Assembly: GCA_041652935.1 (NCBI GenBank)
Contig: JBAZGH010000002.1
Coordinates: forward strand, 18,039-64,194
Source: Patescibacteria group bacterium
Lineage (GTDB): Bacteria > Patescibacteriota > Patescibacteriia > Patescibacteriales > XYC2-FULL-47-12
DNA: 46,156 nucleotides
Direction: 5' to 3'
In this document: in pieces, positions 1 to 46,156 of the stretch
Layout: the number at the start of each line of letters is the position of its first letter
How positions within the stretch are numbered: the first letter of the stretch is position 1
Made by a program: the position numbers and the translations under genes
The notes under the pieces: generated by a model
What the model was told of the DNA's origin: nothing
Database searches by the model: none
The model's input: only the letters and a program-made list of their open reading frames with translations

Positions 1-2
1 AT

Positions 3-386
3 TTATTAATTAACCAAGTCGGCGCCATAAAAGTTAATACCCGAGATTTGATTGAATACGCTTTCCGCGATAAGCATGTTATAATTGTATCGCCGACTTC
101 TTTCCACGCTTATTTGCAGACTGTTCTACAGGGTTTGCGCGCCCTTAAAATAGAGGAGAGCGCCAAGGAGATCCGCAAGAATGTTGAGATGCTGCAAAGG
201 CACATATTAAGTTATGAAGAATATCTGAAAAAATTAGGAGGTCATCTAAGCACCACAGTCAGCACTTACAATAATGCCTACAAAGAATTCAAAAAAATAG
301 ATAAAGATGTGGCTCGGGTTACTGACGGCAAATCAGAGGTTGAGCCGTTGATTTTAGATAAACCAAAAATTGAGTCACAAAGTTAA
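3..386 (+). CDS. rmuC: DNA recombination protein RmuC, C-terminal fragment (5' end lies outside the window)
   Basis: The frame is open from the window edge, with no stop between nt 3 and the TTG at 48. The translation VSPTSFHAYLQTVLQGLRALKIEE...YNNAYKEFKKIDKDV resembles the conserved RmuC C-terminal region. Confidence 0.7.
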   Translation, partial: LLINQVGAIKVNTRDLIEYAFRDKHVIIVSPTSFHAYLQTVLQGLRALKIEESAKEIRKNVEMLQRHILSYEEYLKKLGGHLSTTVSTYNNAYKEFKKIDKDVARVTDGKSEVEPLILDKPKIESQS

Positions 387-469
387 AAGTTTAAAAGTTA
401 TAAAGTTTATAAGAAAAAGATTATTTCAAGGCGACTTTATGAACTTTGCAACTTTATAAACTTTTAACT
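381..469. repeat. Intergenic palindromic element, family A (AAAGTT/AACTTT words)
   Basis: The left arm agttaaaagtttaaaagttataaagtttataag (381-413, includes the rmuC stop) pairs imperfectly with ctttatgaactttgcaactttataaacttttaact (435-469). Confidence 0.8.
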
Positions 470-479
470 AAATTTCCCC

Positions 480-1496
480 ATGCTTGTCTCAACTTTCGCC
501 AGTTTGCGCGAAGTAACATTTGATTTAAATCATGAATTAAAGCGTGATTTTATTTCTGATCCGAATTCAAACTCAAATAGCGAGTTGGAGCTTGCTGTTA
601 AAAAAACCTTAGTTTTTTTTAATATTTTTGACTACCCATTAACCGATTGGGAAATTTACAAATACCTTTGGGTAGGTGATTTAAATCGGAAAAGCTTTAA
701 TTACGGAGAGATAAAATACGTTTTAAACAGCGCTCCGGACGGCATTGCGCATCAGGACGGTTTTTATTTTCTGAGCGGCGGGGAGGAGTTAGTTTTATTA
801 AGAAAGGAAAGGCAGATTATATCCCGGAAAAAATACAAGCGCGCTTTACGAGTCATTAAAATTTTAAGCGTATTGCCTTTTGTTAAAATGATAGCCGTCT
901 GCAACACACTGGCCTACGATAACGTCCGCGACGACAGCGACATAGATTTATTCATAGTAACGGCGAAAGATAAAATTTGGACAGCCCGTTTTTATTCTTT
1001 GGCGCTGTTGAAATTATTGCGGCTTCGCCCGGAAAAAGACAATAAGAAAGACAAGTTTTGTTTGAATTTTTTTATTAGCGAAGATAATTTGAATTTGCAA
1101 AAATTAACCATAGAAAATGATATTTATTTTGCCTATTGGCTGAAGCAGCTTCTCCCGGTTTATAACGATGAAATTTTTAAAAAATTAGTTGAAGAAAATA
1201 AAGATATCGGCCAATTAATAAATAATAATTCTCCCGCTGGATTTTTTAACAAGCGCAAGGTAAGGCAGGGCGTAATTATCCAAGGGCTTAAAAGCATGCT
1301 GGAGGTTTTAAATGCCTGGGGATGGATGGAAAAATTATTAAAGCTTATCCAGCTTAAAATTATGCCTCGGAATATGATAGCGAAATCAGAAGAGGGCACG
1401 GGGGTTGTGATTAATGATAAGGTTTTAAAATTTCATGTTGACGATAGGAGGGGAGATATTAGAAATGAATGGGAAAAAGTAACCAGTAACCAGTAA
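480..1496 (+). CDS. Hypothetical protein, possibly nucleotidyltransferase-fold
   Basis: 338-aa ORF. The DSDIDLFIV segment followed by helical LKLLRLRP resembles the minimal nucleotidyltransferase (Pol-beta-like) signature. The 3' end and stop codon lie inside a gtaaccag word repeat. Confidence 0.35.
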   Translation: MLVSTFASLREVTFDLNHELKRDFISDPNSNSNSELELAVKKTLVFFNIFDYPLTDWEIYKYLWVGDLNRKSFNYGEIKYVLNSAPDGIAHQDGFYFLSGGEELVLLRKERQIISRKKYKRALRVIKILSVLPFVKMIAVCNTLAYDNVRDDSDIDLFIVTAKDKIWTARFYSLALLKLLRLRPEKDNKKDKFCLNFFISEDNLNLQKLTIENDIYFAYWLKQLLPVYNDEIFKKLVEENKDIGQLINNNSPAGFFNKRKVRQGVIIQGLKSMLEVLNAWGWMEKLLKLIQLKIMPRNMIAKSEEGTGVVINDKVLKFHVDDRRGDIRNEWEKVTSNQ

Positions 1497-1500
1497 CCAG
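1479..1500. repeat. gtaaccag word triplet (family E half-site) forming the 3' end and stop of the 480-1496 ORF
   Basis: gtaaccagtaaccagtaaccag. The same string recurs at 7755-7776. Confidence 0.8.
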
Positions 1501-1526
1501 TCTTTATTTATTATGTTTTTTATAAA

Positions 1527-2894
1527 ATGAAGAAAATAAAATTCATTTTAAGAAGTCGAGAATATTTGTTATATCTTTTGATTTTTTTATTGCCGCTGCA
1601 GACGCGATGGATGTTCAAGCTGGGGGAGTTGAATGGGGGATATTATGAATACGCCACATATAGTTTGTATGCCGTAGATGTTTTAATAATAGTTTTGTTG
1701 TTATTTGTTTTTTTTAATTTAGTTAAAGTCAAAAGTCAAAAGCCTGCCTCGTCGGCAGACGGGTCAAAAGTCAAAAGTGATTTTCTTTGGATTTTAATAG
1801 GAGGATTGGAATTATTTATTTTTATCTCCATCGCCGTTGCTCCCGATAAATTATTGGCGCTATATGGATATGGCAGATTTTTAGTGGGTATTGGATTATT
1901 TTTTGCGATCACTCAGATTAAATATGATAAAATTAAATTATATTGGGCTATAGTTTTTTCCGGTTTTATCCAATCAATTTTAGCCATGCAGCAATTTGTC
2001 TCACAGCAAGTATATGGCAATAAATGGCTGGGGATGGCTTCGCAATACTCATCTGATTTAGGTGTTTCGGTAGTTGATAATGGTTTCAGGCGCTGGCTGA
2101 GGGTTTATGGCAGTTTGCCCCACCCGAATATTTTAGGAGGATTTTTGGCGATAGTTTTGTTGATTAATGTTATTTTGTACTTCAATTTATATAAAAAGTT
2201 TAAGGATGCTATCAACCGGAATCAGGAATCGGGAATCGGGAATCAGGCGGGATTATTATTAGGTTTAATATTTTTTGTAATAAATTTTGTCGGCTTGATT
2301 TTAACTTTTTCCCGCAGCGCTTGGCTTGGATTTTTAGCCGGTTTTATTATTTTACTTCTTTTAATTGTAAAGAAATACGGCCGAACTGGTTTATTAAATA
2401 TAAGTAAATTTATTTTTATAATTATAGCGCTATGCTGTTTGGCCGGTTATATTTTAAATGAACCAATGAAAACCAGGTTGGGAATGGACAGCCGGCTGGA
2501 AAATAAATCAATCCAAGAAAGAACCGGTTATGCCGCGGATGCAAAAGAGGTTATTAAAAATAATTGGCTGTTTGGGGTTGGCGTCAAGAATTACGGGTTG
2601 ACAGTCCATAATCAGATTAATTCCGAACGCTCGGTTTATGAATATGAACCAACCCATAATGTATTTTTATTAGTTTGGGCAGAAACGGGAATTTTGGGCT
2701 TGTTGGCATTTGTTATTTTATTAATTTATTTATTATCAAATGCGTTGAAAAATGAAAGTTACGGCAAGACAACATTAATTTTTGCGCTAACCGCAATGAT
2801 GGTTTTTGACCATTGGTGGTGGAGCTTGAATTTTGGTATAATTTTATTTTGGTTAGTGATGGGGATGGCGTACAAAAAAGATAATTCAATATAG
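1527..2894 (+). CDS. O-antigen ligase / Wzy-like polytopic membrane protein
   Basis: 455 aa with many hydrophobic helices. The FSRSAWLGFLAG motif and a large loop before the last helices are typical of the O-antigen ligase (Wzy_C) family. Confidence 0.7.
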   Translation: MKKIKFILRSREYLLYLLIFLLPLQTRWMFKLGELNGGYYEYATYSLYAVDVLIIVLLLFVFFNLVKVKSQKPASSADGSKVKSDFLWILIGGLELFIFISIAVAPDKLLALYGYGRFLVGIGLFFAITQIKYDKIKLYWAIVFSGFIQSILAMQQFVSQQVYGNKWLGMASQYSSDLGVSVVDNGFRRWLRVYGSLPHPNILGGFLAIVLLINVILYFNLYKKFKDAINRNQESGIGNQAGLLLGLIFFVINFVGLILTFSRSAWLGFLAGFIILLLLIVKKYGRTGLLNISKFIFIIIALCCLAGYILNEPMKTRLGMDSRLENKSIQERTGYAADAKEVIKNNWLFGVGVKNYGLTVHNQINSERSVYEYEPTHNVFLLVWAETGILGLLAFVILLIYLLSNALKNESYGKTTLIFALTAMMVFDHWWWSLNFGIILFWLVMGMAYKKDNSI

Positions 2895-2910
2895 AAATAT
2901 TAAAAATTGC

Positions 2911-2998
2911 CAATTTTCAATGATCAATTACCAATGATCAATTGGAAATCAAATAATTGAAAATTCATTTGAAATTGTAAATTGGTAATTGAAAATTG
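2911..2998. repeat. Intergenic palindromic element, family B (CCAATT/GGAAATTGG words)
   Basis: caattttcaatgatcaattaccaat (2911-2935) pairs with attggtaattgaaaattg (2981-2998). Confidence 0.7.
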
Positions 2999-3003
2999 AA
3001 AAT

Positions 3004-3861
3004 ATGTTAATCGACCTACAACTTCATTCAGTTAATTCGGACGGCTATCTGGAGCCGGGCGAGGTGGCAAGGTTATGCCAAGAACGCGGAGTAAAAATCG
3101 CCAGCTTAACGGACCACAATACAGTCAGCGGGCAGGAAGAGTTTAAGCGCGCCTGCAAGCAGTATGGAATTAAAGTAATACCGGGCATGGAGCTTTATGT
3201 TACGCTTAAAAATAGGCATATGAACTTGCTTTGGTATAATTTTGATATTGATAATCCGGAGCTGCATAAAATTCTGCGTGAAACCCAAAAAAGGAGAAAA
3301 AGTTATGCCCGCAGGATTTTGGAAAAATTGGCGAAAAAGGGATACACGATTGATGTTAACGCTATTTTAGACAAGCATAACCATTATTTACCCATTAACC
3401 ATATTGTAGACAGCTTTCATGATTTGAATAAGAAAAAAATACAGCAGGAATTCGGCCGCCAGTATGTAACCACTACTGAAATCATCCGCCATTATTTCCG
3501 CAGCTCAGTTAAAGTGCGATTACATGAAAGCTATATTAATATTGAGCGCGTTTTTAAATTGCGGCAGAAAGTCGGCGGGCAGTTAGTTTTATGCCATCCA
3601 TGCAAGTTTAAGTGGGTTGAACGAGATGTTGTAAAAGGATTAGTTGATATGGGTTTGGATGGAATAGAAGTTTTATCTCCGCACCATTCTTGGAACGCTA
3701 TCAGTTACTTGCAAGCTTTAGCCGAACAGTATAAACTCATTATGACCGGCGGCAGCGACTTCCATTTGTTTGAAAAAGAAAAATATTTTAAGATAAAAAG
3801 CTCCTGGGATTATTTTGCGATAGACAGTAAAATGCTTAAAGACATCTCAAAAATTATATGA
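3004..3861 (+). CDS. PHP-domain metal-dependent phosphoesterase
   Basis: MLIDLQLHSVNSDG...ASLTDHNTVSG...GGSDFH are PHP His/Asp motifs. I prefer the ATG at 3004 to the track's TTG at 2989, which lies in an intergenic repeat element. The stop overlaps the next start (ATGA). Confidence 0.8.
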   Translation: MLIDLQLHSVNSDGYLEPGEVARLCQERGVKIASLTDHNTVSGQEEFKRACKQYGIKVIPGMELYVTLKNRHMNLLWYNFDIDNPELHKILRETQKRRKSYARRILEKLAKKGYTIDVNAILDKHNHYLPINHIVDSFHDLNKKKIQQEFGRQYVTTTEIIRHYFRSSVKVRLHESYINIERVFKLRQKVGGQLVLCHPCKFKWVERDVVKGLVDMGLDGIEVLSPHHSWNAISYLQALAEQYKLIMTGGSDFHLFEKEKYFKIKSSWDYFAIDSKMLKDISKII

Positions 3862-5012
3862 AGAAAAAATTAAAAATAGCCATAATATTTCGGCCAGATG
3901 TAAGAATCCAGATACCAACTTTAGGCGGAATGAGCAATTTCGTCTATTTTTTATCCAAAGGATTAAAAGCGCGCGGCCATGACGTTACTGTTTTTGGCGG
4001 AAGAAATTCAAAACTTGCCAGAGGAGTTAAGCTGGAGAAATGCCTTATCAATGAAGACGGAGCGAATATATATGATGCCGGAGAAAATTTTCGTTCAGTT
4101 GTTAAAAAAGGGGCAAACAGTTTGGATGAAGCGATTAATATGTCCTTTGGCGATTTAAGCAAAAGGTTTGATTATAAGATTGAGCATTACTTGAGCGCTT
4201 TTAGCAAGATAAAAGCCGGCAATTTTGACGCAGTCCATATAATAAGCTATGAAATTGTCGGGTTGTATCCGGCGCTTTTCTCCGTTGTGCCGGCGGTTGT
4301 CAGTTTTCACGGCCATCATGATTATTATTCAAAAGAGCAGAAACGCTGGCTGGATTTTGTTAAAGATAATTATAAAAGTTTGAATTGCAGTTTTGTGTCA
4401 GTTTCTAGATTTATTCAGAAAGAATACGTTAAATTTATAAAATCAGAGCTAATTTATAATGCAATCGACATCAAACCGTATAAGCTGCAAAAAAATAAAA
4501 AAGATTACATTGCTTTTCTGGGGCGGATAGACGCTAAAAAGGGGCTGGAGTTTACTATTAAATTCTCTAAAAAATACCAAGTGCCGCTGATTATTGCCGG
4601 CAATATTTCCAATAAATGGTATTTTGAAGATAAAATTAAGCCATATATTGACAGCAAATTGATTAAGTTTATCGGCTTGGTTAATGAAAAGCAAAAAAAT
4701 AAATTATTGGGTGGCGCTAAATGCTTTTTTATGCCGACGCGCTATAAAGAGGCGTTCGGCCGAGTAATAGTTGAAGCGCTGGCCTGTGGAACCCCGGTAA
4801 TCGGATTCAAAAACGGGGCGGTGCCAGAGTTAGTTATCAATAATAAAACCGGATTTGTTATAAAAGAGGATGATATGGGGGGGGCAAAAAAAGCTTTTGA
4901 TAAAATTGAGCAAATAAAGCCGGAGGTCTGCCGGAAATTCGTGGAAGATAATTTTACGATAGAGAGGTTAGCTGGAGAATACGAAGCGCTGTATAGAAAA
5001 ATTTCTAATTAA
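3858..5012 (+). CDS. Glycosyltransferase family 4 (GT-B fold)
   Basis: The C-terminal EAFGRVIVEALACGTPVIG...GAVPELV (EX7E-type region) and the overall length fit GT4/Glycos_transf_1. Confidence 0.85.
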   Translation: MKKKLKIAIIFRPDVRIQIPTLGGMSNFVYFLSKGLKARGHDVTVFGGRNSKLARGVKLEKCLINEDGANIYDAGENFRSVVKKGANSLDEAINMSFGDLSKRFDYKIEHYLSAFSKIKAGNFDAVHIISYEIVGLYPALFSVVPAVVSFHGHHDYYSKEQKRWLDFVKDNYKSLNCSFVSVSRFIQKEYVKFIKSELIYNAIDIKPYKLQKNKKDYIAFLGRIDAKKGLEFTIKFSKKYQVPLIIAGNISNKWYFEDKIKPYIDSKLIKFIGLVNEKQKNKLLGGAKCFFMPTRYKEAFGRVIVEALACGTPVIGFKNGAVPELVINNKTGFVIKEDDMGGAKKAFDKIEQIKPEVCRKFVEDNFTIERLAGEYEALYRKISN

Positions 5013-5016
5013 CCTC

Positions 5017-5158
5017 ATTATTCTAAAAATTATCAATGACCAATTTTCAATAACCATTCAATATCCAAATCTCAATTTCCAATTGTTTATTGGATATTGG
5101 TCATTGATTGGAAATTGGACATTGATAATTGATCATTTATTGGGTCAATTAGAATAAT
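5017..5158. repeat. Intergenic palindromic element, family B
   Basis: About 65-nt imperfect arms: attattctaa...tatcaatgaccaattttcaataaccattcaatatccaa against ttggatattggtcattgattggaaattggacattgata...ttagaataat. Confidence 0.8.
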
Positions 5159-5172
5159 TGAAAATTATAATT

Positions 5173-6084
5173 ATGCTTAGAATAAAGAAAAATAAAAATC
5201 TTACTATCGCCGTCGGCCAGGCCTGGTTTCGGGCCTGGAAAGATTATAACGGGCATTTGAAAAAAATGGGCGTTAGGACTGTGGTGGTGGATTTATGGAA
5301 TCCTGGTTGGGCGCAGCGGCTGGAAAAAATTAAAGGTAAGGTTGACGCCTATCTATGGCACTCAGATACTTGGGAGGAAAATTATCGGCGCATCCACGAC
5401 CGTATTTTTTATATTGCCAATTTTATCAAAAAGCCGGTTTTTCCCGATTTAAATATGTATTATTCCTATAATGATAAAATTAAGCAGTATGAAATATTTA
5501 AGGCGAAGAAGCTGCCGATGATTGAAACTTATATGGCAATTGAAGAGGGGAGGGCGTTGGGATTGGCGGAGGAAATTAAATATCCAATAATCATTAAAGA
5601 CGCTTACAGCGCCGGCGGAGACGGAGTTTATAAAATTGAAAATAAAGCTGAGTTTAAAAAAACAGTTAAGCAAATTTTTTCCCCCTCCGGGTTTGGGAAA
5701 AAAGTCGGCTATGGCGGGATAAAAAATTATTTATACGCGCAAAAATTTATTCCCAATATGAAGCGGGATTTGCGCATTATTACCATTGGAGGCAAATGCG
5801 CCTGCGCTTACTGGCGCGTTGGAACGGAATGGAAGCATAATATCTGCAAAGGCGCTAAGCTTGATTTTAACGGCGTGCCCAAGCGGGCGATTGATTTTTG
5901 TGTTAAAATATCTAAAGAAAATAAATTCCATTGGATGAGCTACGATTTATTTATTTTGCCCAATGGAAAAATAAAGCTGATAGAATGGTCTTGTAATTTT
6001 GGAGTTAAGGGGCCGAGGGAGCAAGGGGTTGATGTCAGGGAGATGCAGATGGAGTATCTAGTAAAATTACTAACTTCTAATTAG
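5173..6084 (+). CDS. ATP-grasp domain protein (RimK-like)
   Basis: YPIIIKDAYSAGGDGVYKIENKAEF is a glycine-rich ATP-grasp loop, followed by a later DLRIITIGG segment. ATG 5173 is preferred over TTG 5158, which lies inside a repeat element. Confidence 0.6.
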   Translation: MLRIKKNKNLTIAVGQAWFRAWKDYNGHLKKMGVRTVVVDLWNPGWAQRLEKIKGKVDAYLWHSDTWEENYRRIHDRIFYIANFIKKPVFPDLNMYYSYNDKIKQYEIFKAKKLPMIETYMAIEEGRALGLAEEIKYPIIIKDAYSAGGDGVYKIENKAEFKKTVKQIFSPSGFGKKVGYGGIKNYLYAQKFIPNMKRDLRIITIGGKCACAYWRVGTEWKHNICKGAKLDFNGVPKRAIDFCVKISKENKFHWMSYDLFILPNGKIKLIEWSCNFGVKGPREQGVDVREMQMEYLVKLLTSN

Positions 6085-6107
6085 TTTAATTTAAATTAAT
6101 CCAATTG

Positions 6108-6268
6108 CACTAATTATTCTAATTAACCTATTAAATTACCAATTACCAATGCCCAATTTCCAATCAATGACCAATATTCAATAACCAATTGGAAATTGAT
6201 TTGGATATTGAATGGTCATTGGAAATTGGGCATTGAAAATTTTTGGGATAATTTGAGCAATTAGAAAT
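6108..6268. repeat. Intergenic palindromic element, family B
   Basis: caatgcccaatttccaatcaatgaccaatattcaataaccaatt pairs with aattgatttggatattgaatggtcattggaaattgggcattg. It shares a near-identical word string of about 38 nt with the element at 5017-5158. Confidence 0.8.
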
Positions 6269-6270
6269 TT

Positions 6271-7755
6271 ATGAAAATAGTATTTTTATCTGCCGAATGC
6301 GCGCCGTTTATTAAAGCGGGCGGGTTAGGGGATGTTGTCGGATCTTTACCGCCGGCGCTGGCAAAATTAAAAATTAAGCCGGTTATTTTTTTGCCGTTAA
6401 ATAAAGATGTTTCTGTTAAAAAATGGAAACTGCGAAAATTGCGTAAATTTAAAATCAGCTATGATGAAAAGAGCGAACAAGTTGAAATTTTTAAAACATT
6501 GCTTCCAAACTCAAAGATAGAAGTTTATTTTTTATCCAATCAAAAATATTTCAATAAAGAAGATGCTTATTCGGGAGGACTAAAAAAGTTTTTATTTTAC
6601 AGTTTAGCCAGCCTGGAGGCGATGAAAGTTTTATCCGCCCAAGGCGGAGTAAACAAAATAAAACCGGATATTATCCATTGCCATGACCATCAAACTGGCA
6701 TGACCTTTAATATTCTAAAATCTATTTACAAGAATGATAATTTTTTTAAACAGATAAAAACTGTTTTCACTATCCATAATTTAAATTATCAAGGCAAGAG
6801 AGACCCGGTTATTTTGGATAAAATTGACCATGATATTGAGAAATTAGCTTCCGTGGCTAATGATATTAAAGACGGCGATATAAATTTTATGGTGCAGGGG
6901 ATATTAAGCTCTGATGCAGTAACTACTGTCAGCCCGACTTATGCCAAAGAAATTTTAAAGCCTGAGCTTGGAGTCGGCCTGGATAAAATTTTAATAAAAA
7001 GAAAAAAGGATTTGAGGGGAATTATAAATGGAATTGATATGGATATGTTTAATCCGGTTACTGATAAAAACTTAAGGTATAATTATAACGCGCAAAATTT
7101 GGAAGGCAACACGTCCAAGCTACGCTGGGCGGGCAAGGCAAAAAATAAGGCGTGGCTACAGAAAAAAGTTGGGTTGCCAATTGATGCCAGTAAGCCATTG
7201 GTTGGTTTTATTTCGCGGTTAGTATGGCAGAAAGGAATTGATTTAATTACAGACGAGATGGTGGAGAATTTGGATTGCCAATTTATCGTTTTGGGAACCG
7301 GAGAAGATCGCTATCATAAGCATTTAAAACAATTAGCTAAAAAATATCCAGATAAATTTTCCGCCCAAATTACATTCAGCGTGGAAACAGCCAGCCAGAT
7401 TTACGCCGCCAGCGATATGTTTTTAATGCCTTCCCGCTATGAGCCCTGCGGGTTGGGGCAGATGATTGCGATGCGTTATGGCAGCGTGCCAATCGTGCGG
7501 GCGACTGGAGGATTGCGCGACACAGTCAGAGATTTTAGATTTTCGATTTCAGATTTTAGATTGGCAAACGGATTTGTTTTTGATAAATTCAGCAGTTTGG
7601 AATTGGAAAAAATTTTGCAACGAGCAATTAATATCTATCAAAATAATCCAAAAGTTTGGCGGAAACTGCAACTGAACGGCATGAAAGAAGATTTTTCATG
7701 GAAGAAACCGGCTAGAGAATATGTGAAATTGTATAAATCAGTAATAAGTAAATAG
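6271..7755 (+). CDS. glgA: Glycogen/starch synthase
   Basis: N-terminal MKIVFLSAECAPFIKAGGLGDVVGSLP (KxGGL motif) and C-terminal PSRYEPCGLGQMIAMRYGSVPIVRATGGLRDTV. Confidence 0.9.
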   Translation: MKIVFLSAECAPFIKAGGLGDVVGSLPPALAKLKIKPVIFLPLNKDVSVKKWKLRKLRKFKISYDEKSEQVEIFKTLLPNSKIEVYFLSNQKYFNKEDAYSGGLKKFLFYSLASLEAMKVLSAQGGVNKIKPDIIHCHDHQTGMTFNILKSIYKNDNFFKQIKTVFTIHNLNYQGKRDPVILDKIDHDIEKLASVANDIKDGDINFMVQGILSSDAVTTVSPTYAKEILKPELGVGLDKILIKRKKDLRGIINGIDMDMFNPVTDKNLRYNYNAQNLEGNTSKLRWAGKAKNKAWLQKKVGLPIDASKPLVGFISRLVWQKGIDLITDEMVENLDCQFIVLGTGEDRYHKHLKQLAKKYPDKFSAQITFSVETASQIYAASDMFLMPSRYEPCGLGQMIAMRYGSVPIVRATGGLRDTVRDFRFSISDFRLANGFVFDKFSSLELEKILQRAINIYQNNPKVWRKLQLNGMKEDFSWKKPAREYVKLYKSVISK

Positions 7756-7845
7756 TAGCCAGTAACCAGTAACCAGAATTCAAAAAACACCCCGTGGAGG
7801 CGTTTTCTATCCACTAGTTACTAATTGCTGATTACGAGTTACTAT
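7755..7845. repeat. Family E element between convergent glgA and galT
   Basis: gtagccagtaaccagtaaccag (7755-7776), then a weak central hairpin, then the inverted partner ctagttactaattgctgattacgagttact (7814-7843). Confidence 0.65.
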
Positions 7846-7847
7846 TA

Positions 7848-8762
7848 TTATTTCCGATAAAACTTTGCCGCCTCTTCCGGTGAAACGGAATTAATGACAA
7901 TGCCGGAGCCAAGCTCAACGCCAGCCCAGACCGAGTCGCGGGGCTGGATTTTTATATAGAAGTATTGGTTGGGATTTGAGATAACTTGATGCATGAAAAA
8001 ATTATACGATACATCAATAGAATTAAGTTTTGATAAAATTAATTTTAACGCTTTGGCAAAAGAATTTATTTCCTCATCATTTAATTCAGTTATATTATCA
8101 ATAAAACGATTAGGAAAGAGCCAGGCCTCGTAATGATACTGCGAAGCATAAGGGCAGAAAGCGGAAGCGAATTTATCTTTAAAAATTTTTCGTTTGCTTT
8201 TACTTTCCTTCTTTATTATATCAGCATAAGCGTTGCGCTTGTGCTTAGTATGATAATGTTCGGCGGCAGTCATTTCTTCCTGAACATCTGGAGGTATAAT
8301 GTCTGTTGCAAAGACTTGCGAATGGGCGTGCGTAATAGAGGCGCCAGCTTTGGAGCCATTGTTTTTAAAAACTAGAATATAATCTATTTTTTTTATTTTA
8401 CTTAAAGCAGCAGTTCTTTTTTGGTGCATTCTTAAAACATTTCCAATTTCTTCAATTGACAACTCTCCCAGCTCAACTCCGTGCTTGGCTGTTTCAATAA
8501 TTACCTCCTGTTCACCATAGGCCTTTTTATTATTTAAAGTAACAGCCGGAAATTTATTTTTAATCGCAGTTATGGGGCTCTTGTTTTCTCCGCAGCATTT
8601 ATCAACTATTAATTTTTTTTCAATATTTCCCGGGCAGAAAACACATTTTTTGTCCCGATGCAAAACGGTTTGCTCGGAGATATCCCTGGGACGTTTTGCC
8701 CGCCCGGGAGTGATGATGACATACTTATTTAGAAGATAGTCTTTTCTTAGTTCAGATTTCAT
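7848..8762 (-). CDS. galT: Galactose-1-phosphate uridylyltransferase-family (GalT / ADP-glucose phosphorylase-like HIT enzyme)
   Basis: CVFCPG zinc motif near the N-terminus and the HAHSQV (HxHxQ) active-site motif. The gene is convergent with glgA. Confidence 0.7.
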   Translation of the reverse strand: MKSELRKDYLLNKYVIITPGRAKRPRDISEQTVLHRDKKCVFCPGNIEKKLIVDKCCGENKSPITAIKNKFPAVTLNNKKAYGEQEVIIETAKHGVELGELSIEEIGNVLRMHQKRTAALSKIKKIDYILVFKNNGSKAGASITHAHSQVFATDIIPPDVQEEMTAAEHYHTKHKRNAYADIIKKESKSKRKIFKDKFASAFCPYASQYHYEAWLFPNRFIDNITELNDEEINSFAKALKLILSKLNSIDVSYNFFMHQVISNPNQYFYIKIQPRDSVWAGVELGSGIVINSVSPEEAAKFYRK

Positions 8763-8770
8763 TTTTATAA

Positions 8771-8880
8771 GACAGATAAGCGCGGATTAGAGACAGATAA
8801 GCACGGAGCGCGGATATGCGGTGATATTATATTATCGCATATCTGTGCTCCGTAAAAATCCGTAGTAAATCTGTGTTAAT
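8771..8880. repeat. Intergenic palindromic element, family D (ACGGAGCRCRGATAT words)
   Basis: Near-continuous palindrome acggagcgcggatatgcggtgatat (8803-8827) / atattatcgcatatctgtgctccgt (8829-8853). The outer words are gataagc / attaacacagat. Confidence 0.8.
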
Positions 8881-8963
8881 TTGTAAAATATAATTAAATT
8901 AGCTGAATTTTAATATGGAAAGAATGTTTTATAATAAGGAAATTATATCAAAAATAGACGGTC

Positions 8964-8993
8964 TTGACAATTTTAGCTTAATTGTATTAATAT
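8964..8993 (+). promoter_or_regulatory. Sigma-70-like promoter upstream of groES
   Basis: TTGACA at 8964-8969, followed 15-18 nt later by overlapping TATTAA/TAATAT -10 candidates, immediately upstream of the CIRCE element. Confidence 0.5.
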
Positions 8994-9008
8994 GTATTGA
9001 CATAAGCG

Positions 9009-9035
9009 TTAGCACTCTCATTTAACAAGTGCTAA
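9009..9035 (+). promoter_or_regulatory. CIRCE operator (HrcA binding site)
   Basis: TTAGCACTC-N9-AAGTGCTAA compared with the consensus TTAGCACTC-N9-GAGTGCTAA (one mismatch), 54 nt upstream of groES. Confidence 0.85.
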
Positions 9036-9088
9036 AAGGCCTAAAAAATTATTCTAAAGAAATTATTATTTATTAATTTTTTAAATCT

Positions 9089-9379
9089 ATGCAAATTAAA
9101 CCTTTGGGCGACAAAGTTGTCGTAAAAGCAAACACTAAAGAAGAAGTAACAAAATCGGGCATTGTATTGCCAGATACCGCCGATAAAGAGCGTCCGGAAC
9201 AGGGAGAGGTAATCGCGGTCGGACCGGGAAAAATTTCTGAAAACGGCCAACATCAGGAGATGAACGTAAAAGTCGGCGATAAAATTTTATTTAAAAAATA
9301 TTCTCCGGACGAGTTTAAAATTGACGGAGAGGAACTGCTTGTTCTAAGTGAAAGCGATATTATTGGAATTATAGAATAG
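9089..9379 (+). CDS. groES: Co-chaperonin GroES
   Basis: 96 aa. MQIKPLGDKVVVK...GIVLPDTA...GEVIAVGPG is canonical Cpn10. Confidence 0.95.
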   Translation: MQIKPLGDKVVVKANTKEEVTKSGIVLPDTADKERPEQGEVIAVGPGKISENGQHQEMNVKVGDKILFKKYSPDEFKIDGEELLVLSESDIIGIIE

Positions 9380-9487
9380 AATTTTTAATTTTGTAATTCT
9401 TAATTTTTAAATAAATCTTAAATTTTAATTTTTAAAAATTAGAGCATTGGATATTATTTAAAAATTATAAAATTAAAAATTTATAAA
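9380..9487. repeat. Intergenic palindromic element, family C (AATTTTTAATTTT words) between groES and groEL
   Basis: aatttttaattttgtaattcttaatttttaaataa (9380-9414) pairs with ttatttaaaaattataaaattaaaaatt (9454-9481). Confidence 0.75.
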
Positions 9488-9491
9488 CTAA

Positions 9492-11159
<1,668 letters not shown>

Positions 11160-11162
11160 TTT

Positions 11163-11325
11163 AGTTAAAAAGTTGAAAGTTAAAAAGTTAGAAAGAAAAA
11201 ATAAAATCCGAATTTAATAAGAATTCGGATTTTATTATATCTTATTTACAATTCTATTATAATTTTATATAATAATATTAAATATTACTATAACTTTTTA
11301 CTTTTTAACTTTTAGCTTTTTAACT
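11163..11325. repeat. Intergenic palindromic element, family A, enclosing the groEL terminator
   Basis: The arm agttaaaaagttgaaagttaaaaagttagaaag (11163-11195) pairs with ctttttactttttaacttttagctttttaact (11294-11325), whose reverse complement is agttaaaaagctaaaagttaaaaagtaaaaag. Confidence 0.8.
11203..11236 (+). terminator. Rho-independent terminator after groEL
   Basis: 12-bp stem aaaatccgaatt / aattcggatttt with a 7-nt loop, running into a T-rich tract. Confidence 0.7.
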
Positions 11326-11332
11326 ATCTCCT

Positions 11333-12379
11333 ATGTCCATTCCTTATAATTCTCCTTATAAAGTAAGTATTACCGTCGGAACGGTTGTAAAAGCGGTTTT
11401 AGTTTTATTGGGCTTGTATGTTTGCTTTATAATTAAAGACGTATTGGCTATTTTATTTGTGTCTTTGGTATTGGCCTCGGCGATTGACCCGTGGGTTGAT
11501 AAAATGCAGAGCTGGAAAATTCCCAGAGCCATAGGAGTGTCTTTTATATATTTAATTGCCACTATAATTATCGCTCTAGTAATTTATTTATTAATTCCTC
11601 CAATTACGCACCAGTTCAGCTCTTTGTCGGAAAACTTCCCTAAATATGTAGAAAAAGTAAGCACGGGATATAATTTTCTGCGCGATTTCTCGATAAAATA
11701 CGGGGTACTGGATAAAATAAAAACCAGCATCGGCAGTTTAGAGCAAAACATGAATGTGGCGATAGAGGGCATTTTTTCAACCTTAAGCGGATTTTTAGGG
11801 GGCGTAATTTCATTTTTCGTCATTTTGGTCATAACTTTTTACATGGTAGTTGAGGAAGACGCCATGAAAAAAATAATCTGGTCCCTAGCTCCGCCGAAAA
11901 GACAGCCATATATAATGCAGCTTATAAACCGAATGCAAAGGCAAGTCGGGTATTGGTTAAGGGGGCAATTAATTTTAATGTTTTTAGTGGGATTTTTTAC
12001 CTGGTTCGGACTTTTGTTTATTATGCCCGAATACGCTTTAGTTTTAGGTCTATTTTCAGGAATTACTGAAATAATACCTTATTTAGGGCCAATTTTAGGA
12101 CTTATCCCGGCGGTATTTTTGGCTTTAACGATAAATCCTTTTTTGGCGCTTTTGGTGGTTATTTTATATATCATCATCCAGCAAGTAGAGGGCAATATTT
12201 TAGTGCCTAAGATTATGCAGCGGGCGGTGGGGTTGAATCCGATCATCAGCATTGCGGTTATTATGGCCGGACTTAAAATAGCGGGCATTGTCGGCGGGCT
12301 TTTATCAATACCGGTAGCAACAGCCGTAAGCGTAGCCATTAAAGATTGGATTAAAATGAAAAACGAGAGAAAGGATTAA
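11333..12379 (+). CDS. AI-2E family transporter (PerM/UPF0118)
   Basis: 348 aa with multiple TM helices and the characteristic QQVEGNILVPKIM segment. Confidence 0.85.
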   Translation: MSIPYNSPYKVSITVGTVVKAVLVLLGLYVCFIIKDVLAILFVSLVLASAIDPWVDKMQSWKIPRAIGVSFIYLIATIIIALVIYLLIPPITHQFSSLSENFPKYVEKVSTGYNFLRDFSIKYGVLDKIKTSIGSLEQNMNVAIEGIFSTLSGFLGGVISFFVILVITFYMVVEEDAMKKIIWSLAPPKRQPYIMQLINRMQRQVGYWLRGQLILMFLVGFFTWFGLLFIMPEYALVLGLFSGITEIIPYLGPILGLIPAVFLALTINPFLALLVVILYIIIQQVEGNILVPKIMQRAVGLNPIISIAVIMAGLKIAGIVGGLLSIPVATAVSVAIKDWIKMKNERKD

Positions 12380-12384
12380 AACAT

Positions 12385-12455
12385 CTCCACAAATATATAA
12401 ATCCATTGCAAATATCACAAATCCAACGCATCATTTTTTGTGCTATTTGTTCGTT
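12385..12455. repeat. Family F element (ACAAAT/ATTTGT words)
   Basis: ctccacaaatatataaatccattgcaaatatcacaaatcc followed by ...tttgtgctatttgttcg. The vocabulary is shared with 30996-31052. Confidence 0.5.
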
Positions 12456-12461
12456 ATAAAT

Positions 12462-14792
12462 ATGGCTAACGTAATTGAACGCCCAGCTTTAAAAGAACAT
12501 AATTTTTTAAAAAGTGTTATACTCCTAATATTAAAATTAGAGGTTTTTTTTATACCGTTGTTTTTTTTGCCTTTTACATTTGAAGTTTTTGAGTTCAGCA
12601 AGCAGAATTTGCTTTGGTTTTTTACCATTCTAGCAGCCGCTTTATGGCTGGTTAAAATGATTATTATAGACAAGAAGATAACATACCGCCGCACTCCGCT
12701 AGACCTGCCGATAATAATATTTTTAATATTTTGGGGAATATCATCCATTTTAAGCGTTGACTGGTTCAGTTCGCTGTTTGGTTATTACGGCCGTTTTTCA
12801 GATGCTTATTTATCAACTCTATGCTTCGCTTTATTTTATTTTTTGGCGGTGCATTTTATAGACAAATCGCAGATACATAAAATTTTTAATGTTTTTATCA
12901 GCTCAGTATTTGTTGTTTTTATAATAAGCATAAGTTCGCTCTTCGGTTTTTTAATGAAACTGCCCTCAAGCGTCGGATTTTTCAGCATAATGCGTTCTAA
13001 TTTTTTTAATCCCCTGGGAGCATCGGTTGAATCGTTGTCTCTTTTTTCAGCCGTCATTTTAATTCTAGTGACCGCCCTCTATTCTTATAATATAAAGGGG
13101 ACAAGGAAAATGTCAGTTCTTAATATCAAGTACTATGCCTTATTCGCTTTATCATTAATTATTTTATTATTAATAAATTTTCCTGCCGCCTGGATGGTTT
13201 CCATAATCGGCTTAGCCGCAATTTTCAGCTTCGCCCTTTATATAATTTATATTAACCGCGAGGACAGGGAGAGCGTAATTGAAATAGCGGTTGCTCCGGC
13301 GCTGGGCTTATTTTTATTCAGCATATTGTTTTTATTCATTTTCAGCGGCGGCAACGGCCTTAATTTATATAAAATAATCTTTAATGAAAATTTGCCCCAG
13401 GAAGTGATTTTAGCTTCCACTGATACTAAAAATATAATCTGGCAGAGTTTTAAAGATAATATATTTTTTGGCAGCGGCCCGGGCACTTTTGCCTATGATT
13501 TTTCCGCCCATCGGCCCTCCTCATTTAATAATTCTCAGTTCTGGCAGCTGCGGTTTGATAAAGTTCCGATGCATATTATTGAACTGTTCGCGACTGTCGG
13601 CTTGTTGGGGGCATTAAGCTACCTTACTGTTGTTGGCGCGTTTTTATTTATCAGCTTTGTATTTCTAAAAAATATGTTCAGGACGAAGAGTGAAGAAAGC
13701 TATTTGGCATTTGCTTTCAGCTTTGCCGCCCTTTCTCTTTTTATAGTCCAAATATTATACATAACTAATTTAACGCTTAGTTTTTTATTTTGGTTTTTAT
13801 TGGCTCTGGCCATGGTTAATTGGCGTTTTGCTTATGAGAAAATTTTTATTATCAAGGAAATAGACTTGAGCAGATATAAAGATGTCCGGTCCATATACCT
13901 GACTTTCTTTTTTGTGTTTTTGGGGTTTATAGCGTATTTTTTCGCTTTGCAGGCCAGGCATTATTTAGCCGATGTTGCTTACAATAATTTTCGCTTGTCC
14001 GGCAATAGAGAAAGTTTAATAACAGCAACCAAGTTTAATCCAAGAAGAGTTAATTATCGGATCGCCTTGTCTCGAGATTATTTGCAGGAAATCCAGGGCG
14101 ATATTCAAAGTTTAAGCAGCGTAAATTTTAATGTTAATATCAGCGGGGATAAAAAGCAGAAATTGCAAAACAATATACAACTGGCGATAAAGGAGGGCGA
14201 AGCCGCCATAGCCATAGCCCCCAACTCCGTAATAGCCTGGGAAAACATAGCGGTTATATACCGCGATGTCCGTTCAATCGCGGTTGGCTCCATGGAACCA
14301 TCTATACGTTATTTTGAGAAAGCTCACGAACTTGAACCAAGCAATCCCGTTATTTTAACTGAATTAGGCAAGTTATATTTAATTAACAGCCAGACTAAAG
14401 AAGCGGTTGATGTTTTTGATCAGGCGATAAAAGAAAAGGAAAATTATCTTGAGGCCCATATCGGGCTGGCAAAAACTTACGACCAGCTGGGGCAGACGGA
14501 TAAAGCATTGATAATTTTAGAGGAAGTTATAAGCGTTCAGCCCAACGCCGAGGTAATTTATGAAAGCGGGCGGCTGTATTACAACCAGGGGAAAATAGAC
14601 AAGGCGATTGAGCGCTTTTCCCAAGCGGTGCAGATGCGTCCCGGATACGCCAATGCAATGTATAGCTTGGGTTTGGCATACAAAGAAAAAGGTGATAAGA
14701 TAAACGCTCTGGAGCAGTTTGAGAAGGTGTTGGAAATGAATCCGGGAAATCAAGCCGTTAGTGATATTATTGAGGGATTAAAGATAAATTAG
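12462..14792 (+). CDS. O-antigen-ligase-like polytopic membrane protein with C-terminal TPR repeats
   Basis: About 520 aa of TM helices are followed by repeated TPR-like units (A..YF.KA.ELEP.N, EA...LA..Y...G, AL..FEKVLEMNPGN). ATG 12462 is preferred over the track start 12438, which lies in a repeat element. Confidence 0.6.
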   Translation: MANVIERPALKEHNFLKSVILLILKLEVFFIPLFFLPFTFEVFEFSKQNLLWFFTILAAALWLVKMIIIDKKITYRRTPLDLPIIIFLIFWGISSILSVDWFSSLFGYYGRFSDAYLSTLCFALFYFLAVHFIDKSQIHKIFNVFISSVFVVFIISISSLFGFLMKLPSSVGFFSIMRSNFFNPLGASVESLSLFSAVILILVTALYSYNIKGTRKMSVLNIKYYALFALSLIILLLINFPAAWMVSIIGLAAIFSFALYIIYINREDRESVIEIAVAPALGLFLFSILFLFIFSGGNGLNLYKIIFNENLPQEVILASTDTKNIIWQSFKDNIFFGSGPGTFAYDFSAHRPSSFNNSQFWQLRFDKVPMHIIELFATVGLLGALSYLTVVGAFLFISFVFLKNMFRTKSEESYLAFAFSFAALSLFIVQILYITNLTLSFLFWFLLALAMVNWRFAYEKIFIIKEIDLSRYKDVRSIYLTFFFVFLGFIAYFFALQARHYLADVAYNNFRLSGNRESLITATKFNPRRVNYRIALSRDYLQEIQGDIQSLSSVNFNVNISGDKKQKLQNNIQLAIKEGEAAIAIAPNSVIAWENIAVIYRDVRSIAVGSMEPSIRYFEKAHELEPSNPVILTELGKLYLINSQTKEAVDVFDQAIKEKENYLEAHIGLAKTYDQLGQTDKALIILEEVISVQPNAEVIYESGRLYYNQGKIDKAIERFSQAVQMRPGYANAMYSLGLAYKEKGDKINALEQFEKVLEMNPGNQAVSDIIEGLKIN

Positions 14793-14794
14793 TA

Positions 14795-14927
14795 AAATTT
14801 TTAATTTTATAATTTTATAATTTTTAAATAATACCTAATTTTTAAATCATAAAGTCTTGCGCTTAAAGCGCAAGAGGTTTAAAAATTAAGATTTAGAATT
14901 TATTTAAAAATTACAAAATTAAAAATT
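14795..14927. repeat. Intergenic palindromic element, family C, with a central GC hairpin tcttgcgc/gcgcaaga (14855-14875)
   Basis: About 50-nt arms. The right arm 14879-14927 differs by one base from 31917-31965. Confidence 0.85.
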
Positions 14928-14934
14928 CAATAAT

Positions 14935-16248
14935 ATGTCCAAAAAACAAAATAACAATGATTTAATGGAAAAGATCGTTTCGCTCTGTAAACGTCGGGGT
15001 TTTATTTTTCCGGGTTCGGAAATTTATGGCGGGATGGCTAATTCTTTTGATTTTGGCCCGCTAGGAGTAGAGTTAAAAAATAATATAAAGAACGCCTGGT
15101 GGAAACGATTTGTGCAAGACAGAAGCGATATGTTCGGTTTGGATGCGGCTTTAATAATGAATACTAAAACCTGGGAAGCGAGCGGGCATCTTGATAACTT
15201 TACTGATCCGTTGGTAGAGTGCGAGAAATGCAAGATGCGTTTCCGCGAAGATTTGATTGACGGCAAAAAATGCCCGGAGTGCGGGGGAAAATTATCATCG
15301 CCGAAGCAATTTAATCTAATGTTCAAAACTTTTGTCGGGCCGTCTGAAGAAAGCGCAAATGTAGCTTATTTCCGCCCGGAGACCGCCCAGGGAATTTTTG
15401 TGAATTTTAAAAATATAATAGATACCATGCGGCCGAAATTGCCATTTGGTATTGGCCAGATCGGCAAGGCGTTTCGCAATGAGATAACGCCTGGCAATTT
15501 TATCTTCCGCACCCGCGAGTTTGAACAAATGGAAATAGAATATTTTATTGAAGAAAAAAATTGGGAAAAAAGTTTTGCGATGTGGCGCAAAGAAATGATT
15601 AGTTGGATGGAGGATTTAGGTATTGATGTTAAAAGAGAAATTCATGAATTGGATGTGCCGAAAGATGAGAGAGCGCATTACTCTAAAAAAACCATTGATT
15701 TTGAATATAAATTTCCCTTCGGCCAGAAAGAATTATACGGCCTAGCATATCGGACTGATTATGATTTAAAACAGCATAGCAAGCATTCAGGAGAGGAATT
15801 AGTCTATATTGATGCTGACAGTAAAAAATTTACGCCGCACGTTATTGAGCCGTCGCTGGGCGTGGAGCGGACAGTATTGGCGGTTTTATGCTCGGTTTAT
15901 AATGAAGAAAAAGCAGATGGGGGCGAGCGAGTGGTTTTAAAATTTCCACATTGGTTGTCTCCGGTAAAAATAGCGGTTTTTCCTTTGTTAAAAAATAAAC
16001 CCCAGCTAGTGGAAAAAGCAAAAGAGATTTTTGTTGATTTGAATAAAAAGCATACCTGCATGTTTGACGATAACGGCAATGTGGGGAAGAGATATCGGAG
16101 ACAGGATGAAATCGGCACGCCTTATTGCGTAACTGTTGATTTTGAGAGCTTGGAAGATGGGGCGGTGACCGTTCGCGATCGGGATTCCATGAAACAAGAA
16201 CGGATGGCTATTAAAAAATTAAGTGAATATTTTAAAGATAAATTTTAA
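14935..16248 (+). CDS. glyQS: Glycine--tRNA ligase (class II, homodimeric type)
   Basis: RGFIFPGSEIYGGMANSFDFGPLGVELKNNIKNAWW N-terminus, a Cys-rich insertion CEKC...CPEC and class II motifs (FRNEITPGNFIFRTREFEQME). Confidence 0.9.
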   Translation: MSKKQNNNDLMEKIVSLCKRRGFIFPGSEIYGGMANSFDFGPLGVELKNNIKNAWWKRFVQDRSDMFGLDAALIMNTKTWEASGHLDNFTDPLVECEKCKMRFREDLIDGKKCPECGGKLSSPKQFNLMFKTFVGPSEESANVAYFRPETAQGIFVNFKNIIDTMRPKLPFGIGQIGKAFRNEITPGNFIFRTREFEQMEIEYFIEEKNWEKSFAMWRKEMISWMEDLGIDVKREIHELDVPKDERAHYSKKTIDFEYKFPFGQKELYGLAYRTDYDLKQHSKHSGEELVYIDADSKKFTPHVIEPSLGVERTVLAVLCSVYNEEKADGGERVVLKFPHWLSPVKIAVFPLLKNKPQLVEKAKEIFVDLNKKHTCMFDDNGNVGKRYRRQDEIGTPYCVTVDFESLEDGAVTVRDRDSMKQERMAIKKLSEYFKDKF

Positions 16249-16261
16249 AATAAAGCAATCT

Positions 16262-16290
16262 AAAAAGCTCCCGGTTGGAGGGCTTTTTTT
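16262..16290. terminator. Bidirectional terminator between convergent glyQS and the GT2 gene
   Basis: An A-run, then the stem agctcc/ggagggct (one bulge), then a T-run (gcttttttt). Confidence 0.6.
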
Positions 16291-16308
16291 ATTTTGCTAA
16301 ATTATTTT

Positions 16309-17022
16309 TTAAGATTTAATTCTTTTTATCCGTAACTGCCAAAAAAGTTTCAGAGCCATTTTAGCCACATCAGTAATATTTTTAAATTGAATAGCGGAGG
16401 ACTGCTCCGTAGGGTTAATTTTAATGCCGGTTTCGTAATAGCTGATTTTTTTATTTAGCAGTTTAATAACTATTTCAGCCATATAGGCGTGCCGGTTAGA
16501 AGTAATATTTATTTTTTTAACTTCGGCTGTAGGAAAGATATTAATGCCGTTATAGTAGCGGATATGGTTGCTAAAAAGCAGGTTTAAAACCATAGTATAG
16601 AATTTTGAAAGGAAGCGCCTTCTTAAAGAACGCATCTCGGTGTTCTCAGTATAAGGTAAAATAATTTCAGCCTTGCCCAAACAACCAAAGACCTTAACAA
16701 TGGACTCATGGCTAGTCTCATCATCTCCGGGAATCCAAGCGACATATTGTTTTGTCGCTCTCTGTACAGTAACTCTATATTGATGGCCCAATCCCCGGAA
16801 GTCGCGATTCTTTAAATGATGGACAGCAATTATATGAGAATTTTGCTCTGCTAAACGGTCTATAACTTCCTGTGTTTTGTCCCAGCCCCTTTTGTCTACC
16901 AACAGCAGTTCATAGTCAGTAATTTCATTCACCTCCAAAGCCTTAAGCACGGCCCTAACAGTCGGTTCGATGTTTTTTTCTTCATTATAAGTTGTAATTA
17001 TAATTGATAGGCCTGGTTTCAT
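16309..17022 (-). CDS. Glycosyltransferase family 2 (short, DPM1/ArnC-like polyprenyl-phosphate glycosyltransferase type)
   Basis: LSIIITTYNEEKNIEPTV N-terminus and a PGDDE (DxD-like) motif. 237 aa with no C-terminal TM helix. The start overlaps the upstream gene's stop by 4 nt. Confidence 0.75.
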   Translation of the reverse strand: MKPGLSIIITTYNEEKNIEPTVRAVLKALEVNEITDYELLLVDKRGWDKTQEVIDRLAEQNSHIIAVHHLKNRDFRGLGHQYRVTVQRATKQYVAWIPGDDETSHESIVKVFGCLGKAEIILPYTENTEMRSLRRRFLSKFYTMVLNLLFSNHIRYYNGINIFPTAEVKKINITSNRHAYMAEIVIKLLNKKISYYETGIKINPTEQSSAIQFKNITDVAKMALKLFWQLRIKRIKS

Positions 17023-19034
17023 AAAAGTTTGGGTAACACGTCAATTAATGAATCATTTCCCTCGGTTGGCACGCCGAATAATTTAGCCGCTTCTCTTATT
17101 ATGGTTTTGACAGTGGGATAGTAAGCTTGCTCCAGCGGCCAGCTGCAGGGCGTCGGCGCCGGGGGCAGGCTAATGATTTTAATGGGCGCTTTTAAATAAG
17201 AAAAAGCATCTTCCGATGCCATGGCGGCTATAGTAGCAGCCACACTGCAATTATACCAAGCTAAGTCAGCCACCAGCAAGCGGCCGGTTTTTTTTACCGA
17301 GCGTAAAATAGTGTCTTTATCCAAAGGATTAACTGTCCGCAAATCAACAACCTCAGTATTAATGCCGGTTTTTTGCAGCTCTTTAGCTGCCCGCATTGCT
17401 TCAACAGTCATATAAGAGGAGCTGACAATAGTGAGGTCTGTTCCCGGGCGGGCAATAGCGGCCTTGCCCAGCGGGAGAGTATATGTTTCCTCGGGCACTA
17501 ATCCGCTTTCACTATATAAGCTTTGATGTTCAATAAATATTACTGGGTCGTTTGATTCTATGCTGGCCCGCAATAATCCCTTAGTATTGTAGGGCGTTGA
17601 AGGCATAACCACAATTAATCCCGGAATGTGGGCAAATAGCGCCTGGAGAGCTTGGGATTGCTGAGCTGCTTGCCCAAAGTAGCGGCCAATAATCATCCGG
17701 ATGGTCAGGGAAATTTTTCCGGCTTGGCCGCCGAACATATAACTCCACTTGGCAAGGTGGTTTATAATTTGATCCATGGCTAATAAAGAAAATTCCACCC
17801 GTTGATGAATATGTATCGGTCGCATATTTGTCAAAGCAGCTCCGGCGCAGATGCCAGTGACGGCATTTTCAGCTAAAGGAGACTCGAAAACGCGCCGGGG
17901 AAATTTTTTGGCAATCTCCAAAGTGGTGCCGAAGACGCCCTTGGGGTCAGTAGTTCCTTCCCCAATAACAAATACATTTTTATCTTCAGACATAACCTGC
18001 GTCAATGCTTCGGAAATAGCCTCCTTGGTAGTGATTCTTCTGTTAAAGTTTAATGTTCCCGATCTATTTTTACAGCTGGCTGTATTATCAATGCTCCAAA
18101 CGTGGCTGGTTATTTCTTGTTCGTTGGGGAAGGGATCGATTTGAGCCTTAGCAAAAGCGAGTTGTATCTCTTGCTCAACTTTTTTTTCTAAGGTCAAGAT
18201 TTCTTCTGGCAGCAGAAGTGAATTATCTAAAATAAATTTTTTAAATTTTTCAACCGGGCATATTTTTAGCAACATCATCTTCTCTTCTGCGCTTTGGCAA
18301 TATTTTTCTGCTCCGACATGACGGGACCAGCGTTTAGTGTGAAATTCGCAAAACAGAGGACCATCCATCTCGGCAATTCTCCCCTTCATGTCTTGATAAA
18401 TTTGAGCAACATTATTACCGTCTTGAGCGGTGCAGGGAATTAGAGAAGCAAGTCGCTGGGTAATGGGATTAGCAGGTTGGCGGGCTGAGATGTCGGTATA
18501 TGAGGCGCACTGGTTATTTTCGCAGATAAAAAGCACGCGTAGATGATGCAGGAGGGCAAAGTTAGCGCTTTCATAAAAAATTCCCTCTTCAATCGCGCCG
18601 TCGCCGAAAAAAACAACCGCGATGCTATCGTTGTCTCCCCGCAGTTTAGCGGCAAAAGCAGTCCCTACTGCCAAGGGGATTGCTCCACCAACCATGACGG
18701 TCGTGCCCATAAAATTAACTGACCGGTCAACCAGATGCATTGAGCCGCCCTTTCCCTTAGCGCAACCAGTGCTTCGGCCATGAAGCTCTGCCACTAATCT
18801 ATTCAGATCTCCATTCTTAGCTAAATAATGAGTATGGCAGCGATGATGGGAAAAAACATAATCTTTTAACCGCAAAGCCTGGCAAACTCCAACGCCGATA
18901 GCTTCCTGACCAATCCCCAAATGGATAGGGCAACGCATTTGTTTTTTGGGGAAGTTATTAATAATCATTTCCCCCGTTTGGCGGCTGAGCAGTAATTTTT
19001 CTAATAATTTTTTAGATTCAATTGAGGTAAGCAT
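17019..19034 (-). CDS. ThDP-dependent 2-oxoacid dehydrogenase E1 component, fused alpha/beta subunits (paralog A, divergent)
   Basis: 671 aa. The alpha part has HLGIGQEAIGVG, GKGGSMHL and GDGAIEEG...ICENNQ (ThDP motif). The beta part has FVIGEG...ESPLAENAVTGI and a transketolase-C-like end. Confidence 0.8.
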   Translation of the reverse strand: MLTSIESKKLLEKLLLSRQTGEMIINNFPKKQMRCPIHLGIGQEAIGVGVCQALRLKDYVFSHHRCHTHYLAKNGDLNRLVAELHGRSTGCAKGKGGSMHLVDRSVNFMGTTVMVGGAIPLAVGTAFAAKLRGDNDSIAVVFFGDGAIEEGIFYESANFALLHHLRVLFICENNQCASYTDISARQPANPITQRLASLIPCTAQDGNNVAQIYQDMKGRIAEMDGPLFCEFHTKRWSRHVGAEKYCQSAEEKMMLLKICPVEKFKKFILDNSLLLPEEILTLEKKVEQEIQLAFAKAQIDPFPNEQEITSHVWSIDNTASCKNRSGTLNFNRRITTKEAISEALTQVMSEDKNVFVIGEGTTDPKGVFGTTLEIAKKFPRRVFESPLAENAVTGICAGAALTNMRPIHIHQRVEFSLLAMDQIINHLAKWSYMFGGQAGKISLTIRMIIGRYFGQAAQQSQALQALFAHIPGLIVVMPSTPYNTKGLLRASIESNDPVIFIEHQSLYSESGLVPEETYTLPLGKAAIARPGTDLTIVSSSYMTVEAMRAAKELQKTGINTEVVDLRTVNPLDKDTILRSVKKTGRLLVADLAWYNCSVAATIAAMASEDAFSYLKAPIKIISLPPAPTPCSWPLEQAYYPTVKTIIREAAKLFGVPTEGNDSLIDVLPKLL

Positions 19035-19082
19035 AATATTATTTAAGATTATGTATGTTAAAATTAGATTATTTTAGCTTAG

Positions 19083-19096
19083 TTGTCAATTGACAA
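19083..19096. promoter_or_regulatory. Perfect 14-bp palindrome TTGTCAATTGACAA in the divergent promoter region (candidate operator / back-to-back -35 boxes)
   Basis: The sequence is identical to its reverse complement and reads TTGACA on both strands. It lies in the 109-bp spacer between the divergently transcribed E1-A and cytidylyltransferase-kinase genes. Confidence 0.4.
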
Positions 19097-19143
19097 AAAA
19101 GCAGTCAGGCAGTAAGTTTAAAAAGTAAAATTTTAAAATATCC

Positions 19144-20685
19144 ATGGCCTTAAGCAAAGTAAAAAATTTAACCGAGTTGGCAGGGATTCTATCCCGGCTA
19201 AAAAGCCAGGGCAAAAAAATTGTCCATTGCCACGGAGTATTTGATCTGTTGCATGTGGGCCATACGCGTCATTTAAGGGAAGCCAAAGAGCAAGGAGATG
19301 TTTTGATTGTTACTATTACCGGAGACGGGTGTATAGATAAAGGCATCGGTCGGCCGGTTTTTAATGCTGAATACCGAGCAGAAGCATTGGCTAATTTAGC
19401 TTTTGTTGATTATATAGCCGTTATTCATTCTGCCACCGCCGTTGAAACAATTAAATTACTTAAACCAGATGTCTATTGCAAGGGAGAAGATGTTGCTGAT
19501 AATAATAAAGAAGGAATGATAAAAAATAGGCCACTTTATCAAGAAGAACAGGCTATTAAAGAAGTCGGTGGGAGAATATACTTTACTATGAACACCGGGT
19601 TAATCCAGAGTTCTAGCGAGTTGTTAAATAAATTTTTTCCGGTTTTTCCAAAGGAAACAAAAGAGTTTTTAACAAAATTTAAAAATCAATATTCAGCTGG
19701 CCAGATACAAAATTGTCTAGACCAGATACAAAAAATTAAAGTCTTATTTATCGGCGAAACAATAATTGACCAGTACGCCTATGTTGCTACTTTAGGAAAA
19801 GCGCCCAAGGACGATAATTTATCCACTATTTATTCTCATTATCAAAAGTTTGCCGGCGGAGTTATCGCCTGCGCTAATCTGGCGGCTAATTTTTGCCAGA
19901 AGATAGATGTAATTTCAGTTATGGGGCATAATAACGAAGAATATAACTGGCTGAAAAAGAATCTTAAAAAAAATGTAACTGCCAAATTATATCAAAACCA
20001 GGGCGGCAAGACAATTATTAAGAGAAGGTATCTTGACCCGGCTTTTTATCGCAAATTATTTGAAGTTAATATTATAGATAAAGGCAACTTTTTGGATAAA
20101 GAGCTGGAGCAAAAGATATTGCGCCAATTGGAACAAACTATCAGCCAATATGACGCAGTAATAGTAATGGATTATGGGCATGGATTAATGACCAGAAATA
20201 TAATTGAATTTTTATTTCAGCGGGCAAAATTTTTGGCAGTCAGCACCGAAACCAACAGCGCTAATGCCGGCTTTAATTTAATTACGCAAAAATATTCCCG
20301 GGCAGATTATATTTGCCTGGATAAGCCGGAACTGCAATTAGCCGCTCATGACCAGCAGAGCGACTTGAAAAAATTAATTAAGCAGATAGCCGAGCAGTTA
20401 GAAGCGAAAAAGATTATTATTACCTTAGGCCATCGCGGAGCATTGGTTTATGACAGCCATAACTATATGCATATTCCCATCTTTTCTCAGAAAGTCGTTG
20501 ATACTACCGGAGCTGATGATGCCTACTTTGCGGTTAGTTCTCTGCTGGCCAGCCAGGATATTCCTCTGCCAATGGCGGGTTTCGTGGGCAATGTTATTGG
20601 AGCTTTGGCCGTAGAGATTCTTGGCACCCAGAAAGATATTAAGTGTTACTCAGCAGTTAATTATATTAAAACTTTATTAAAATAA
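19144..20685 (+). CDS. Bifunctional cytidylyltransferase-family nucleotidyltransferase (N-terminal) / PfkB-family sugar kinase (C-terminal), HldE/RfaE-like with reversed domain order
   Basis: N-terminal HCHGVFDLLHVGHTRHL (HxGH motif) and C-terminal DTTGADDAYFA (PfkB DTxGAGD-type motif). 513 aa. Confidence 0.7.
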   Translation: MALSKVKNLTELAGILSRLKSQGKKIVHCHGVFDLLHVGHTRHLREAKEQGDVLIVTITGDGCIDKGIGRPVFNAEYRAEALANLAFVDYIAVIHSATAVETIKLLKPDVYCKGEDVADNNKEGMIKNRPLYQEEQAIKEVGGRIYFTMNTGLIQSSSELLNKFFPVFPKETKEFLTKFKNQYSAGQIQNCLDQIQKIKVLFIGETIIDQYAYVATLGKAPKDDNLSTIYSHYQKFAGGVIACANLAANFCQKIDVISVMGHNNEEYNWLKKNLKKNVTAKLYQNQGGKTIIKRRYLDPAFYRKLFEVNIIDKGNFLDKELEQKILRQLEQTISQYDAVIVMDYGHGLMTRNIIEFLFQRAKFLAVSTETNSANAGFNLITQKYSRADYICLDKPELQLAAHDQQSDLKKLIKQIAEQLEAKKIIITLGHRGALVYDSHNYMHIPIFSQKVVDTTGADDAYFAVSSLLASQDIPLPMAGFVGNVIGALAVEILGTQKDIKCYSAVNYIKTLLK

Positions 20686-20693
20686 TTTAATCC

Positions 20694-22679
20694 ATGAAAA
20701 GTAATATTGCCCCAGAAGAGGCAGCGGAAATTTTAAAGAAGATGGTGCGTATTAGGCAGTTTGAAAATAAGGTGTCTGATTTTTTTAACCGCGGCTTAGC
20801 TCCGGGGACGACTCATCTTTATGCCGGCGAGGAAGCAGTGGCAGTTGGCGCCTGCGCGGCTGTTAACTCGAATGATGTTATATCCAGCACCCACCGTGGC
20901 CACGGCCATTGTATCGCCCGAGGCGGAGAAGTGGACAAAATGCTGGCAGAAATTTGCGGCAAGGCCGCCGGTTATTGCCGCGGTCGGGGCGGGTCAATCC
21001 ATATTGCTGACGTAACCGCCGGTAATCTAGGCGCTAACGGCGTGGTGGGCGGCGGTCTTGCCCTGGCTACGGGCGCGGCTTTATCTTTCAAAATCCAAAA
21101 ACTAAATAAAGTCGCAGTTTGTTTTTTTGGCGATGGCGCAGTTAATCAGGGAGTGTTCCATGAATCATTAAATATGGCTGCTACCTGGAAATTGCCGATA
21201 GTTTATGTTTGCGAAAATAATCTTTACGGCATGTCAGTAAAAATCAACCGTTCTTTTCCCAATCCCGACATATCCATCAGGGCTAAAGCTTATGATATTC
21301 CGGGAGAAAATGTTGACGGCATGAATGTGCTAGTTGTTAAAGAAGCAGTATCTCGGGCCGCCGCTAGAGCCAGGAGCGGCCAGGGCCCGAGCTTGTTAGT
21401 CTGCCAAACCTATCGTTATTTTCCCCATTCAGGAAATAATCCGCAGAAATACCAACTCAGAGAGGAAGAGGAGGAGTGGAAAAAGAAATGCCCTATCCAG
21501 CAATTCAGCCAGAAAATGATTAACCAAGATGTTTTGACTGAAAAAGAGGTGATAGTTATCCAGCAACAAGTAAAAAGAGAAATAGCAGAGGCGGAAGAAT
21601 TTGCTCTAAACAGCTCCTATCCCAAAAAAGAAGAATTAGCCACAGGCCTTTATCTTGAAGAAATGCCCGGGGTAGACATAAGAACAGCCGGCCCCAGAAA
21701 AGAGCTGACTTATCGGCAGGCGCTAAATGAAGCTTTAGAGGAAGAGATGGATAAAGATTCTAAGATTTTTATTATTGGTGAAGATATTGGACCTTACGGC
21801 GGTTGTTTTGGAGTGACCAAAGGTCTTTATGATAAATATGGGCCTAACAGGGTAAGAGAAACCGCTATTTCTGAAGCTGCTATTGTAGGAGCCAGCGTCG
21901 GCGCGGCTTTGACCGGCCTGCGGCCGATAGCGGAGATTATGTTTGTTGATTTTACCACTACGGCCATGGACCAAATAATAAATCAAATGGCCAAAATCCG
22001 CTATCTGTTTGGCAGTAAAAGCAAGGTGCCGATGGTTTTACGCACGGTAGCGGGCAGCGGCGCCGGCTATGGCCCGCAGCATTCGCAAAGTCTGGAAGTT
22101 TTATTTGCCCATATTCCCGGCTTGAAGGTAGTAATGCCTTCTACTTCTTATGATGCCAAAGGATTGTTAAAGTCAGCTATCCGCAGTGATAATCCGATTA
22201 TATTTTTAGAGCATAAAATGCTTTATGATACTAAAGGAAAAATTCCGACAGCAGAATATTTTTTGCCTATTGGCAAGGCGGCAGTGAGAAAGAGCGGGAG
22301 CGACGTCACAATTATCACTTACTCTTACATGGTAATGCTTGCTGTCGCGGCCGCTAAGCGGCTGGAACAGGAAGGAATATCAGCGGAGGTAATTGATTTA
22401 AGGACAATCAAACCCCTGGATATGGAGACAGTATGCGCCTCGGTTAAAAAAACCAAGCGGGCGTTAATTGTCCATGAGGACCATCAGAGTTTTGGCGTGG
22501 GCGCAGAGGTAGTTTCTCGAATTATAGAAAGCATAGTTGAGCCGATTAAGATAAAGAGATTGGGCGGGGTTGATGTGCCTGTTCCCATGAGCCCGGTTTT
22601 AGAAAAGGCGGCTGTGCCGCAAATAGAGGATATTATTAAGGCAGTAAAAGAAATGATTTATTCTGCGCCAAGATTCTAG
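20694..22679 (+). CDS. ThDP-dependent 2-oxoacid dehydrogenase E1 component, fused alpha/beta subunits (paralog B, PDH/acetoin-dehydrogenase-like)
   Basis: 661 aa with HLYAGEEAVAVG, GRGGSIHI, GDGAVNQG...CENNLYGMS and then IFIIGEDIG...ETAISEAAIVGASVGAALTGLRP. Confidence 0.85.
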   Translation: MKSNIAPEEAAEILKKMVRIRQFENKVSDFFNRGLAPGTTHLYAGEEAVAVGACAAVNSNDVISSTHRGHGHCIARGGEVDKMLAEICGKAAGYCRGRGGSIHIADVTAGNLGANGVVGGGLALATGAALSFKIQKLNKVAVCFFGDGAVNQGVFHESLNMAATWKLPIVYVCENNLYGMSVKINRSFPNPDISIRAKAYDIPGENVDGMNVLVVKEAVSRAAARARSGQGPSLLVCQTYRYFPHSGNNPQKYQLREEEEEWKKKCPIQQFSQKMINQDVLTEKEVIVIQQQVKREIAEAEEFALNSSYPKKEELATGLYLEEMPGVDIRTAGPRKELTYRQALNEALEEEMDKDSKIFIIGEDIGPYGGCFGVTKGLYDKYGPNRVRETAISEAAIVGASVGAALTGLRPIAEIMFVDFTTTAMDQIINQMAKIRYLFGSKSKVPMVLRTVAGSGAGYGPQHSQSLEVLFAHIPGLKVVMPSTSYDAKGLLKSAIRSDNPIIFLEHKMLYDTKGKIPTAEYFLPIGKAAVRKSGSDVTIITYSYMVMLAVAAAKRLEQEGISAEVIDLRTIKPLDMETVCASVKKTKRALIVHEDHQSFGVGAEVVSRIIESIVEPIKIKRLGGVDVPVPMSPVLEKAAVPQIEDIIKAVKEMIYSAPRF

Positions 22680-22814
22680 TGATTTTGGCGCAGGGTAATT
22701 TAAATATCAGTAAAATTTAAATTCAAAAAAGAGAGACTAAGCAATACATGGGAAGTTTGCAGAAGAACCAAAGCCTTTATTCAGTAGAATAACTAAAAAC
22801 TAAGTTATTTCTCG

Positions 22815-22845
22815 GGAGGATCCCGACGGGAATCCTCTTTTTTTA
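22815..22845 (+). terminator. Rho-independent terminator
   Basis: gagga-tcccgacgggaa-tcctc hairpin (with an inner ccc/ggg stem) followed by ttttttt. A TTGACA (22846-22851) with AT-rich -10 candidates follows directly. Confidence 0.65.
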
Positions 22846-22908
22846 TTGACATTAAGAAGTATTTTTTATATTATAATCACACATCCTAACTATTTGCAGA
22901 GTATTACC

Positions 22909-23916
22909 ATGCCTTCTTTAAATAAAAAAAACGTGTTAATTACTGGCGGAGCCGGCTATGTCGGCTCTGTTTTAGTTCCTGTTTTATTAAACAAGGGATA
23001 CCAAGTGACAGTGTTGGATACTTTTTGGTTTTGGGACTCGCCAGAGCAGTACCGACAGGCTTTGGCGGCGCCGACAGATAATTTAAGAATAATCAAAGGT
23101 GACATTAGAAATAAAGCTGATGCCAGCCAGGCGCTGGAGAATATTAACAGTGTTATCCATCTGGCCTGCCTATCCAACGACCCTAGCGCCGAGATAGACC
23201 CTGAATTTACCCAAGCAGTTAATTATAACGGCTCGGTCAATGTGATTGATGCCGCGAAAAAAAGCGGCGTGAGAAGATTTATTTATGCTTCCTCCAGTAG
23301 TGTTTACGGAGTGAAAAGCGAGCCTCGGGTTACTGAAGATTTGCCTCTGAAGCCACTAACCCAATATTCAAAGCTAAAGATAGAAATTGAAAATTATTTG
23401 TTGGATTCCCTTAGCGATAATTTTAAAGGGGTAGTTATCCGACCGGCTACCGTCTGCGGTTATTCGCCGCGGCAAAGGTTGGACGTGATAGTAAATATTT
23501 TTGTCAATCAAGCCGTCAACCATGGGAAAATCAAGGTATTCGGCGGAGAGCAGCTGCGGCCTAATATTCATATCAAAGATATGGTAAGATTATATGAGGA
23601 ATTATTAGAGTTGCCGGTTGATAAAATCAACCAAAAAATATACAATGCCGGCTATGAAAATAAAAAAGTAATGGAAATAGCTAGTTTAGTCAGAGAAGCA
23701 GTCGGCGGCGCAGAGTTAGAAATTACCCCGACTGATGATTTACGCTCTTATCATATTTGTTCGGAAAAAATAAATAGGGAGTTAGGATTTGCCCCCAAAC
23801 ACACTATTAAAGATGCAGCGCAGGAATTAAAAAAAGCTTTTATTGATAATAAAATTAAAAACGCCGTTGCTGATAAATATTATAATATGAGGTTAATGAA
23901 AAAGATCATAAATTAA
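22909..23916 (+). CDS. NAD-dependent sugar-nucleotide epimerase/dehydratase (extended SDR)
   Basis: VLITGGAGYVGS Rossmann motif, SSSSVYG and YSKLK (YxxxK). ATG 22909 is preferred over the track start 22846, which overlaps the promoter/terminator. Confidence 0.85.
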   Translation: MPSLNKKNVLITGGAGYVGSVLVPVLLNKGYQVTVLDTFWFWDSPEQYRQALAAPTDNLRIIKGDIRNKADASQALENINSVIHLACLSNDPSAEIDPEFTQAVNYNGSVNVIDAAKKSGVRRFIYASSSSVYGVKSEPRVTEDLPLKPLTQYSKLKIEIENYLLDSLSDNFKGVVIRPATVCGYSPRQRLDVIVNIFVNQAVNHGKIKVFGGEQLRPNIHIKDMVRLYEELLELPVDKINQKIYNAGYENKKVMEIASLVREAVGGAELEITPTDDLRSYHICSEKINRELGFAPKHTIKDAAQELKKAFIDNKIKNAVADKYYNMRLMKKIIN

Positions 23917-23920
23917 ATTC

Positions 23921-25048
23921 ATGGCTATGGACAACAAAAAAGATAAAAGATTGGCTGGCGATAATCGTTTTATGTTTAATAGCACTAAGTTGTTGTGGCA
24001 CATGGACAGGGTAATAGACCGTTTTGGCAACGGGCGGGACAAGCGGGGAGGAAAAAGAGTGGCGCCGATTCATATTGATGCCGGCATTTCCAAAACCTGT
24101 AATGCCAAGTGCATTTTTTGCTATGGCATCTGGCAGAAGCCGACCAAGGAAATAATGCCGCCGGAGGTTACGATTAATTTATTGCGGGATGCCGGCCGCC
24201 TGGGCGTGCGTTCCATGGCTCTGATCGGCGACGGCGAAGCGACAATGAATCCGGCCCTATATGATGCGGTTAAGGCCGGCAAGGCAGAGGGATTGGATAT
24301 TGGGGTGGCTACTAACGGCATTACTTTAAACAATGACAGCAAAATAAAAGCTTTGGTGGAAAATTGCAAATTTATCAGGTTTAATGTTTCTGCCATTGGC
24401 AAGGATTATGCCCAGGTAATGGGGGTTGATCAGTGGGAGCAGGTGAAAAAGAACGTTGCCAAAACAATAGCCATTAATGATAAAATAGGTCGTCCCTGCA
24501 CTATTGGCTTGCAGATGGTTACCGTTCCCCAAAGCAAGGATTCAATTATTCCCGAGGCCCAGTGGGCCGTTGACATTGGGGCTGATTATTTTGAAATTAA
24601 GCAGTGCAGTTTGGTTGACGACCCCAAGATGGTGGACTTCCCCCTGGATTGGTATTTGGAGGCGAAAGTAGAAGAAATTTTGGACAAAGCCCAATCGCTT
24701 TCCAATGAGCGGACAAATATTGTTCCCAAGTGGACCATGATGCAGTCTTTAGGCAAGCGGCCTTATGACCATTGTTTAGATGTTTCCTTATTGGCCCAGA
24801 TAAGCGGCGACAGTAAAATGTATCCCTGCGGTTATTTATATAATAATCCCAAATTTTGTTATGGCGACCTTAAAAAGCAGTCGCTGGAAGAGATAATTAA
24901 CAGCGAGCGCTATTGGAAGATTATAGAATATATGGAAAAGAAGTTTGATGTGCATAAAGACTGCAAGGGCTGCTGCCGGCACGACCGATGTAATGAATTT
25001 TTATACAACTATGTTTATAAAAAACCTAATCATATAAATTTTATTTAG
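23921..25048 (+). CDS. Radical SAM enzyme with a Cys-rich C-terminal (SPASM/Twitch-like) extension
   Basis: CNAKCIFC (CX3CX2C) cluster motif and a GDGEAT SAM-binding-like motif. C-terminal cysteines are CLD...PCGY...FCYG...CKGCCRHDRC. Confidence 0.85.
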   Translation: MAMDNKKDKRLAGDNRFMFNSTKLLWHMDRVIDRFGNGRDKRGGKRVAPIHIDAGISKTCNAKCIFCYGIWQKPTKEIMPPEVTINLLRDAGRLGVRSMALIGDGEATMNPALYDAVKAGKAEGLDIGVATNGITLNNDSKIKALVENCKFIRFNVSAIGKDYAQVMGVDQWEQVKKNVAKTIAINDKIGRPCTIGLQMVTVPQSKDSIIPEAQWAVDIGADYFEIKQCSLVDDPKMVDFPLDWYLEAKVEEILDKAQSLSNERTNIVPKWTMMQSLGKRPYDHCLDVSLLAQISGDSKMYPCGYLYNNPKFCYGDLKKQSLEEIINSERYWKIIEYMEKKFDVHKDCKGCCRHDRCNEFLYNYVYKKPNHINFI

Positions 25049-26962
25049 ATGCTGAAAAACAAACTAATAACCCGGATATTTATTGTTGCCTTTTGTATTT
25101 TTTTTGGCTGGGTTAACTATGCCCAGGCAGATATTTCTTTAACTATTTTTAATACAGAAGAGCATCCCATGGATAAATTAAGCCAGATGCAGGTTTTAGA
25201 AAAAATTATGCCGGAGGGGACAGAAATTGAATACTTATTAGATTATAAAGATTATAACAGACAAAAGATGTTACGGGAGACTGGAGCAAGATTTTTTCCT
25301 TTAATTGTTTACGGACAAGGGATAGAAAATGACAAAGATTTCACCAATCTTATTAAAAGCGGCTTGGCGGAAAAACAGGGCAGCCGTTATGTTGTCCCCG
25401 CCCAAGTCATAGAAGATATTTTTGGCGCCTGGTCCTATTTTTATCAGCGCCAGCCAATAGAGAACAGATTGGACTTATTTGTTGCCAGCGCAGACAGCCT
25501 CAGCGTGGGGGTGGAAAAAAGAATAATTAATTATCTGCTCCAAAATAAGGTAGATGATATTGATTTAAAAACTCATTATTTAGTTCAGTTTCCAGAAAAT
25601 GAATCTAAGGATAACAGTCAAATGCCGTCCGCTAGGTATGGCCAGCCGGAGCTGGAAGAAAACATCCGCCAGCTTTATATTCAGAAAAACTATCCAGACA
25701 TTTTTTATAATTATCTGCTTTCTGTCAACAAAGATAATTTTTTAGAACCGGAGGAAAGGATTGGAAAATTTGATATTGATTATAGCGGAGAACAAAAGGA
25801 AAAATTCAAAGAAGAGGCCTTAAAAATTCTGCGCCAAGACAGCCAATTGGCTGATGAGTTGGGTATAAAAGCGTCTCCGACAATTCTTTGGCAAAATCAG
25901 TATTTAATAAAGGGTTATCTGCCATTTTTAAATAAATTCCCGCCTTTCGACAAAGAAGAAAAAATTATTAAACTATCGGCGGATGCCATAAGCGGAGATA
26001 ATGCGCTAGAATTTTTTTATTCCCGCGTAGACAATGAATCCACGGAAATAAGAAACGGATTAATAGGCGGGCTTAAAATAGCTTATAGCAAAGAGTTGAA
26101 AATAAAAGAATATGACGTGGTCAGCAACCCGGATTCTTTGGAGAGGATAATAGAATTAGGCGAAGCCGCCGGACTATTGGCCGAGCCCAAAACCCCGGTC
26201 GTTTATTTTGCCAATAATTTAATTTTAGGCAGTAAGGCGATTGATGAGAATCTGGGCAATTTAGTTATTGCAGAATTAGGCGAGCCGGAAGCAGGGAAGA
26301 TTGTCAGGAGCATGGAATATCGAGCAGCCATTAAATGGATATCGGGAGATTTTTTAAAGGTTATAAAAAGCTGGAGCTGGTTGCTGCTGTTATTTTTATT
26401 TTGTTATCTCACATTTCTTAAAAAACCAGCTAAGAGAATTTTTTTGTTTAATTTGATATTTATCGTCGGAGTTTTATTGGGGCATGGTTTATTTTCCCTT
26501 ATTCCGGCTGGAATAGAGTGGCGCTTTATGGCTGTCGGCAGTAAATTGGCCGGCATATTTGCTTTCTTGCTATTTATTTTTTCATTCTGCTTAGGTGTTT
26601 TTTATCTTTATAGTTATTATATAGGCGAAGAGTCAGATTTAAAGCAAAATGCTTTTATCAACTTTTGTCGGAATTTATTAATAAAGGTGAAGCAAGTTAC
26701 TGATGAACAAATTTATATGCTGGCGGCAATAACTGGTTTTTTGAGCATTATTTTTGATTTGTCGCGACAAAGCTATTTAAGCAGCGTTTCTTTTTTGAAT
26801 ATAATATCAATATTATTAATTTTTGTTTTAGTTTTTTTCGGTATTATTTTTTGGGCCGTTAAGATTAAAAGCTTTTTTAACCAGCATCAAAATTTACAGC
26901 AATTTTTATTATCCTCTTTCTTTTTTGCCATGGCAGTTTTTGTCTGGAGTCTACTTATATGA
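25049..26962 (+). CDS. Membrane protein: signal peptide, large extracytoplasmic region with thioredoxin/DsbA-like segments lacking CXXC, and a C-terminal multi-TM domain
   Basis: N-terminal hydrophobic signal ending in ...YAQA. ELGIKASPTILWQNQYLIKGY resembles the DsbA 'G(V/I)xGTPTxxxNG' strand-turn. About 6 TM helices lie in the last 200 aa. The ATG directly abuts the previous stop. Confidence 0.35.
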   Translation: MLKNKLITRIFIVAFCIFFGWVNYAQADISLTIFNTEEHPMDKLSQMQVLEKIMPEGTEIEYLLDYKDYNRQKMLRETGARFFPLIVYGQGIENDKDFTNLIKSGLAEKQGSRYVVPAQVIEDIFGAWSYFYQRQPIENRLDLFVASADSLSVGVEKRIINYLLQNKVDDIDLKTHYLVQFPENESKDNSQMPSARYGQPELEENIRQLYIQKNYPDIFYNYLLSVNKDNFLEPEERIGKFDIDYSGEQKEKFKEEALKILRQDSQLADELGIKASPTILWQNQYLIKGYLPFLNKFPPFDKEEKIIKLSADAISGDNALEFFYSRVDNESTEIRNGLIGGLKIAYSKELKIKEYDVVSNPDSLERIIELGEAAGLLAEPKTPVVYFANNLILGSKAIDENLGNLVIAELGEPEAGKIVRSMEYRAAIKWISGDFLKVIKSWSWLLLLFLFCYLTFLKKPAKRIFLFNLIFIVGVLLGHGLFSLIPAGIEWRFMAVGSKLAGIFAFLLFIFSFCLGVFYLYSYYIGEESDLKQNAFINFCRNLLIKVKQVTDEQIYMLAAITGFLSIIFDLSRQSYLSSVSFLNIISILLIFVLVFFGIIFWAVKIKSFFNQHQNLQQFLLSSFFFAMAVFVWSLLI

Positions 26963-28503
26963 AATTTAATTTTAATATAAAATCTCTCTATTCAAAATTC
27001 AAACATTTATTGACTGTCAATAATATTTTTATTGCGCTAGCTTTGGCGGCAGTTATTTTTTTGATTGCTTGGACCGAGTTTAGCTATCCCTACATCCACG
27101 GGGCAGACCCCTACACCCACACCAGAATGGCTTATATAATCAGGGACCAGGGAATGCCGAAAGAACTGCACTGGGCCAGATATTCTACTTTGCGGGAAAA
27201 TTATTCAGACCGGGATTTTTTTCTCCATTATGCGATTATTCCTTTCACCTATCTCTCAAATAATTTTTATTTCACGGGGAAAATAGCGGTAGTTATTTTT
27301 AACGCTATAACCTTATTTGTTTTGGTTTGGGTAGCTGGAGTTTTTGTCAGAAAAAGATGGATTCCTTGGCTGATTTTAGGCTTATTTTTTTCCACTCCCT
27401 ATTTTGGTTCCATTCATCTGCTGCGGCCGCATATTTTTTCTCTTGCTTTCGGGCTTTGGGGACTGCGCGCCATAATTAAGCGCAATTTTTTTAGTATTTT
27501 TCTGGCGGCATTTTTCTTTTCCCTTTTTCATATCACCAGCGTGTTAATGTTGGTAATGGCTGTTTTTTATGAAATAATCAGAAAAATTAACGGAGCAAAA
27601 TTTTCTTTTAAACCCATAGTGGTTGTTTTTTCCGGTTTATTTCTAGCCTTGTTTTTCTACCCTAATTTTTATTCTAATTTTATGAATCTGTATGTTCAAA
27701 TATATAGTCAGATTCTTTATGCTGTTCTCGGAGCTGTTTCTCAATATGGAGGAATAAAATTTCCCATTGGCGGGGAAATGAATCCGACGAATACGCGCGC
27801 TTTTTTATTCGATTTCCCCTTTGTTATTATCGGCATAGCTCTGCTAATTTTAATTTTAACCTTACGCAATATTAAAATTTCTCCTAAAACTCAGTTTTTA
27901 TCCTGGTTCGCTTTGCTGTTTATTGTTTTGTCTTTTTTTAGTTATCGGTATGCTGTCCAGGCTTATCCATATATTATTCTGTTTGTTTTTGCCTTTATTT
28001 CTGAGTTAGATGAGCAGTTTAATGTTTGGAAAAAATTCAGGAAGCAAAAAATTCTCTGGCTGGCAATAATTCCGGTTTTAATAGTAGTTATATATTTAGG
28101 CAAAAATGTTGTTATCAATGTCCAACGGCAAATAGAGTCTGAAAAAGTGAATACCCAACATATTGAATCGGGGGAGTGGATGAGAGATAACCTGCAGCCA
28201 GGAGAGCTGGTTTATAATTCCTCGTGGTCAGACGGCACCCAGCTTTTCGGCATAAATCCAAATAATGACTATTTAGATTTGCTAAGTTCCGAATATATGT
28301 ATTTGTACGACCCGGACTTATACAAGCTCAGAATGGCCACCAACGACGGCCAGGGCAATGTTTATTATAATATAAAATATATCTTTAAAGCCAGATATAT
28401 TTATACCCACACCGGAACCGGCTTGGTTGGAGCGATACAAAATGATTCGCGCTTTAAGGTTCTGTACAGCAAAAACGGAGCAGTTGTTTTTGAAGTATTA
28501 TGA
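26959..28503 (+). CDS. Polytopic GT-C-fold-like membrane glycosyltransferase (ArnT/PMT/STT3-like)
   Basis: About 11-13 TM helices and a soluble C-terminal domain of about 130 aa. The first loop after TM1 carries the acidic motif HGADPYTHTRM, reminiscent of GT-C first-loop Asp motifs. The start overlaps the upstream stop by 4 nt. Confidence 0.45.
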   Translation: MKFNFNIKSLYSKFKHLLTVNNIFIALALAAVIFLIAWTEFSYPYIHGADPYTHTRMAYIIRDQGMPKELHWARYSTLRENYSDRDFFLHYAIIPFTYLSNNFYFTGKIAVVIFNAITLFVLVWVAGVFVRKRWIPWLILGLFFSTPYFGSIHLLRPHIFSLAFGLWGLRAIIKRNFFSIFLAAFFFSLFHITSVLMLVMAVFYEIIRKINGAKFSFKPIVVVFSGLFLALFFYPNFYSNFMNLYVQIYSQILYAVLGAVSQYGGIKFPIGGEMNPTNTRAFLFDFPFVIIGIALLILILTLRNIKISPKTQFLSWFALLFIVLSFFSYRYAVQAYPYIILFVFAFISELDEQFNVWKKFRKQKILWLAIIPVLIVVIYLGKNVVINVQRQIESEKVNTQHIESGEWMRDNLQPGELVYNSSWSDGTQLFGINPNNDYLDLLSSEYMYLYDPDLYKLRMATNDGQGNVYYNIKYIFKARYIYTHTGTGLVGAIQNDSRFKVLYSKNGAVVFEVL

Positions 28504-28560
28504 AGTTCGTGGTAAAATTAATGTAAATTTAATATACTACAAACATAAACAACGATTCCC

Positions 28561-30036
28561 ATGTTTTTAAAATTTCTGAATAACTATAAAGAAAGGGTCG
28601 GACAAATACTCAGTAAGCCGTTAGGGGGCATTATAGTCGGCGTATTTATGATTTTAACCATATTTACAGTTTTGGCTTTTACCGAACCGCTAGCCGCACC
28701 TTCAATCACTGAGCCGGAAACAGCCGCCTCTACCGGCAATATAGAAACATTACTAGGAACTAGCACCAGCGCCACCACAGGTGTTACCAGTGTTTTCGAT
28801 TATTTGCGGCAAATTTACACCAATATAGGCCAAACGCCCGCTTCTACGCCAGGCTTTGAAACGGATGCCGGCCGGATTAAGGATTTAGTCGGAGATTCCA
28901 GCCCCTCTACCGCCGACGGCAAGACAATTTTCCGCTATCTTAAAGCGATTAATGATAATTTAGATTTTCCTGACGCGGCTAATGTCAGGGATTCAGATAC
29001 AGTAAAAGGAGCAGCGGGGAGCATTGCAGATTGTGCATCCCCCGGCTCTCAGAGCTGTTATGCTACCGGCTCTTATTATGCCGGCACCGCTTGCGCCTCT
29101 GAAGGCTCTCAGAGCTGTTATGCTACCGGCTCTTATTATGCCGGCACAACTAAAACAATCAATAACGCCACGGTTTCCCAATCAGCCGGCTACTATGCAG
29201 CTTTTAACTTAACTACGGCTGAGTCTGATTTAACAGCCGGCAATATAGTTACGGGGATAAGCATCTTCGGCGTGGCTGGAACAGCCACTTGCCAGATAGA
29301 CGCTGACAGCGATAGCGCGAATTTATATTCCATATCTGTTTTTGATTGCAATGAGAGCAATGTTAATGTAAAAAATGCCACCGACGGCACTTGCGACGGA
29401 GATAGTGATAATTTTTTGGATTATACCGCCCGCGCGGCTAACTTGGGAAATTGGCTAGGCTATGATTTAGATGATGCTAGCGCTGATGCCACCGCCAATA
29501 AATCAGGCACAATGATTTATAACACAGACGTAAATCATGACGGTCTCTTCGGCGGCCGTAGCGGGATAGACAGCTTTTGCGTTACTTATAAGCCGGCCAG
29601 CCTAGCTTGCAACAATATCCATGCCTTTGCTTCCAATAACGCGACCGATCAAATAGTAAATATGCCCGCTGTTTATGGGTACCAGAGCAACCGGCCGTTG
29701 TATTGGGTTTCAAGGACCGGTTTATATTTAACTAAATTCGCTAATAATTGGGCAGATGCTTTGGATAATAGTATTATGGTAAACGCTCGAGATGCCGGAG
29801 CAGCTGGGTATCCTTACGACTACAATAATGGTTTTTGGACCGGTTCACTTTATGGCGGTGTTATATATAATTATGGTGGTTCGTTTGCTTGCAGCGGTTG
29901 GAGTACAAACAATGGCGCATATCCCAACTTCACCTATATTGGCACTGGTACCAACGTAGATGATCAATGGCTGATTGGACTTGGACTTACGGCGTGTAAT
30001 AGGGGAGTTAATGTATGGTGTGCCTGCAATCCTTAA
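28561..30036 (+). CDS. Secreted or membrane-anchored Ser/Thr/Gly-rich protein with a duplicated Cys-containing 20-aa unit and a Cys-rich C-terminal domain
   Basis: One N-terminal TM/signal anchor (GGIIVGVFMILTIFTVLAF), a T/S-rich linker, the tandem GSQSCYATGSYYAGT units, and a C-terminus ending ...CSGWS...ACNRGVNVWCAC. Confidence 0.5.
   Translation: MFLKFLNNYKERVGQILSKPLGGIIVGVFMILTIFTVLAFTEPLAAPSITEPETAASTGNIETLLGTSTSATTGVTSVFDYLRQIYTNIGQTPASTPGFETDAGRIKDLVGDSSPSTADGKTIFRYLKAINDNLDFPDAANVRDSDTVKGAAGSIADCASPGSQSCYATGSYYAGTACASEGSQSCYATGSYYAGTTKTINNATVSQSAGYYAAFNLTTAESDLTAGNIVTGISIFGVAGTATCQIDADSDSANLYSISVFDCNESNVNVKNATDGTCDGDSDNFLDYTARAANLGNWLGYDLDDASADATANKSGTMIYNTDVNHDGLFGGRSGIDSFCVTYKPASLACNNIHAFASNNATDQIVNMPAVYGYQSNRPLYWVSRTGLYLTKFANNWADALDNSIMVNARDAGAAGYPYDYNNGFWTGSLYGGVIYNYGGSFACSGWSTNNGAYPNFTYIGTGTNVDDQWLIGLGLTACNRGVNVWCACNP
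29044..29147 (+). repeat. In-frame tandem duplication, period 60 bp
   Basis: The 44-bp string ggctctcagagctgttatgctaccggctcttattatgccggcac is identical at 29044-29087 and 29104-29147. Confidence 0.95.
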
Positions 30037-30043
30037 AATATTT

Positions 30044-30988
30044 ATGCCTGTGAGAAAGAAAATACAAATAATATTATTTATTTCTATTTTAGTTTTTACC
30101 AACGTTTTTTTTATTAAACAAAATCCAGTTCAGGCCGCTTACAGCGGCAATTCTTCCGGCTATGCCTGGAGCGAGCAGGGAGGATGGATTAGCTTTGAAA
30201 CTGCCGATGATTATGGAGCGCAGGTAGCAGACACTTATTTAGACGGTTATATCTGGGGCGAGAAAATCGGCTATATTTCCTTAAAGCGCGACAGCGATTC
30301 GCCGGATTATGGAATTACTAATGCTATGGCCGGCGGAGAAGGCAAACTAAGCGGACAGGTTTGGAGCGAACAGGCCGGCTATATTAAATTTGCCGCAGAC
30401 GGTTCCGACTATTCCAATGATTCCGCGGCTAATTATGGAGTTAAAATTGACAGCAGCGGGGTTTTTAGCGGTTATGCCTGGGGTGAAAAAATCGGCTGGA
30501 TTAGCTTCAGCGGCAGCTGCGATACTGGCGCGGCTGATGCCTGCGACGGCGGAACTTACGGAGTAACAACCACTTGGCGGCCGAACCTTCCTCCCGACGC
30601 TCCGGTTTTGGAATCCCCGGCTAACGAATCCGCGATTAATGATAATACCCCCCTCTTATCCGCTTCTTATTCCGACTCCGATGACGGAGATACGGGCAAA
30701 ACTTATTACCGCATTGCCGCCAGCGCGGAAAATTGCCTGGCCGGCACGATTATTATTTCCGGCGCTTCTTCAGAAACTCTTACCAATAACGCTACTACTA
30801 TTTGGACTCCGCCTTCCTCGATCGGCACCAGCGGAACTTATTACTGGTGCGCGCAGAACAACGACGGCCAGGATACGTCCGACTGGACTTCGATGGGCAG
30901 TTTTATTTTAAACTATGATGAGTCTATCTCGGGGGTAGACCTTGGCGGTGGGGGAATGGAAATAGAGGGGATAGAATTCTATGAATAA
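30044..30988 (+). CDS. Secreted repeat protein (four G-x-x-W-[SG]-E-x-x-G-[WY]-I-x-[FL] units plus an Ig/FN3-like C-terminal domain)
   Basis: Signal peptide ending ...PVQA. Repeats are GYAWSEQGGWISF, GYIWGEKIGYISL, GQVWSEQAGYIKF and GYAWGEKIGWISF. ATG 30044 is preferred because the track start 29975 overlaps the previous gene. Confidence 0.55.
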   Translation: MPVRKKIQIILFISILVFTNVFFIKQNPVQAAYSGNSSGYAWSEQGGWISFETADDYGAQVADTYLDGYIWGEKIGYISLKRDSDSPDYGITNAMAGGEGKLSGQVWSEQAGYIKFAADGSDYSNDSAANYGVKIDSSGVFSGYAWGEKIGWISFSGSCDTGAADACDGGTYGVTTTWRPNLPPDAPVLESPANESAINDNTPLLSASYSDSDDGDTGKTYYRIAASAENCLAGTIIISGASSETLTNNATTIWTPPSSIGTSGTYYWCAQNNDGQDTSDWTSMGSFILNYDESISGVDLGGGGMEIEGIEFYE

Positions 30989-30995
30989 ATTAATC

Positions 30996-31052
30996 CCACG
31001 AATCTACAAATACACTACAAATATACAAATATTCGTATTTGTAGATTTGTGG
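30996..31052. repeat. Family F hairpin
   Basis: ccacgaatctacaaatac (30996-31013) pairs with gtatttgtagatttgtgg (31035-31052): 18 positions with 1 mismatch. Confidence 0.8.
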
Positions 31053-31065
31053 AGAACGATGAACC

Positions 31066-31785
31066 ATGGATGATTATCTAAGAAAAATTAAAAAAGTTTG
31101 GCAGGAATTTATAAAAAAACCATGGGCTTCTCATGTTTTGTGGTCTATTTTTTTTCTGATTGTCGTTTTATTATTAAATTTCTTTCACCAAAGAGAATTA
31201 AAACAAATAGATATCAATGATTTTAATCGCGGCCGATTAATGACTGAACAAGGCCGGCAATATGTTGACGACAGAAGCTTAACGGCTATAAGTGAAGAAA
31301 CTATAGAAAAAGAACAATCGGTCTGGGAAGAAATAAACGGCTCTCCCTTTAAAAAGTACAGCGAAATAAATTATCAAAGCAACGGCCAAGTTATTAATTT
31401 ATCATCAGGGATGGCAAAAAAAGACAATTTAACCGGTTTAATCTGGAGCAGCCGGTCTTCCGAACCTCTGTCTGATAATTTTACTTTAAACGAGGACGGA
31501 AATATCAGCGGCGGCGAAGCGGTTGACTTTTGCCAGGCTTTGAATAAAATAAAGTATGCTGGTTATAACAACTGGAATTTGCCGACCCAGAAGCAGTTAA
31601 TGCAGGCCTATGTTGACGGCGCTTCTGTAAGTTTGGCGGAGATAGCGACCTATTTTTGGTCCGGCACGGAATTTTTAGGCGATTCCAGCCGGGCTTGGCG
31701 GGTAAATTTAAGAGCCGGAGATGTGGCTAGCAGCCCAAAAAATAACAGCAGCACGATGTACGCGGTTTGTGTAGCTGGGGATTAA
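31066..31785 (+). CDS. DUF1566 / Lcl C-terminal domain protein (C-type-lectin-like fold), membrane anchored
   Basis: One N-terminal TM helix. DNLTGLIWS...FCQAL...GYNNWNLPTQKQL...YFWSGTE...AWRVNLRAGDV...YAVCV matches the DUF1566 pattern as I recall it. Confidence 0.65.
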   Translation: MDDYLRKIKKVWQEFIKKPWASHVLWSIFFLIVVLLLNFFHQRELKQIDINDFNRGRLMTEQGRQYVDDRSLTAISEETIEKEQSVWEEINGSPFKKYSEINYQSNGQVINLSSGMAKKDNLTGLIWSSRSSEPLSDNFTLNEDGNISGGEAVDFCQALNKIKYAGYNNWNLPTQKQLMQAYVDGASVSLAEIATYFWSGTEFLGDSSRAWRVNLRAGDVASSPKNNSSTMYAVCVAGD

Positions 31786-31823
31786 AGAAGCTGTTAAATA
31801 TTTTAAAGATAAGTTTAATAAAT

Positions 31824-31972
31824 AAAATTTTTAATTTTATAATTTTTAATTTTTAAATAATACTTAATTTTTAAATCCTAAACACGACGACAAACGACTA
31901 TGAAAAAACCGTGTTTTTAAAAATTAAGATTTAAAATTTATTTAAAAATTACAAAATTAAAAATTAAAAATT
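31824..31972. repeat. Intergenic palindromic element, family C, with a central aaacacg...cgtgttt hairpin
   Basis: The arms are near-identical to those of the 14795-14927 element. The central stem is 31880-31886 / 31910-31916. Confidence 0.85.
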
Positions 31973-31982
31973 GTATAACATT

Positions 31983-32537
31983 ATGAAAAAAGGACTAATT
32001 ATCGCCGGAGTGATTATCATCATCTTAATATTTTCACTCTTCGGCTACTACAACAAATTCGTAACCGCCAATGAGAGCGTTGACGGCCAGTGGGCGCAGG
32101 TTGAGGCGCAGTACCAGAGGCGTTTTGACTTAATCCCCAATTTAGTGGAAAGCGTCAAGGGAATTATGGGTCAGGAAAAAGATGTCTTCGGGCAGCTGGC
32201 CGAGGCGCGCACCCACTACTCCGGAGCGGCGACAGTCAATGAAAAAGCCGGAGCGGCGACCGAGGTGGAATCCGCCTTGGGCAGACTTTTGGTAATAATG
32301 GAAAATTATCCGGAATTGAAATCAGCCGAGAATGTTAATACTTTAATGGCGCAGCTGGAGGGAACGGAAAACAGAATTAGCGTTGAGCGCGGACGTTTTA
32401 ATAATGCCGTTCGGGATTATAATGTTATGGTCAAGCGTTTTCCCGCCAATGTCTTAGCCGGTATGTTCGGTTTTGGCGAGCGGAATTATTTTGAGGCCTC
32501 ATCTGGTTCAGAGAATGCCCCCGAAGTTAAGTTTTAA
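31983..32537 (+). CDS. lemA: LemA family protein
   Basis: N-terminal TM helix followed by WAQVEAQYQRRFDLIPNLVESVKG...MAQLEGTENRISVERGRFN. Confidence 0.9.
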   Translation: MKKGLIIAGVIIIILIFSLFGYYNKFVTANESVDGQWAQVEAQYQRRFDLIPNLVESVKGIMGQEKDVFGQLAEARTHYSGAATVNEKAGAATEVESALGRLLVIMENYPELKSAENVNTLMAQLEGTENRISVERGRFNNAVRDYNVMVKRFPANVLAGMFGFGERNYFEASSGSENAPEVKF

Positions 32538-32559
32538 TATTCTGTAATTTTATTTTCTT

Positions 32560-32668
32560 TACGGATTAACACTGATTTATCACGGATTTTTACGGAGCAC
32601 GGATATTAGCTAATGCTTCTTCGGCGAGTATCCGTGCTCCGTATTTATCCGTGTTAATCTATGTTAAT
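32560..32668. repeat. Intergenic palindromic element, family D (opposite orientation to the 8771-8880 copy)
   Basis: Perfect 15-bp stem tacggagcacggata (32591-32605) / tatccgtgctccgta (32629-32643). The flanking attaacac.gattta..acggattttt string is shared with the reverse complement of the 8771-8880 element. Confidence 0.85.
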
Positions 32669-32672
32669 TAAT

Positions 32673-33554
32673 ATGAAAAAAACAATCATAATAATTTTAC
32701 TATTTTTAATAGCCTCTCCTGCTTTAGCATACTACAACCCCGGCGCTCCAACCGGGTTTGTTAATGACTACGCTAATATCATTGAGGACGGCTTGCAACA
32801 GGAGATGGAAAATAAATTAACGCAATTTGAGCAGGAATCCAGTAATGAAATTTCAGTAGTAACCATTCAGAATTTGGATGGCGATTATATTGAGAATTTT
32901 GCCGAGAAACTATTTGCTGAATGGGGGATTGGCAAAGAAGATAAAAACAACGGCGTTTTAGTGCTTGTGGCGCTGGAAGATCGGGAAATGCGGATTGAAG
33001 TCGGTTATGGGCTGGAAGGAGCGCTGACTGATGCGCAAAGTAACTGGATTATCAATAACGAGATGAAACCGGCTTTTAAAGAAGAGCGGTATGGAGACGG
33101 CATTAACGAAGCGGTTGATAAGATAATCAGCGCGACTAAAGGAGAATATATCTCATCAGAACTTGGGAGTCCGATTACCAACGGGGAGTCAGACTCCCTT
33201 GATTGGAGTTTTATATTCTGGATTGTAATATTCGGTTTTTTGTGGCTGGCGGCAATTTTAGGCCGGAGCAAGTCCTGGTGGGCGGGCGGAGTGATTGGCG
33301 GAGTGGCCGGAATTATTATTGGCTTGATCAAAGGATTCCTTTGGCTGGGGCTGGGCGCGATTGCAATTTTAATTCCTTTCGGCCTGTTATTTGATTTTAT
33401 TGTTTCTAAAAAATATCATGCGGCTAAATCAGCCGGACATATTGTGCCCTGGTGGATTGGCGGGGGACGGGGCGGCGGGAGATTCGGCGGCGGAGGTTTT
33501 GGCGGTTTTGGAGGGGGAATGTCCGGCGGTGGGGGAAGTTCAGGAAGTTGGTAA
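32673..33554 (+). CDS. TPM-domain protein (YgcG-like) with TM helices and a Gly-rich tail
   Basis: FVNDYANII...ISVVTIQNLDG...NNGVLVLVALEDREMRIEVGYGLEG, and a C-terminal GGGRFGGGGFGGFGGG tail. It lies directly downstream of lemA, which is a commonly conserved pair. Confidence 0.85.
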   Translation: MKKTIIIILLFLIASPALAYYNPGAPTGFVNDYANIIEDGLQQEMENKLTQFEQESSNEISVVTIQNLDGDYIENFAEKLFAEWGIGKEDKNNGVLVLVALEDREMRIEVGYGLEGALTDAQSNWIINNEMKPAFKEERYGDGINEAVDKIISATKGEYISSELGSPITNGESDSLDWSFIFWIVIFGFLWLAAILGRSKSWWAGGVIGGVAGIIIGLIKGFLWLGLGAIAILIPFGLLFDFIVSKKYHAAKSAGHIVPWWIGGGRGGGRFGGGGFGGFGGGMSGGGGSSGSW

Positions 33555-33557
33555 GAT

Positions 33558-34040
33558 GAATAATTTCCAATTTTTAATTTTTAAACAATTTTTAATTACC
33601 AAATGTTTTAAACACGACGCCGTGTTTAGAAAATAACAAGTAGCGTATGCAGTACGACTTAGAAGAAAGAACTAGAAAATTTAGTAAAATATAATATCAA
33701 CATTATCCAAAATTAAAGAAAATAGTATTAATAAAAGTATAATAAATCAAATAATTAGATCAGCTACTAGTGTCGGTGCTAACTGCATGGAAGCTAATCA
33801 AGCTAGTTCAAAAAGAGATTTTAAGAATAAAATATTTATTTGTAGAAAAGAAATACAAGAAACTAAATATTAGATAGAAATGCTTGCACAGACAAATTTA
33901 GAAATAAAAACAGAATTAAGGATTTTATGGAAAGAGGCACATGAATTAACATTAATTTTTAATAAGATATCATCAAGTTTAAGAAATTAAAGAATTAGTT
34001 AATTGTTTAAAAATTAGAAATTAGAAATTGAAAATTAATA
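33558..34040. repeat. Family C-like inverted-repeat arms bracketing a hairpin and the four-helix-bundle pseudogene
   Basis: The left arm aataatttccaatttttaatttttaaacaatt (from 33559) matches the reverse complement of the right arm, ttaattttcaatttctaatttctaatttttaaacaatt (arm ending about 34040). The perfect hairpin taaacacg-acgc-cgtgttta at 33609-33628 re-uses the stem seen at 31880-31916. Confidence 0.65.
33647..33990 (+). pseudogene. Decayed four-helix-bundle protein gene (23S rRNA intervening-sequence protein / Avd-like family)
   Basis: The manual translation gives MQYDLEERTRKFSKI then a frameshift, then ...INKSIINQIIRSATSVGANCMEANQASSKRDFKNKIFICRKEIQETKY*IEMLAQ...ELTLIFNKISSSLRN. The span is 344 nt, not a multiple of 3. 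An in-frame TAG (33871-33873) sits where the family's conserved Trp (YW) is expected. Confidence 0.7.
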
Positions 34041-34043
34041 ACT

Positions 34044-35303
34044 ATGTACAAACTTCAAAAATTAAAAAACGGCGTCCGACTGATAACCATTCCCATGTCT
34101 GCCACGCAGACTTTTACTATTTTAGTGATGGTAGCGGCTGGTTCACGGCATGAGGATAAAGAAAATAACGGCATATCACATTTTTTAGAGCATATGTTTT
34201 TTAAAGGCACAAATAAGAGGCCGGACACGCTGGCGATTTCCAGCGAGCTGGATAAGATTGGGGGGGAGTATAATGCTTTTACCTCAAAAGAGTATACCGG
34301 TTATTATGCCAAAGTAGACAGCCGAAATGCCGGGACAGCGATTAATGTTATTGGCGATATTTTTCATAATTCAAAATTTGATTCGCGGGAGATAGAAAAG
34401 GAAAAGGGGGTAATTCTTGAAGAGATAAATATGTACGAGAATAATCCTTTTATCCATATTGATGATTTGTTTGAAGGATGCCTTTACGGGGATACGCCGG
34501 CCGGCTGGGATACTATCGGCACTAAAGAGAATATTAAAAAATTCAAAAGAAAGGATTTTATTGATTATTTAAATTCAAAATACCAGGGCAAAGACATAGT
34601 TGTTTGTTTGGCGGGAAATTTTCAAAAGGGAGATATTGGATTGGCAAAAAGATTATTTTCCAAAAAAGAAGCAGGAGAGAAAAATGAAGTTTATAAATAC
34701 ACGGAAACGCAGGGCGGGCCGCGGGTAAAAATAAAAAAGCAGAAAGTAAACCAGGTCAGCTTATCTCTGGGGGCAGGGGCGTACAGCTACTATGAAAAAA
34801 ATTATTACGCGGCCAAAGTGCTGGGGGTAATTTTGGGCGGGTCAATGAGTTCAAGGTTGTTTATTAAAATAAGAGAGAGGGGTCTGGCTTACCAGGCGCA
34901 TACCGAAGTTGAAGCATATAATGACAGCGGATATTTAACAACGGTAGCGGGAACTTCATATGATAAAGTTGGGCGGGTTATTAAAACAATTTTAAACGAG
35001 TATAAAAAAATAAAGTCAGCTGGCGTCGGAAATGAAGAATTAAAAAAAGCAAAAGACTACATCAAGGGCAAGACAATTTTACGGCTTGAATCTTCCGCTG
35101 AAACAGCCAGCTGGATCACTCGGCGGGAAATTCTTAATCAGAAAATATTAACTCCCGAAGATTATTTTAAAATTATAGACAAGATAAAACCGGGGGACTT
35201 GAAAATGGTTGCCGAAGAAATATTTAACACCAATAATTTGAATTTAGCCATTATCGGAGAAAATTTCCAGGAAAATAAGCTAAAACCCCTGTTAAAAATA
35301 TAG
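34044..35303 (+). CDS. M16-family zinc peptidase (insulinase/pitrilysin-like)
   Basis: HFLEHMFFKGT (HxxEH inverted zincin motif), a downstream EKGVILEEI glutamate region, and 419 aa. Confidence 0.85.
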   Translation: MYKLQKLKNGVRLITIPMSATQTFTILVMVAAGSRHEDKENNGISHFLEHMFFKGTNKRPDTLAISSELDKIGGEYNAFTSKEYTGYYAKVDSRNAGTAINVIGDIFHNSKFDSREIEKEKGVILEEINMYENNPFIHIDDLFEGCLYGDTPAGWDTIGTKENIKKFKRKDFIDYLNSKYQGKDIVVCLAGNFQKGDIGLAKRLFSKKEAGEKNEVYKYTETQGGPRVKIKKQKVNQVSLSLGAGAYSYYEKNYYAAKVLGVILGGSMSSRLFIKIRERGLAYQAHTEVEAYNDSGYLTTVAGTSYDKVGRVIKTILNEYKKIKSAGVGNEELKKAKDYIKGKTILRLESSAETASWITRREILNQKILTPEDYFKIIDKIKPGDLKMVAEEIFNTNNLNLAIIGENFQENKLKPLLKI

Positions 35304-36098
35304 ATTTTACTGAATAAAAATCTATCCGATATAAAATTTAATCTAATATTAGATAAAAATTACTCCAATGATATATGGGGTAATTTTTTGTTTTAATGCA
35401 TTTTAAAGCATTATAGTACCAACTAAAATCTATCCGATAGTGTTTTATAGAGGTTTTTGTGTAAAATAATTATCGAGAAAAAAAACATAAATTATAGCCG
35501 GCAGTTATAAATATTTATTAATCATCATTAATTCATGCAGTTAGTTTTATCAAAAAAAAGACATTGTTTTATTTTTGAATTTAATAATTTTTTATTATGT
35601 TAATTTTTACATTTTTTGTACTTATTATAATTATTTTTTGATTTATATCTACTCCACAGAAAGTAGTAAGCATTCAATCCGATATCAATTTTTAGCTAAT
35701 ATTAGACTGCCATTTTAAATTTTTAAAATTAAACTCAGGGATTATCTAATTATGGTTTTTTAGCGTTAAGTTTAAAGATGGGCGCGGAATACAAAATATA
35801 TCAGCATAAATTTGACGCATAAAAAGGGAAATAAAGCATTGATTCGCCGGCGGAAAAAACTACGACCGCCCCGCATTTTTATCCGGGAATAATTCAGCGG
35901 TTGAATATAGGAAATAAAATTGAAAAATATTTTTATCATTATCAAAACCATTATTCAGATTAGAGAGAATCGGGCATGCCGAGATTCGTTTTAAATAATC
36001 GTTTTAAATAATGAAGCATTATAATAATAAGATGGAATTTATCCGATACTCTAAAATACTTTATTTATTATAATAAATCGGATTTCAATAACCGTGGA

Positions 36099-36743
36099 GT
36101 GGACGGACGTAGAGTGTTTGTAGATAAATGGGATTATGTGAGGTTTTTGGAGAGTATGCGATATTTTAATCAAATTAATCCATTTGGTAGTTTTTACGAA
36201 CAAAGTTTTATAACTCAAAATAGAGATAATTTAAATTATGTTCCTCGGAGCAACTATAGTTGCTCCGAGGAACTAGATAAACCATTAATAGAAATTATTG
36301 CCTATTGCTTGAATTCGAATCATTATCACTTGTTAGTGAAACAGAATATAGAAAATGGTATATCAAAATTTACACAAAAGGTCATGGCTGGATATACTCG
36401 TTATTTTAATAATAAATATAATAGATATGGCTCGTTATTCCAAGGAAAGTTCAAAGCTAAAGAAATAAAATCAACATACGGATTAATTAAGCTGTCTATC
36501 TATGTAAATTGTAATGCAGAAATACATGACATAGCAAAGAAGGAAAATTGGTTATGGAGTAGCTGTGGAGAGTATAGTTCAGTTCCTTCGAGCAACTATA
36601 GTTGCTCGAAGGAACAAGCGAAGGAACAAATAAAGGAAGTTTTATCTGAATTTAACAATGCTCAAGAATATATAAACTTTTGCAATGAATTAATTCCAGA
36701 GATAAGAATAATAAAAAATTTAGAGAAATATGGATTAGAGTAA
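36099..36743 (+). CDS. Y1/HuH transposase (IS200/IS605 TnpA-like or REP-associated tyrosine transposase), possibly 5'-truncated
   Basis: HuH motif NSNHYHLLV and the Tyr helix LSIYVNCNA. The conserved N-terminal strand continues in frame upstream (..FNNRGVDGRRVF) but with no ATG. The only start candidate is GTG at 36099. Confidence 0.6.
   Translation: MDGRRVFVDKWDYVRFLESMRYFNQINPFGSFYEQSFITQNRDNLNYVPRSNYSCSEELDKPLIEIIAYCLNSNHYHLLVKQNIENGISKFTQKVMAGYTRYFNNKYNRYGSLFQGKFKAKEIKSTYGLIKLSIYVNCNAEIHDIAKKENWLWSSCGEYSSVPSSNYSCSKEQAKEQIKEVLSEFNNAQEYINFCNELIPEIRIIKNLEKYGLE
36240..36273. repeat. Perfect 34-bp palindrome P1 inside the transposase ORF
   Basis: GTTCCTCGGAGCAACTATAGTTGCTCCGAGGAAC equals its own reverse complement. 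It is translated in frame as VPRSNYSCSEE. Confidence 0.95.
36582..36615. repeat. Perfect 34-bp palindrome P2 inside the transposase ORF
   Basis: GTTCCTTCGAGCAACTATAGTTGCTCGAAGGAAC equals its own reverse complement. It is translated in frame as VPSSNYSCSKE. It differs from P1 by two compensatory base-pair swaps. Confidence 0.95.
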
Positions 36744-36755
36744 AAATTTCAAAAA

Positions 36756-36786
36756 AGCACCCAGTCCTCTGCGAGGACTGGGTGCT
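36756..36786 (-). terminator. Strong hairpin (14-bp perfect stem, 3-nt loop) with the U-run on the minus strand
   Basis: agcacccagtcctc-tgc-gaggactgggtgct. On the minus strand the stem is followed by tttttt. On the plus strand it follows the transposase stop by 13 nt but has no T-run. Confidence 0.5.
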
Positions 36787-37178
36787 AAATTTATGGAATA
36801 ATTTAAATTAAAAGCCAGAAAATTATTAGAAGCATTGTGAAATAAAAGATAAAATATATCGGATACATTTGTGGAAAACTTATAATTTATTTTAAGTTTG
36901 CAAATAATATGTGGGGACAATTTAAAAGTTAAAAGCAACATATCAAATCATATCTTTTGTTTTTAGTAGAAATTTTATTGATTATATGATATTTATGGGG
37001 TTTTCTTTGCTTCCTGATTATGCTTTTAACTGTATCGGATAGATAAATTATTATAGTTTTATTTATTGCGGCAAGTAGGCAAAAAATGTTATAATTAATC
37101 TAACTTATAAAATTTATCCGATACTATATTTTAAATTAACTTTGTTTAATTTTTTTAATAAACTTGGTTATATTCCCC

Positions 37179-40100
37179 ATGCAAAAAGGAGAGCCAGAAG
37201 AAAAAATAATAAACGGCAGCCAACCGGCTGATGTTTTTGATACGAACGATTCCAACCTGAATCAAAGTTTTGAATTTTCCGGGGATAAATACGACTATAT
37301 TTCCTTGGCAGATGCAGCTAAATATACAAAGTTCAGCCAGGATTACATTTCACTTTTAGCGCGCAATAAAAAGATGCCCGCCAAGAAGTTCGGGCGCAAC
37401 TGGAAAGTGAGGATGGTTGATGTAAACGAGTACATAAAAAGGATTGAAAAAAAACAGGTCCAGCGGGAGGTTAAAAAGGAGCTTTCCGGAGCGACAAAAG
37501 CGGAGCGGGGAATAGCCAAGGCGGTTAATGCCATCAGCCCATTCAATGGGGATTCTTACTCTTTGTCAAAAGCGCATCTGACTAATTTTGCGCGCCATAA
37601 ATTCCAGACAGTATTGGCCAGTTTTTTAATTTTAACGACCATAATGTTTTCCTGCTTTTTCTGGCTTTCCCCGACTTATGCTTCAATGGCGGAAAGGGGA
37701 CTGCAGAAAGCGGCGGCTAAAACAGTCCAAGCGATATCCGGCGGAGCTGAAACTTTTAAAGAAAAATCAGTTGAAGCGATAATAGCAGCGTCTGAGATTG
37801 CTGGCTCCAGAATAGCTAAAATTGATAAAGCTTATAATAACCCTGAAAGCGGTTTTGGCCCGGAGATAAAAAAAGCCGGAGCCAGGACAGTAATCGGCGC
37901 CGAACAGTTCGGGTCTTTTATGGAAAATGGCACCTCATATCTTGAACAAAGGGCGCTGTCCAGGCAGGGCTATATAGCCGGCGTATTTGAGATTTCAGTT
38001 TTAGAAACAATAAACAATGTAAATTATTTTTCCAGTGATTTAGCATCTGCCGCTAAACAAATTTTCAGCTCTCCGTTAAAGATTGTTCCTGCTCCGGTTA
38101 GGTATGCGCTAAACGGGGGGGCGGACGCCATAAACGGATTAATCTCAAGCGGAGCCGAAAAGCTGGAGAAGAACAAAGATGCCTTAGTTAGAAACAAAAC
38201 GAGCCAAGTCGCCGGCGCTACGGAAAAGGGAAATAGCGGAAAAAGCTTCTCGGATAATTTTTTCAGTTTCATGAAAGAAACCGCGCAAGGGCAGAAAAAG
38301 CTATCCCAAGCAGTTCAATCTAAAAGCAACGATGGCTTAAAGAAAATGAGCGGCTACCAACGGAATGCCGGTTTGGCAATTTTAGAAACTTTAGCCCGCG
38401 CTACCAATAGCATTGGAAATTTCGTTAATAATAAAATTGCCAGCGGTAAATCACGGGTGTTGGGAATTCAGGAGAACGCGGAAAATACCGCCTCGGGAGT
38501 TTGGAACGGAGTCGGCAGCGGAATACTGGCAGTCAATAACAGCTTAATTAACGCGAAAGATGCCTGGAGCAACGAAGAAGTTGAATCAAAACGTTCCCTG
38601 GCAGTTTTATGGGCAACCGCTCTTGATTATTTGCTGCCGGATTCGTTGAAAGAAAAAATTGCCCGCGATTCCGGGCTTGAGCCGGCGCAAGTTGGGGAGG
38701 CGTCAAAAGAGCCGGTTATTGTAATCGGCGACAGCAGCGGAAGTACAACAGTCATTACCCGAACCGCCAGCTTGCCGCGGAGTTTTGCCATAGATAGTAT
38801 TATCGGCAGCCCGACGGTAACCGGAGATTTGACGGTAGAAGGTGGAGTGACCGCGGGCGGAGATGTTGTCCTAGAAAAAACTTTAACTGTCGGCGGCCGG
38901 TCTGATTTTAAAGCGCCGATATATTCTTCTTCCGGAGACTTTATCATTGATGATAATTTAACCGCATATGGATCAATTACCGGCAGCTCGCTTAATATAA
39001 GCAACGCGGCAATAGTAAATACTCTCCAAGTATCCGGCCAGGCAAATGTGGGCGGGCTATTATCAGCGCAGGATTTAACCGTCAGCAATAATGCTTCAGT
39101 CGGAGGAACGTTTACAGTGGCCGGCCAGTTTATTTCCCAAAATATTTCTGCCACGCGCTATATCGCAGCCGGCTATTCTTTAAGTTCGGGCGGAAGCTTA
39201 ACTGTTTCAAAAGACGCTTCCATAGGAGAAGATTTAACAGTGGGCAATGATTTAATCGTGGAGGGCAGCATTAGAACTGACGGCACTTTAACTGTTAATA
39301 GGGGAGCTTCCATAACCGGCAATACAATAATTACCGGAGACGCGACTATTACCGGGAGCTTAACGCTTAGTTCGTGGACGACTCCGTACGCACAGGTAAA
39401 GGTAGTCGCCAAATCGGGAACCGGCTACTCCACCATTGCCGCCGCCCTTAACTCAATTACCGACGCCTCGGCAACCAAAAGATATTTAATTCAGGTAATG
39501 CCGGGGGAATATAACGAGCAAGTTAATTTGAAATCTTATGTTGATATAGCCGGAGAGGGAGCCGATACTACTGTAATCAGCCAGGCCGACGCAGATGTTA
39601 TAACCGCCAGCAGCACAACCTCAACCGCCAGCTCAACCATCAGCGGATTAACTGCAAAGATAACCGCCGCTACTGCTGCCCGGTCGCTGGTTAATCTTGC
39701 AAACGCCTCTGACATTGTTATAAAAAATATTGATTTGAAATATGAAAGCGGAACCGCCGGCTATGGCGTTTACGCAACCAGCAGTTCGCCGGTAATAGAG
39801 AACGTAAACATGAGCGGCGGGTCTTTAAATTATGGCTTATATCAAAACGGCGATAACTCCGAAAGCGGAACCATAGTAAGAAATTCCCGAATCAGCGCCG
39901 TGTCCGACATTTATGTTGCCGGAACAAACAGTACCGTCTACTCTTACGACAATAAATTATCCGGAACTTACAGTTTTGATCTGGCGACTTCAACGGCAAT
40001 AGTGGAATCAACCAATGACGCGTACCAGCTTGCCACCTCAACCGGCATCGCTTTTACCGGAACTTTCAGGGATTTAACCAACGCCCGCGAATATGCCGAG

Positions 40101-43100
40101 ACTGGAAATTCTTTAGCGGTCGGCGATATAATTTATTTAGTTAGCGCGGAAACAGTAGCCAAGGCCGACGCATCCGACGCGACAAAATTACCGGCTATTG
40201 GAATTGTAATAAAAGATCTGGGCGTTAACAGAGTACTCGTTAAAAATAATGGCCAATTCTATAATTCAAGCGCCAGTTATGTCGCGAATCAAACTTACTA
40301 TATAGACGACGGCGGAGCCGCTACCACCACGCCTTATGCCGGGCGGTATTCGCAGGCGATAGGAGTTGCTAAAAGCGACAAAGCGATTGAGCTTTCTTTT
40401 TCCCGAAGCAGCGCTTTGTCGGTGATAGAAAATACAACCGCCTCGGCAATGCTCATAAATCAGCAGGGAAGCGGAAACATATTTCAGTTGCAGGATAACG
40501 GCGCGAATGTAATGACTATTTTTGACGGCGGAAACATAAGCATCGGCACCAGCTCTTCGGATAATTTATTAACCCTTTGGGGAGCAACCAGCGGAACCGG
40601 CGCTAGTTTATTAAGCATAGCCGACAGCGCTTCCACCACACTGCTGACTATTTTAGACAACGGATATATCGGAATCGGAACCTCTACGCCAATAGTTTCT
40701 TTAGATATTTACGCGACCGACGCTATACGGCTTCCGGCAGGCACAACTGCCGAACGGCCGACCGGAGGAAATGGCATGCTTCGTTTTAATATTGACTCTA
40801 ATACTTTTGAAGGATATAGCGGTTCTTCGTGGTCAGCAATAGGGGGAAGTTTAATTGATGCTGACCAGGACACTTATATTTTAGCTGAAAGTTCAGGCGG
40901 AGCTGATGAGGATACTTTATTTTTCTATAACGCCGGGCAGGAAAAAATGCGGCTAACCAGCGACGGCTACCTCGGGATCGGGACTACCAGCCCGTACGCG
41001 TTGTTAACCGTCTGGGCTACTTCTACCGATGCCGCCTTATTCAGCGCGATGGATACGGCTTCCACGACGGTCTTTACGATTTTGCCAAATGGAAATGTCG
41101 GGCTGGGAACCACGACGCCTAGCGCCCAATTAAGCATCGCCGGCGCGGACAACAAAATAAGGTTATCGCATTCAGCGGGAAATTACGGGGAAATTTACGC
41201 CGACAGTTTGGGGAATTTAAACTTATCTGCCGCTAACGACATATATGTAAGAAATAATTTAGTTCCTGTTCCGGGAAGCACGCATACAGTCGGGTCTGTA
41301 ACAAATTATTGGACGCACGGCTACTTTGATGAATTAACAGTAAATACTTTGGGCGTCGCCTCCACAACCGTTTCCGGAACGCTAACTTCCAGCTTTACTA
41401 TAAATTCGGACGCGGAAGGCGATGAAGATTCTTCATTGATATTTTATCGGGGCGGCGGTGTTTTGGGGAATGCAACGCTTAACTGGAAGTCTGCAAGCGA
41501 CCGGTTTGAATTCGGGGATGCTTCAAATCCTTACGAATTATATGTGCACGGAAATTTAACGGTCGCTTCCACAACGGCGACTTCAACAATTTCCACCGGC
41601 GGATTCGCGGTCGGCACTGACCAGTTTCTCGTTCAACAAACAAGTGGCAGGGTAGGCATAGGCACAACTTCTCCTTCCGTAGCTTTTGCAATAGACGCTA
41701 CGGACGCAATGGTTATTCCGGTGGGCACAACCGCCCAGAGGCCGGACACCGGTTATACCGGCATGTTGCGCTATAATAGTGATAACACCACTTTTGAAGG
41801 TTATAATGGCAGTGTCTGGAGCGGATTGGGGGGTGTAATTGATGTTGATCAGGATACTTACATAATTGCGGAAAGCTCATCCGGCGCGGACGAAGATGTT
41901 CTCTTTTTCTATACTGCAAACAGCGAGAAGATGCGTCTTACCAGCGGCGGATACTTAGGGATAGGAACTACTTCGCCGGACGCGGTGCTTCATATTGCCA
42001 GTTCCACCGGCGGAACTTTAATTTTAGACGACAGCGGCGGAGTCGCCAATGACCGGCTGATGGAGTTTGATATGGACGGCGGAGCTTTAACCATCAGAAG
42101 CTTAAACGACGCTTTAACAACTAATATTGATAATATCTTAGTTTTAGATAACGGCACCGGCAATGTTAGGGTGGGAAATTATTTTGAAGTCGGCGATGAA
42201 AATAACGACAGCAACAAATCGGTTTACATTGACCGCAGTTTTACCGGCACAGCCAACGCTTTTGGCATAGCAAATGTCGGAACAATTACCGGCGCCGCGA
42301 ATTCCAATATTTATGGCGCGTATTTTGCCAATAATTTTACCGAAGCCGGCAGTGGAACGCACGCTTTATTTGCGCAGGGATATTTTGCTTCTTCTACAAT
42401 TACCGCTGACGGAGCTACCATAACCGACGCGATGACACTATATATCGGCGGAGCTCCAAGCGGAGCAACTAATAATTACGGATTATATGTCGCGCCTTCC
42501 GTTGGATATTCCGTGCCCGCGTTAATCACGGACAGTTCAAATAATGTCGGAATCGGGACAACGAGCCCGTCTAAAATGTTTTCCGTCCACGGAGAAGCGT
42601 ATTTTAGCGCGACCACTACCATTGAAGGCCAGGTTCTAGCCCAGACGCTTTCTTCTTATGACCCCAATACCGGAGTGATGCCGGCGCCGGCATACAGTTT
42701 TTACAGCGACGGCGACACGGGCATGTTTAATTCTGAAGCTAACAATTTGGCGTTCGCGACGAACGGCCAGATGCGCGTTAATCTTTTTGACACGGCCATG
42801 CAGGGCGCTGTTGCCGGCACTTTCCGCCTTAATCATTCAGCCGCCGGCACGGAAGGCGCGCCCACTTACGCGTTTTGGGGGAGCAATAGCGATACCGGCA
42901 TGTTTTCGCCGGAAGACGGCGCGCTTGCGTTTACCGCCAATGCCACTGAAAAAATAAGGATTACAAGTGATGGCAACGTCGGCATCGGCACTATCTCCCC
43001 AACCTACAATTTGGACGTTACCGGCAACGCTCATTTCACCGGACTTGTTGACGCTTCCCACTTTATCGCCACCTCCACTACCGCGACCTCTACTTTCTAC

Positions 43101-46100
43101 GGCGGTTTTGCCGCGGGCAATAATGCTGGCTTGATCGTTAACCAAGCGGCGCCGGCGAATAGCTTATATATCAATTCGGCGGGGAATGTGGGAGTGGGGA
43201 CGGCTGATATGATAGGGCAATTAACCGTCAAGGGTGACCTTTCAATTTATACGGATTATGACGGCTTGGCAACAATAAAATTTTCCAGAGAGACAACTGG
43301 CGCGCCTTCTTATGTCGGCAACATTTCGTATAATCATAATTCAAACAGCATGGGTTTTGTTGTTAACGGCGACTCAAGAATGGCAATAAACTCCTCCGGC
43401 AATGTCGGTATTGGAACTAGTACGCCTTGGGCACAATTATCAGTAGAGGGGCAAGGAAGCAAGCCGGAGTTTCTAGTAACCGGAACAGATATGACTCCAG
43501 ATTTTATAGTAGATGTGAATGGCAACGTCGGCATCGGCACCACTTCTCCCTACGCCAAATTATCCGTAGTCGGCCAGACTGTTTCCGAATACTTCACCGC
43601 CACCTCCACTTCCGCCACTTCTACTTTCCCTTACTTAGCATCAACCCAATCCAACCTCGGCACAGTGGTAGGAGGCACCTGGCAGGGAACAGAGGTTGGC
43701 GTAAACTACGGCGGAACAGGAACCTCAACAGCTCCCTCTTACGGTTATGTTTTAGTCGGCAATGCCACGAATGATGGCTATGATTATATAGCCACCTCCA
43801 CTTTCGGAGGCGGCGGCGGTACAATGACCAGCTTTATTTTATCAGATAGTTCCAATACCGAAACGATTGAGAATAGCGATACTTTAACAATTCAAGGAAG
43901 CGCTAATGAAATAACAGTTCTAGTCGGGGCGACTGATACCGCCACTATTTCTTTGCCGGATGTTGTTTATATCGGAGATTCCGGAAAATTAGGCCGGGAC
44001 GCTGATAATCTGATAGACTTTACGACTGATAATCAAATAATGTTCAGGACTAACGCCGTTGATAACAGATTAGTGCTTGATAACGCCGGCAGAATCGGCA
44101 TCGGCACCTCTACCATGTCTTCCATGTTTACGGTTTGGGGCGACACTTCTGCTACCGGCGCATCTTTATTCAGCGTTGTAGATAATGCCTCCAGCACCCT
44201 GATGACAATTTTGGATACGGGCAGGATCGGTATTGGCACTACCAGTCCTTTAGCTACTTTTTCTGTCCAGGGCACGGCTAATCAAGATATATTTACAATC
44301 GCTTCTTCTACCGGAGCAAGCATATTTAAAGTATCCAGCTTGGGCAAGGTAAGCATCGGCACCGGAGGCGGTAATTATGAAATAACGCCCACTGACGGCT
44401 CGCTAGGAATTGACGGTTATCTTGGCGTCGGCACTTCTACGCCGGCTGAAGAATTGGGAGTTGCCGGAGATATTTATCTTAGCGGTTCTTTGAAGTTTGC
44501 TGACGGAAGTTCAATGAATGCGGCCGGAGGCGTATGGTTATCTAATGGCAGTGATTATTACTATAATGCCGGCAACGTCGGCATCGGCACCACCTCTCCC
44601 TACGCCAAACTCTCGGTAGTCGGCCAGACTGTGTCAGAATATTTTACAGCTACTTCCACCTCCGCCTCCTCCACTTTCCCAATGCTGGTTTCTACTTACA
44701 GCAATGTCGGCACGGTGCAAGCCGGCACTTGGAACGGAACCGCAATCAGCCACGAATACGGCGGTTTGGAATTTGACGCCTCGGCCATCACCACCGGCGG
44801 AATGATCCGCGGAGCCAGCTCCGGAGTAATGGAGATTTTAGGATTGGGAACAGCCGGACAGATACTGGGCTCTGTTAACGGACAATTAGGATATATTTCT
44901 ACTTCTACCATGCCGTTTATTTCAAACGCGCTTACCAAGGGATATTTTTTAGTCGGCGATGACAGCGGATTGGCTCAAGCTACTTCAACAATGTTTATTA
45001 GTTCTACGGGGAATGTGGGGATAGGCGATGCAAATCCTGATCAGTTACTTAATATACATCAATCGGCAGGAAGCAGTGCTTCATATGCAAGATTTACAAC
45101 CGCAGAAAGTGAGTCGGGTTCGGGAAATGGATTCTTAATAGGTTCACACAGTAATTTAAACGCTTTTGTCACCAACTATGAAAATGGGGATTTGTATTTA
45201 ACAACTAACGGAGTTTCAAATCAACTAGTTTTGGATTCCGCTGGGGGTGTTGGGGTTGGTACAGCGGCGCCAACTTCTCCGGGAAATTCTAGTAAATTTT
45301 TAACAATCTCTGGAGCTAATCATGCAGGACTAGTTTTGATAGATGAGGGTGCTAGTCGAGAATGGGAAATACAAGCTGATAATGGGTTGTATTTTATGGA
45401 AGGACAAGGGTCTTTAGCTGTACATATGTTAATAGATGCCACTGGCAACTTAGGCATCGGCACCACCTCCCCATGGGCGCAATTATCAGTAGAGGGGCAA
45501 GGAAGCAAGCCGGAGTTTTTAGTTACCGGAACTGATATGGCACCTGATTTTATTGTAGATGTGAACGGCAACGTCGGCATCGGCTCCACCACCCCGGGCG
45601 CGCTCTTCTCTGTCGGCTCGGCGGGAACCGGCTTGCAGATTAATTCCAGCGGAACAATAACTTCCGGCACCTGGAACGGAGCGGCGGTCGGCATCGCCTA
45701 CGGCGGCACCGGATTAACTACTACTCCCACCGACGGCCAGCTCTTAATCGGCAAAACAGACGGAACTTACAATTTGACTACCCTTACAGCCGGGTCAAAC
45801 GTAACAATTACTGAAGGCGACGGGACAATAACAATAGCTTCTGCTGGTGGCGGCGGCGCCGGAAGCAATTACGGCGCGGTTGGTGCGCTCGCCTTTTACG
45901 CTACCGCCGGCACTACGGCAACCGGCACGGACGTCAGCTTATTAAAATGGGACAGTTCTTTCGGCCGGCTGGGGATCGGCTCTTCCACCCCAAATTACCT
46001 TTTGTCAATTGCATCTTCCACCGCCACTAATTTTTTGCGCATCGCCACTTCTTCATCTGGAGATTTGTTCACGGTTACCAATACACAAATCACCTCAAAA

Positions 46101-46156
46101 TTGCCGGTTAACATGAATACGACCGGCGATGTGCAGATCGGCTCTGATTTGGTATT
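37179..46156 (+). CDS. Giant surface protein (at least 2992 codons, 3' end outside the window): N-terminal HTH, one TM helix, beta-helix-like repeats, pectin-lyase-like segment and many tail-fibre-like GNVGIGTTSP modules
   Basis: My manual translation of the frame starting at ATG 37179 (positions divisible by 3) found no stop up to nt 46156. An in-frame stop lies upstream at 37137. The protein sense is coherent throughout: the HTH-like ISLADAAKYTKFSQDYISLLARNKKMPAKKFGRNW at about 37293-37440, the TM helix FQTVLASFLILTTIMFSCFFWLS at 37602-37670, and repeated ...GNVGIGTTSPYAKLSVVGQT... units. The listed minus-strand ORFs from 37343 to 45694 are shadows of this gene. Confidence 0.85.
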   Translation, partial: MQKGEPEEKIINGSQPADVFDTNDSNLNQSFEFSGDKYDYISLADAAKYTKFSQDYISLLARNKKMPAKKFGRNWKVRMVDVNEYIKRIEKKQVQREVKKELSGATKAERGIAKAVNAISPFNGDSYSLSKAHLTNFARHKFQTVLASFLILTTIMFSCFFWLSPTYASMAERGLQKAAAKTVQAISGGAETFKEKSVEAIIAASEIAGSRIAKIDKAYNNPESGFGPEIKKAGARTVIGAEQFGSFMENGTSYLEQRALSRQGYIAGVFEISVLETINNVNYFSSDLASAAKQIFSSPLKIVPAPVRYALNGGADAINGLISSGAEKLEKNKDALVRNKTSQVAGATEKGNSGKSFSDNFFSFMKETAQGQKKLSQAVQSKSNDGLKKMSGYQRNAGLAILETLARATNSIGNFVNNKIASGKSRVLGIQENAENTASGVWNGVGSGILAVNNSLINAKDAWSNEEVESKRSLAVLWATALDYLLPDSLKEKIARDSGLEPAQVGEASKEPVIVIGDSSGSTTVITRTASLPRSFAIDSIIGSPTVTGDLTVEGGVTAGGDVVLEKTLTVGGRSDFKAPIYSSSGDFIIDDNLTAYGSITGSSLNISNAAIVNTLQVSGQANVGGLLSAQDLTVSNNASVGGTFTVAGQFISQNISATRYIAAGYSLSSGGSLTVSKDASIGEDLTVGNDLIVEGSIRTDGTLTVNRGASITGNTIITGDATITGSLTLSSWTTPYAQVKVVAKSGTGYSTIAAALNSITDASATKRYLIQVMPGEYNEQVNLKSYVDIAGEGADTTVISQADADVITASSTTSTASSTISGLTAKITAATAARSLVNLANASDIVIKNIDLKYESGTAGYGVYATSSSPVIENVNMSGGSLNYGLYQNGDNSESGTIVRNSRISAVSDIYVAGTNSTVYSYDNKLSGTYSFDLATSTAIVESTNDAYQLATSTGIAFTGTFRDLTNAREYAETGNSLAVGDIIYLVSAETVAKADASDATKLPAIGIVIKDLGVNRVLVKNNGQFYNSSASYVANQTYYIDDGGAATTTPYAGRYSQAIGVAKSDKAIELSFSRSSALSVIENTTASAMLINQQGSGNIFQLQDNGANVMTIFDGGNISIGTSSSDNLLTLWGATSGTGASLLSIADSASTTLLTILDNGYIGIGTSTPIVSLDIYATDAIRLPAGTTAERPTGGNGMLRFNIDSNTFEGYSGSSWSAIGGSLIDADQDTYILAESSGGADEDTLFFYNAGQEKMRLTSDGYLGIGTTSPYALLTVWATSTDAALFSAMDTASTTVFTILPNGNVGLGTTTPSAQLSIAGADNKIRLSHSAGNYGEIYADSLGNLNLSAANDIYVRNNLVPVPGSTHTVGSVTNYWTHGYFDELTVNTLGVASTTVSGTLTSSFTINSDAEGDEDSSLIFYRGGGVLGNATLNWKSASDRFEFGDASNPYELYVHGNLTVASTTATSTISTGGFAVGTDQFLVQQTSGRVGIGTTSPSVAFAIDATDAMVIPVGTTAQRPDTGYTGMLRYNSDNTTFEGYNGSVWSGLGGVIDVDQDTYIIAESSSGADEDVLFFYTANSEKMRLTSGGYLGIGTTSPDAVLHIASSTGGTLILDDSGGVANDRLMEFDMDGGALTIRSLNDALTTNIDNILVLDNGTGNVRVGNYFEVGDENNDSNKSVYIDRSFTGTANAFGIANVGTITGAANSNIYGAYFANNFTEAGSGTHALFAQGYFASSTITADGATITDAMTLYIGGAPSGATNNYGLYVAPSVGYSVPALITDSSNNVGIGTTSPSKMFSVHGEAYFSATTTIEGQVLAQTLSSYDPNTGVMPAPAYSFYSDGDTGMFNSEANNLAFATNGQMRVNLFDTAMQGAVAGTFRLNHSAAGTEGAPTYAFWGSNSDTGMFSPEDGALAFTANATEKIRITSDGNVGIGTISPTYNLDVTGNAHFTGLVDASHFIATSTTATSTFYGGFAAGNNAGLIVNQAAPANSLYINSAGNVGVGTADMIGQLTVKGDLSIYTDYDGLATIKFSRETTGAPSYVGNISYNHNSNSMGFVVNGDSRMAINSSGNVGIGTSTPWAQLSVEGQGSKPEFLVTGTDMTPDFIVDVNGNVGIGTTSPYAKLSVVGQTVSEYFTATSTSATSTFPYLASTQSNLGTVVGGTWQGTEVGVNYGGTGTSTAPSYGYVLVGNATNDGYDYIATSTFGGGGGTMTSFILSDSSNTETIENSDTLTIQGSANEITVLVGATDTATISLPDVVYIGDSGKLGRDADNLIDFTTDNQIMFRTNAVDNRLVLDNAGRIGIGTSTMSSMFTVWGDTSATGASLFSVVDNASSTLMTILDTGRIGIGTTSPLATFSVQGTANQDIFTIASSTGASIFKVSSLGKVSIGTGGGNYEITPTDGSLGIDGYLGVGTSTPAEELGVAGDIYLSGSLKFADGSSMNAAGGVWLSNGSDYYYNAGNVGIGTTSPYAKLSVVGQTVSEYFTATSTSASSTFPMLVSTYSNVGTVQAGTWNGTAISHEYGGLEFDASAITTGGMIRGASSGVMEILGLGTAGQILGSVNGQLGYISTSTMPFISNALTKGYFLVGDDSGLAQATSTMFISSTGNVGIGDANPDQLLNIHQSAGSSASYARFTTAESESGSGNGFLIGSHSNLNAFVTNYENGDLYLTTNGVSNQLVLDSAGGVGVGTAAPTSPGNSSKFLTISGANHAGLVLIDEGASREWEIQADNGLYFMEGQGSLAVHMLIDATGNLGIGTTSPWAQLSVEGQGSKPEFLVTGTDMAPDFIVDVNGNVGIGSTTPGALFSVGSAGTGLQINSSGTITSGTWNGAAVGIAYGGTGLTTTPTDGQLLIGKTDGTYNLTTLTAGSNVTITEGDGTITIASAGGGGAGSNYGAVGALAFYATAGTTATGTDVSLLKWDSSFGRLGIGSSTPNYLLSIASSTATNFLRIATSSSGDLFTVTNTQITSKLPVNMNTTGDVQIGSDLV

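What the first reader, a model, noticed from the sequence alone, without database searches (positions are those of the whole stretch)
381..34040. Several families of long imperfect palindromes made of short AT-rich 'words' fill most intergenic spacers
Seen in sequence:
- Almost every spacer between housekeeping genes (0-15 kb and 31-34 kb) is a 90-170-nt imperfect inverted repeat whose arms are concatenated 6-8-nt words.
- At least six vocabularies recur at distant loci:
  - A: AAAGTT words (381-469, 11163-11325);
  - B: CCAATT/GGAAATTGG words (2911-2998, 5017-5158, 6108-6268);
  - C: AATTTTTAATTTT words (9380-9487, 14795-14927, 31824-31972, 33558-34040);
  - D: ACGGAGCACGGATA words (8771-8880 and, inverted, 32560-32668);
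  - E: CCAGTAACCAG words (1479-1500, 7755-7845);
  - F: ACAAAT words (12385-12455, 30996-31052).
- Copies within a family can be nearly identical. For example, 14879-14927 and 31917-31965 differ at 1 of 49 positions.
- The central loop or hairpin varies, and it is often a GC-richer stem that looks like the real terminator.
- Arms differ by whole-word indels of about 7 nt.
- Elements overlap stop codons (rmuC, the 480-1496 ORF, glgA) and the spurious TTG/GTG extensions of several ORF-track starts.
- They are absent inside the 16-31 kb glycan island and inside the giant gene.

Inference: these behave like REP/MITE-like or RNase III-substrate elements that double as insulators or terminators. The organisation of word-level modularity, family structure and variable cores is not a feature class I can name.
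Basis: seen in the sequence. Interest (0 to 1): 0.7.

Follow-up and report, generated by a model that had tools for sequence, protein, structure and literature searches.

The report
Gene-less copies of word-repeat hairpin cassettes
The long AT-rich hairpins that fill the gaps between genes in this candidate-phylum bacterium are real, come and go between close relatives, and appear to be gene-less copies of a widespread cassette in which two inverted arrays of 7-9-base "words" enclose a small four-helix-bundle gene, the same design as the intervening sequences that split 23S ribosomal RNA.

Summary
Twelve spacers outside the 16-31 kb island fold far better than dinucleotide shuffles (z -3.6 to -10.9, 0/200 shuffles). 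The host is a Candidatus Falkowbacteria (CPR) bacterium.

A fully syntenic sister genome (GroEL 91% identical) has 1-40-nt spacers at most of these sites. Other relatives carry different palindromes at the same sites, so the elements are gained, lost or replaced.

In relatives, the family A site and the family C arms enclose an intact PF05635 gene (23S_rRNA_IVP, "S23p", Avd-like). The window's fourth C copy encloses a decayed one.

Among related PF05635 genes in metagenomes, 46 of 68 are flanked by inverted word arrays, against 0 of 41 control ORFs. The same holds for 13 of 16 genes on plasmids of named bacteria, mostly cyanobacteria, including one true 23S rRNA intervening sequence. These genes sit in unrelated contexts, almost always just downstream of a co-oriented gene (51/52).

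Best reading: the elements are gene-less relatives of IVS-like cassettes. RNase III processing is inferred from the IVS literature only. There is no sign of selection for RNA pairing, and few cores are terminators. The mobility mechanism and the role of the protein are unknown.

The parts
381..470 (+). A1: AAAGTT-word palindrome overlapping the rmuC stop codon. Gene-less counterpart of a PF05635 cassette found at the same site in relative L089.
   Evidence: z -5.7. Right arm about 80% identical by eye to the L089 cassette arm at the orthologous site. The site is empty in sister L081.
1479..1500 (+). E1: three tandem AACCAGT words inside the 3' end of ORF 480-1496. Not a palindrome.
   Evidence: Sister L081 has different words (AAATTAT/AAATTGT) at the same place.
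2900..3006 (+). B1: CCAATT/GGAAATTGG-word palindrome. Its right arm creates the spurious TTG start at 2989.
   Evidence: (z -4.4). Absent in L081.
5018..5157 (+). B2: B-family palindrome between the GT4 and ATP-grasp genes, which overlap in the sister genome.
   Evidence: (z -5.9). 89% identical to B3 in inverted orientation.
6100..6268 (+). B3: B-family palindrome upstream of glgA.
   Evidence: (z -6.8).
7750..7850 (+). E2: AGTAACC-word palindrome between convergent glgA and galT, with a terminator-like core at 7781-7809.
   Evidence: (z -3.6). Absent in L081. Present with different words in L085.
8766..8885 (-). D1: ACGGAGC/GACAGAT-word palindrome between divergent galT and groES.
   Evidence: z -10.5. 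Inverted copy of D2. Absent in L081 and L085.
9378..9490 (+). C1: AATTTTT-word palindrome between groES and groEL.
   Evidence: z -5.4. The same site is empty in L081 and holds an unrelated GC-rich palindrome in L085 and L087.
11160..11330 (+). A2: AAAGTT-word arms (11162-11193 and 11295-11326) enclosing the groEL terminator (11200-11236) and the promoter of the next gene (11245-11273).
   Evidence: (z -10.2). L085 has the same design. L081 has the terminator and promoter but no A-word arms.
12385..12455 (+). F1: weak ACAAAT-word hairpin.
   Evidence: z -3.0, 1/200. F1-F2 similarity z 8.1.
14793..14934 (+). C2: C-family palindrome with GC hairpin core at 14855-14875.
   Evidence: z -7.0; 90% identical to C3.
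30989..31065 (+). F2: ACAAAT/CACGAAT-word hairpin at the right end of the island.
   Evidence: z -7.3. Similar words, judged by eye, occur at a non-orthologous site (galT|groES) in L091.
31820..31985 (+). C3: C-family palindrome upstream of LemA. Left arm plus the internal box AAACACGACG are shared with PF05635 cassettes.
   Evidence: z -5.1. Arms nearly identical to L081 (a few differences by eye in the alignment) while third codon positions of flanking genes are 39-53% identical. Aligned with cassettes L173 and L174.
32555..32668 (+). D2: D-family palindrome between LemA and TPM.
   Evidence: z -10.9. The site is empty in L081 and holds an intact PF05635 cassette with other words in L089.
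33555..34043 (+). C4: gene-carrying cassette in decay. Left arm about 33558-33605, box/hairpin 33606-33627, PF05635 pseudogene 33647-33960 (one frameshift, one in-frame TAG), right arm about 33985-34040.
   Evidence: PF05635 E 1.9e-12. Intact relatives (88-89% identical) with the same arms lie in other gene contexts.

Best explanation
The palindromes are gene-less (non-autonomous, MITE-like) members of a class of cassette. In that class, two inverted arrays of 7-9-nt words flank a small PF05635 gene (23S_rRNA_IVP, also called S23p or four-helix-bundle protein; a homologue of the Avd protein of diversity-generating retroelements).

Shown:
- Arms and gene diverge together, consistent with being inherited as one unit.
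- The unit is found in many unrelated gene neighbourhoods.
- It sits almost always directly behind a co-oriented gene, that is, in transcribed DNA.
- It is gained, lost or replaced between close relatives.
- The same design occurs inside a 23S rRNA gene as a classical intervening sequence.
- The window holds one decaying gene-carrying copy (C4) and about a dozen copies that keep only the arms, sometimes around a terminator hairpin.

Inferred:
- When the host operon is transcribed, the arms pair into a 30-60-bp stem that RNase III cuts, as shown experimentally for rRNA intervening sequences.
- The insertion is therefore removed or neutralised at the RNA level and is tolerated between cistrons.
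- Terminator or insulator effects are by-products.
- Arms grow and shrink by slippage of whole words.

How the cassette spreads is not shown. There is no target duplication and no transposase in cis. My preferred guess is recombination or gene conversion between arrays that share words, possibly helped by the encoded protein binding the words.
For: - Presence or absence in syntenic relatives. L081 has 1-40-nt spacers where the window has A1, B1, B2, B3, E2, D1, C1, F1 and D2.
- Three different states at the groES|groEL site.
- Orthologous site, same words, with the gene: L089 2559-2909 against window A1.
- Window C4 encloses a PF05635 pseudogene.
- Its intact relatives L173 and L174 carry the same arms and the AAACACGACG box in other contexts, and gene-less C3 shares both.
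- Metagenome sample: flanks of PF05635 genes form inverted repeats with z >= 4 in 46 of 68 (median z 8.0). The same flanks in direct orientation give 10 of 68. Other ORFs in the same loci give 0 of 41.
- Protein identity against arm 5-mer similarity: Spearman 0.74, 0 of 500 permutations as high. Word spacing is 7, 8 or 9 nt.
- Contexts: 21 of 2628 locus pairs share a neighbouring gene family.
- The upstream neighbour is co-oriented in 51 of 52 loci.
- Named organisms: 13 of 16 plasmid-borne genes have inverted same-word arrays, mostly cyanobacteria plus Riemerella, and including an Azospirillum 23S rRNA intervening sequence.
- Base rate: 6 heptamer arrays in 50 kb of a Nostoc plasmid, 3 of them at its one PF05635 gene.
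- RNase III excision of such a stem, and heptamers in it, are published for Coxiella (PMC4990558).
Against: - Direct links to PF05635 cassettes exist for families A and C. The link is suggestive for B (shared words with L175/L176 and L089 cassette 2) and rests on a single by-eye word resemblance for E (L135). There is none for D and F.
- D resembles the Azospirillum IVS arms only marginally (z 2.4, 7/200).
- Arm mismatches show no G-U excess on the sense strand (36 G-T against 48 A-C in 41 cassettes; 12 against 13 in the window) and most are transversion-type. Pairing is therefore not visibly kept by selection on RNA.
- The arms of A2 lie either side of a terminator and a promoter.
- B2 and B3 lie in opposite orientations.
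- No target-site duplication or defined termini were found, so transposition is not demonstrated.
- In-situ growth by slippage, or genes inserting into pre-existing palindromes, could explain part of the pattern.
- The C3 arms are nearly identical between genomes whose synonymous sites are saturated. That suggests either sequence-level function or recent exchange, and the model does not decide between them.
- No RNA data and no RNase III gene were examined.
Confidence: 0.6

Rival explanations
1. REP/REPIN-type elements mobilised in trans by the single-copy Y1 (IS200-like, RAYT-like) transposase encoded at 36099-36743. The long hairpins would be REP doublets moved as single-stranded DNA, which also leaves no target duplication.
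For: - Pfam Y1_Tnp hit, E 5.7e-8, with an HUH-like motif NHYHLLV by eye.
- Weak matches to the NCBIfam REP-associated tyrosine transposase model, 18 and 27 bits.
- The gene is single-copy and kept in roughly the same neighbourhood in sister L081.
- The elements are extragenic hairpins with presence/absence polymorphism and no target duplication.
Against: - REPs are expected next to their RAYT (PMC3116915). The flanks of this gene hold none of the six vocabularies. They hold seven copies of a different 10-mer, CTATCCGATA.
- L081 keeps an intact Y1 gene yet lacks most palindromes.
- One transposase would have to serve six or more unrelated vocabularies.
- The NCBIfam scores are far below the 80-bit cut-off.
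- The elements are 90-170 nt of tandem words rather than 20-40-nt GC-rich REPs.
Confidence: 0.1
2. Host-selected regulatory structures: extended intrinsic terminators, mRNA 3'-end stabilisers or RNase III processing sites that separate the cistrons, kept because they benefit expression.
For: - The position is strictly intergenic.
- Three elements centre on terminator-like hairpins.
- The C3 arms are far better conserved than synonymous sites across three genomes.
- Heptamer repeats affect expression of recF and recO in Nostoc (bioRxiv 10.1101/2022.06.06.494920).
Against: - The syntenic sister genome does without them at nine sites.
- Different palindromes occupy the same site in different relatives.
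- D1 lies between divergent genes.
- A2 encloses a promoter.
- There is no G-U bias in the arms.
- Most cores lack a T-tract terminator.
- No Rfam family matches.
Confidence: 0.15
3. A purely mutational by-product. Heptamer arrays arise in place by replication slippage and become palindromic by template switching, with no mobility and no link to any gene. PF05635 genes merely insert preferentially into such hairpins.
For: - Arms differ by whole-word indels.
- Vocabularies differ at orthologous sites.
- Long non-palindromic heptamer arrays abound in Ignavibacteria loci with no PF05635 gene nearby.
- No target duplications were found.
- In L091 a PDDEXK_3 gene sits inside a palindrome with a duplicated arm.
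Against: - Near-identical copies occur at distant loci: 1 difference in 49 nt, and 89-90% identity over about 137 nt.
- The same arms plus an internal box occur in unrelated contexts in different genomes.
- Arm vocabulary tracks PF05635 phylogeny.
- 0 of 41 control ORFs have such flanks.
Confidence: 0.15

Closest known systems
Intervening sequences (IVS) of 23S rRNA carrying an S23p/PF05635 ORF (Salmonella, Leptospira, Coxiella, alphaproteobacteria)
   Same: - Terminal inverted repeats form a long stem around a PF05635 ORF or around nothing.
- Heptamer repeats occur in the 5' part (Coxiella GACAGAT; PMC4990558).
- The element is inserted in transcribed DNA, distributed sporadically, and its ORF is often decaying.
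- An Azospirillum 23S rRNA IVS fetched here has inverted heptamer-like arms around its PF05635 homologue.
- CPR rRNA genes are known to hold both PF05635-bearing and short ORF-less insertions (PMC11270868).
   Different: - The window's elements lie between protein-coding genes, not in rRNA.
- Most are gene-less.
- The arms are long arrays of words, with many vocabularies in one genome.
- RNase III cleavage has not been tested for them.
Tandem heptamer repeats of cyanobacteria (STRR; Mazel et al. 1990, from memory), TAACTGA repeats of Beggiatoaceae, cyanobacteria and Bacteroidetes (PMC4679880), and the heptamer hosts of small dispersed repeats in Nostoc (Elhai et al. 2008, from memory; paper not held)
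   Same: - Intergenic position and a 7-nt unit.
- Many vocabularies per genome.
- Close relatives have shorter spacers without the repeats (PMC4679880).
- Function unknown, and the protein partner is "yet to be identified" (bioRxiv 10.1101/2022.06.06.494920).
   Different: - Those reports describe mainly direct arrays. Neither PMC4679880 nor the preprint links them to PF05635 genes, and two targeted full-text searches found no such link.
- Here the arrays are paired in inverted orientation around a core.
- The host is a CPR bacterium.
MITEs
   Same: - Short and non-coding.
- Inverted ends.
- Multiple dispersed copies.
- Presence/absence polymorphism.
- Gene-less derivatives of gene-carrying elements.
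   Different: - No target-site duplication.
- No defined terminal inverted repeats of fixed sequence.
- The parent element encodes no recognisable transposase.
REP/REPIN-RAYT systems
   Same: - Extragenic hairpin-forming doublets.
- No target duplication.
- A single-copy Y1 transposase gene is present in the genome.
   Different: - No family copy lies next to the Y1 gene.
- The vocabularies are many and AT-rich.
- The arms are tandem words, not 20-40-nt REPs.
- The sister genome has the Y1 gene but few elements.

Membership tests
IVS-like PF05635 cassette (23S rRNA intervening-sequence type) | Inverted terminal repeats able to form a long stem | tested here: met
   twelve elements with z -3.6 to -10.9 and 0/200 shuffles as stable.
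IVS-like PF05635 cassette (23S rRNA intervening-sequence type) | A PF05635 ORF, or its remnant, between the arms, or demonstrable derivation from a copy that has one | tested here: inconclusive
   - Met for C4 (pseudogene).
- Met for A1 (orthologous gene-carrying copy in L089).
- Met for C3 (arm and box shared with L173 and L174).
- Suggestive for B; for E only a by-eye word resemblance.
- Not shown for D and F.
IVS-like PF05635 cassette (23S rRNA intervening-sequence type) | Excision of the stem from the host transcript by RNase III | not testable with these tools
   Known for rRNA IVS (PMC4990558). No RNA data are available here. The sense-strand G-U test gave no support.
IVS-like PF05635 cassette (23S rRNA intervening-sequence type) | Location inside a 23S rRNA gene | tested here: not met
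   All window copies lie between protein-coding genes. They are therefore IVS-like, not IVS in the strict sense.
Tandem heptamer repeats (STRR-type) | Contiguous intergenic repeats of a unit of about 7 nt | tested here: met
   Lag-7/8 self-identity 0.44-0.60. Word spacing in the flanks of the metagenomic PF05635 cassettes is 7, 8 or 9 nt.
REP/REPIN-RAYT | REP copies immediately flank the RAYT gene | tested here: not met
   The flanks of 36099-36743 carry a CTATCCGATA motif, not any of families A-F.
REP/REPIN-RAYT | The transposase meets the curated RAYT model | tested here: not met
   NF047646 scores of 18.2 and 27.5 bits against a cut-off of 80. Only Pfam Y1_Tnp is met.
MITE | Target-site duplication flanking defined terminal inverted repeats | tested here: not met
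   Comparison of filled and empty sites at S1, S3, S5 and S6 shows no duplication. At S4 only a possible duplication of the overlap region, about 28 nt, is seen.
MITE | Dispersed copies with presence/absence polymorphism, and a coding parent element | tested here: met
Intrinsic terminator | GC-rich stem followed by a T-tract at the end of a transcription unit | tested here: not met
   Only E2, A2 and C2 have such a core. The word arms themselves are not terminators.
Known RNA families (Rfam 15) | Match at the gathering score | tested here: not met
   0 matches in the window.

The most novel reading that the evidence does not exclude
Intergenic heptamer arrays are unexplained in cyanobacteria (reported since 1990, from memory). 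They are also seen in Bacteroidetes and Beggiatoaceae and, here, in Ignavibacteria and CPR. In this reading many of these arrays, at least the inverted pairs, are the footprints of one system. Pentameric Avd-like PF05635 proteins would recognise arrays of their own cognate word, about one word per subunit, in single-stranded or hairpin nucleic acid. Arm-gene-arm units would be a transposase-less class of selfish cassette. They would spread between arrays of matching words and be removed from host transcripts by RNase III. The 23S rRNA intervening sequences would be one special case, and DGR Avd a domesticated relative.
Probability: 0.3. Interest if true: 0.9.

Novelty: new variant of a known kind. 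Interest (0 to 1): 0.72.

Why it matters
- Heptamer repeat arrays and "four helix bundle / S23 ribosomal" genes are both very common in cyanobacteria, Bacteroidota and candidate-phylum bacteria, and neither has a known function.
- A 2022 preprint on Nostoc states that the protein partner of the heptamer repeats is still unidentified.
- The association shown here gives a concrete candidate to test: the protein encoded between the arrays.
- It recasts rRNA intervening sequences as one niche of a much broader cassette class that also colonises operon spacers.
- For tiny CPR genomes, it shows that about 70% of the spacer DNA in a housekeeping region can be recently gained repeat elements. That matters for gene calling (false TTG/GTG starts, altered C-termini), for assembly breaks, and for ideas about streamlining.

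Tried and rejected
- Cyanobacterial origin: rejected. There are no HIP1 sites, and GlgA and GroEL place the window in Falkowbacteria.
- Exact-protein look-up of the window's AI-2E gene: nothing on record.
- RAYT/REPIN: the proximity test and the model score both failed.
- Sense-strand G-U excess as a sign of RNA-level selection: none found.
- Homology of family D with the Azospirillum IVS arms, and a Coxiella GACAGAT link: only marginal (z 2.4, 7/200), so not claimed.
- Rfam: no hits. The microRNA-like hits in L200 merely reflect a hairpin.
- Clean target-site duplications: not found.
- PF05635 genes in the 80 GlgA-anchored loci of other phyla: none. The long direct heptamer arrays of Ignavibacteria therefore remain unlinked.
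- Elhai et al. 2008 could not be read. What I say about it is from memory.
- One search was an empty script.

Full report
**What is there**

The window is a mostly plus-strand run of housekeeping genes. In order they are rmuC, an unknown gene, a Wzy-like gene, PHP, GT4, an ATP-grasp gene, glgA, galT on the minus strand, groES-groEL, an AI-2E transporter, a TPR protein and a class II aaRS. A 16-31 kb glycan island follows. After it come Lcl_C, LemA, TPM, an M16 peptidase, a Y1 transposase-like gene and a giant gene.

GlgA is 68-75% identical to proteins of Candidatus Falkowbacteria MAGs. GroEL is 87% identical to named Falkowbacteria proteins. The window has no HIP1 sites. The host is therefore a CPR/Patescibacteria bacterium.

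Twelve spacers fold with z -3.6 to -10.9 against 200 dinucleotide-preserving shuffles, and no shuffle was as stable. The three spacers tested inside the island are ordinary.

Eight spacers have lag-7 or lag-8 self-identity of 0.44-0.60. The "words" are therefore tandem units of about 7-8 nt.

B2 and B3 are 89% identical over 138 nt, in opposite orientation. C2 and C3 are 90% identical over 136 nt. The quoted 49-mers differ at one base. The elements cover 71% of the spacer DNA in the native part of the window.

A terminator-like core is present in only three elements, E2, A2 and C2. Rfam has no match.

**Comparison with relatives**

Exact-protein look-ups of GroEL homologues gave the orthologous region in six relatives.

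L081 (GroEL 91% identical) has the same gene order from rmuC to TPM. Its spacers are 1-40 nt, or the genes overlap, where the window has A1, B1, B2, B3, E2, D1, C1, F1 and D2.

The groES|groEL site has three states: empty in L081, the C1 word palindrome in the window, and an unrelated GC-rich palindrome in L085 and L087.

The rmuC|unknown-gene site has four states: empty in L081, A words in the window, A-like words plus a gene in L089, and other words in L001.

Words like those of family F, judged by eye, appear at a non-orthologous site in L091.

I found no clean target-site duplication at filled against empty sites. These are gained, lost or replaced elements, not conserved regulatory architecture.

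One exception needs explaining. The C3 element upstream of LemA is present in the window, L081 and L089. Its arms differ at only a few positions between the window and L081, while third codon positions of the flanking genes are only 39-53% identical.

**The link to a gene**

In L089 the rmuC|unknown-gene spacer holds an intact PF05635 gene (23S_rRNA_IVP; E 2e-35). It is related to the Xanthomonas protein of PDB entry 2gsc, whose S23p structure is described as a pentamer of four-helix bundles in PMC4990558. The gene is flanked by inverted AAAGTC-word arms. The right arm aligns with the right arm of window A1 at the same position relative to the downstream start codon. A1 is the same element without the gene.

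A second L089 PF05635 gene, between LemA and TPM, is flanked by GGATATT/AGATATT arms.

The window's own C4 (33555-34043) is a pair of C-type arms split by a PF05635 pseudogene with one frameshift and one in-frame stop. Intact relatives of that pseudogene (88-89% identical; L173, L174) carry the same arms and the same internal box AAACACGACG, between quite different genes. The gene-less C3 shares both arm and box.

**Is the association general?**

A metagenome scan with a PF05635 alignment returned 80 loci. I aligned 160 nt upstream of each gene against the reverse complement of 160 nt downstream.

- 46 of 68 testable genes scored z >= 4 (median 8.0).
- The same flanks in direct orientation gave 10 of 68.
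- Other ORFs in the same loci gave 0 of 41.

The arms are tandem words, mostly (A/T)AAAGT(C/T), the vocabulary of window family A. Spacing is 7, 8 or 9 nt. Median arm length is 36 nt.

Arm vocabulary tracks protein relatedness (Spearman 0.74; 0 of 500 permutations as high). The neighbouring genes are almost all different: 21 of 2628 locus pairs share a neighbour family. The upstream neighbour is co-oriented in 51 of 52 loci.

In PLSDB plasmids the homologues are mostly cyanobacterial. Of 16 regions fetched, 13 show same-word arrays in inverted orientation around the annotated "four helix bundle / S23 ribosomal" gene:

- Nostoc (several strains)
- Anabaena
- Trichormus
- Scytonema
- Calothrix
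- Geminocystis
- Stanieria
- Picosynechococcus
- Riemerella
- Azospirillum

Several sit between cas genes of one operon. The four Nostoc, Trichormus and Scytonema loci with GGAGTCA words are related to one another and are not independent.

Two further regions have direct arrays on both sides, and one has an array on one side only. The Azospirillum case lies inside a 23S rRNA gene (Rfam LSU model, 500.8 bits). It is therefore a classical intervening sequence with the same design.

Fifty kilobases of a Nostoc punctiforme plasmid contain only six heptamer arrays. Three are at its single PF05635 gene. Two more form a gene-less inverted pair.

**How it probably works**

Shown:
- The architecture.
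- Co-divergence of arms and gene.
- Dispersal in unrelated contexts.
- The position behind a co-oriented gene.
- Turnover between relatives.
- The identity of design with an rRNA intervening sequence.

Inferred from published work on intervening sequences (PMC4990558; CPR rRNA insertions in PMC11270868): in the host transcript the arms pair, and RNase III cuts the stem. This would make an insertion in transcribed DNA harmless, whether in rRNA or between cistrons.

Against a selected RNA structure:
- Arm mismatches show no G-U excess on the sense strand, and most are transversion-type.
- The arms of A2 lie either side of a terminator and a promoter.
- Gene-less copies occur in both orientations.

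The complementarity therefore seems to come from the inverted arrangement of sequence-specific words rather than from selection for pairing. This, together with the extreme conservation of the C3 arms, points to a factor that reads the words. The encoded Avd-like protein is the obvious candidate, but I have no direct evidence for it. The means of spread is unknown.

**Rivals**

- REPIN/RAYT: a Y1 transposase-like gene is present. It fails the proximity test and the curated model score, and the sister genome keeps the gene while lacking the elements.
- Host-selected terminators or insulators: contradicted by the sister genome and by element positions.
- Pure slippage: explains whole-word indels but not near-identical dispersed copies or the gene association.

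**Novelty**

Intergenic heptamer repeats are known (PMC4679880; bioRxiv 10.1101/2022.06.06.494920). So are rRNA intervening sequences with S23p ORFs, inverted ends and a few heptamers (PMC4990558). Of the six full-text searches run, two targeted the gene family and none turned up a paper that links the two generally, describes such cassettes between protein-coding genes, or describes them in CPR genomes. I rate this a new variant of a known kind. The evidence for families A and C is strong. It is suggestive for B, rests on one by-eye word resemblance for E, and is absent for D and F.

Noticed in passing
window 16205-16254 and 31775-31826 (island about 16255-31794): The 16-31 kb glycan island is absent in relatives L081, L089 and L091, where the aaRS gene is followed directly by LemA. 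In the window it is bounded by an imperfect direct repeat of about 50 nt of the aaRS 3' end, with a 17-nt identical core AATATTTTAAAGATAA. This looks like an integration-site duplication.
   Followed up: partly
window 36099-36743 and flanks 35322-37123: A Y1 (IS200-like, weakly RAYT-like) transposase gene is kept in roughly the same neighbourhood in sister L081. In the window it is surrounded by seven copies of the near-palindromic motif CTATCCGATA, four upstream and three downstream. The window as a whole has 10 matches, which none of 100 shuffles reached, and the motif does not occur around the L081 copy.
   Followed up: partly
window 5018-5157 and 6100-6268: B2 and B3 are 89% identical over 138 nt and lie in opposite orientation on either side of the ATP-grasp (RimK-like) gene, like the ends of a composite element. 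The sister genome has the gene without them.
   Followed up: partly
window 4985-5012 and 5158-5185: In L081 the GT4 and ATP-grasp genes overlap by 13 nt. In the window the B2 palindrome sits between them, and the overlap region seems to be present on both sides of the insertion, giving GT4 a different C-terminus.
   Followed up: no
window 1479-1500; L081 about 2840-2870: The 3' end of the unknown 338-aa gene runs into tandem heptamers in both genomes, but with different words: AACCAGT x3 against AAATTAT/AAATTGT x4. The protein C-terminus is therefore encoded by repeat DNA.
   Followed up: no
window 8964-9030: A promoter-like site (TTGACA-18-TAATAT) lies upstream of groES. It is followed by an inverted repeat TTAGCACTC-N9-AAGTGCTAA that I recognise, from memory, as a near-consensus CIRCE-type HrcA operator. 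It is conserved in L081, L085, L087, L089 and L091.
   Followed up: no
L091 18891-19440; L089 19028-19384: Other small genes occupy spacers in relatives.
- A PDDEXK_3 gene sits inside a word palindrome whose left arm is duplicated on both sides of the gene.
- A DUF559 endonuclease-like gene lies in a GC-rich repeat region.
   Followed up: partly
L091 2993-3150, 17188-17320, 17881-18015; L085 2640-2760; L087 3275-3465; L089 6290-6388: Relatives also carry GC-rich palindrome families (GTCATTTCGAG...; CCTCACCC...GGGAGAGGG; GTCATTGCGAGC...) in the same spacers. In L091 two of these sites (aaRS|LemA, LemA|TPM) are ones where the window has word palindromes C3 and D2.
   Followed up: no
L013, L024, L039, L052, L011, L014 (Ignavibacteria and others): Long direct tandem heptamer arrays, up to about 280 nt and with many vocabularies including GTTGAAA/GTTAAAA, lie next to glgA-region genes. 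No PF05635 gene was detected in those loci.
   Followed up: partly
L187, L188, L197 (cyanobacterial plasmids): Four-helix-bundle genes with heptamer-array flanks are inserted inside CRISPR-cas operons: between cas10 and cmr3, and between cas6 and cas4.
   Followed up: no
L201 46626-46821 (Nostoc punctiforme pNPUN01): A gene-less inverted pair of GGCAGGA-word arrays lies in a spacer. It uses the same vocabulary as the arms around the PF05635 gene of a Stanieria plasmid, L198.
   Followed up: no

Follow-up and report, generated by a model that had tools for sequence, protein, structure and literature searches.

The locus lies in a 46-kb stretch of DNA (46,156 nucleotides, hereafter the window) from a Patescibacteria group bacterium. 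A set of sugar-related genes, including genes encoding a short glycosyltransferase (GT2), two ThDP enzymes (E1-A and E1-B), a reversed-order HldE-like enzyme, an extended SDR, a radical SAM enzyme and two membrane proteins, was identified in it (Table 1). Pfam searches recovered every gene of the initial annotation at the same coordinates, and the motifs that it named are all present (GDG...ENN in both E1 proteins, HVGH, GGAGYVGS, YSKLK and CNAKCIFC). The coordinates also show the tight packing described there: the GT2 and E1-A genes overlap by 4 nt, a gap of 8 nt separates the kinase/nucleotidyltransferase gene from E1-B, and the radical SAM gene abuts the 637-aa gene, which in turn overlaps the 514-aa gene by 4 nt. 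The gene set is confirmed, and we regard it as a real island for building a cell-surface sugar.

Table 1. Genes and other features of the sugar island (window coordinates).
Feature	Coordinates	Strand	Evidence
Short soluble GT2, 237 aa	16309..17022	-	Pfam Glycos_transf_2, E 1.7e-14
E1-A, fused E1 alpha/beta ThDP enzyme, 671 aa	17019..19034	-	Pfam E1_dh + Transket_pyr + Transketolase_C
Divergent intergenic region, E1-A/GT2 unit versus kinase/E1-B unit	19035..19143	.	Coordinates
Reversed-order HldE-like bifunctional enzyme, 513 aa	19144..20685	+	Pfam CTP_transf_like 30-137, PfkB 199-498
E1-B, fused E1 alpha/beta ThDP enzyme, 661 aa	20694..22679	+	Pfam E1_dh + Transket_pyr + Transketolase_C, NCBIfam
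Terminator-like hairpin then U7, 3' of E1-B	22814..22845	+	Sequence and fold
Sigma-70-type promoter-like site, TTGACA-17-TATTAT, upstream of SDR	22846..22874	+	Near-consensus match
Extended SDR	22910..23916 (ORF list start 22846; ATG 22910 likelier)	+	Pfam Epimerase, E 3.4e-44
Radical SAM enzyme, SPASM-type Cys-rich C-terminus, 375 aa	23921..25048	+	Pfam Radical_SAM + SPASM
637-aa membrane protein	25049..26962	+	Hydropathy
514-aa predicted GT-C-fold glycosyltransferase, STT3/AglB/PglB-like	26959..28503	+	AF2 + Foldseek

The genes had been described as two divergent transcription units. The divergence stands, and two minus-strand promoter-like matches, which are consensus matches only, are located in or at the intergenic region (19096-19068 and 19061-19033). 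The plus strand was not retained as a single unit, and its genes probably form two. The hairpin downstream of E1-B has an 11-bp bulged stem and a folding energy of -14.2 kcal/mol, computed over 51 nt (z-score only -1.3), and the promoter-like site matches 11 of 12 consensus positions, the best of the region. This terminator-like/promoter-like pair between E1-B and the SDR suggests that the seven genes are not one operon. The TTG given as the SDR ORF start is the -35 box of the promoter-like site, so that translation more likely starts at the ATG.

E1-A shares at most 49% amino acid identity with its best homologues. In the tree, it is sister to L004 inside a glycan-context clade that has matches in at least 587 species genomes. 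The beta active-site His of E1-A is replaced by Gln (codon 17658-17660), a loss of the QHSQ His that no other beta half among the 87 compared shows. An E2 gene is present in 5 of 11 canonical-clade loci versus none of the 72 E1-A-clade loci examined, and 63 of these 72 have glycan-type neighbours, in agreement with the initial proposal of an E2-less E1 in a sugar context. The expected co-occurrence of E1 and sugar-activation genes in relatives also holds for this clade, with at least one heptose-type (heptose-nucleotide) gene in 43 of the 72 loci. An SDR is the commonest partner (43/72), and orthologues of the SDR in the window, sharing 46-55% identity, were found in 19 loci. Reversed HldE orthologues occur in 23 loci, radical SAM/SPASM homologues in 14 (often flanking the E1 genes), short GT2 homologues in 12 (often directly 3' of the E1 beta gene), NTP_transferase genes in 14, GHMP kinase genes in 13 and SIS_2 genes in 11. 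In the homologue P0237, E1 and CTP_transf_like domains form one protein, whose gene adjoins those of a reversed HldE, a radical SAM/SPASM enzyme and an SDR. E1-A would be the native enzyme of the module. Its family is widespread, and its presumed function is assigned from gene context and antibiotic-sugar precedent.

The reversed HldE-like enzyme consists of an N-terminal nucleotidyltransferase with HVGH and a C-terminal PfkB sugar kinase with DTTGADD. Its best NCBIfam matches are rfaE domains I and II, yet both fall well below the HldE equivalog cut-offs. Ethanolamine-phosphate and glycerol-3-phosphate cytidylyltransferases are as near to the nucleotidyltransferase half as HldE-type enzymes, and choline-phosphate cytidylyltransferase is also among its best solved relatives. 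For the kinase half, heptose-7-phosphate kinase and ribokinase are at almost the same distance. No GmhA-like, GmhB-like, GHMP-kinase or NTP_transferase gene was found in the window, and the heptose assignment thus depends on orthologues elsewhere. These orthologues (neighbour cluster c4) are accompanied by a SIS_2 or HAD gene in 15 of 23 loci, e.g., L014 and L016.

The SDR contains the GGAGYVGS, SSSSVYG and YSKLK motifs and lacks the TDE pair. Its best solved relative is 6vo6/6vo8 (140 bits; all others ≤96 bits), which we take to be the GDP-heptose C4-dehydrogenase Cj1427. This relative and the missing dehydratase acid/base pair point to oxidation at C4, and the SDR is probably of the sugar-nucleotide C4 dehydrogenase/epimerase type rather than a 4,6-dehydratase. 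In the radical SAM enzyme, CNAKCIFC is located at residue 60 and the C-terminal part contains seven Cys; no close characterised relative of it was found, including by NCBIfam search.

The GT2 has a GDD motif at residue 100 and no predicted TM segments. In the 514-aa protein, about 10 TM helices are followed by a small domain at the C-terminus. Its AF2 model (pLDDT 77.8, pTM 0.79) matches best with STT3 of the human and yeast OST in Foldseek (E 6e-9, TMq 0.63), followed by ALG12, AglB, PglB, ALG9, ArnT and AftA, and an STT3-like GT-C fold is predicted. D50, H54, E273 and W423 are invariant among eight homologues. Hydropathy gives the 637-aa protein a signal anchor, 5-6 TM helices at the C-terminus and, outside the cytoplasm, about 400 aa that contain no Cys. 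The protein gave only sub-threshold Thioredoxin_2 matches in Pfam, and its structure model was unusable (pLDDT 39.9). A homologue with 40% identity is located directly 5' of a GT-C homologue in L087, and judging from gene order the genes for the 637-aa protein and the GT-C form a conserved pair. The contigs carrying this pair in relatives are too short to reveal an adjacent E1 module. A GT2-then-GT-C ending had been suggested for the pathway. The predicted fold of the 514-aa protein makes this route plausible. Of the two membrane proteins it alone resembles a GT-C, and the 637-aa protein differs from it in topology.

Collectively, we suggest, with a probability of roughly 0.55, that the island encodes the synthesis and export of an unusual surface sugar, by way of activation, oxidation, ThDP-dependent C-C bond formation, tailoring and transfer. 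The most likely role of the E1-type enzymes is to attach carbon branches to an activated sugar and not to take part in pyruvate catabolism. The reversed HldE-like enzyme, with both domains present, would phosphorylate a sugar phosphate and convert it to a nucleotide sugar. A heptose-type substrate is suggested by the orthologues located beside GmhA-like SIS and GmhB-like HAD genes. The SDR would then oxidise the nucleotide sugar to its keto form, probably at C4. An E1-type enzyme would decarboxylate a 2-oxo acid, most simply pyruvate, and the two-carbon unit would be joined to the keto sugar instead of being handed to a lipoyl-E2, as suggested by the clade-wide gene context and the precedent of AviB1/AviB2 and Plm8/Plm9. 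The radical SAM/SPASM enzyme may alter the sugar further. The short GT2 would move the product, probably onto polyprenyl phosphate, and outside the membrane the STT3-like GT-C, with its 637-aa partner, would hand it on to an acceptor.

E1-B, and possibly E1-A, could also be an ordinary catabolic E1 (pyruvate, acetoin or branched-chain 2-oxoacid dehydrogenase) with E2 and E3 encoded elsewhere and an incidental position among sugar genes, which we consider unlikely. E1-B shares 57% amino acid identity with fused E1s of Bathyarchaeia MAGs and 54% with one from an Atribacteria MAG. It nests in the E2-associated (pyruvate/acetoin dehydrogenase-type) clade, the nearest members being in E3-E1-E2(-LplA) operons. 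It passes the cut-off of the NCBIfam model for the PDH E1 beta subfamily, and none of the catalytic residues of a normal E1 is lost: the His of both halves, the beta Glu and the ThDP motif are in place. The initial annotation had named such nesting of both E1s, together with canonical E2/E3/lipoylation genes elsewhere in the genome, as what would contradict it, and one half of this combination applies to E1-B. Its view of the two E1 fusions as paralogues holds for the fused architecture and not for close paralogy, the two sharing 36.5% identity and falling in different clades. It was right about the missing partners: no lipoyl-E2 or E3 domain was detected among window ORFs of at least 100 aa, tblastn with two E2 proteins as queries gave no match within the window, and no lipoate ligase was found there. 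This absence covers 46 kb of the genome. A catabolic role also fits poorly with the close linkage of E1-B to the sugar kinase/nucleotidyltransferase gene and with its divergence. E1-B differs at 36 of 261 near-invariant columns of its own clade (clade median 2), the most of 120 members, and five of these deviations sit in an alpha loop at positions kept by human E1 alpha. For E1-A, a catabolic role fails at the clade level, with no E2 in any of the 72 loci examined. In the favoured reading, E1-B would be a xenologue: it came from the E2-dependent clade, was captured into the operon, and now probably acts in addition to or instead of E1-A or performs a second ThDP step.

Less probable is a role of the ThDP enzymes ahead of the activation step, in which they would join a 2-oxo acid to an aldose phosphate in the manner of transketolase or DXP synthase. 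The resulting unusual ketose phosphate backbone would then be isomerised, phosphorylated and nucleotidylated. The E1-kinase/nucleotidyltransferase linkage, seen here as the short gap and in P0237 as a fusion, is consistent with this order, as is the recurrence of SIS-type ketose/aldose isomerases and split transketolases in related loci. However, the prevalence of SDR genes in the E1-A clade speaks against it, the Streptomyces members are in NDP-deoxyhexose clusters for which the literature puts the two-carbon step on an NDP-4-keto sugar (PMC4802897), and a pyruvate-derived 1-deoxy-ketose would not be convertible by a GmhA-type isomerase. It is least probable that no heptose is involved in this genome and that the kinase/nucleotidyltransferase activates another small phosphorylated alcohol or sugar, e.g., as a CDP-linked polyol, the E1s and SDR shaping a head group that is then attached as a decoration. 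The lack of GmhA/GmhB-type genes in the window, the cytidylyltransferase relatives and the equidistant kinase half agree with this reading, whereas the two HldE domains as best matches, the SIS_2 or HAD genes beside c4 orthologues and the relationship of the SDR to 6vo6/6vo8, presumably a GDP-heptose enzyme, argue against it.

A similar branching of an activated sugar has been proposed for antibiotic sugars. The E1-A clade includes, by tree and neighbours, Streptomyces E1 pairs from antibiotic deoxysugar clusters, adjoining an NDP-hexose 2,3-dehydratase, a thymidylyltransferase-type NTP_transferase and an EryCIII-like glycosyltransferase. This context resembles that of AviB1/AviB2 and Plm8/Plm9 (PMC4753412, PMC4802897) and bears out the parallel with AviB1/AviB2 drawn initially. 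Such pairs are proposed to add two carbons to an NDP-4-keto sugar (PMC4802897; also PMC4753412); no in vitro proof of this function for the E1-A clade was found in the literature. Fusion is not a hallmark of this clade, in which most members have alpha and beta as separate genes, and the module is not confined to a CPR-like setting, being also present in cyanobacteria, Nitrospirota, Verrucomicrobiota, Pelagibacteraceae and others. The function of the GDP-heptose C4 dehydrogenase Cj1427 has been described (PMC10680097). The domain-swapped HldE is not new and shares its reversed order with Coxiella CBU0678, which is needed for phase I LPS (PMC5843353) and is encoded close to a phosphoheptose isomerase and epimerases (PMC5843353, PMC13552124).

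The gene set of the surface-glycan island was borne out by ORF mapping and a Pfam profile search at the positions proposed in the initial annotation, and all motifs named there were found in the encoded proteins. The genes are packed with the start/stop overlaps and short gaps described for them. They had also been arranged as two divergent transcription units. The divergence stands, and the plus-strand genes probably form two units themselves, because a hairpin followed by U7 and a promoter-like site lie between the genes encoding the second fused E1 (E1-B) and the extended SDR. The TTG that the ORF list gives as the SDR start belongs to the -35 hexamer of this promoter-like site; the ATG at 22910 is the better start and probably the one used.

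Features of the window, with positions, strands and evidence
Feature	Position	Strand	Evidence or remark
Glycan-type genes 5' of the island	1527-8762		Described in the text
PHP-domain gene	2989-3861		
784-aa protein	12438-14792	+	C-terminal TPR repeats
Short GT2	16309-17022	-	ORF map, Pfam
E1-A, 671 aa, fused E1_dh, Transket_pyr and Transketolase_C	17019-19034	-	ORF map, Pfam
E1-A codon 459 (CAA, Gln)	17658-17660		
Reversed HldE, 513 aa, CTP_transf_like then PfkB	19144-20685	+	ORF map, Pfam
E1-B, 661 aa, second fused E1	20694-22679	+	ORF map, Pfam
Hairpin and U7	22814-22845	+	Terminator-like; between E1-B and SDR
Promoter-like site TTGACA-17-TATTAT	22846-22874	+	Near-consensus, best such site of the region; upstream of SDR
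Extended SDR	22846-23916 (ORF list)	+	ORF map, Pfam; ATG 22910 likelier start
Radical_SAM and SPASM enzyme	23921-25048	+	ORF map, Pfam
637-aa membrane protein	25049-26962	+	ORF map
514-aa membrane protein (GT-C)	26959-28503	+	ORF map
491-aa secreted or anchored protein	28561-30036	+	Directly 3' of GT-C
IS200-like Y1 transposase	36099-36743	+	Just 5' of the giant ORF
Giant ORF	37140-46156	+	Continues past the window end

The glycan neighborhood extends beyond the island as first delimited. A region 5' of it encodes a Wzy_C O-antigen-ligase-like protein, a PHP phosphoesterase, a GT4, an ATP-grasp protein, a GT5 starch-synthase-like protein and a GalT-like HIT-family protein. Neither Pfam nor NCBIfam has a family matching the 491-aa protein, in which Gly/Ser/Thr/Ala and Cys are abundant and the sequence C-A-S-x-G-S-Q-S-C-Y-A-T-G-S-Y-Y-A-G-T recurs almost exactly. 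This protein could be a glycosylation target. The 600-aa N-terminal part of the 784-aa protein is without family match. The seemingly ORF-free stretch at 37-46 kb (GC 0.47-0.49) was considered for rRNA, which was ruled out by the lack of any Rfam match. It holds a single ORF of more than 3000 aa, absent from the ORF list, that probably encodes a giant surface protein; the product is helix-turn-helix-like at its N-terminus and has a TM segment and repeats rich in Gly/Thr/Ser. The gene content is consistent with the CPR label given to the genome.

Both E1 proteins carry E1_dh, Transket_pyr and Transketolase_C domains and the GDG...NN ThDP motif. Pfam confirmed the two alpha/beta fusions reported in the initial annotation but they are not close paralogues, sharing only 36.5% identity and falling in separate clades. 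A neighbour-joining tree (simple distance) of 87 beta halves, AviB1/AviB2 not being among the sequences, splits cleanly into two clades. E1-A is sister to locus L004 within the large second clade, in which Streptomyces and Kitasatospora E1 pairs are also nested; L004 lies on a contig labelled 01um. The closest homologues of E1-A in the protein collection share at most 49% identity, and their sources include Synechococcus and Cyanobium genomes as well as MAGs labelled Magnetococcales, Woesearchaeota and Verrucomicrobia. When one genome per species was scanned with two clade-specific peptide patterns, at least 600 stretches matched; at least 587 of these could be confirmed, and 80 loci were retained. 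The E1-A clade is thus represented in at least 587 species genomes, including Prochlorococcus, Synechococcus, Pelagibacteraceae, Polynucleobacter and an Akkermansia muciniphila MAG. The CPR setting, put forward as distinctive, is therefore not so. In most loci of the clade, alpha and beta are separate adjacent genes, and fusion is the minority state.

Neighbours within 9 kb were clustered, the clusters were named with Pfam, and counts were made over 72 E1-A-clade loci, using ORFs from an in-house caller that mis-called genes in high-GC loci. SDRs of the Epimerase family are the commonest neighbours (43/72). DegT aminotransferases and reversed CTP_transf_like-PfkB proteins occur in 23 loci each, 15 of the latter with a SIS_2 or HAD gene. 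B12-radical SAM proteins (15), Radical SAM/SPASM proteins (14), NTP_transferases (14), GHMP kinases (13), short GT2s (12), SIS_2 (11) and HAD (9) proteins follow, and GT9 heptosyltransferase-like (6), YerE-like TPP_enzyme_N/M/C (6) and split transketolase (4) genes are rarer. At least one heptose-nucleotide-type gene was present in 43 of the 72 loci and at least one glycan-type gene in 63, whereas none of the 11 loci of the canonical, E2-associated clade had a heptose-type gene. E2 homologues were found in 0/72 E1-A-clade loci versus 5/11 canonical-clade loci. The picture of an E2-free E1 among sugar-nucleotide genes holds for the window island and for the E1-A clade, and the expected co-occurrence of E1 with sugar-activation genes in relatives was seen in many loci of this clade.

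Several loci show the association in other forms. In protein P0237 (L005, 10001-12622; 873 aa), a CTP_transf_like domain is joined to the E1 alpha/beta halves; its gene is preceded by radical SAM/SPASM and SDR genes and followed by a reversed HldE gene, within a NeuB/CMP-sugar synthetase (nonulosonic acid) cluster. The cluster in L005 has a PHP-domain gene, as does the window. In L041, the E1 pair is surrounded by genes for an NDP-hexose 2,3-dehydratase, an NTP_transferase, an EryCIII-like glycosyltransferase, a carboxyl transferase and an AMP-binding enzyme, which mark it as an antibiotic deoxysugar cluster. A conserved cluster of about 15 genes was observed in L006, L021, L023, L026, L060, L065 and L075, from a Synechococcus-type metagenome contig (L006), Prochlorococcus, an Akkermansia muciniphila MAG, Polynucleobacter and other lineages. 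It encodes up to three types of ThDP enzyme (E1 alpha/beta, YerE-like and sometimes split transketolase) together with heptose activation genes, methyltransferases and a Zn-ADH.

E1-A itself is unusual within its clade. Its beta half reads AQQSQ, while the other 86 of the 87 beta halves, in both clades, have His at this position, so that the active-site His is missing only from E1-A of the window. The Gln replaces the His of the QHSQ motif and aligns with His128 of the human E1 beta, a proton donor in lipoyl acylation. A single base change in the codon would restore His, and Gln459 may therefore be a sequencing error or a very recent mutation. In addition, four residues and a GYR motif are missing from the alpha loop after the conserved HxG, and of the 108 columns with at least 90% conservation across the clade, seven differ in E1-A (median 3). 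These changes would fit either drift or specialization. The catalytic His residues of alpha and beta were also considered as a marker of lipoyl dependence, which fails at clade level as both clades keep them.

Two large membrane proteins are encoded as reported, but they are not alike and only the 514-aa protein is predicted to be a GT-C glycosyltransferase. Only eight homologues were found among 5.8 billion proteins, the best being 51% identical, and D50, H54, E273 and W423 are invariant among them, D50 lying in the first extracytoplasmic loop. Its structure model (pLDDT 77.8, pTM 0.79) is usable, and the best Foldseek matches are STT3 of the human and yeast OST (E 6e-9, TMq 0.63), followed by ALG12, AglB, PglB, ALG9, ArnT and AftA. 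Compared with the STT3/AglB/PglB oligosaccharyltransferases, the predicted fold fits STT3 best and the external-loop Asp is shared, but the protein is much shorter, gives no Pfam STT3 match (only a sub-threshold EpsG one) and carries SSWSDG, with an invariant Trp, in the absence of the canonical WWDYG motif. The 637-aa protein has a signal anchor, an external region of about 400 aa free of Cys, and five to six C-terminal TM helices. Its single-sequence structure model is unusable (pLDDT 39.9), and domain-wise Pfam scans gave only sub-threshold thioredoxin-like matches. Its topology, an external domain with C-terminal TM helices, recalls Ost3/Ost6 of the eukaryotic OST. In L087 (483-3816) and L088 (289-2716), the only close relatives found (40% and 51% identity), the two genes are again adjacent, which indicates a conserved pair; in L087 the homologue of the 637-aa protein (40% identity) is directly 5' of the GT-C homologue. 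L088 has a second 637-like gene downstream.

We read the island as a route of sugar activation, oxidation, ThDP-dependent two-carbon addition, radical-SAM tailoring and transfer by GT2 and GT-C, and on the gene content and clade comparison we put the probability of this reading at roughly 0.55. The reversed HldE, whose two domains are evident, would activate a heptose-type sugar phosphate, and the SDR would oxidize the product to a keto sugar nucleotide. A ThDP enzyme would then decarboxylate a 2-oxo acid and join the two-carbon unit to the keto sugar, as clade context and precedent suggest. The sugar would be tailored by the radical SAM enzyme, to which we assign no chemistry; it has Pfam Radical_SAM and SPASM domains, a CNAKCIFC motif (CX3CX2C) and seven C-terminal Cys, and no close characterized relative was found. 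Transfer by the GT2 would be followed by the predicted GT-C and its 637-aa partner acting outside the membrane. As a speculation, NADH left on the SDR after oxidation might reduce the acetyl branch to a hydroxyethyl group, which would make the sequence redox-neutral.

A rival explanation is that E1-B is an ordinary catabolic E1 with its E2 elsewhere in the genome. Its closest homologues in the protein collection are fused E1s, with MAGs labelled Bathyarchaeia, Aigarchaeota, Atribacteria and Anaerolineae among the sources, and its companions in the beta-half tree are L049, L001 and L002/L003, within the E2-carrying clade. The E1 phylogeny, a simple neighbour-joining one, agrees with a non-catabolic assignment for E1-A, outside the canonical clade, but not for E1-B. 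Every context inspected among E1-B relatives is a dehydrogenase complex: E2 adjoins E1 in L001 and lies 8 kb off within a sugar-catabolic cluster in L002, and the order is E3-fused E1-E2 in L090 and E3-fused E1-E2-lipoate-protein ligase in L091. E1-B keeps the beta active-site His (QHSQ). It is like the fused E1s of such pyruvate/acetoin dehydrogenase-type operons (MAGs labelled Bathyarchaeia, Atribacteria and Anaerolineae) in architecture and catalytic residues, shares 51-58% identity with them and nests among them. Unlike them, it has no E2, E3 or LplA nearby, stands inside a sugar operon and carries many substitutions at clade-conserved positions. The reported lack of lipoyl-E2 and E3 genes in the 46 kb was upheld, as no ORF of at least 100 aa has an E2, E3 or lipoate-ligase domain and tblastn of two E2 proteins against the window gave no match. 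Of the 261 columns with at least 95% conservation in the 119 nearest relatives of E1-B, 36 differ in E1-B (median 2), and part of this excess is expected since E1-B is the outlier of its set. The substitutions G244P, D249N, R254Q, T255L and D266C replace residues retained even in the human E1 alpha. All five lie in the loop corresponding to the phosphorylation loop of mammalian enzymes, which helps bind the lipoyl domain. The substitutions would fit a change of function, and we consider a catabolic E1-B unlikely. The capture of a canonical-clade E1 beside a native E1 without the beta His appears specific to this window, which could represent a natural experiment in which a catabolic E1 was recruited into sugar chemistry. 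A further case of duplicated E1s is L049 (2891-6900, an Anaerolineae contig), with a fused E1 adjacent to a split alpha/beta pair, both of the canonical clade.

Other alternatives concern the sugar. The ThDP enzymes could build its backbone before activation, which we hold to be distinctly unlikely. SDR orthologues, 46-55% identical, occur in 19 E1-A-clade loci, often adjoining E1. Genes for GmhA (SIS) and GmhB (HAD) are absent from the window and occur in 15 of the 23 related loci with a reversed-HldE orthologue. That the substrate is not a heptose seems highly improbable. The reversed HldE matches both HldE domains, each below the equivalog cut-off, scoring 108.7 against NCBIfam rfaE domain I (cut-off 345), 96.7 against domain II (181.5) and 140.8 against the full-length HldE model (521). 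The nearest solved structure to its kinase half is heptose 7-phosphate kinase, with ribokinase a close second, and those nearest to its transferase half are ethanolamine-phosphate, LPS-core and glycerol-3-phosphate cytidylyltransferases. Among solved structures, 6vo6/6vo8 is the one most like the SDR (140 bits over nearly the full length; all others at most 96 bits), with the same Ser/Tyr/Lys set; we take it to be Cj1427, a GDP-heptose C4-dehydrogenase. The SDR reads SSSSVYG and lacks the TDE pair, the Asp/Glu acid-base pair after the catalytic Ser/Thr that marks NDP-sugar 4,6-dehydratases such as RmlB. A riboflavin kinase/FAD synthetase identity of the two-domain protein was rejected, as its C-terminal half is PfkB and its best families are the two HldE domains.

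A bolder version of the route, which we regard as very unlikely, is that E1-A and E1-B cooperate, in sequential steps or in a mixed oligomer with E1-B supplying the His. Their product would be a higher sugar derived from a heptose, either carbon-branched or chain-extended. With polyprenyl phosphate as its carrier, it would be linked to surface proteins or polymers by a minimal GT-C of STT3 type and a thioredoxin-like membrane partner. If true, this would be a bacterial counterpart of the oligosaccharyltransferase with an Ost3/Ost6-like subunit, and E2-free E1 chemistry would be a widespread source of rare sugars, so far unrecognized, in Prochlorococcus, Synechococcus, Pelagibacteraceae, Akkermansia and many uncultured lineages. 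In genome annotation, E1-type ThDP enzymes nearly always appear as subunits of pyruvate, acetoin or branched-chain dehydrogenases. Given a clade of at least 587 species, no E2 in the loci examined and heptose or glycan neighbours, hundreds of genomes are probably mis-annotated for these enzymes. The hosts, among them marine picocyanobacteria, Pelagibacteraceae and the Akkermansia muciniphila MAG, are ecologically or medically relevant, and cultured relatives are open to experiment.

The claim of an undescribed pathway has to be withdrawn in part, since the reversed HldE has a precedent in Coxiella and the E2-free E1 pair in a sugar context has one in antibiotics; the domain order is already known, and the sugar-branching pair is known as a proposal. 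The literature searched gave no description of the clade size, the dominant heptose-nucleotide link or the recurrent pairing with radical SAM/SPASM and short GT2 genes. The link to a rare, predicted STT3-like GT-C is also specific to the window. No sequences closer than 58% (E1-B), 49% (E1-A) and 51% (GT-C) were present in the protein collection searched.

Pfam confirmed the swapped domain order of the HldE-like enzyme, the novelty of which falls with the Coxiella protein CBU0678. E1 subunits may be encoded in the O-antigen region of Coxiella; the literature searched gave no support for this and reported no E1 partner for CBU0678. CBU0678 of Coxiella burnetii is a reversed HldE, adenylyltransferase then kinase, essential for phase I LPS (PMC5843353), and lies in the O-antigen region near the phosphoheptose isomerase CBU0674 and two NAD-dependent epimerase-type genes (PMC5843353, PMC13552124). 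The window enzyme shares this order, a likeness by description and not by sequence, and isomerase and epimerase neighbours recur in related loci, though the window itself has no isomerase. Cj1427, which we equate with 6vo6/6vo8, is only moderately identical to the SDR of the window. The function of Cj1427 has been described, and in C. jejuni the 4-keto product passes to epimerases and reductases (PMC10680097), not to a ThDP enzyme as in the proposed route. YerE, a ThDP/flavin enzyme, acts on an NDP-4-keto sugar to give yersiniose its acetyl branch (PMC4753412). Its chemistry is that proposed here and YerE-like genes stand beside E1-A-clade genes, but YerE belongs to an unrelated, acetolactate-synthase-type ThDP family with no such gene in the window. 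No relevant report came from literature searches on caryophyllose or on a connection of E1-type enzymes with heptose or O-antigen clusters.

For some two decades, E1-like pairs free of E2 have been put forward as sugar-branching enzymes in the pathways of a few antibiotics. The PDH-E1 alpha/beta-like pairs AviB1/AviB2 (avilamycin), Pau11/Pau12 and Plm8/Plm9 (paulomycin) are proposed to add a pyruvate-derived two-carbon branch onto C4 of NDP-4-keto-deoxyhexoses, with genetic support in the case of avilamycin (PMC4753412, PMC4802897). The precedent named in the initial annotation is therefore real as a proposal, and Streptomyces deoxysugar-cluster pairs, with L041 as an example, share the E1-A clade, AviB1/AviB2 themselves being outside the comparison. 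These systems are like the window island and the E1-A clade in having E1 homologues without E2 in sugar-nucleotide clusters, and the commonest neighbour in the clade is a keto-sugar-forming SDR. They differ in that the window E1 halves are fused, the module includes a radical SAM/SPASM enzyme, and the context is of heptose type (reversed HldE, Cj1427-like SDR) and not dTDP-6-deoxyhexose, with a surface glycan instead of an antibiotic as the proposed destination.

Follow-up and report, generated by a model that had tools for sequence, protein, structure and literature searches.

Extragenic hairpins are the defining feature of REP/RAYT systems, and classical REPs are found in tens to hundreds of copies per genome. 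Y1 enzymes act in a strand-specific manner, and the hairpins of IS200 are known as control elements operating at the level of RNA or transcription. Rickettsia palindromic elements (RPEs) are about 100-150 nt in length. In the REPtron, cognate hairpins of the REP or BIME type lie on both sides of a RAYT, or TnpA_REP, gene (PMC2817692, PMC3333891, PMC3479197, PMC8266576). Bracketing of the ORF, gene specificity of the hairpins, and co-divergence are the kinds of evidence by which REPtrons were defined (PMC2817692, PMC3333891, PMC8266576). REPINs are inverted REP doublets that form one long hairpin (PMC3116915). In the literature searched, the main RAYT/REP papers included, we found neither REPs within the reading frame of a RAYT nor elements of this kind in CPR described.

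Here, we describe a Y1/HUH gene of Patescibacteria that carries two perfect palindromes, P1 and P2, in frame within its coding sequence. It lies in the window, i.e., the whole stretch of 46,156 nt that was analysed. Like REPtrons, the family to which this gene belongs combines a predicted Y1/HUH fold, low copy number and a stable chromosomal position, and in most relatives the ORF is directly bracketed by gene-specific hairpins that co-diverge with the enzyme. Unlike in REPtrons, these hairpins are also found in frame at conserved sites within the ORF that encodes the enzyme, and they are perfect, low in copy number and in many cases intragenic, while the window copy has no flanking hairpin copies. 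Thus, in contrast to extragenic REPs, the presumed cognate hairpins are here part of reading frames, most consistently that of the enzyme itself. The family shares with IS200/IS605 elements the Pfam Y1_Tnp domain and the presence of hairpins near both gene ends, but identical elements in several copies were not observed, paralogues of the same locus are divergent and carry different hairpins, the orientation of the hairpins is not fixed, and internal in-frame copies occur. In our view, a RAYT-like family of Y1/HUH enzymes in Patescibacteria probably has P1 and P2 as its cognate DNA hairpins, which are lodged in frame in two disordered loops of the enzyme's own gene.

Two palindromes in the frame of an N-terminally eroded Y1/HUH gene

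An earlier note, made on this DNA alone, described two perfect in-frame palindromes of 34 nt, and a check of the sequence confirmed the description. P1 and P2 are each identical to their own reverse complement, start 342 nt apart, and differ from each other at positions 7/8 and the mirrored positions 27/28 and nowhere else. Both share the frame of the Y1/HUH ORF (Table 1), which is open through the two of them and translates P1 as VPRSNYSCSEE and P2 as VPSSNYSCSKE. No other perfect palindrome in the window exceeds 16 nt, and for a stretch of this size simple arithmetic gives a chance expectation of 46,156 x 4^-17, or about 3e-6, for a single perfect palindrome of 34 nt. No further copy of the 14-nt core GCAACTATAGTTGC was found in the window with up to 2 mismatches allowed. 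Either strand, modelled as single-stranded DNA, forms a stem of 15 bp capped by a TATA loop, with a folding energy between -17.5 and -18.4 kcal/mol (z = -8.4 to -10.2; 0/200 shuffles as stable). P1 lies 16 codons upstream of the HUH codons and P2 lies 26 codons downstream of the catalytic Tyr codon, so that the palindromes bracket the catalytic core, as had been claimed. The P2 site follows the Tyr helix and the WSS (WSSY) motif, a position, designated S2b, that is rarer than the one at which most relatives have their second hairpin within the ORF.

Table 1. Features of the Y1/HUH locus, with positions counted from the first nucleotide of the window
Feature	Position	Strand	Remarks
M16 peptidase gene	34044-35303		neighbour of the Y1 gene
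Ancestral start remnant (ATG GAA TTT ...)	36032-36073	+	in another frame, closed by TAA
Y1/HUH (Y1_Tnp) ORF	36099-36743	+	214 codons from GTG
P1	36240-36273	.	perfect 34-nt palindrome GTTCCTCGGAGCAACTATAGTTGCTCCGAGGAAC, 15-bp stem + TATA, family site S1
HUH motif codons CAT TAT CAC (HYH)	36321-36329	+	H103 and H105 invariant in the alignment of 32 homologues
Catalytic Tyr codon, TAT in IYVNCNA	36501-36503	+	Y163 invariant in the alignment of 32 homologues
P2	36582-36615	.	perfect 34-nt palindrome GTTCCTTCGAGCAACTATAGTTGCTCGAAGGAAC, site S2b
GC-rich hairpin AGCACCCAGTCCTC TGC GAGGACTGGGTGCT	36756-36786	.	13 nt past the stop, terminator-like
Giant ORF	37179 to window end		at least 2,992 codons, neighbour of the Y1 gene

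The window ORF matches Pfam PF01797 (Y1_Tnp) with 32.9 bits (cut-off 23, E = 7.9e-8) over profile positions 31-118, and covers positions 5-221 of the family HMM. In-frame homology extends upstream to about 36054; no ATG, GTG or TTG stands in frame before the GTG at 36099, and the ancestral ATG at 36032 is out of frame. In the alignment of 32 homologues and in comparison with L080, L101 and L104, the N-terminal part of the window gene carries a 7-codon insertion, and the near-invariant YYHIYNRG is changed to YFIYYNKSDFNNRG, with loss of the conserved YH motif. The displaced ATG, the insertion and the loss of YH together indicate N-terminal erosion, and a gene deprived of both its start codon and this motif may not yield an active enzyme. 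The order of M16 peptidase, Y1 gene and giant ORF is found again in L101/L102 (P0045, 149 aa) and L104/L105 (P0033, 135 aa), and the N-terminus is eroded in all three syntenic copies. With its eroded N-terminus, the window gene occupies a chromosomal position that is conserved, and this synteny with at least three other sampled assemblies (L101, L102 and L104) again sets it apart from IS200/IS605 elements. Nucleotide identity of the catalytic core to the window is 76% for L101, 75% for L104 and 72% for L080, the contig of the closest intact homologue, i.e., about equal distances. Among these four cores, third codon positions are far more diverged than first and second positions, which indicates that the copies were coding during most of their history. 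The GC-rich hairpin past the stop is unrelated to P1 and P2 and is kept at the same place in the syntenic L104 (3680-3710). Scans of the whole window with Rfam (at gathering thresholds) and for tRNAs returned nothing.

Constraint on the palindrome DNA and anatomy of the hairpins

The closest intact homologue, P0002 (239 aa), is encoded on L080, which comes from another metagenome and offers another genomic context. Both palindromes are base-identical there, including the difference between P1 and P2. Inside the palindromes, the window and L080 agree at 68/68 nucleotides and 22/22 third codon positions; outside them, identity between the two genes falls to 74% overall and 54% at third codon positions. 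At these background rates, the probability of such a match is 1.4e-9 for all bases and 1.4e-6 for third positions. A sliding comparison of identity displays two peaks, centred on P1 and P2, and the immediate flanks of the palindromes contain substitutions and a 12-nt indel, which argues against a simple recent conversion tract. P1 and P2 are constrained as nucleic acid while the neighbouring codons diverge. L080 was considered as a syntenic orthologue and rejected, since its upstream gene is missing from the window. An assembly artefact was likewise rejected, since a metagenome assembled independently contains both palindromes and dozens of independent MAGs show the pattern again.

The peptides encoded by the palindromes fall in variable regions. 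At the P1 position, the 32 homologues have a hypervariable linker of about 20-35 residues, running from PIGSLY to LVxIIAYCLNPNHYH, and many of the linker peptides resemble translated palindromes. Structure was predicted with AlphaFold for P0002, standing in for the window protein (mean pLDDT 86.6). In this model, the P1-equivalent residues 63-73 form coil with a pLDDT of about 53, and the P2-equivalent residues 178-188 form coil with a pLDDT of 59-76. On the alignment and the model, the two segments are thus hypervariable, low-confidence predicted coil and not conserved structural elements. The alignment and the structure prediction suggested in the earlier note thus came out in its favour, and its proposal that selection acts on the hairpin, and not only on the peptide, is supported by the base identity in L080, by the variability of the predicted coil, and by the unrelated but equally perfect palindromes that relatives, the syntenic L101 and L104 included, have at these positions. 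One DNA stretch would in this way be under two constraints at once, as a nucleic-acid hairpin and as a translated peptide.

A search of the PDB with the family sequence profile gave no match at E <= 0.01, and a fold search was therefore used. The best PDB match of the P0002 model is 4ER8, the E. coli TnpA_REP with its REP hairpin (E = 4.8e-6, TM 0.66 on the target), followed by the TnpA proteins of IS608 and ISDra2. Unlike RAYTs, the Patescibacteria protein is prolonged at its C-terminus by a helical segment of about 55 aa, and the window protein scores 17.8 bits against the NCBIfam RAYT equivalog NF047646, below its cut-off of 80. No GTAG 5' tag is present in P1, P2 or their flanks; the foot of the relatives' hairpins is mostly ACTT[AG]G, and GTAG occurs within the stem in a few (L056, L058, L079).

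The two swapped base pairs had been read as compensatory. Both pairs are indeed preserved in the 34-nt hairpin, but an inverted duplication could equally have produced them. The long palindromes of close relatives (L081, L103, L073) are inverted doublets of a small hairpin. The doublet of L081 reads GCTGTTCGGAACAGC-TATA-GCTGTTCCGAACAGC, and S1 of L103 reads [GCGGT TCA ACCGC]-spacer-[GCGGT TGA ACCGC]; the second site of L103 is the same doublet with CGA/TCG loops, the difference being confined to the loops of the small hairpin. P1 and P2 are likewise arranged around a central TATA, and in these respects the family resembles REPINs. It differs from them in that its doublets lie in coding sequence and fall short of tens to hundreds of dispersed copies, and in that the 15-nt arms of P1 and P2 are weakly self-complementary (6/7 pairs with a C.C mismatch, read by eye). 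By analogy with the relatives, these arms may be degenerate small hairpins, and positions 7/8 may correspond to the apical loop of the small unit (CGG/CCG in P1, TCG/CGA in P2). Because the swaps fall at the place of the relatives' apical loop, an inverted duplication could create them, and pair-by-pair selection need not be invoked. The conservation in L080 points to constraint on the finished palindromes, however the swaps arose.

This anatomy also bears on a neutral account, in which the palindromes would be functionless, self-perpetuating sequences located where the protein can accommodate them and kept perfect by intrastrand template switching, the apparent compensation between P1 and P2 reflecting the inverted duplication that forms a doublet. 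Each doublet is internally consistent, as such a process would have it, and the sites of L103 likewise differ in their small-hairpin loops alone. Unrelated perfect palindromes occupy the P1 position in L101 (GGGTGCTCGGCACCC-AGCGG-GGGTGCCGAGCACCC) and the P2 position in L104 (TGCGCTCCGACTGCG-AATGG-CGCAGTCGGAGCGCA), a sign of fast turnover at syntenic loci, and the orientation of the loops flips freely. We nevertheless regard this account as very unlikely: template switching preserves the symmetry of the arms but would let both of them drift together, whereas P1 and P2 have not changed over 26% divergence, and the matching flanking copies, paralogue specificity and co-divergence with the protein seen in the relatives are left unexplained.

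Gene-specific hairpins across the family

Relatives of the gene are encoded in at least 550 stretches. The survey set comprised 79 loci of genomes that represent their species, almost all of which are MAGs of Patescibacteria, and the contigs of close homologues, for a total of 91 genes mapped on the family HMM. It reached up to 10 kb on each side of each gene, mostly on MAG contigs, and hairpins were called with fixed thresholds (perfect stem of 9 bp or more, loop no longer than 5 nt). Over the 91 genes, 65 hairpins lie upstream of the start and 64 downstream of the stop. Within the ORF, 57 are located at S1 (profile columns 61-74), 26 at S2a (columns 160-165, directly after the Tyr helix), two at S2b (column 181, in the window and L080 alone) and one at the stop codon (column 221, in the gene of L066); perfect hairpins elsewhere in the ORF numbered zero. 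Most genes have S1 without S2. Hairpin density reaches 2.5/kb within these genes vs 0.19/kb in 1.1 Mb of flanking DNA, and relatives carry unrelated yet equally perfect palindromes at the same positions.

The hairpins of one gene resemble each other. A 10-mer is shared between the in-ORF and flanking hairpins of the same gene in 51/57 genes and between S1 and S2 in 15/16, compared with 2.6% of random hairpin pairs from different loci, and paralogues within one locus never have a hairpin 10-mer in common. Gene-specific perfect hairpins at fixed places are the rule in this family. The hairpin class (small ACTTGG-type or long doublet) is that of the nearest protein neighbour in 33/37 and 19/27 cases; on this sequence comparison, hairpin type follows protein phylogeny, as would be the case if enzyme and hairpin co-diverge. 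The earlier note had left three options for the palindromes: REP-like substrates of the enzyme in whose gene they lie, cis-regulatory structures, or recombination sites. ORF bracketing, gene specificity and co-divergence with the protein in the relatives, together with occasional copies elsewhere, some of them in frame in housekeeping genes, make the first of these the best fit.

Among sites picked by their outer motif alone (CTT[AG]G-N11-C[TC]AAG), which leaves the inner stems unbiased, 105/139 have at least 4 perfect inner pairs, made up of 29 different inner stems. This covariation is difficult to reconcile with operators of a dimeric regulator that binds double-stranded DNA, as it leaves no conserved half-site. 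Perfect dyad symmetry would suit such operators, but the sites lie inside ORFs, including those of housekeeping genes, no regulator gene is associated with them, and palindromes of 34-52 bp have no unpaired spacer; we consider this explanation highly improbable.

The upstream hairpin ends at a median of 17 nt before the start codon and the downstream hairpin starts at a median of 4 nt after the stop, positions that would be typical of RNA or transcription elements. The hairpins could in that case serve mainly as a 5' insulator or stabiliser, as internal attenuators or RNase III sites, and as a terminator, together keeping a potentially harmful nuclease at a low level. Stable stems form in the mRNA regardless, and IS200 provides a precedent for such a use of hairpins. 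However, a role in RNA requires neither one sequence at four sites, nor differences between paralogues, nor co-divergence with the protein. Orientation is random, mismatches reveal no RNA-specific G.U bias on the sense strand (18 G.T vs 12 A.C), and copies are also found within unrelated genes. A main function in RNA thus appears unlikely to us.

The bracketing of the core from HUH to Tyr by S1 and S2 is also what would be expected of recombination sites comparable to LE and RE, through which the core could be excised or exchanged in frame, as a self-inactivating switch or in cassette shuffling. The centre-to-centre distance between S1 and S2 is a multiple of 3 in 15/16 genes with both (P = 7.7e-7), and the window is nearer to L080 than to the syntenic L101 around P1, yet its core is slightly nearer to L101 and L104. 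Against this stands the use of the same phase by several insertions in unrelated genes, such that peptide tolerance could account for the spacing; moreover, the prevalence of genes with S1 alone speaks against paired sites, and no core-deleted homologue was noticed among the homologue matches, which were not searched systematically for one. This scenario is, to our mind, quite unlikely. Upstream, S1, S2 and downstream copies follow no LE/RE-like rule of orientation, same and inverted arrangements each making up about half.

At S2a, the hairpin peptide HRLGxxxSKSS replaces HGIAKKENWxWSS, of similar length, with no residues added in the alignment of 32 homologues, and simple insertion into a permissive loop is therefore no explanation at that site.

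Copies in other genes and possible mode of action

A scan of metagenomes for GAGCAACTATAGTTGCTC gave 14 loci, with P1 and P2 in L094 only, which is the L080 contig; the remaining loci have unrelated palindromes or terminators and no Y1 gene. No P1/P2-like hairpin was found upstream or downstream of the window ORF or elsewhere in the 46 kb. The metagenome search put forward in the earlier note thus recovered both palindromes in a homologue but no dispersed copy, and provides no evidence of dispersal or mobility in the window lineage. Copies of REP-like abundance were not seen in the family either, with 0 more in the 46-kb window and 15 in 816 kb of the relatives' flanks, counted at more than 250 nt from the Y1 gene.

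Many of these 15 distant copies are in frame within long ORFs. The L030 hairpin encodes part of ELGSSTPKREPDSH in a NAD-dependent DNA ligase (LigA), opposite a gap in 1B04 and 4LH6, and that of L032 encodes GGSTSIMEV in an Elp3 homologue, opposite a gap in 6IAZ. Judged by reading of their sequences, other host ORFs appear to be methyltransferase-like, prepilin-peptidase-like, FtsK-like, PriA-like and MnmA-like. The codon phase used inside the Y1 ORFs recurs in several of the copies in unrelated genes, where it yields ELGSSTPK in the LigA copy and GGSTSIMEVEPP in that of Elp3; the phase of the MnmA-like copy is a different one. The in-frame copies in LigA and Elp3 suggest that the elements move from time to time and that host proteins tolerate them as translated insertions in loops. 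They also uphold the parallel drawn earlier with RPEs, in which palindromic DNA is likewise translated in frame as extra loop residues. Unlike RPEs, the Patescibacteria elements are shorter (23-52 nt) and tied to a specific Y1 gene, and their most regular host is the putative mobilising enzyme itself. Such hairpin insertions may be a source of lineage-specific loops in housekeeping proteins of CPR.

If P1 and P2 are cognate hairpins of the enzyme, as we favour, the analogy with TnpA_REP and its REP and with the TnpA of IS608 suggests that the enzyme would bind, and probably cut and rejoin, these hairpins in single-stranded DNA. By the same analogy, the 34-nt palindromes would be REPIN-like inverted doublets of a small hairpin unit, the P1/P2 difference falling in the apical loop of that unit. 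The copies in the ORF may persist because one preferred phase yields loop peptides, flexible and hydrophilic, with which the fold is compatible. Their DNA could be kept intact by selection for recognition by the enzyme, possibly for self-binding and autoregulation, or by enzyme-mediated copy correction. Since the window gene is eroded, the enzyme acting on P1 and P2 may be encoded elsewhere in the genome. The random orientation of the hairpins, at odds with the strand specificity of Y1 enzymes, their low copy number, the RAYT score far below the cut-off, the lack of flanking or further P1/P2 copies in the window, the eroded state of the window gene and the replacement seen at S2a count against the cognate-hairpin reading.

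A broader proposal, which we put forward as no more than tentative, is that a widespread RAYT-like system of Patescibacteria has moved into coding sequence, where the hairpins in the enzyme's own ORF would be self-recognition sites, for autoregulation or for exchange or excision of the core, and from where it would also colonise housekeeping genes. A REP/RAYT partnership would, if so, have become adapted to genomes almost without intergenic DNA, and the in-ORF hairpins suggest a way for such elements to survive in the very small, gene-dense genomes of CPR. Self-targeting by a Y1 nuclease could be tested on a simple pair, a small protein together with a 34-nt oligonucleotide. The palindromes at Y1 genes are also a likely cause of trouble in assembly and annotation.

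Hairpins in unrelated genes of relatives

Hairpins matching that of the local Y1/HUH gene (Y1 gene) are found in frame inside unrelated genes of relatives, whose loci are designated by L numbers (see table). Two hosts are confirmed, LigA and Elp3, in which the hairpins are insertions relative to solved structures; Elp3 serves as a host in two genomes. Reading of the sequences further suggests, as putative hosts, a methyltransferase-like ORF, a prepilin-peptidase-like protein, an FtsK-like linker, a PriA-like protein, a giant LamG-like protein and an MnmA-like protein. Three hairpin copies occur within one 241-aa ORF.

Positions of in-frame hairpins, 9-mer copies and the post-stop hairpin
Feature	Locus	Position
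In-frame hairpin in unrelated gene	L030	~1598
In-frame hairpin in unrelated gene	L032	~7548, ~11225
In-frame hairpin in unrelated gene	L003	~491
In-frame hairpin in unrelated gene	L024	~3569
In-frame hairpin in unrelated gene	L066	5811-7080
In-frame hairpin in unrelated gene	L020	~5773
In-frame hairpin in unrelated gene	L005	~5797
In-frame hairpin in unrelated gene	L056	~19921
TATC[CG]GATA	window	35323, 35431, 36040 (+), 37115 (+); 36857, 37033 (-)
TATC[CG]GATA variant	window	35677
GC-rich hairpin AGCACCCAGTCCTC-loop-GAGGACTGGGTGCT, directly 3' of stop codon	window	36756-36786
GC-rich hairpin AGCACCCAGTCCTC-loop-GAGGACTGGGTGCT, directly 3' of stop codon	L104	3680-3710

Erosion and divergence of the Y1 gene copies

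The N-terminus of the window Y1 gene (36012-36120) is eroded: its ancestral ATG at 36032 is out of frame, in a frame ending at TAA 36071-36073, and the conserved YH motif has been lost. A 7-codon insertion in the same region holds the 16-nt palindrome ATTTATTATAATAAAT (36063-36078), and gene calling places the start of P0001 (195 aa) at ATG 36156. Erosion is further advanced in the syntenic copies of L101 and L104. The related genome at L099 carries two Y1 paralogues separated by 8 kb (10001-10693 and 18017-18466), namely the intact P0004, with the palindrome AGCGCTCCAAGCGCTCC-TGCT-GGAGCGCTTGGAGCGCT at S1, the family hairpin site in the linker preceding the HUH motif, and the eroded syntenic copy P0045, whose palindrome differs from that of P0004.

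L080, a non-syntenic homologue whose P1 and P2 are each identical to those of the window, has an in-frame 27-nt insertion 3' of P2 (1495-1521) that is absent from the window, lying between the equivalents of window positions 36636 and 36637; within it, CTCGGAGCAAC copies half of the P1 arm.

Repeats and ORF flanking the Y1 gene

The window has six copies of the 9-mer TATC[CG]GATA (0.43 expected by chance), all of them inside the 1.8 kb surrounding the Y1 gene, and one copy overlaps ancestral Y1 codons 3-6. At the syntenic loci L099/L101, L102, L104 and L105 (7-20 kb each), these six (or five) copies recur at equivalent positions, and the 9-mer is absent elsewhere. It may serve as a binding site for a regulator or be what is left of a small hairpin.

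The post-stop hairpin, kept in the window and in syntenic L104 with differing loops, is terminator-like and unrelated to P1/P2. Downstream, one ORF occupies window 37179-46156 and continues past the window end, so that its length is 2,992 codons or more; it contains the GC-rich perfect 16-nt palindrome ATGCCGGCGCCGGCAT (42678-42693). The syntenic counterpart of this ORF in L101 encodes 3,846 aa and matches HTH_17 faintly.

Follow-up and report, generated by a model that had tools for sequence, protein, structure and literature searches.

A giant tail-fibre-like protein of Candidatus Falkowbacteria with a predicted membrane anchor and helix-turn-helix head

The DNA analysed here (the window) is a 46,156-nt stretch of contig JBAZGH010000002.1 from a Patescibacteria group bacterium, and it ends in a giant open reading frame. 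Computational translation in frame +1 showed that this frame stays open from the ATG at 37179 to the last base (37179-46156, forward strand), as the original prediction had read by hand, with 2,992 codons, zero stops and the last complete codon ending at 46154. The nearest in-frame stop upstream of the ATG is at 37137-37139, and the start agrees with the N-termini of orthologues. The ORF listing of this span holds only short ORFs, most of them antisense, much as had been stated; the giant gene is missing from it because there is no stop codon inside the window. The features of the locus are collected in Table 1.

Table 1. Features of the giant gene and its upstream region (window coordinates)
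Feature	Position	Strand	Basis or remark
Distal TATCCGATA site	35323..35331		20 nt past M16 peptidase stop codon
Distal TATCCGATA site	35431..35439		Motif search
Distal TATCCGATA site	36040..36048		Just upstream of Y1_Tnp gene
Third TATCGGATA site	36857..36865		Within conserved spacer island
Second TATCGGATA site	37033..37041		82 nt upstream of proximal site
Candidate extended -10 element TGTTATAAT	37087..37095	+	Sequence reading; conserved between window and L003
Proximal TATCCGATA site	37115..37123		64 nt before ATG, ~20 nt downstream of candidate -10
Giant ORF	37179..46156	+	Open to window end
Excisionase/MerR-type winged helix-turn-helix, aa 40-88	37296..37442	+	Pfam, NCBIfam, AF2 model, family alignment
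Single TM helix or signal-anchor, aa 142-165	37602..37673	+	Hydropathy, orthologue comparison
Conserved post-TM region, ~355 aa (aa 166-520), A/S/K/E-rich	37674..38738	+	Orthologue comparison
G/T/V/S-rich beta-helix-like stalk, aa 521-745	38739..39413	+	Sub-threshold Bactofilin match
Lineage-specific insert, aa 746-1076	39414..40406	+	Pfam tile, model, Foldseek, orthologue comparison
Tail-fibre-like repeat region, aa 1077-2992	40407..46154	+	PHROG, motif count, orthologue comparison
'P.GTTA.RP...GMLRFN...TFEGY' module copy 1, ~100 aa (aa 1162-1260)	40662..40958	+	Repeat comparison
'P.GTTA.RP...GMLRFN...TFEGY' module copy 2 (aa 1490-1588)	41646..41942	+	66 % identical to copy 1

The predicted architecture of a helix-turn-helix (HTH), a transmembrane (TM) helix and a giant tail-fibre-like ectodomain is borne out by the domain, hydropathy and PHROG results. 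The excisionase/MerR-like HTH scores near threshold in both profile collections: Pfam HTH_17 matches with an E-value of 3.1e-5 and 24.6 bits, just under the gathering score of 27, and NCBIfam TIGR01764 'excise' reaches 28.6 bits, with the cut-off at 28.8. The AF2 model of the head has a winged-HTH fold (beta-alpha-alpha-beta-beta-alpha, pLDDT 77-87), and Foldseek gave compact superpositions only on excisionases and BldC, with an rmsd of 1.5-2.5 Å and E-values that are not significant. HTH_17 was matched by 62 of 79 relatives (best E 1.6e-15). Across the family there is hardly any variation in the recognition helix (S-Q-D-Y-I-S-L-L-A-R) or the wing (K-K-F-G-R-N-W-K), with the family-wide consensus SQxYxSLxAR for the helix and KxGRNW for the basic wing.

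The hydropathy profile of the window protein has one peak only, which agrees with the single TM helix previously placed at 37602-37670, and the HTH is predicted to be cytoplasmic. No N-terminal signal peptide was found in the window protein. The helix has a hydrophobic core of 19-23 residues and is preceded by a conserved TNFxRxKFQ motif, and the net charge around it is +3 on the N-side versus 0 to +2 on the C-side in 5/7 orthologues. After the helix the window protein reads S-P-T-Y-A↓S; its resemblance to a small-x-small cleavage motif (the arrow marks the possible cut) leaves room for cleavage of the fibre from the head.

The conserved post-TM region gave no match in Pfam or the PDB. The G/T/V-rich repeats that follow had been called beta-helix-like, and aa ~541-734 indeed match the Bactofilin beta-helix at a sub-threshold score. 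The segment described as pectin-lyase-like passed the Pfam Pectinesterase threshold when searched as a tile (32.8 bits versus 27, over the N-terminal 85 profile positions only); its first ~180 aa were modelled as a right-handed beta-helix with pectin methylesterases as the top Foldseek matches, the remainder was poorly modelled, and no catalytic motif could be recognised in the pectin-methylesterase-fold insert. This insert is absent from the orthologue P0005, and FG-GAP repeats occupy the same position in P0007. In the repeat region, the many '[GN]NVGIGTTSP' units were recovered as 19 copies of a G-x-[VIL]-G-[IV]-G-T/S-x-x-P motif. The two repeated modules do recur, but the length of about 330 aa given to them does not hold, as the core is only ~100 aa at a spacing of 328 aa. 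Compared with orthologues, the repeat modules are shuffled into a mosaic order. Kinship with phage fibres was supported by matches of the ectodomain to PHROG tail-fibre and virion-structural families (E 1e-24 to 1e-53), by matches to 188 phage records and to cyanophage structural and tail-fibre proteins, the phage matches being partly from tblastn, and by weak matches of the Bdellovibrio MAT fibres Bd2133 and 8ojn to the GxxGIGTxxP repeat. An S74 domain is absent from the window protein and its orthologues, and FGE-sulfatase-like tips were found in P0005 and P0008. The C-terminus of the window protein, and hence the presumed binding tip, lies outside the window.

The giant ORF is a real gene that Candidatus Falkowbacteria (CPR) conserve together with its chromosomal surroundings. 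The orthologue P0005 (3,846 aa) is intact, contig-internal and identical on 3 independent contigs of 72-227 kb, and it has the same neighbours as the window gene, namely Lcl_C, LemA, TPM, M16 peptidase and Y1_Tnp; this synteny is kept in several Falkowbacteria. Since P0005 is complete, the full fibre probably has ~3,800 aa, of which ~810 C-terminal residues would be missing from the window. Aligned with P0005, the window protein is 84 % identical over the head, 63 % over the linker and 59 % over the stalk. The relatives are Falkowbacteria and other CPR, which supports the earlier guess of an episymbiotic bearer.

Judged by sequence, the HTH-TM head defines a large family of membrane proteins, single-pass and almost restricted to CPR, that comprises 2,711 clusters (50 % identity, E<=1e-3); the ectodomains of its members are unannotated and range from 100 to over 6,000 aa. 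Among the best 151 of the 2,711 clusters, the HTH was at the extreme N-terminus in all 151, a TM helix followed in 113, and exactly one TM helix was present overall in 104. One family member, P0021, carries Peptidase_S74. The original prediction regarded the DNA-binding-like N-terminus as unusual and unexplained; this no longer stands, because the head is that of a large family and has a candidate explanation in an upstream palindrome.

The near-palindrome TATC[G/C]GATA lies upstream of HTH-TM family genes. The window holds six copies versus 0.49 expected, all at 35323-37123 and within 1.85 kb before the ATG. The proximal site is conserved at the orthologous locus, and its spacing of 81-82 nt to the second site is kept in orthologues. 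Within 300 nt upstream of the gene, the exact 9-mer was found in 7/7 orthologues and in 14/32 distant CPR genes, and the 7-mer core in 24/32 of the latter; about a quarter to a half of the distant family genes have no exact site in this range. As a control, eleven composition-matched palindromes gave 0/39. A DNA-only metagenome scan placed 37/39 family HTH domains 29-376 nt downstream of the palindrome, and 3/4 independently sampled giant family members have it, two of them at exactly -166. Its occurrence is independent of the IS200-like gene. The sharing of this palindrome by genes with the HTH-TM anchor suggests that the fibre may control its own gene from the membrane.

We propose, with a probability of roughly 0.55, that the gene encodes a type-II-anchored, probably trimeric adhesion fibre that doubles as a transmembrane transcription regulator acting on its own gene. 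The TM helix would serve as a type-II signal-anchor, with the HTH on the cytoplasmic side and at least ~2,800 residues beyond the membrane. By analogy with phage tail fibres and Bdellovibrio MAT fibres, we infer that the surface-exposed ectodomain trimerises into a beta-prism fibre of several tens of nm, in which variable inserts and a lectin-like tip (FGE-sulfatase-like in orthologues) would contact a host or partner cell by binding its glycans or surface. In the cytoplasm, the HTH would bind the TATC[G/C]GATA sites flanking the promoter, and the membrane-bound protein would feed back on, or tether, its own gene, a very costly one. In such an ultrasmall bacterium, with a cell 0.2-0.3 µm across, the nucleoid is always near enough to the membrane.

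A possible, though doubtful, alternative is that the motif is the operator of a separate soluble regulator and that the HTH head is a protein-protein handle or localisation module. RodZ is a precedent, with an HTH-TM-ectodomain layout and a non-DNA-binding HTH that binds MreB; at two loci (L018 and L023) the HTH-TM gene directly follows a RodA/FtsW-like gene, and small soluble MerR/HTH_17 genes are divergently upstream at L158 and L023. However, neither the RodZ-type HTH_25 nor DUF4115 was found in the window protein by Pfam search, and the window locus and most family loci have no small HTH gene nearby. Across CPR lineages, the motif accompanies the genes of the family whatever their ectodomain or neighbours, the near-invariance of the recognition helix and wing fits the reading of a DNA site that is itself invariant, and a family member with divergent HTHs (L159, n=1) lacks the exact motif. 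It is unlikely that the HTH-TM part is a cleavable pro-region, in which signal peptidase would cut past the TM helix at the small-x-small motif, free the fibre to the surface or medium, and leave one ~165-aa membrane HTH stub per exported fibre to report export to the promoter. A helix-breaking Pro followed by TYA↓S, AQA↓A, VSA↓S or AHA↓S is present past the helix in 5/7 orthologues, cleavable signal peptides are used in the making of MAT fibres (PMC10769870), and HTH-TM genes of 123-211 aa stand alone at six CPR loci, so a stub of such size is viable as a protein. Against this, these cleavage motifs were read by eye, the hydrophobic core is long for a signal-peptide h-region, and the conserved post-TM region resembles a dedicated stalk next to the membrane.

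Finally, it is very improbable that the ORF is a tail-fibre gene of a phage or prophage, or a product of misassembly (a chimera or collapsed repeat), and does not encode a cellular surface protein. The phage matches are strong, the gene is repetitive and runs off its contig, as do four homologues, and an IS200-like gene is immediately upstream; however, the remaining window contains no phage genes, the neighbours are housekeeping and envelope genes, and a TM anchor and cytoplasmic head are not virion-protein features. The conserved synteny and the contig-internal orthologue, identical in three assemblies, also argue against it, as do the intragenic DNA repeats, which are at most 86 % identical, and a GC3 similar to that of neighbouring genes, which indicates a native gene.

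The proposed adhesion fibre and self-regulator shares features with several known systems. Its head resembles Xis, RdfS, BldC and the RacA N-domain in sequence family (HTH_17/TIGR01764) and predicted fold, but those proteins are soluble and have 50-130 aa, whereas here the HTH heads a giant membrane protein. RodZ likewise has an N-terminal cytoplasmic HTH, a single TM helix and an extracytoplasmic C-terminus, but its HTH is XRE-type and its C-domain is DUF4115. ToxR, TcpP and CadC, which act from the membrane, combine an N-terminal DNA-binding domain with a single TM helix and an extracytoplasmic C-terminus, and by the operational definition of one survey (PMC10269533) the window protein with its HTH-TM head falls within this broad class of transmembrane transcription regulators. 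Classical members pair an OmpR-type or XRE-type domain with a sensor of 100-300 aa, whereas the 'sensor' of the window protein and its orthologue would be a fibre with a structural role, 2,800 to over 3,600 aa long; HTH_17 accounts for only 151/50,302 regulators in that survey, and its text and accessible supplements do not mention Patescibacteria. MyRF, a membrane-bound transcription factor of eukaryotes, has an S74 domain of phage origin for trimerisation and self-cleavage. Its single chain likewise unites a DNA-binding domain with a membrane span and modules that stem from phage fibres, but it is an analogy only: domain order and topology differ, the DNA-binding domain is unrelated, and no sign of head release was seen in the window protein.

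On the fibre side, T4-like cyanophage fibres and virion proteins (PHROG 6005, 9942, 18345) and S74 endosialidase-chaperone fibres share the 'GTTAxRP...GxLRFN' and GNVGIGTTSP units, whereas the window gene is chromosomal and its product is membrane-anchored, with a cytoplasmic head and no virion context. The MAT fibres of Bdellovibrio bacteriovorus (Bd2133, Bd1334, Bd3182 and others; Caulton et al. 2024, PMC10769870) measure ~1,000 aa and carry a cleavable signal peptide; their conserved N-domain is beta-rich and ~130 aa long. The window protein is 3-4 times longer, starts with an HTH and TM helix and lacks S74, and its sequence similarity to the MAT fibres is weak (E 1.5e-3) and limited to the repeat. 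MAT fibres carry the motif V-G-G/N-pi-x-x-P-x-x-x-L (PMC10769870), and like the window protein they have repeated V-G-x-G-x-x-P-x-x-x-L-type turns (8ond and 8ojn match the window repeats) and mosaic domains with variable tips that include lectin folds. Both are cell-encoded and phage-tail-fibre-like, and Bdellovibrio is a bacterium that lives on other bacteria.

Computational translation of 37179-46156 gave 2,992 codons without a single stop, so the frame that had been read by hand in the original prediction is open to the end of the window. The closest in-frame stop 5′ of ATG 37179 lies at 37137-37139, and the start (MQKGEPEEK...) agrees with the N-termini of the orthologues (MHKGEPEEK... and MLVKGE...). 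As had also been noticed, the ORF listing contains only short ORFs here, the majority of them antisense; the giant ORF is missing from it because the gene has no stop inside the window. The DNA repeats within the ORF are no more than 82-86 % identical, and therefore there is no sign of collapsed identical copies inside the window. The raised GC content of the ORF sits at codon position 2, reflecting a Gly/Ala/Ser/Thr-rich composition, and its GC3 differs little from that of adjacent genes, which indicates that the gene is native. A foreign origin of the fibre part, suggested by its higher GC, was ruled out on the same grounds.

The window comes from the chromosome of a low-GC bacterium and encodes GroES/GroEL, an aminoacyl-tRNA synthetase and glycogen synthase as well as glycan-assembly genes, LemA, a TPM phosphatase and an M16 peptidase; no phage genes or tRNAs were found in it. 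Two paralogous genes for fused E1 (alpha+beta) 2-oxoacid dehydrogenase/transketolase-like proteins lie in opposite orientations, with a bifunctional cytidylyltransferase-PfkB kinase gene between them. Elsewhere, three successive ORFs (637, 491 and 337 aa) gave nothing in Pfam, and the 491-aa ORF has a codon-position-2 GC as high as that of the fibre. The matching region of an orthologous contig encodes a 481-aa protein with COLFI/Fibrinogen_C matches and an unannotated 692-aa protein. These three ORFs may encode additional surface proteins.

Only three close relatives of the N-terminal 520 aa were found in an index of 5.8 billion proteins, one of them named Candidatus Falkowbacteria. All three seem incomplete, and both of those with fetched contigs (2/2) reach the contig end. 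An exhaustive profile search gave a complete orthologue of 3,846 aa (P0005), of which three independent contigs (72-227 kb) carry identical, contig-internal copies. It is flanked by the genes known from the window, with Lcl_C, LemA, TPM, M16 peptidase and Y1_Tnp followed by the giant gene. The two proteins are 84 % identical in the head (HTH plus TM helix), 63 % in the linker and 59 % in the stalk. The final 95 residues of the window protein align to P0005 residues 2939-3033 (83-91 %), and therefore ~810 C-terminal residues are probably missing from the window protein. In P0005 and the further orthologue P0008, the part beyond the window starts with a conserved unannotated region of ~200 aa, followed by a stretch that is acidic and looks helical; both proteins then end in an FGE-sulfatase-like domain of C-type-lectin-like fold (E 6e-7 and 2e-7), and an S74 chaperone was found in neither. 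The ~200-aa region ('SGSADYAEFYW...GIVSTKPA...GD.LTSS...TVGVALE') gave no Pfam, PHROG or usable PDB sequence match, and, given that it precedes the tip, it may be a module for autoprocessing or a chaperone. The 2,992 residues encoded by 37179-46154 include one cysteine, C159, which lies within the TM helix, and the FGE-sulfatase-like tip of the orthologues is Cys-rich. In two genomes of the CPR (Patescibacteria), the giant gene precedes a gene for a very large Laminin_G_3 (concanavalin-like lectin) protein, which suggests surface-protein gene islands.

The positions originally proposed for the parts of the protein were borne out throughout and are collected in the table. In the stalk, the Bactofilin profile (PF04519) reaches 26.8 bits against a gathering threshold (GA) of 27.9, and 26.4-26.6 bits in the orthologues P0007 and P0008. 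The segment described as pectin-lyase-like does match Pectinesterase (PF01095, CE8), with a tile of aa 734-1100 reaching 32.8 bits against a GA of 27. The first ~180 aa of this insert were confidently modelled as a right-handed parallel beta-helix of the pectin-lyase fold (pLDDT 75-94), and its best Foldseek matches are pectin methylesterases (E 2e-5 to 1e-3), headed by 8tne, 1xg2 and 1gq8 (E 2e-5 to 1e-4). The Pectinesterase match spans positions 3-86 of 298, and inspection of the homologue alignment by eye revealed none of the catalytic Gln/Asp/Asp/Arg motifs (QxxD/QDT, DFIFG-type). Since the match does not reach the catalytic region and the alignment shows no catalytic motif, the insert is better seen as a beta-helix with a glycan-binding or structural role than as a proven enzyme. 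The two repeat modules were located correctly, but their proposed size of about 330 aa was not: the core is ~100 aa, the copies are 66 % identical, and 328 aa is their spacing. A PDB sequence search with this 'GTTAxRP' module gave nothing usable. The kinship with phage fibres was supported by 188 phage records that match the repeat region, chiefly from T4-like cyanophages; PDB sequence matches to the Bdellovibrio fibres Bd2133 and 8ojn are weak and fall on repeat turns. The order of the modules varies among the window protein, P0005, P0007 and P0008, which makes the fibre a mosaic. Scaled from the Bd2133 crystal fragment, at 142 Å per 370 aa (PMC10769870), the repeat region alone would be ~70 nm long if it is built like Bd2133.

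Positions of features in the window protein (aa), in the window (nt) and in the compared CPR loci (L-numbers)
Feature	Position	Observation
HTH	aa 40-88	
TM helix	aa 142-165; nt 37602-37673	
Segment conserved among orthologues	aa 166-520	no database match
Beta-helix-like stalk	aa 521-745	Bactofilin scores just below threshold
G/T/V-rich repeats	aa ~541-734	
Insert found in window protein only	aa 746-1076	nothing there in P0005; seven FG-GAP repeats in P0007
Beta-helix segment	from aa ~748	
Mosaic of tail-fibre modules	aa 1077-2992	PHROG virion-structural and tail-fibre families, E 1e-24 to 1e-53
Repeat modules	aa 1162-1260; aa 1490-1588	
GNVGIGTTSP-type motifs	aa 1162 to 2929	19 copies
Conserved ~200-aa region	P0005 aa ~3100-3240 (L003)	also in P0008
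Fused E1 genes	nt 17019-19034 (-); nt 20694-22679 (+)	
Three successive ORFs	nt 25049-30988	
Region from M16 peptidase gene to Y1_Tnp	nt 35304-36098	
Y1_Tnp gene, then hairpin	nt 36099-36786	
Hairpin after Y1_Tnp	nt 36756-36786	perfect 14-bp stem, 3-nt loop
Laminin_G_3-associated loci	L003 21725-27862; L157 23790-26673	equivalent region beyond window end
P0021 gene	L160 3001-9234	
Small MerR/HTH_17 genes	L158 2254-2466 (-); L023 3361-3570 (-)	
RodA/FtsW-like genes	L018 831-1925; L023 2210-3304	

The window HTH itself scores just below the cut-offs of HTH_17 (PF12728; 24.6 bits, GA 27) and of the excisionase family TIGR01764 (28.6 bits, cut-off 28.8). Its relatives do pass, with 36.1 bits for the family member P0009 and matches in 62/79 members (E down to 1.6e-15). 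The predicted HTH fold was recovered in an AF2 model (E40-42, H43-49, H54-62, E68-71, E74-78, H79-102; pLDDT 77-87), and the order beta1-alpha1-alpha2-beta2-beta3 followed by a helix is that of a winged-helix fold. The head superposes on RdfS, Pukovnik Xis and BldC with an rmsd of 1.5-2.5 Å, although the Foldseek E-values are non-significant, as would be expected of a domain that makes up 55 residues of a 180-residue query; excisionases and BldC are its only compact structural matches in Foldseek. There is one hydropathy peak, in accordance with the single TM helix proposed before, and the charges flanking it favour an N-in topology. Without an N-terminal signal peptide, the opposite topology would place a 2,800-aa fibre in the cytoplasm and is therefore implausible, and we infer that the N-terminus is inside.

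This head defines a family. When 1.84 billion representatives (50 % identity clusters) were searched with a profile built on residues 1-180, it matched 2,711 clusters at E<=1e-3 and 509 at E<=1e-10. In all of the 151 best-scoring members the HTH lies at the very N-terminus, with a median start at residue 9, and tandem arrays of two or three copies are frequent; 113 of these members have a strong hydrophobic segment C-terminal to the HTH, 104 have exactly one in total, and many of the others are short fragments. Lengths among these 151 range from 74 to 6,890 aa, with 16 above 1,500 aa. Named members and genome matches are almost exclusively Patescibacteria, including Falkowbacteria, Saccharibacteria, Nealsonbacteria, Komeilibacteria, Kuenenbacteria and Paceibacteria. 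The ectodomains are essentially unannotated, HTH_17 being the sole match in 62/79, and most of these genes are cut at contig ends and currently labelled 'excisionase family DNA-binding protein, partial'. In six CPR loci (L016, L017, L019, L020, L022 and L025), a short HTH-TM gene (123-211 aa) lies directly 5′ of a long one, often with one copy of the upstream motif described below for each; such genes may act as regulator and effector, or may stem from a recent duplication. Another member, P0021 (2,077 aa), contains two HTHs, a TM helix, collagen repeats and a C-terminal Peptidase_S74, which is the intramolecular chaperone of tail fibres. P0021 is an independent joining of the head to a tail-fibre-type protein, in a composition reminiscent of eukaryotic MyRF.

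When the 435-nt spacer 5′ of the giant ORF was aligned with that of P0005, three conserved islands stood out in otherwise diverged AT-rich DNA. Each contains the near-palindrome TATC[G/C]GATA, and one bears a candidate extended -10, TGTTATAAT. The window has six exact copies of this 9-mer against 0.49 expected (at most 3 in any of 100 shuffles), and every one of them falls in the interval from the M16 stop codon to the ATG of the giant ORF. Orthologous loci have 5-9 copies each in the same place, with the two proximal sites 81-82 nt apart. Upstream of distant CPR HTH-TM genes, the exact 9-mer occurs within 300 nt in 14/32 and its 7-mer core in 24/32, and the density of the 9-mer in these loci is 1.76 per kb in the 300 nt upstream versus 0.18 per kb elsewhere. 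A frequent form is a composite 21-bp palindrome, TATCCGATA-N3-TATCGGATA, at about -140 to -180. As a negative control, eleven composition-matched palindromes were found at 0/39 genes. Scanning metagenomes with the composite palindrome alone yielded 120 loci (729 kb) containing 39 family HTH domains, 37 of which begin 29-376 nt downstream of the palindrome. Since 83 of the 120 loci resemble chance background (heterogeneous and often within ORFs), the palindrome alone is not diagnostic; the signal is the near-universal adjacency of family HTHs to it in those loci. In an independent sample of four more giant members, the 9-mer lies at exactly -166 in two, and a third carries a near-exact composite at -30; the fourth (in locus L159), whose recognition helices are divergent, has a one-mismatch site only (n=1).

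The leader of the giant gene holds further features. Some 800 nt between the M16 peptidase gene and Y1_Tnp lack a credible ORF and hold three of the six motif copies. A hairpin comes after the IS200-like Y1_Tnp gene (HUH motif 'HYHLLV', Pfam 33.3 bits), and two copies of Y1_Tnp occupy the corresponding leader of an orthologous contig. Y1_Tnp may be a domesticated or REP-associated transposase within the regulatory region of the fibre gene. That the motif is itself part of an IS200/Y1_Tnp (REP-like) element was ruled out by five orthologous loci with 5-9 copies and no Y1_Tnp; Y1_Tnp-less orthologues have an apparently non-coding leader of 1.4-2.3 kb with the same distal sites. An RNA-structure explanation was also rejected, as the 9-mer alone forms no hairpin and its sequence is conserved, not merely its pairing potential; the 2-kb leader gave no Rfam match. 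Likewise, tandem HTH copies do not pair with paired sites, as paired 21-bp palindromes precede single-HTH proteins too. Covariation of HTH sequence with motif was uninformative, since the loci had been picked by the KFGRNW wing peptide pattern and their HTHs are nearly identical.

The reading with the best support is that of a mosaic adhesion fibre, probably trimeric and with a type-II anchor, in which the predicted DNA-binding head lies in the cytoplasm and acts on the promoter of its own gene. One window site lies ~20 nt downstream and another ~50 nt upstream of the candidate -10, which would be repressor-like and activator-like positions. The candidate operator sites thus flank the candidate promoter, and the head would regulate its own gene from the membrane, as a transmembrane transcription regulator (TTR). 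The analysis shows the gene with its orthology, domain anatomy and mosaicism, the family with its distribution in CPR, and the association of the motif with these genes. Membrane topology, trimerisation, adhesion and, most of all, binding of the motif by the head itself we infer; for this binding the conserved palindrome upstream of family genes is indirect evidence. One main rival has the motif bound by a separate regulator and the head serving as a RodZ-like protein-binding module. At two loci, a small gene for a soluble MerR/HTH_17 protein (69-70 aa) is transcribed divergently from the HTH-TM gene, with the motif in the intergenic region between them, which makes the small proteins candidate alternative binders. 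In addition, a RodA/FtsW-like multi-TM gene lies directly 5′ of the HTH-TM gene at two loci, and at L018 the motif copies lie 5′ of that gene, a hint that, by analogy with RodZ, part of the family may be linked to cell-wall synthesis. The XRE-type HTH_25 of RodZ and the C-terminal DUF4115 domain were both absent from Pfam matches at E<=1, and a six-frame search of the window found no further HTH of the family. In the other main rival, the fibre is cleaved off the head after a small-x-small motif C-terminal to the TM helix.

Beyond autoregulation by the head, HTH-TM heads could, lineage-wide, turn fibres into contact sensors or DNA tethers that couple host attachment to expression or to positioning of the locus at the membrane, which we consider unlikely. 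External binding or tension on the fibre would then alter the occupancy of the TATC[G/C]GATA array at its own promoter by clustered cytoplasmic HTHs, and one polypeptide would achieve this coupling without two-component systems. If true, this would give a regulatory logic to thousands of otherwise unannotated CPR membrane proteins. For the question of how CPR recognise and hold their hosts, and how this is regulated in reduced genomes, the locus offers a testable handle, with an HTH of ~130 aa, a 9-bp site and a promoter with candidate activator-like and repressor-like site positions. Should the motif prove to be bound by the head, 'hypothetical' membrane proteins of CPR could be interpreted in their thousands as membrane-resident autoregulators on surface structures, and tail-fibre-like adhesins would recur in bacteria living on bacteria (Bdellovibrio, CPR). 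Even without the regulatory link, annotation would still benefit from the definition of the family, from the complete orthologue and from the map of the mosaic.

Both halves of the protein can be compared with known systems. The mosaic adhesive trimer fibres (MATs) of Bdellovibrio have a signal peptide followed by a conserved beta-rich N-terminal domain of ~130 aa; in contrast, the window protein lacks these and begins with the HTH, the TM helix and a helical-looking linker, and its PDB matches are confined to the repeats. The V-G-G/N-pi-x-x-P-x-x-x-L turn motif of MATs is present, at the sequence level only, as 19 copies in the window protein, and these align with the Bd2133 repeats. The shuffled module order among the window protein and its orthologues is the 'chimeric fibre' behaviour of MATs (PMC10769870). 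With a predicted HTH and at least one predicted TM helix in one chain, the window protein falls within the definition of TTRs (PMC10269533), a widespread and recognised class; in that survey, HTH_17 heads are 0.3 % of cases, and CPR are not mentioned in its text or available supplements (PMC10269533). In the literature, we found no description of an HTH_17-type head as membrane anchor or of the motif. Taken together, the finding is real and broader than first thought; it does not open a new category, since relatives of each half are known, namely the tail-fibre-like MAT fibres and the TTRs. What is new is that the halves are combined, that this occurs on such a scale in CPR, and that an operator-like palindrome is conserved with it, and this variant can be tested directly.
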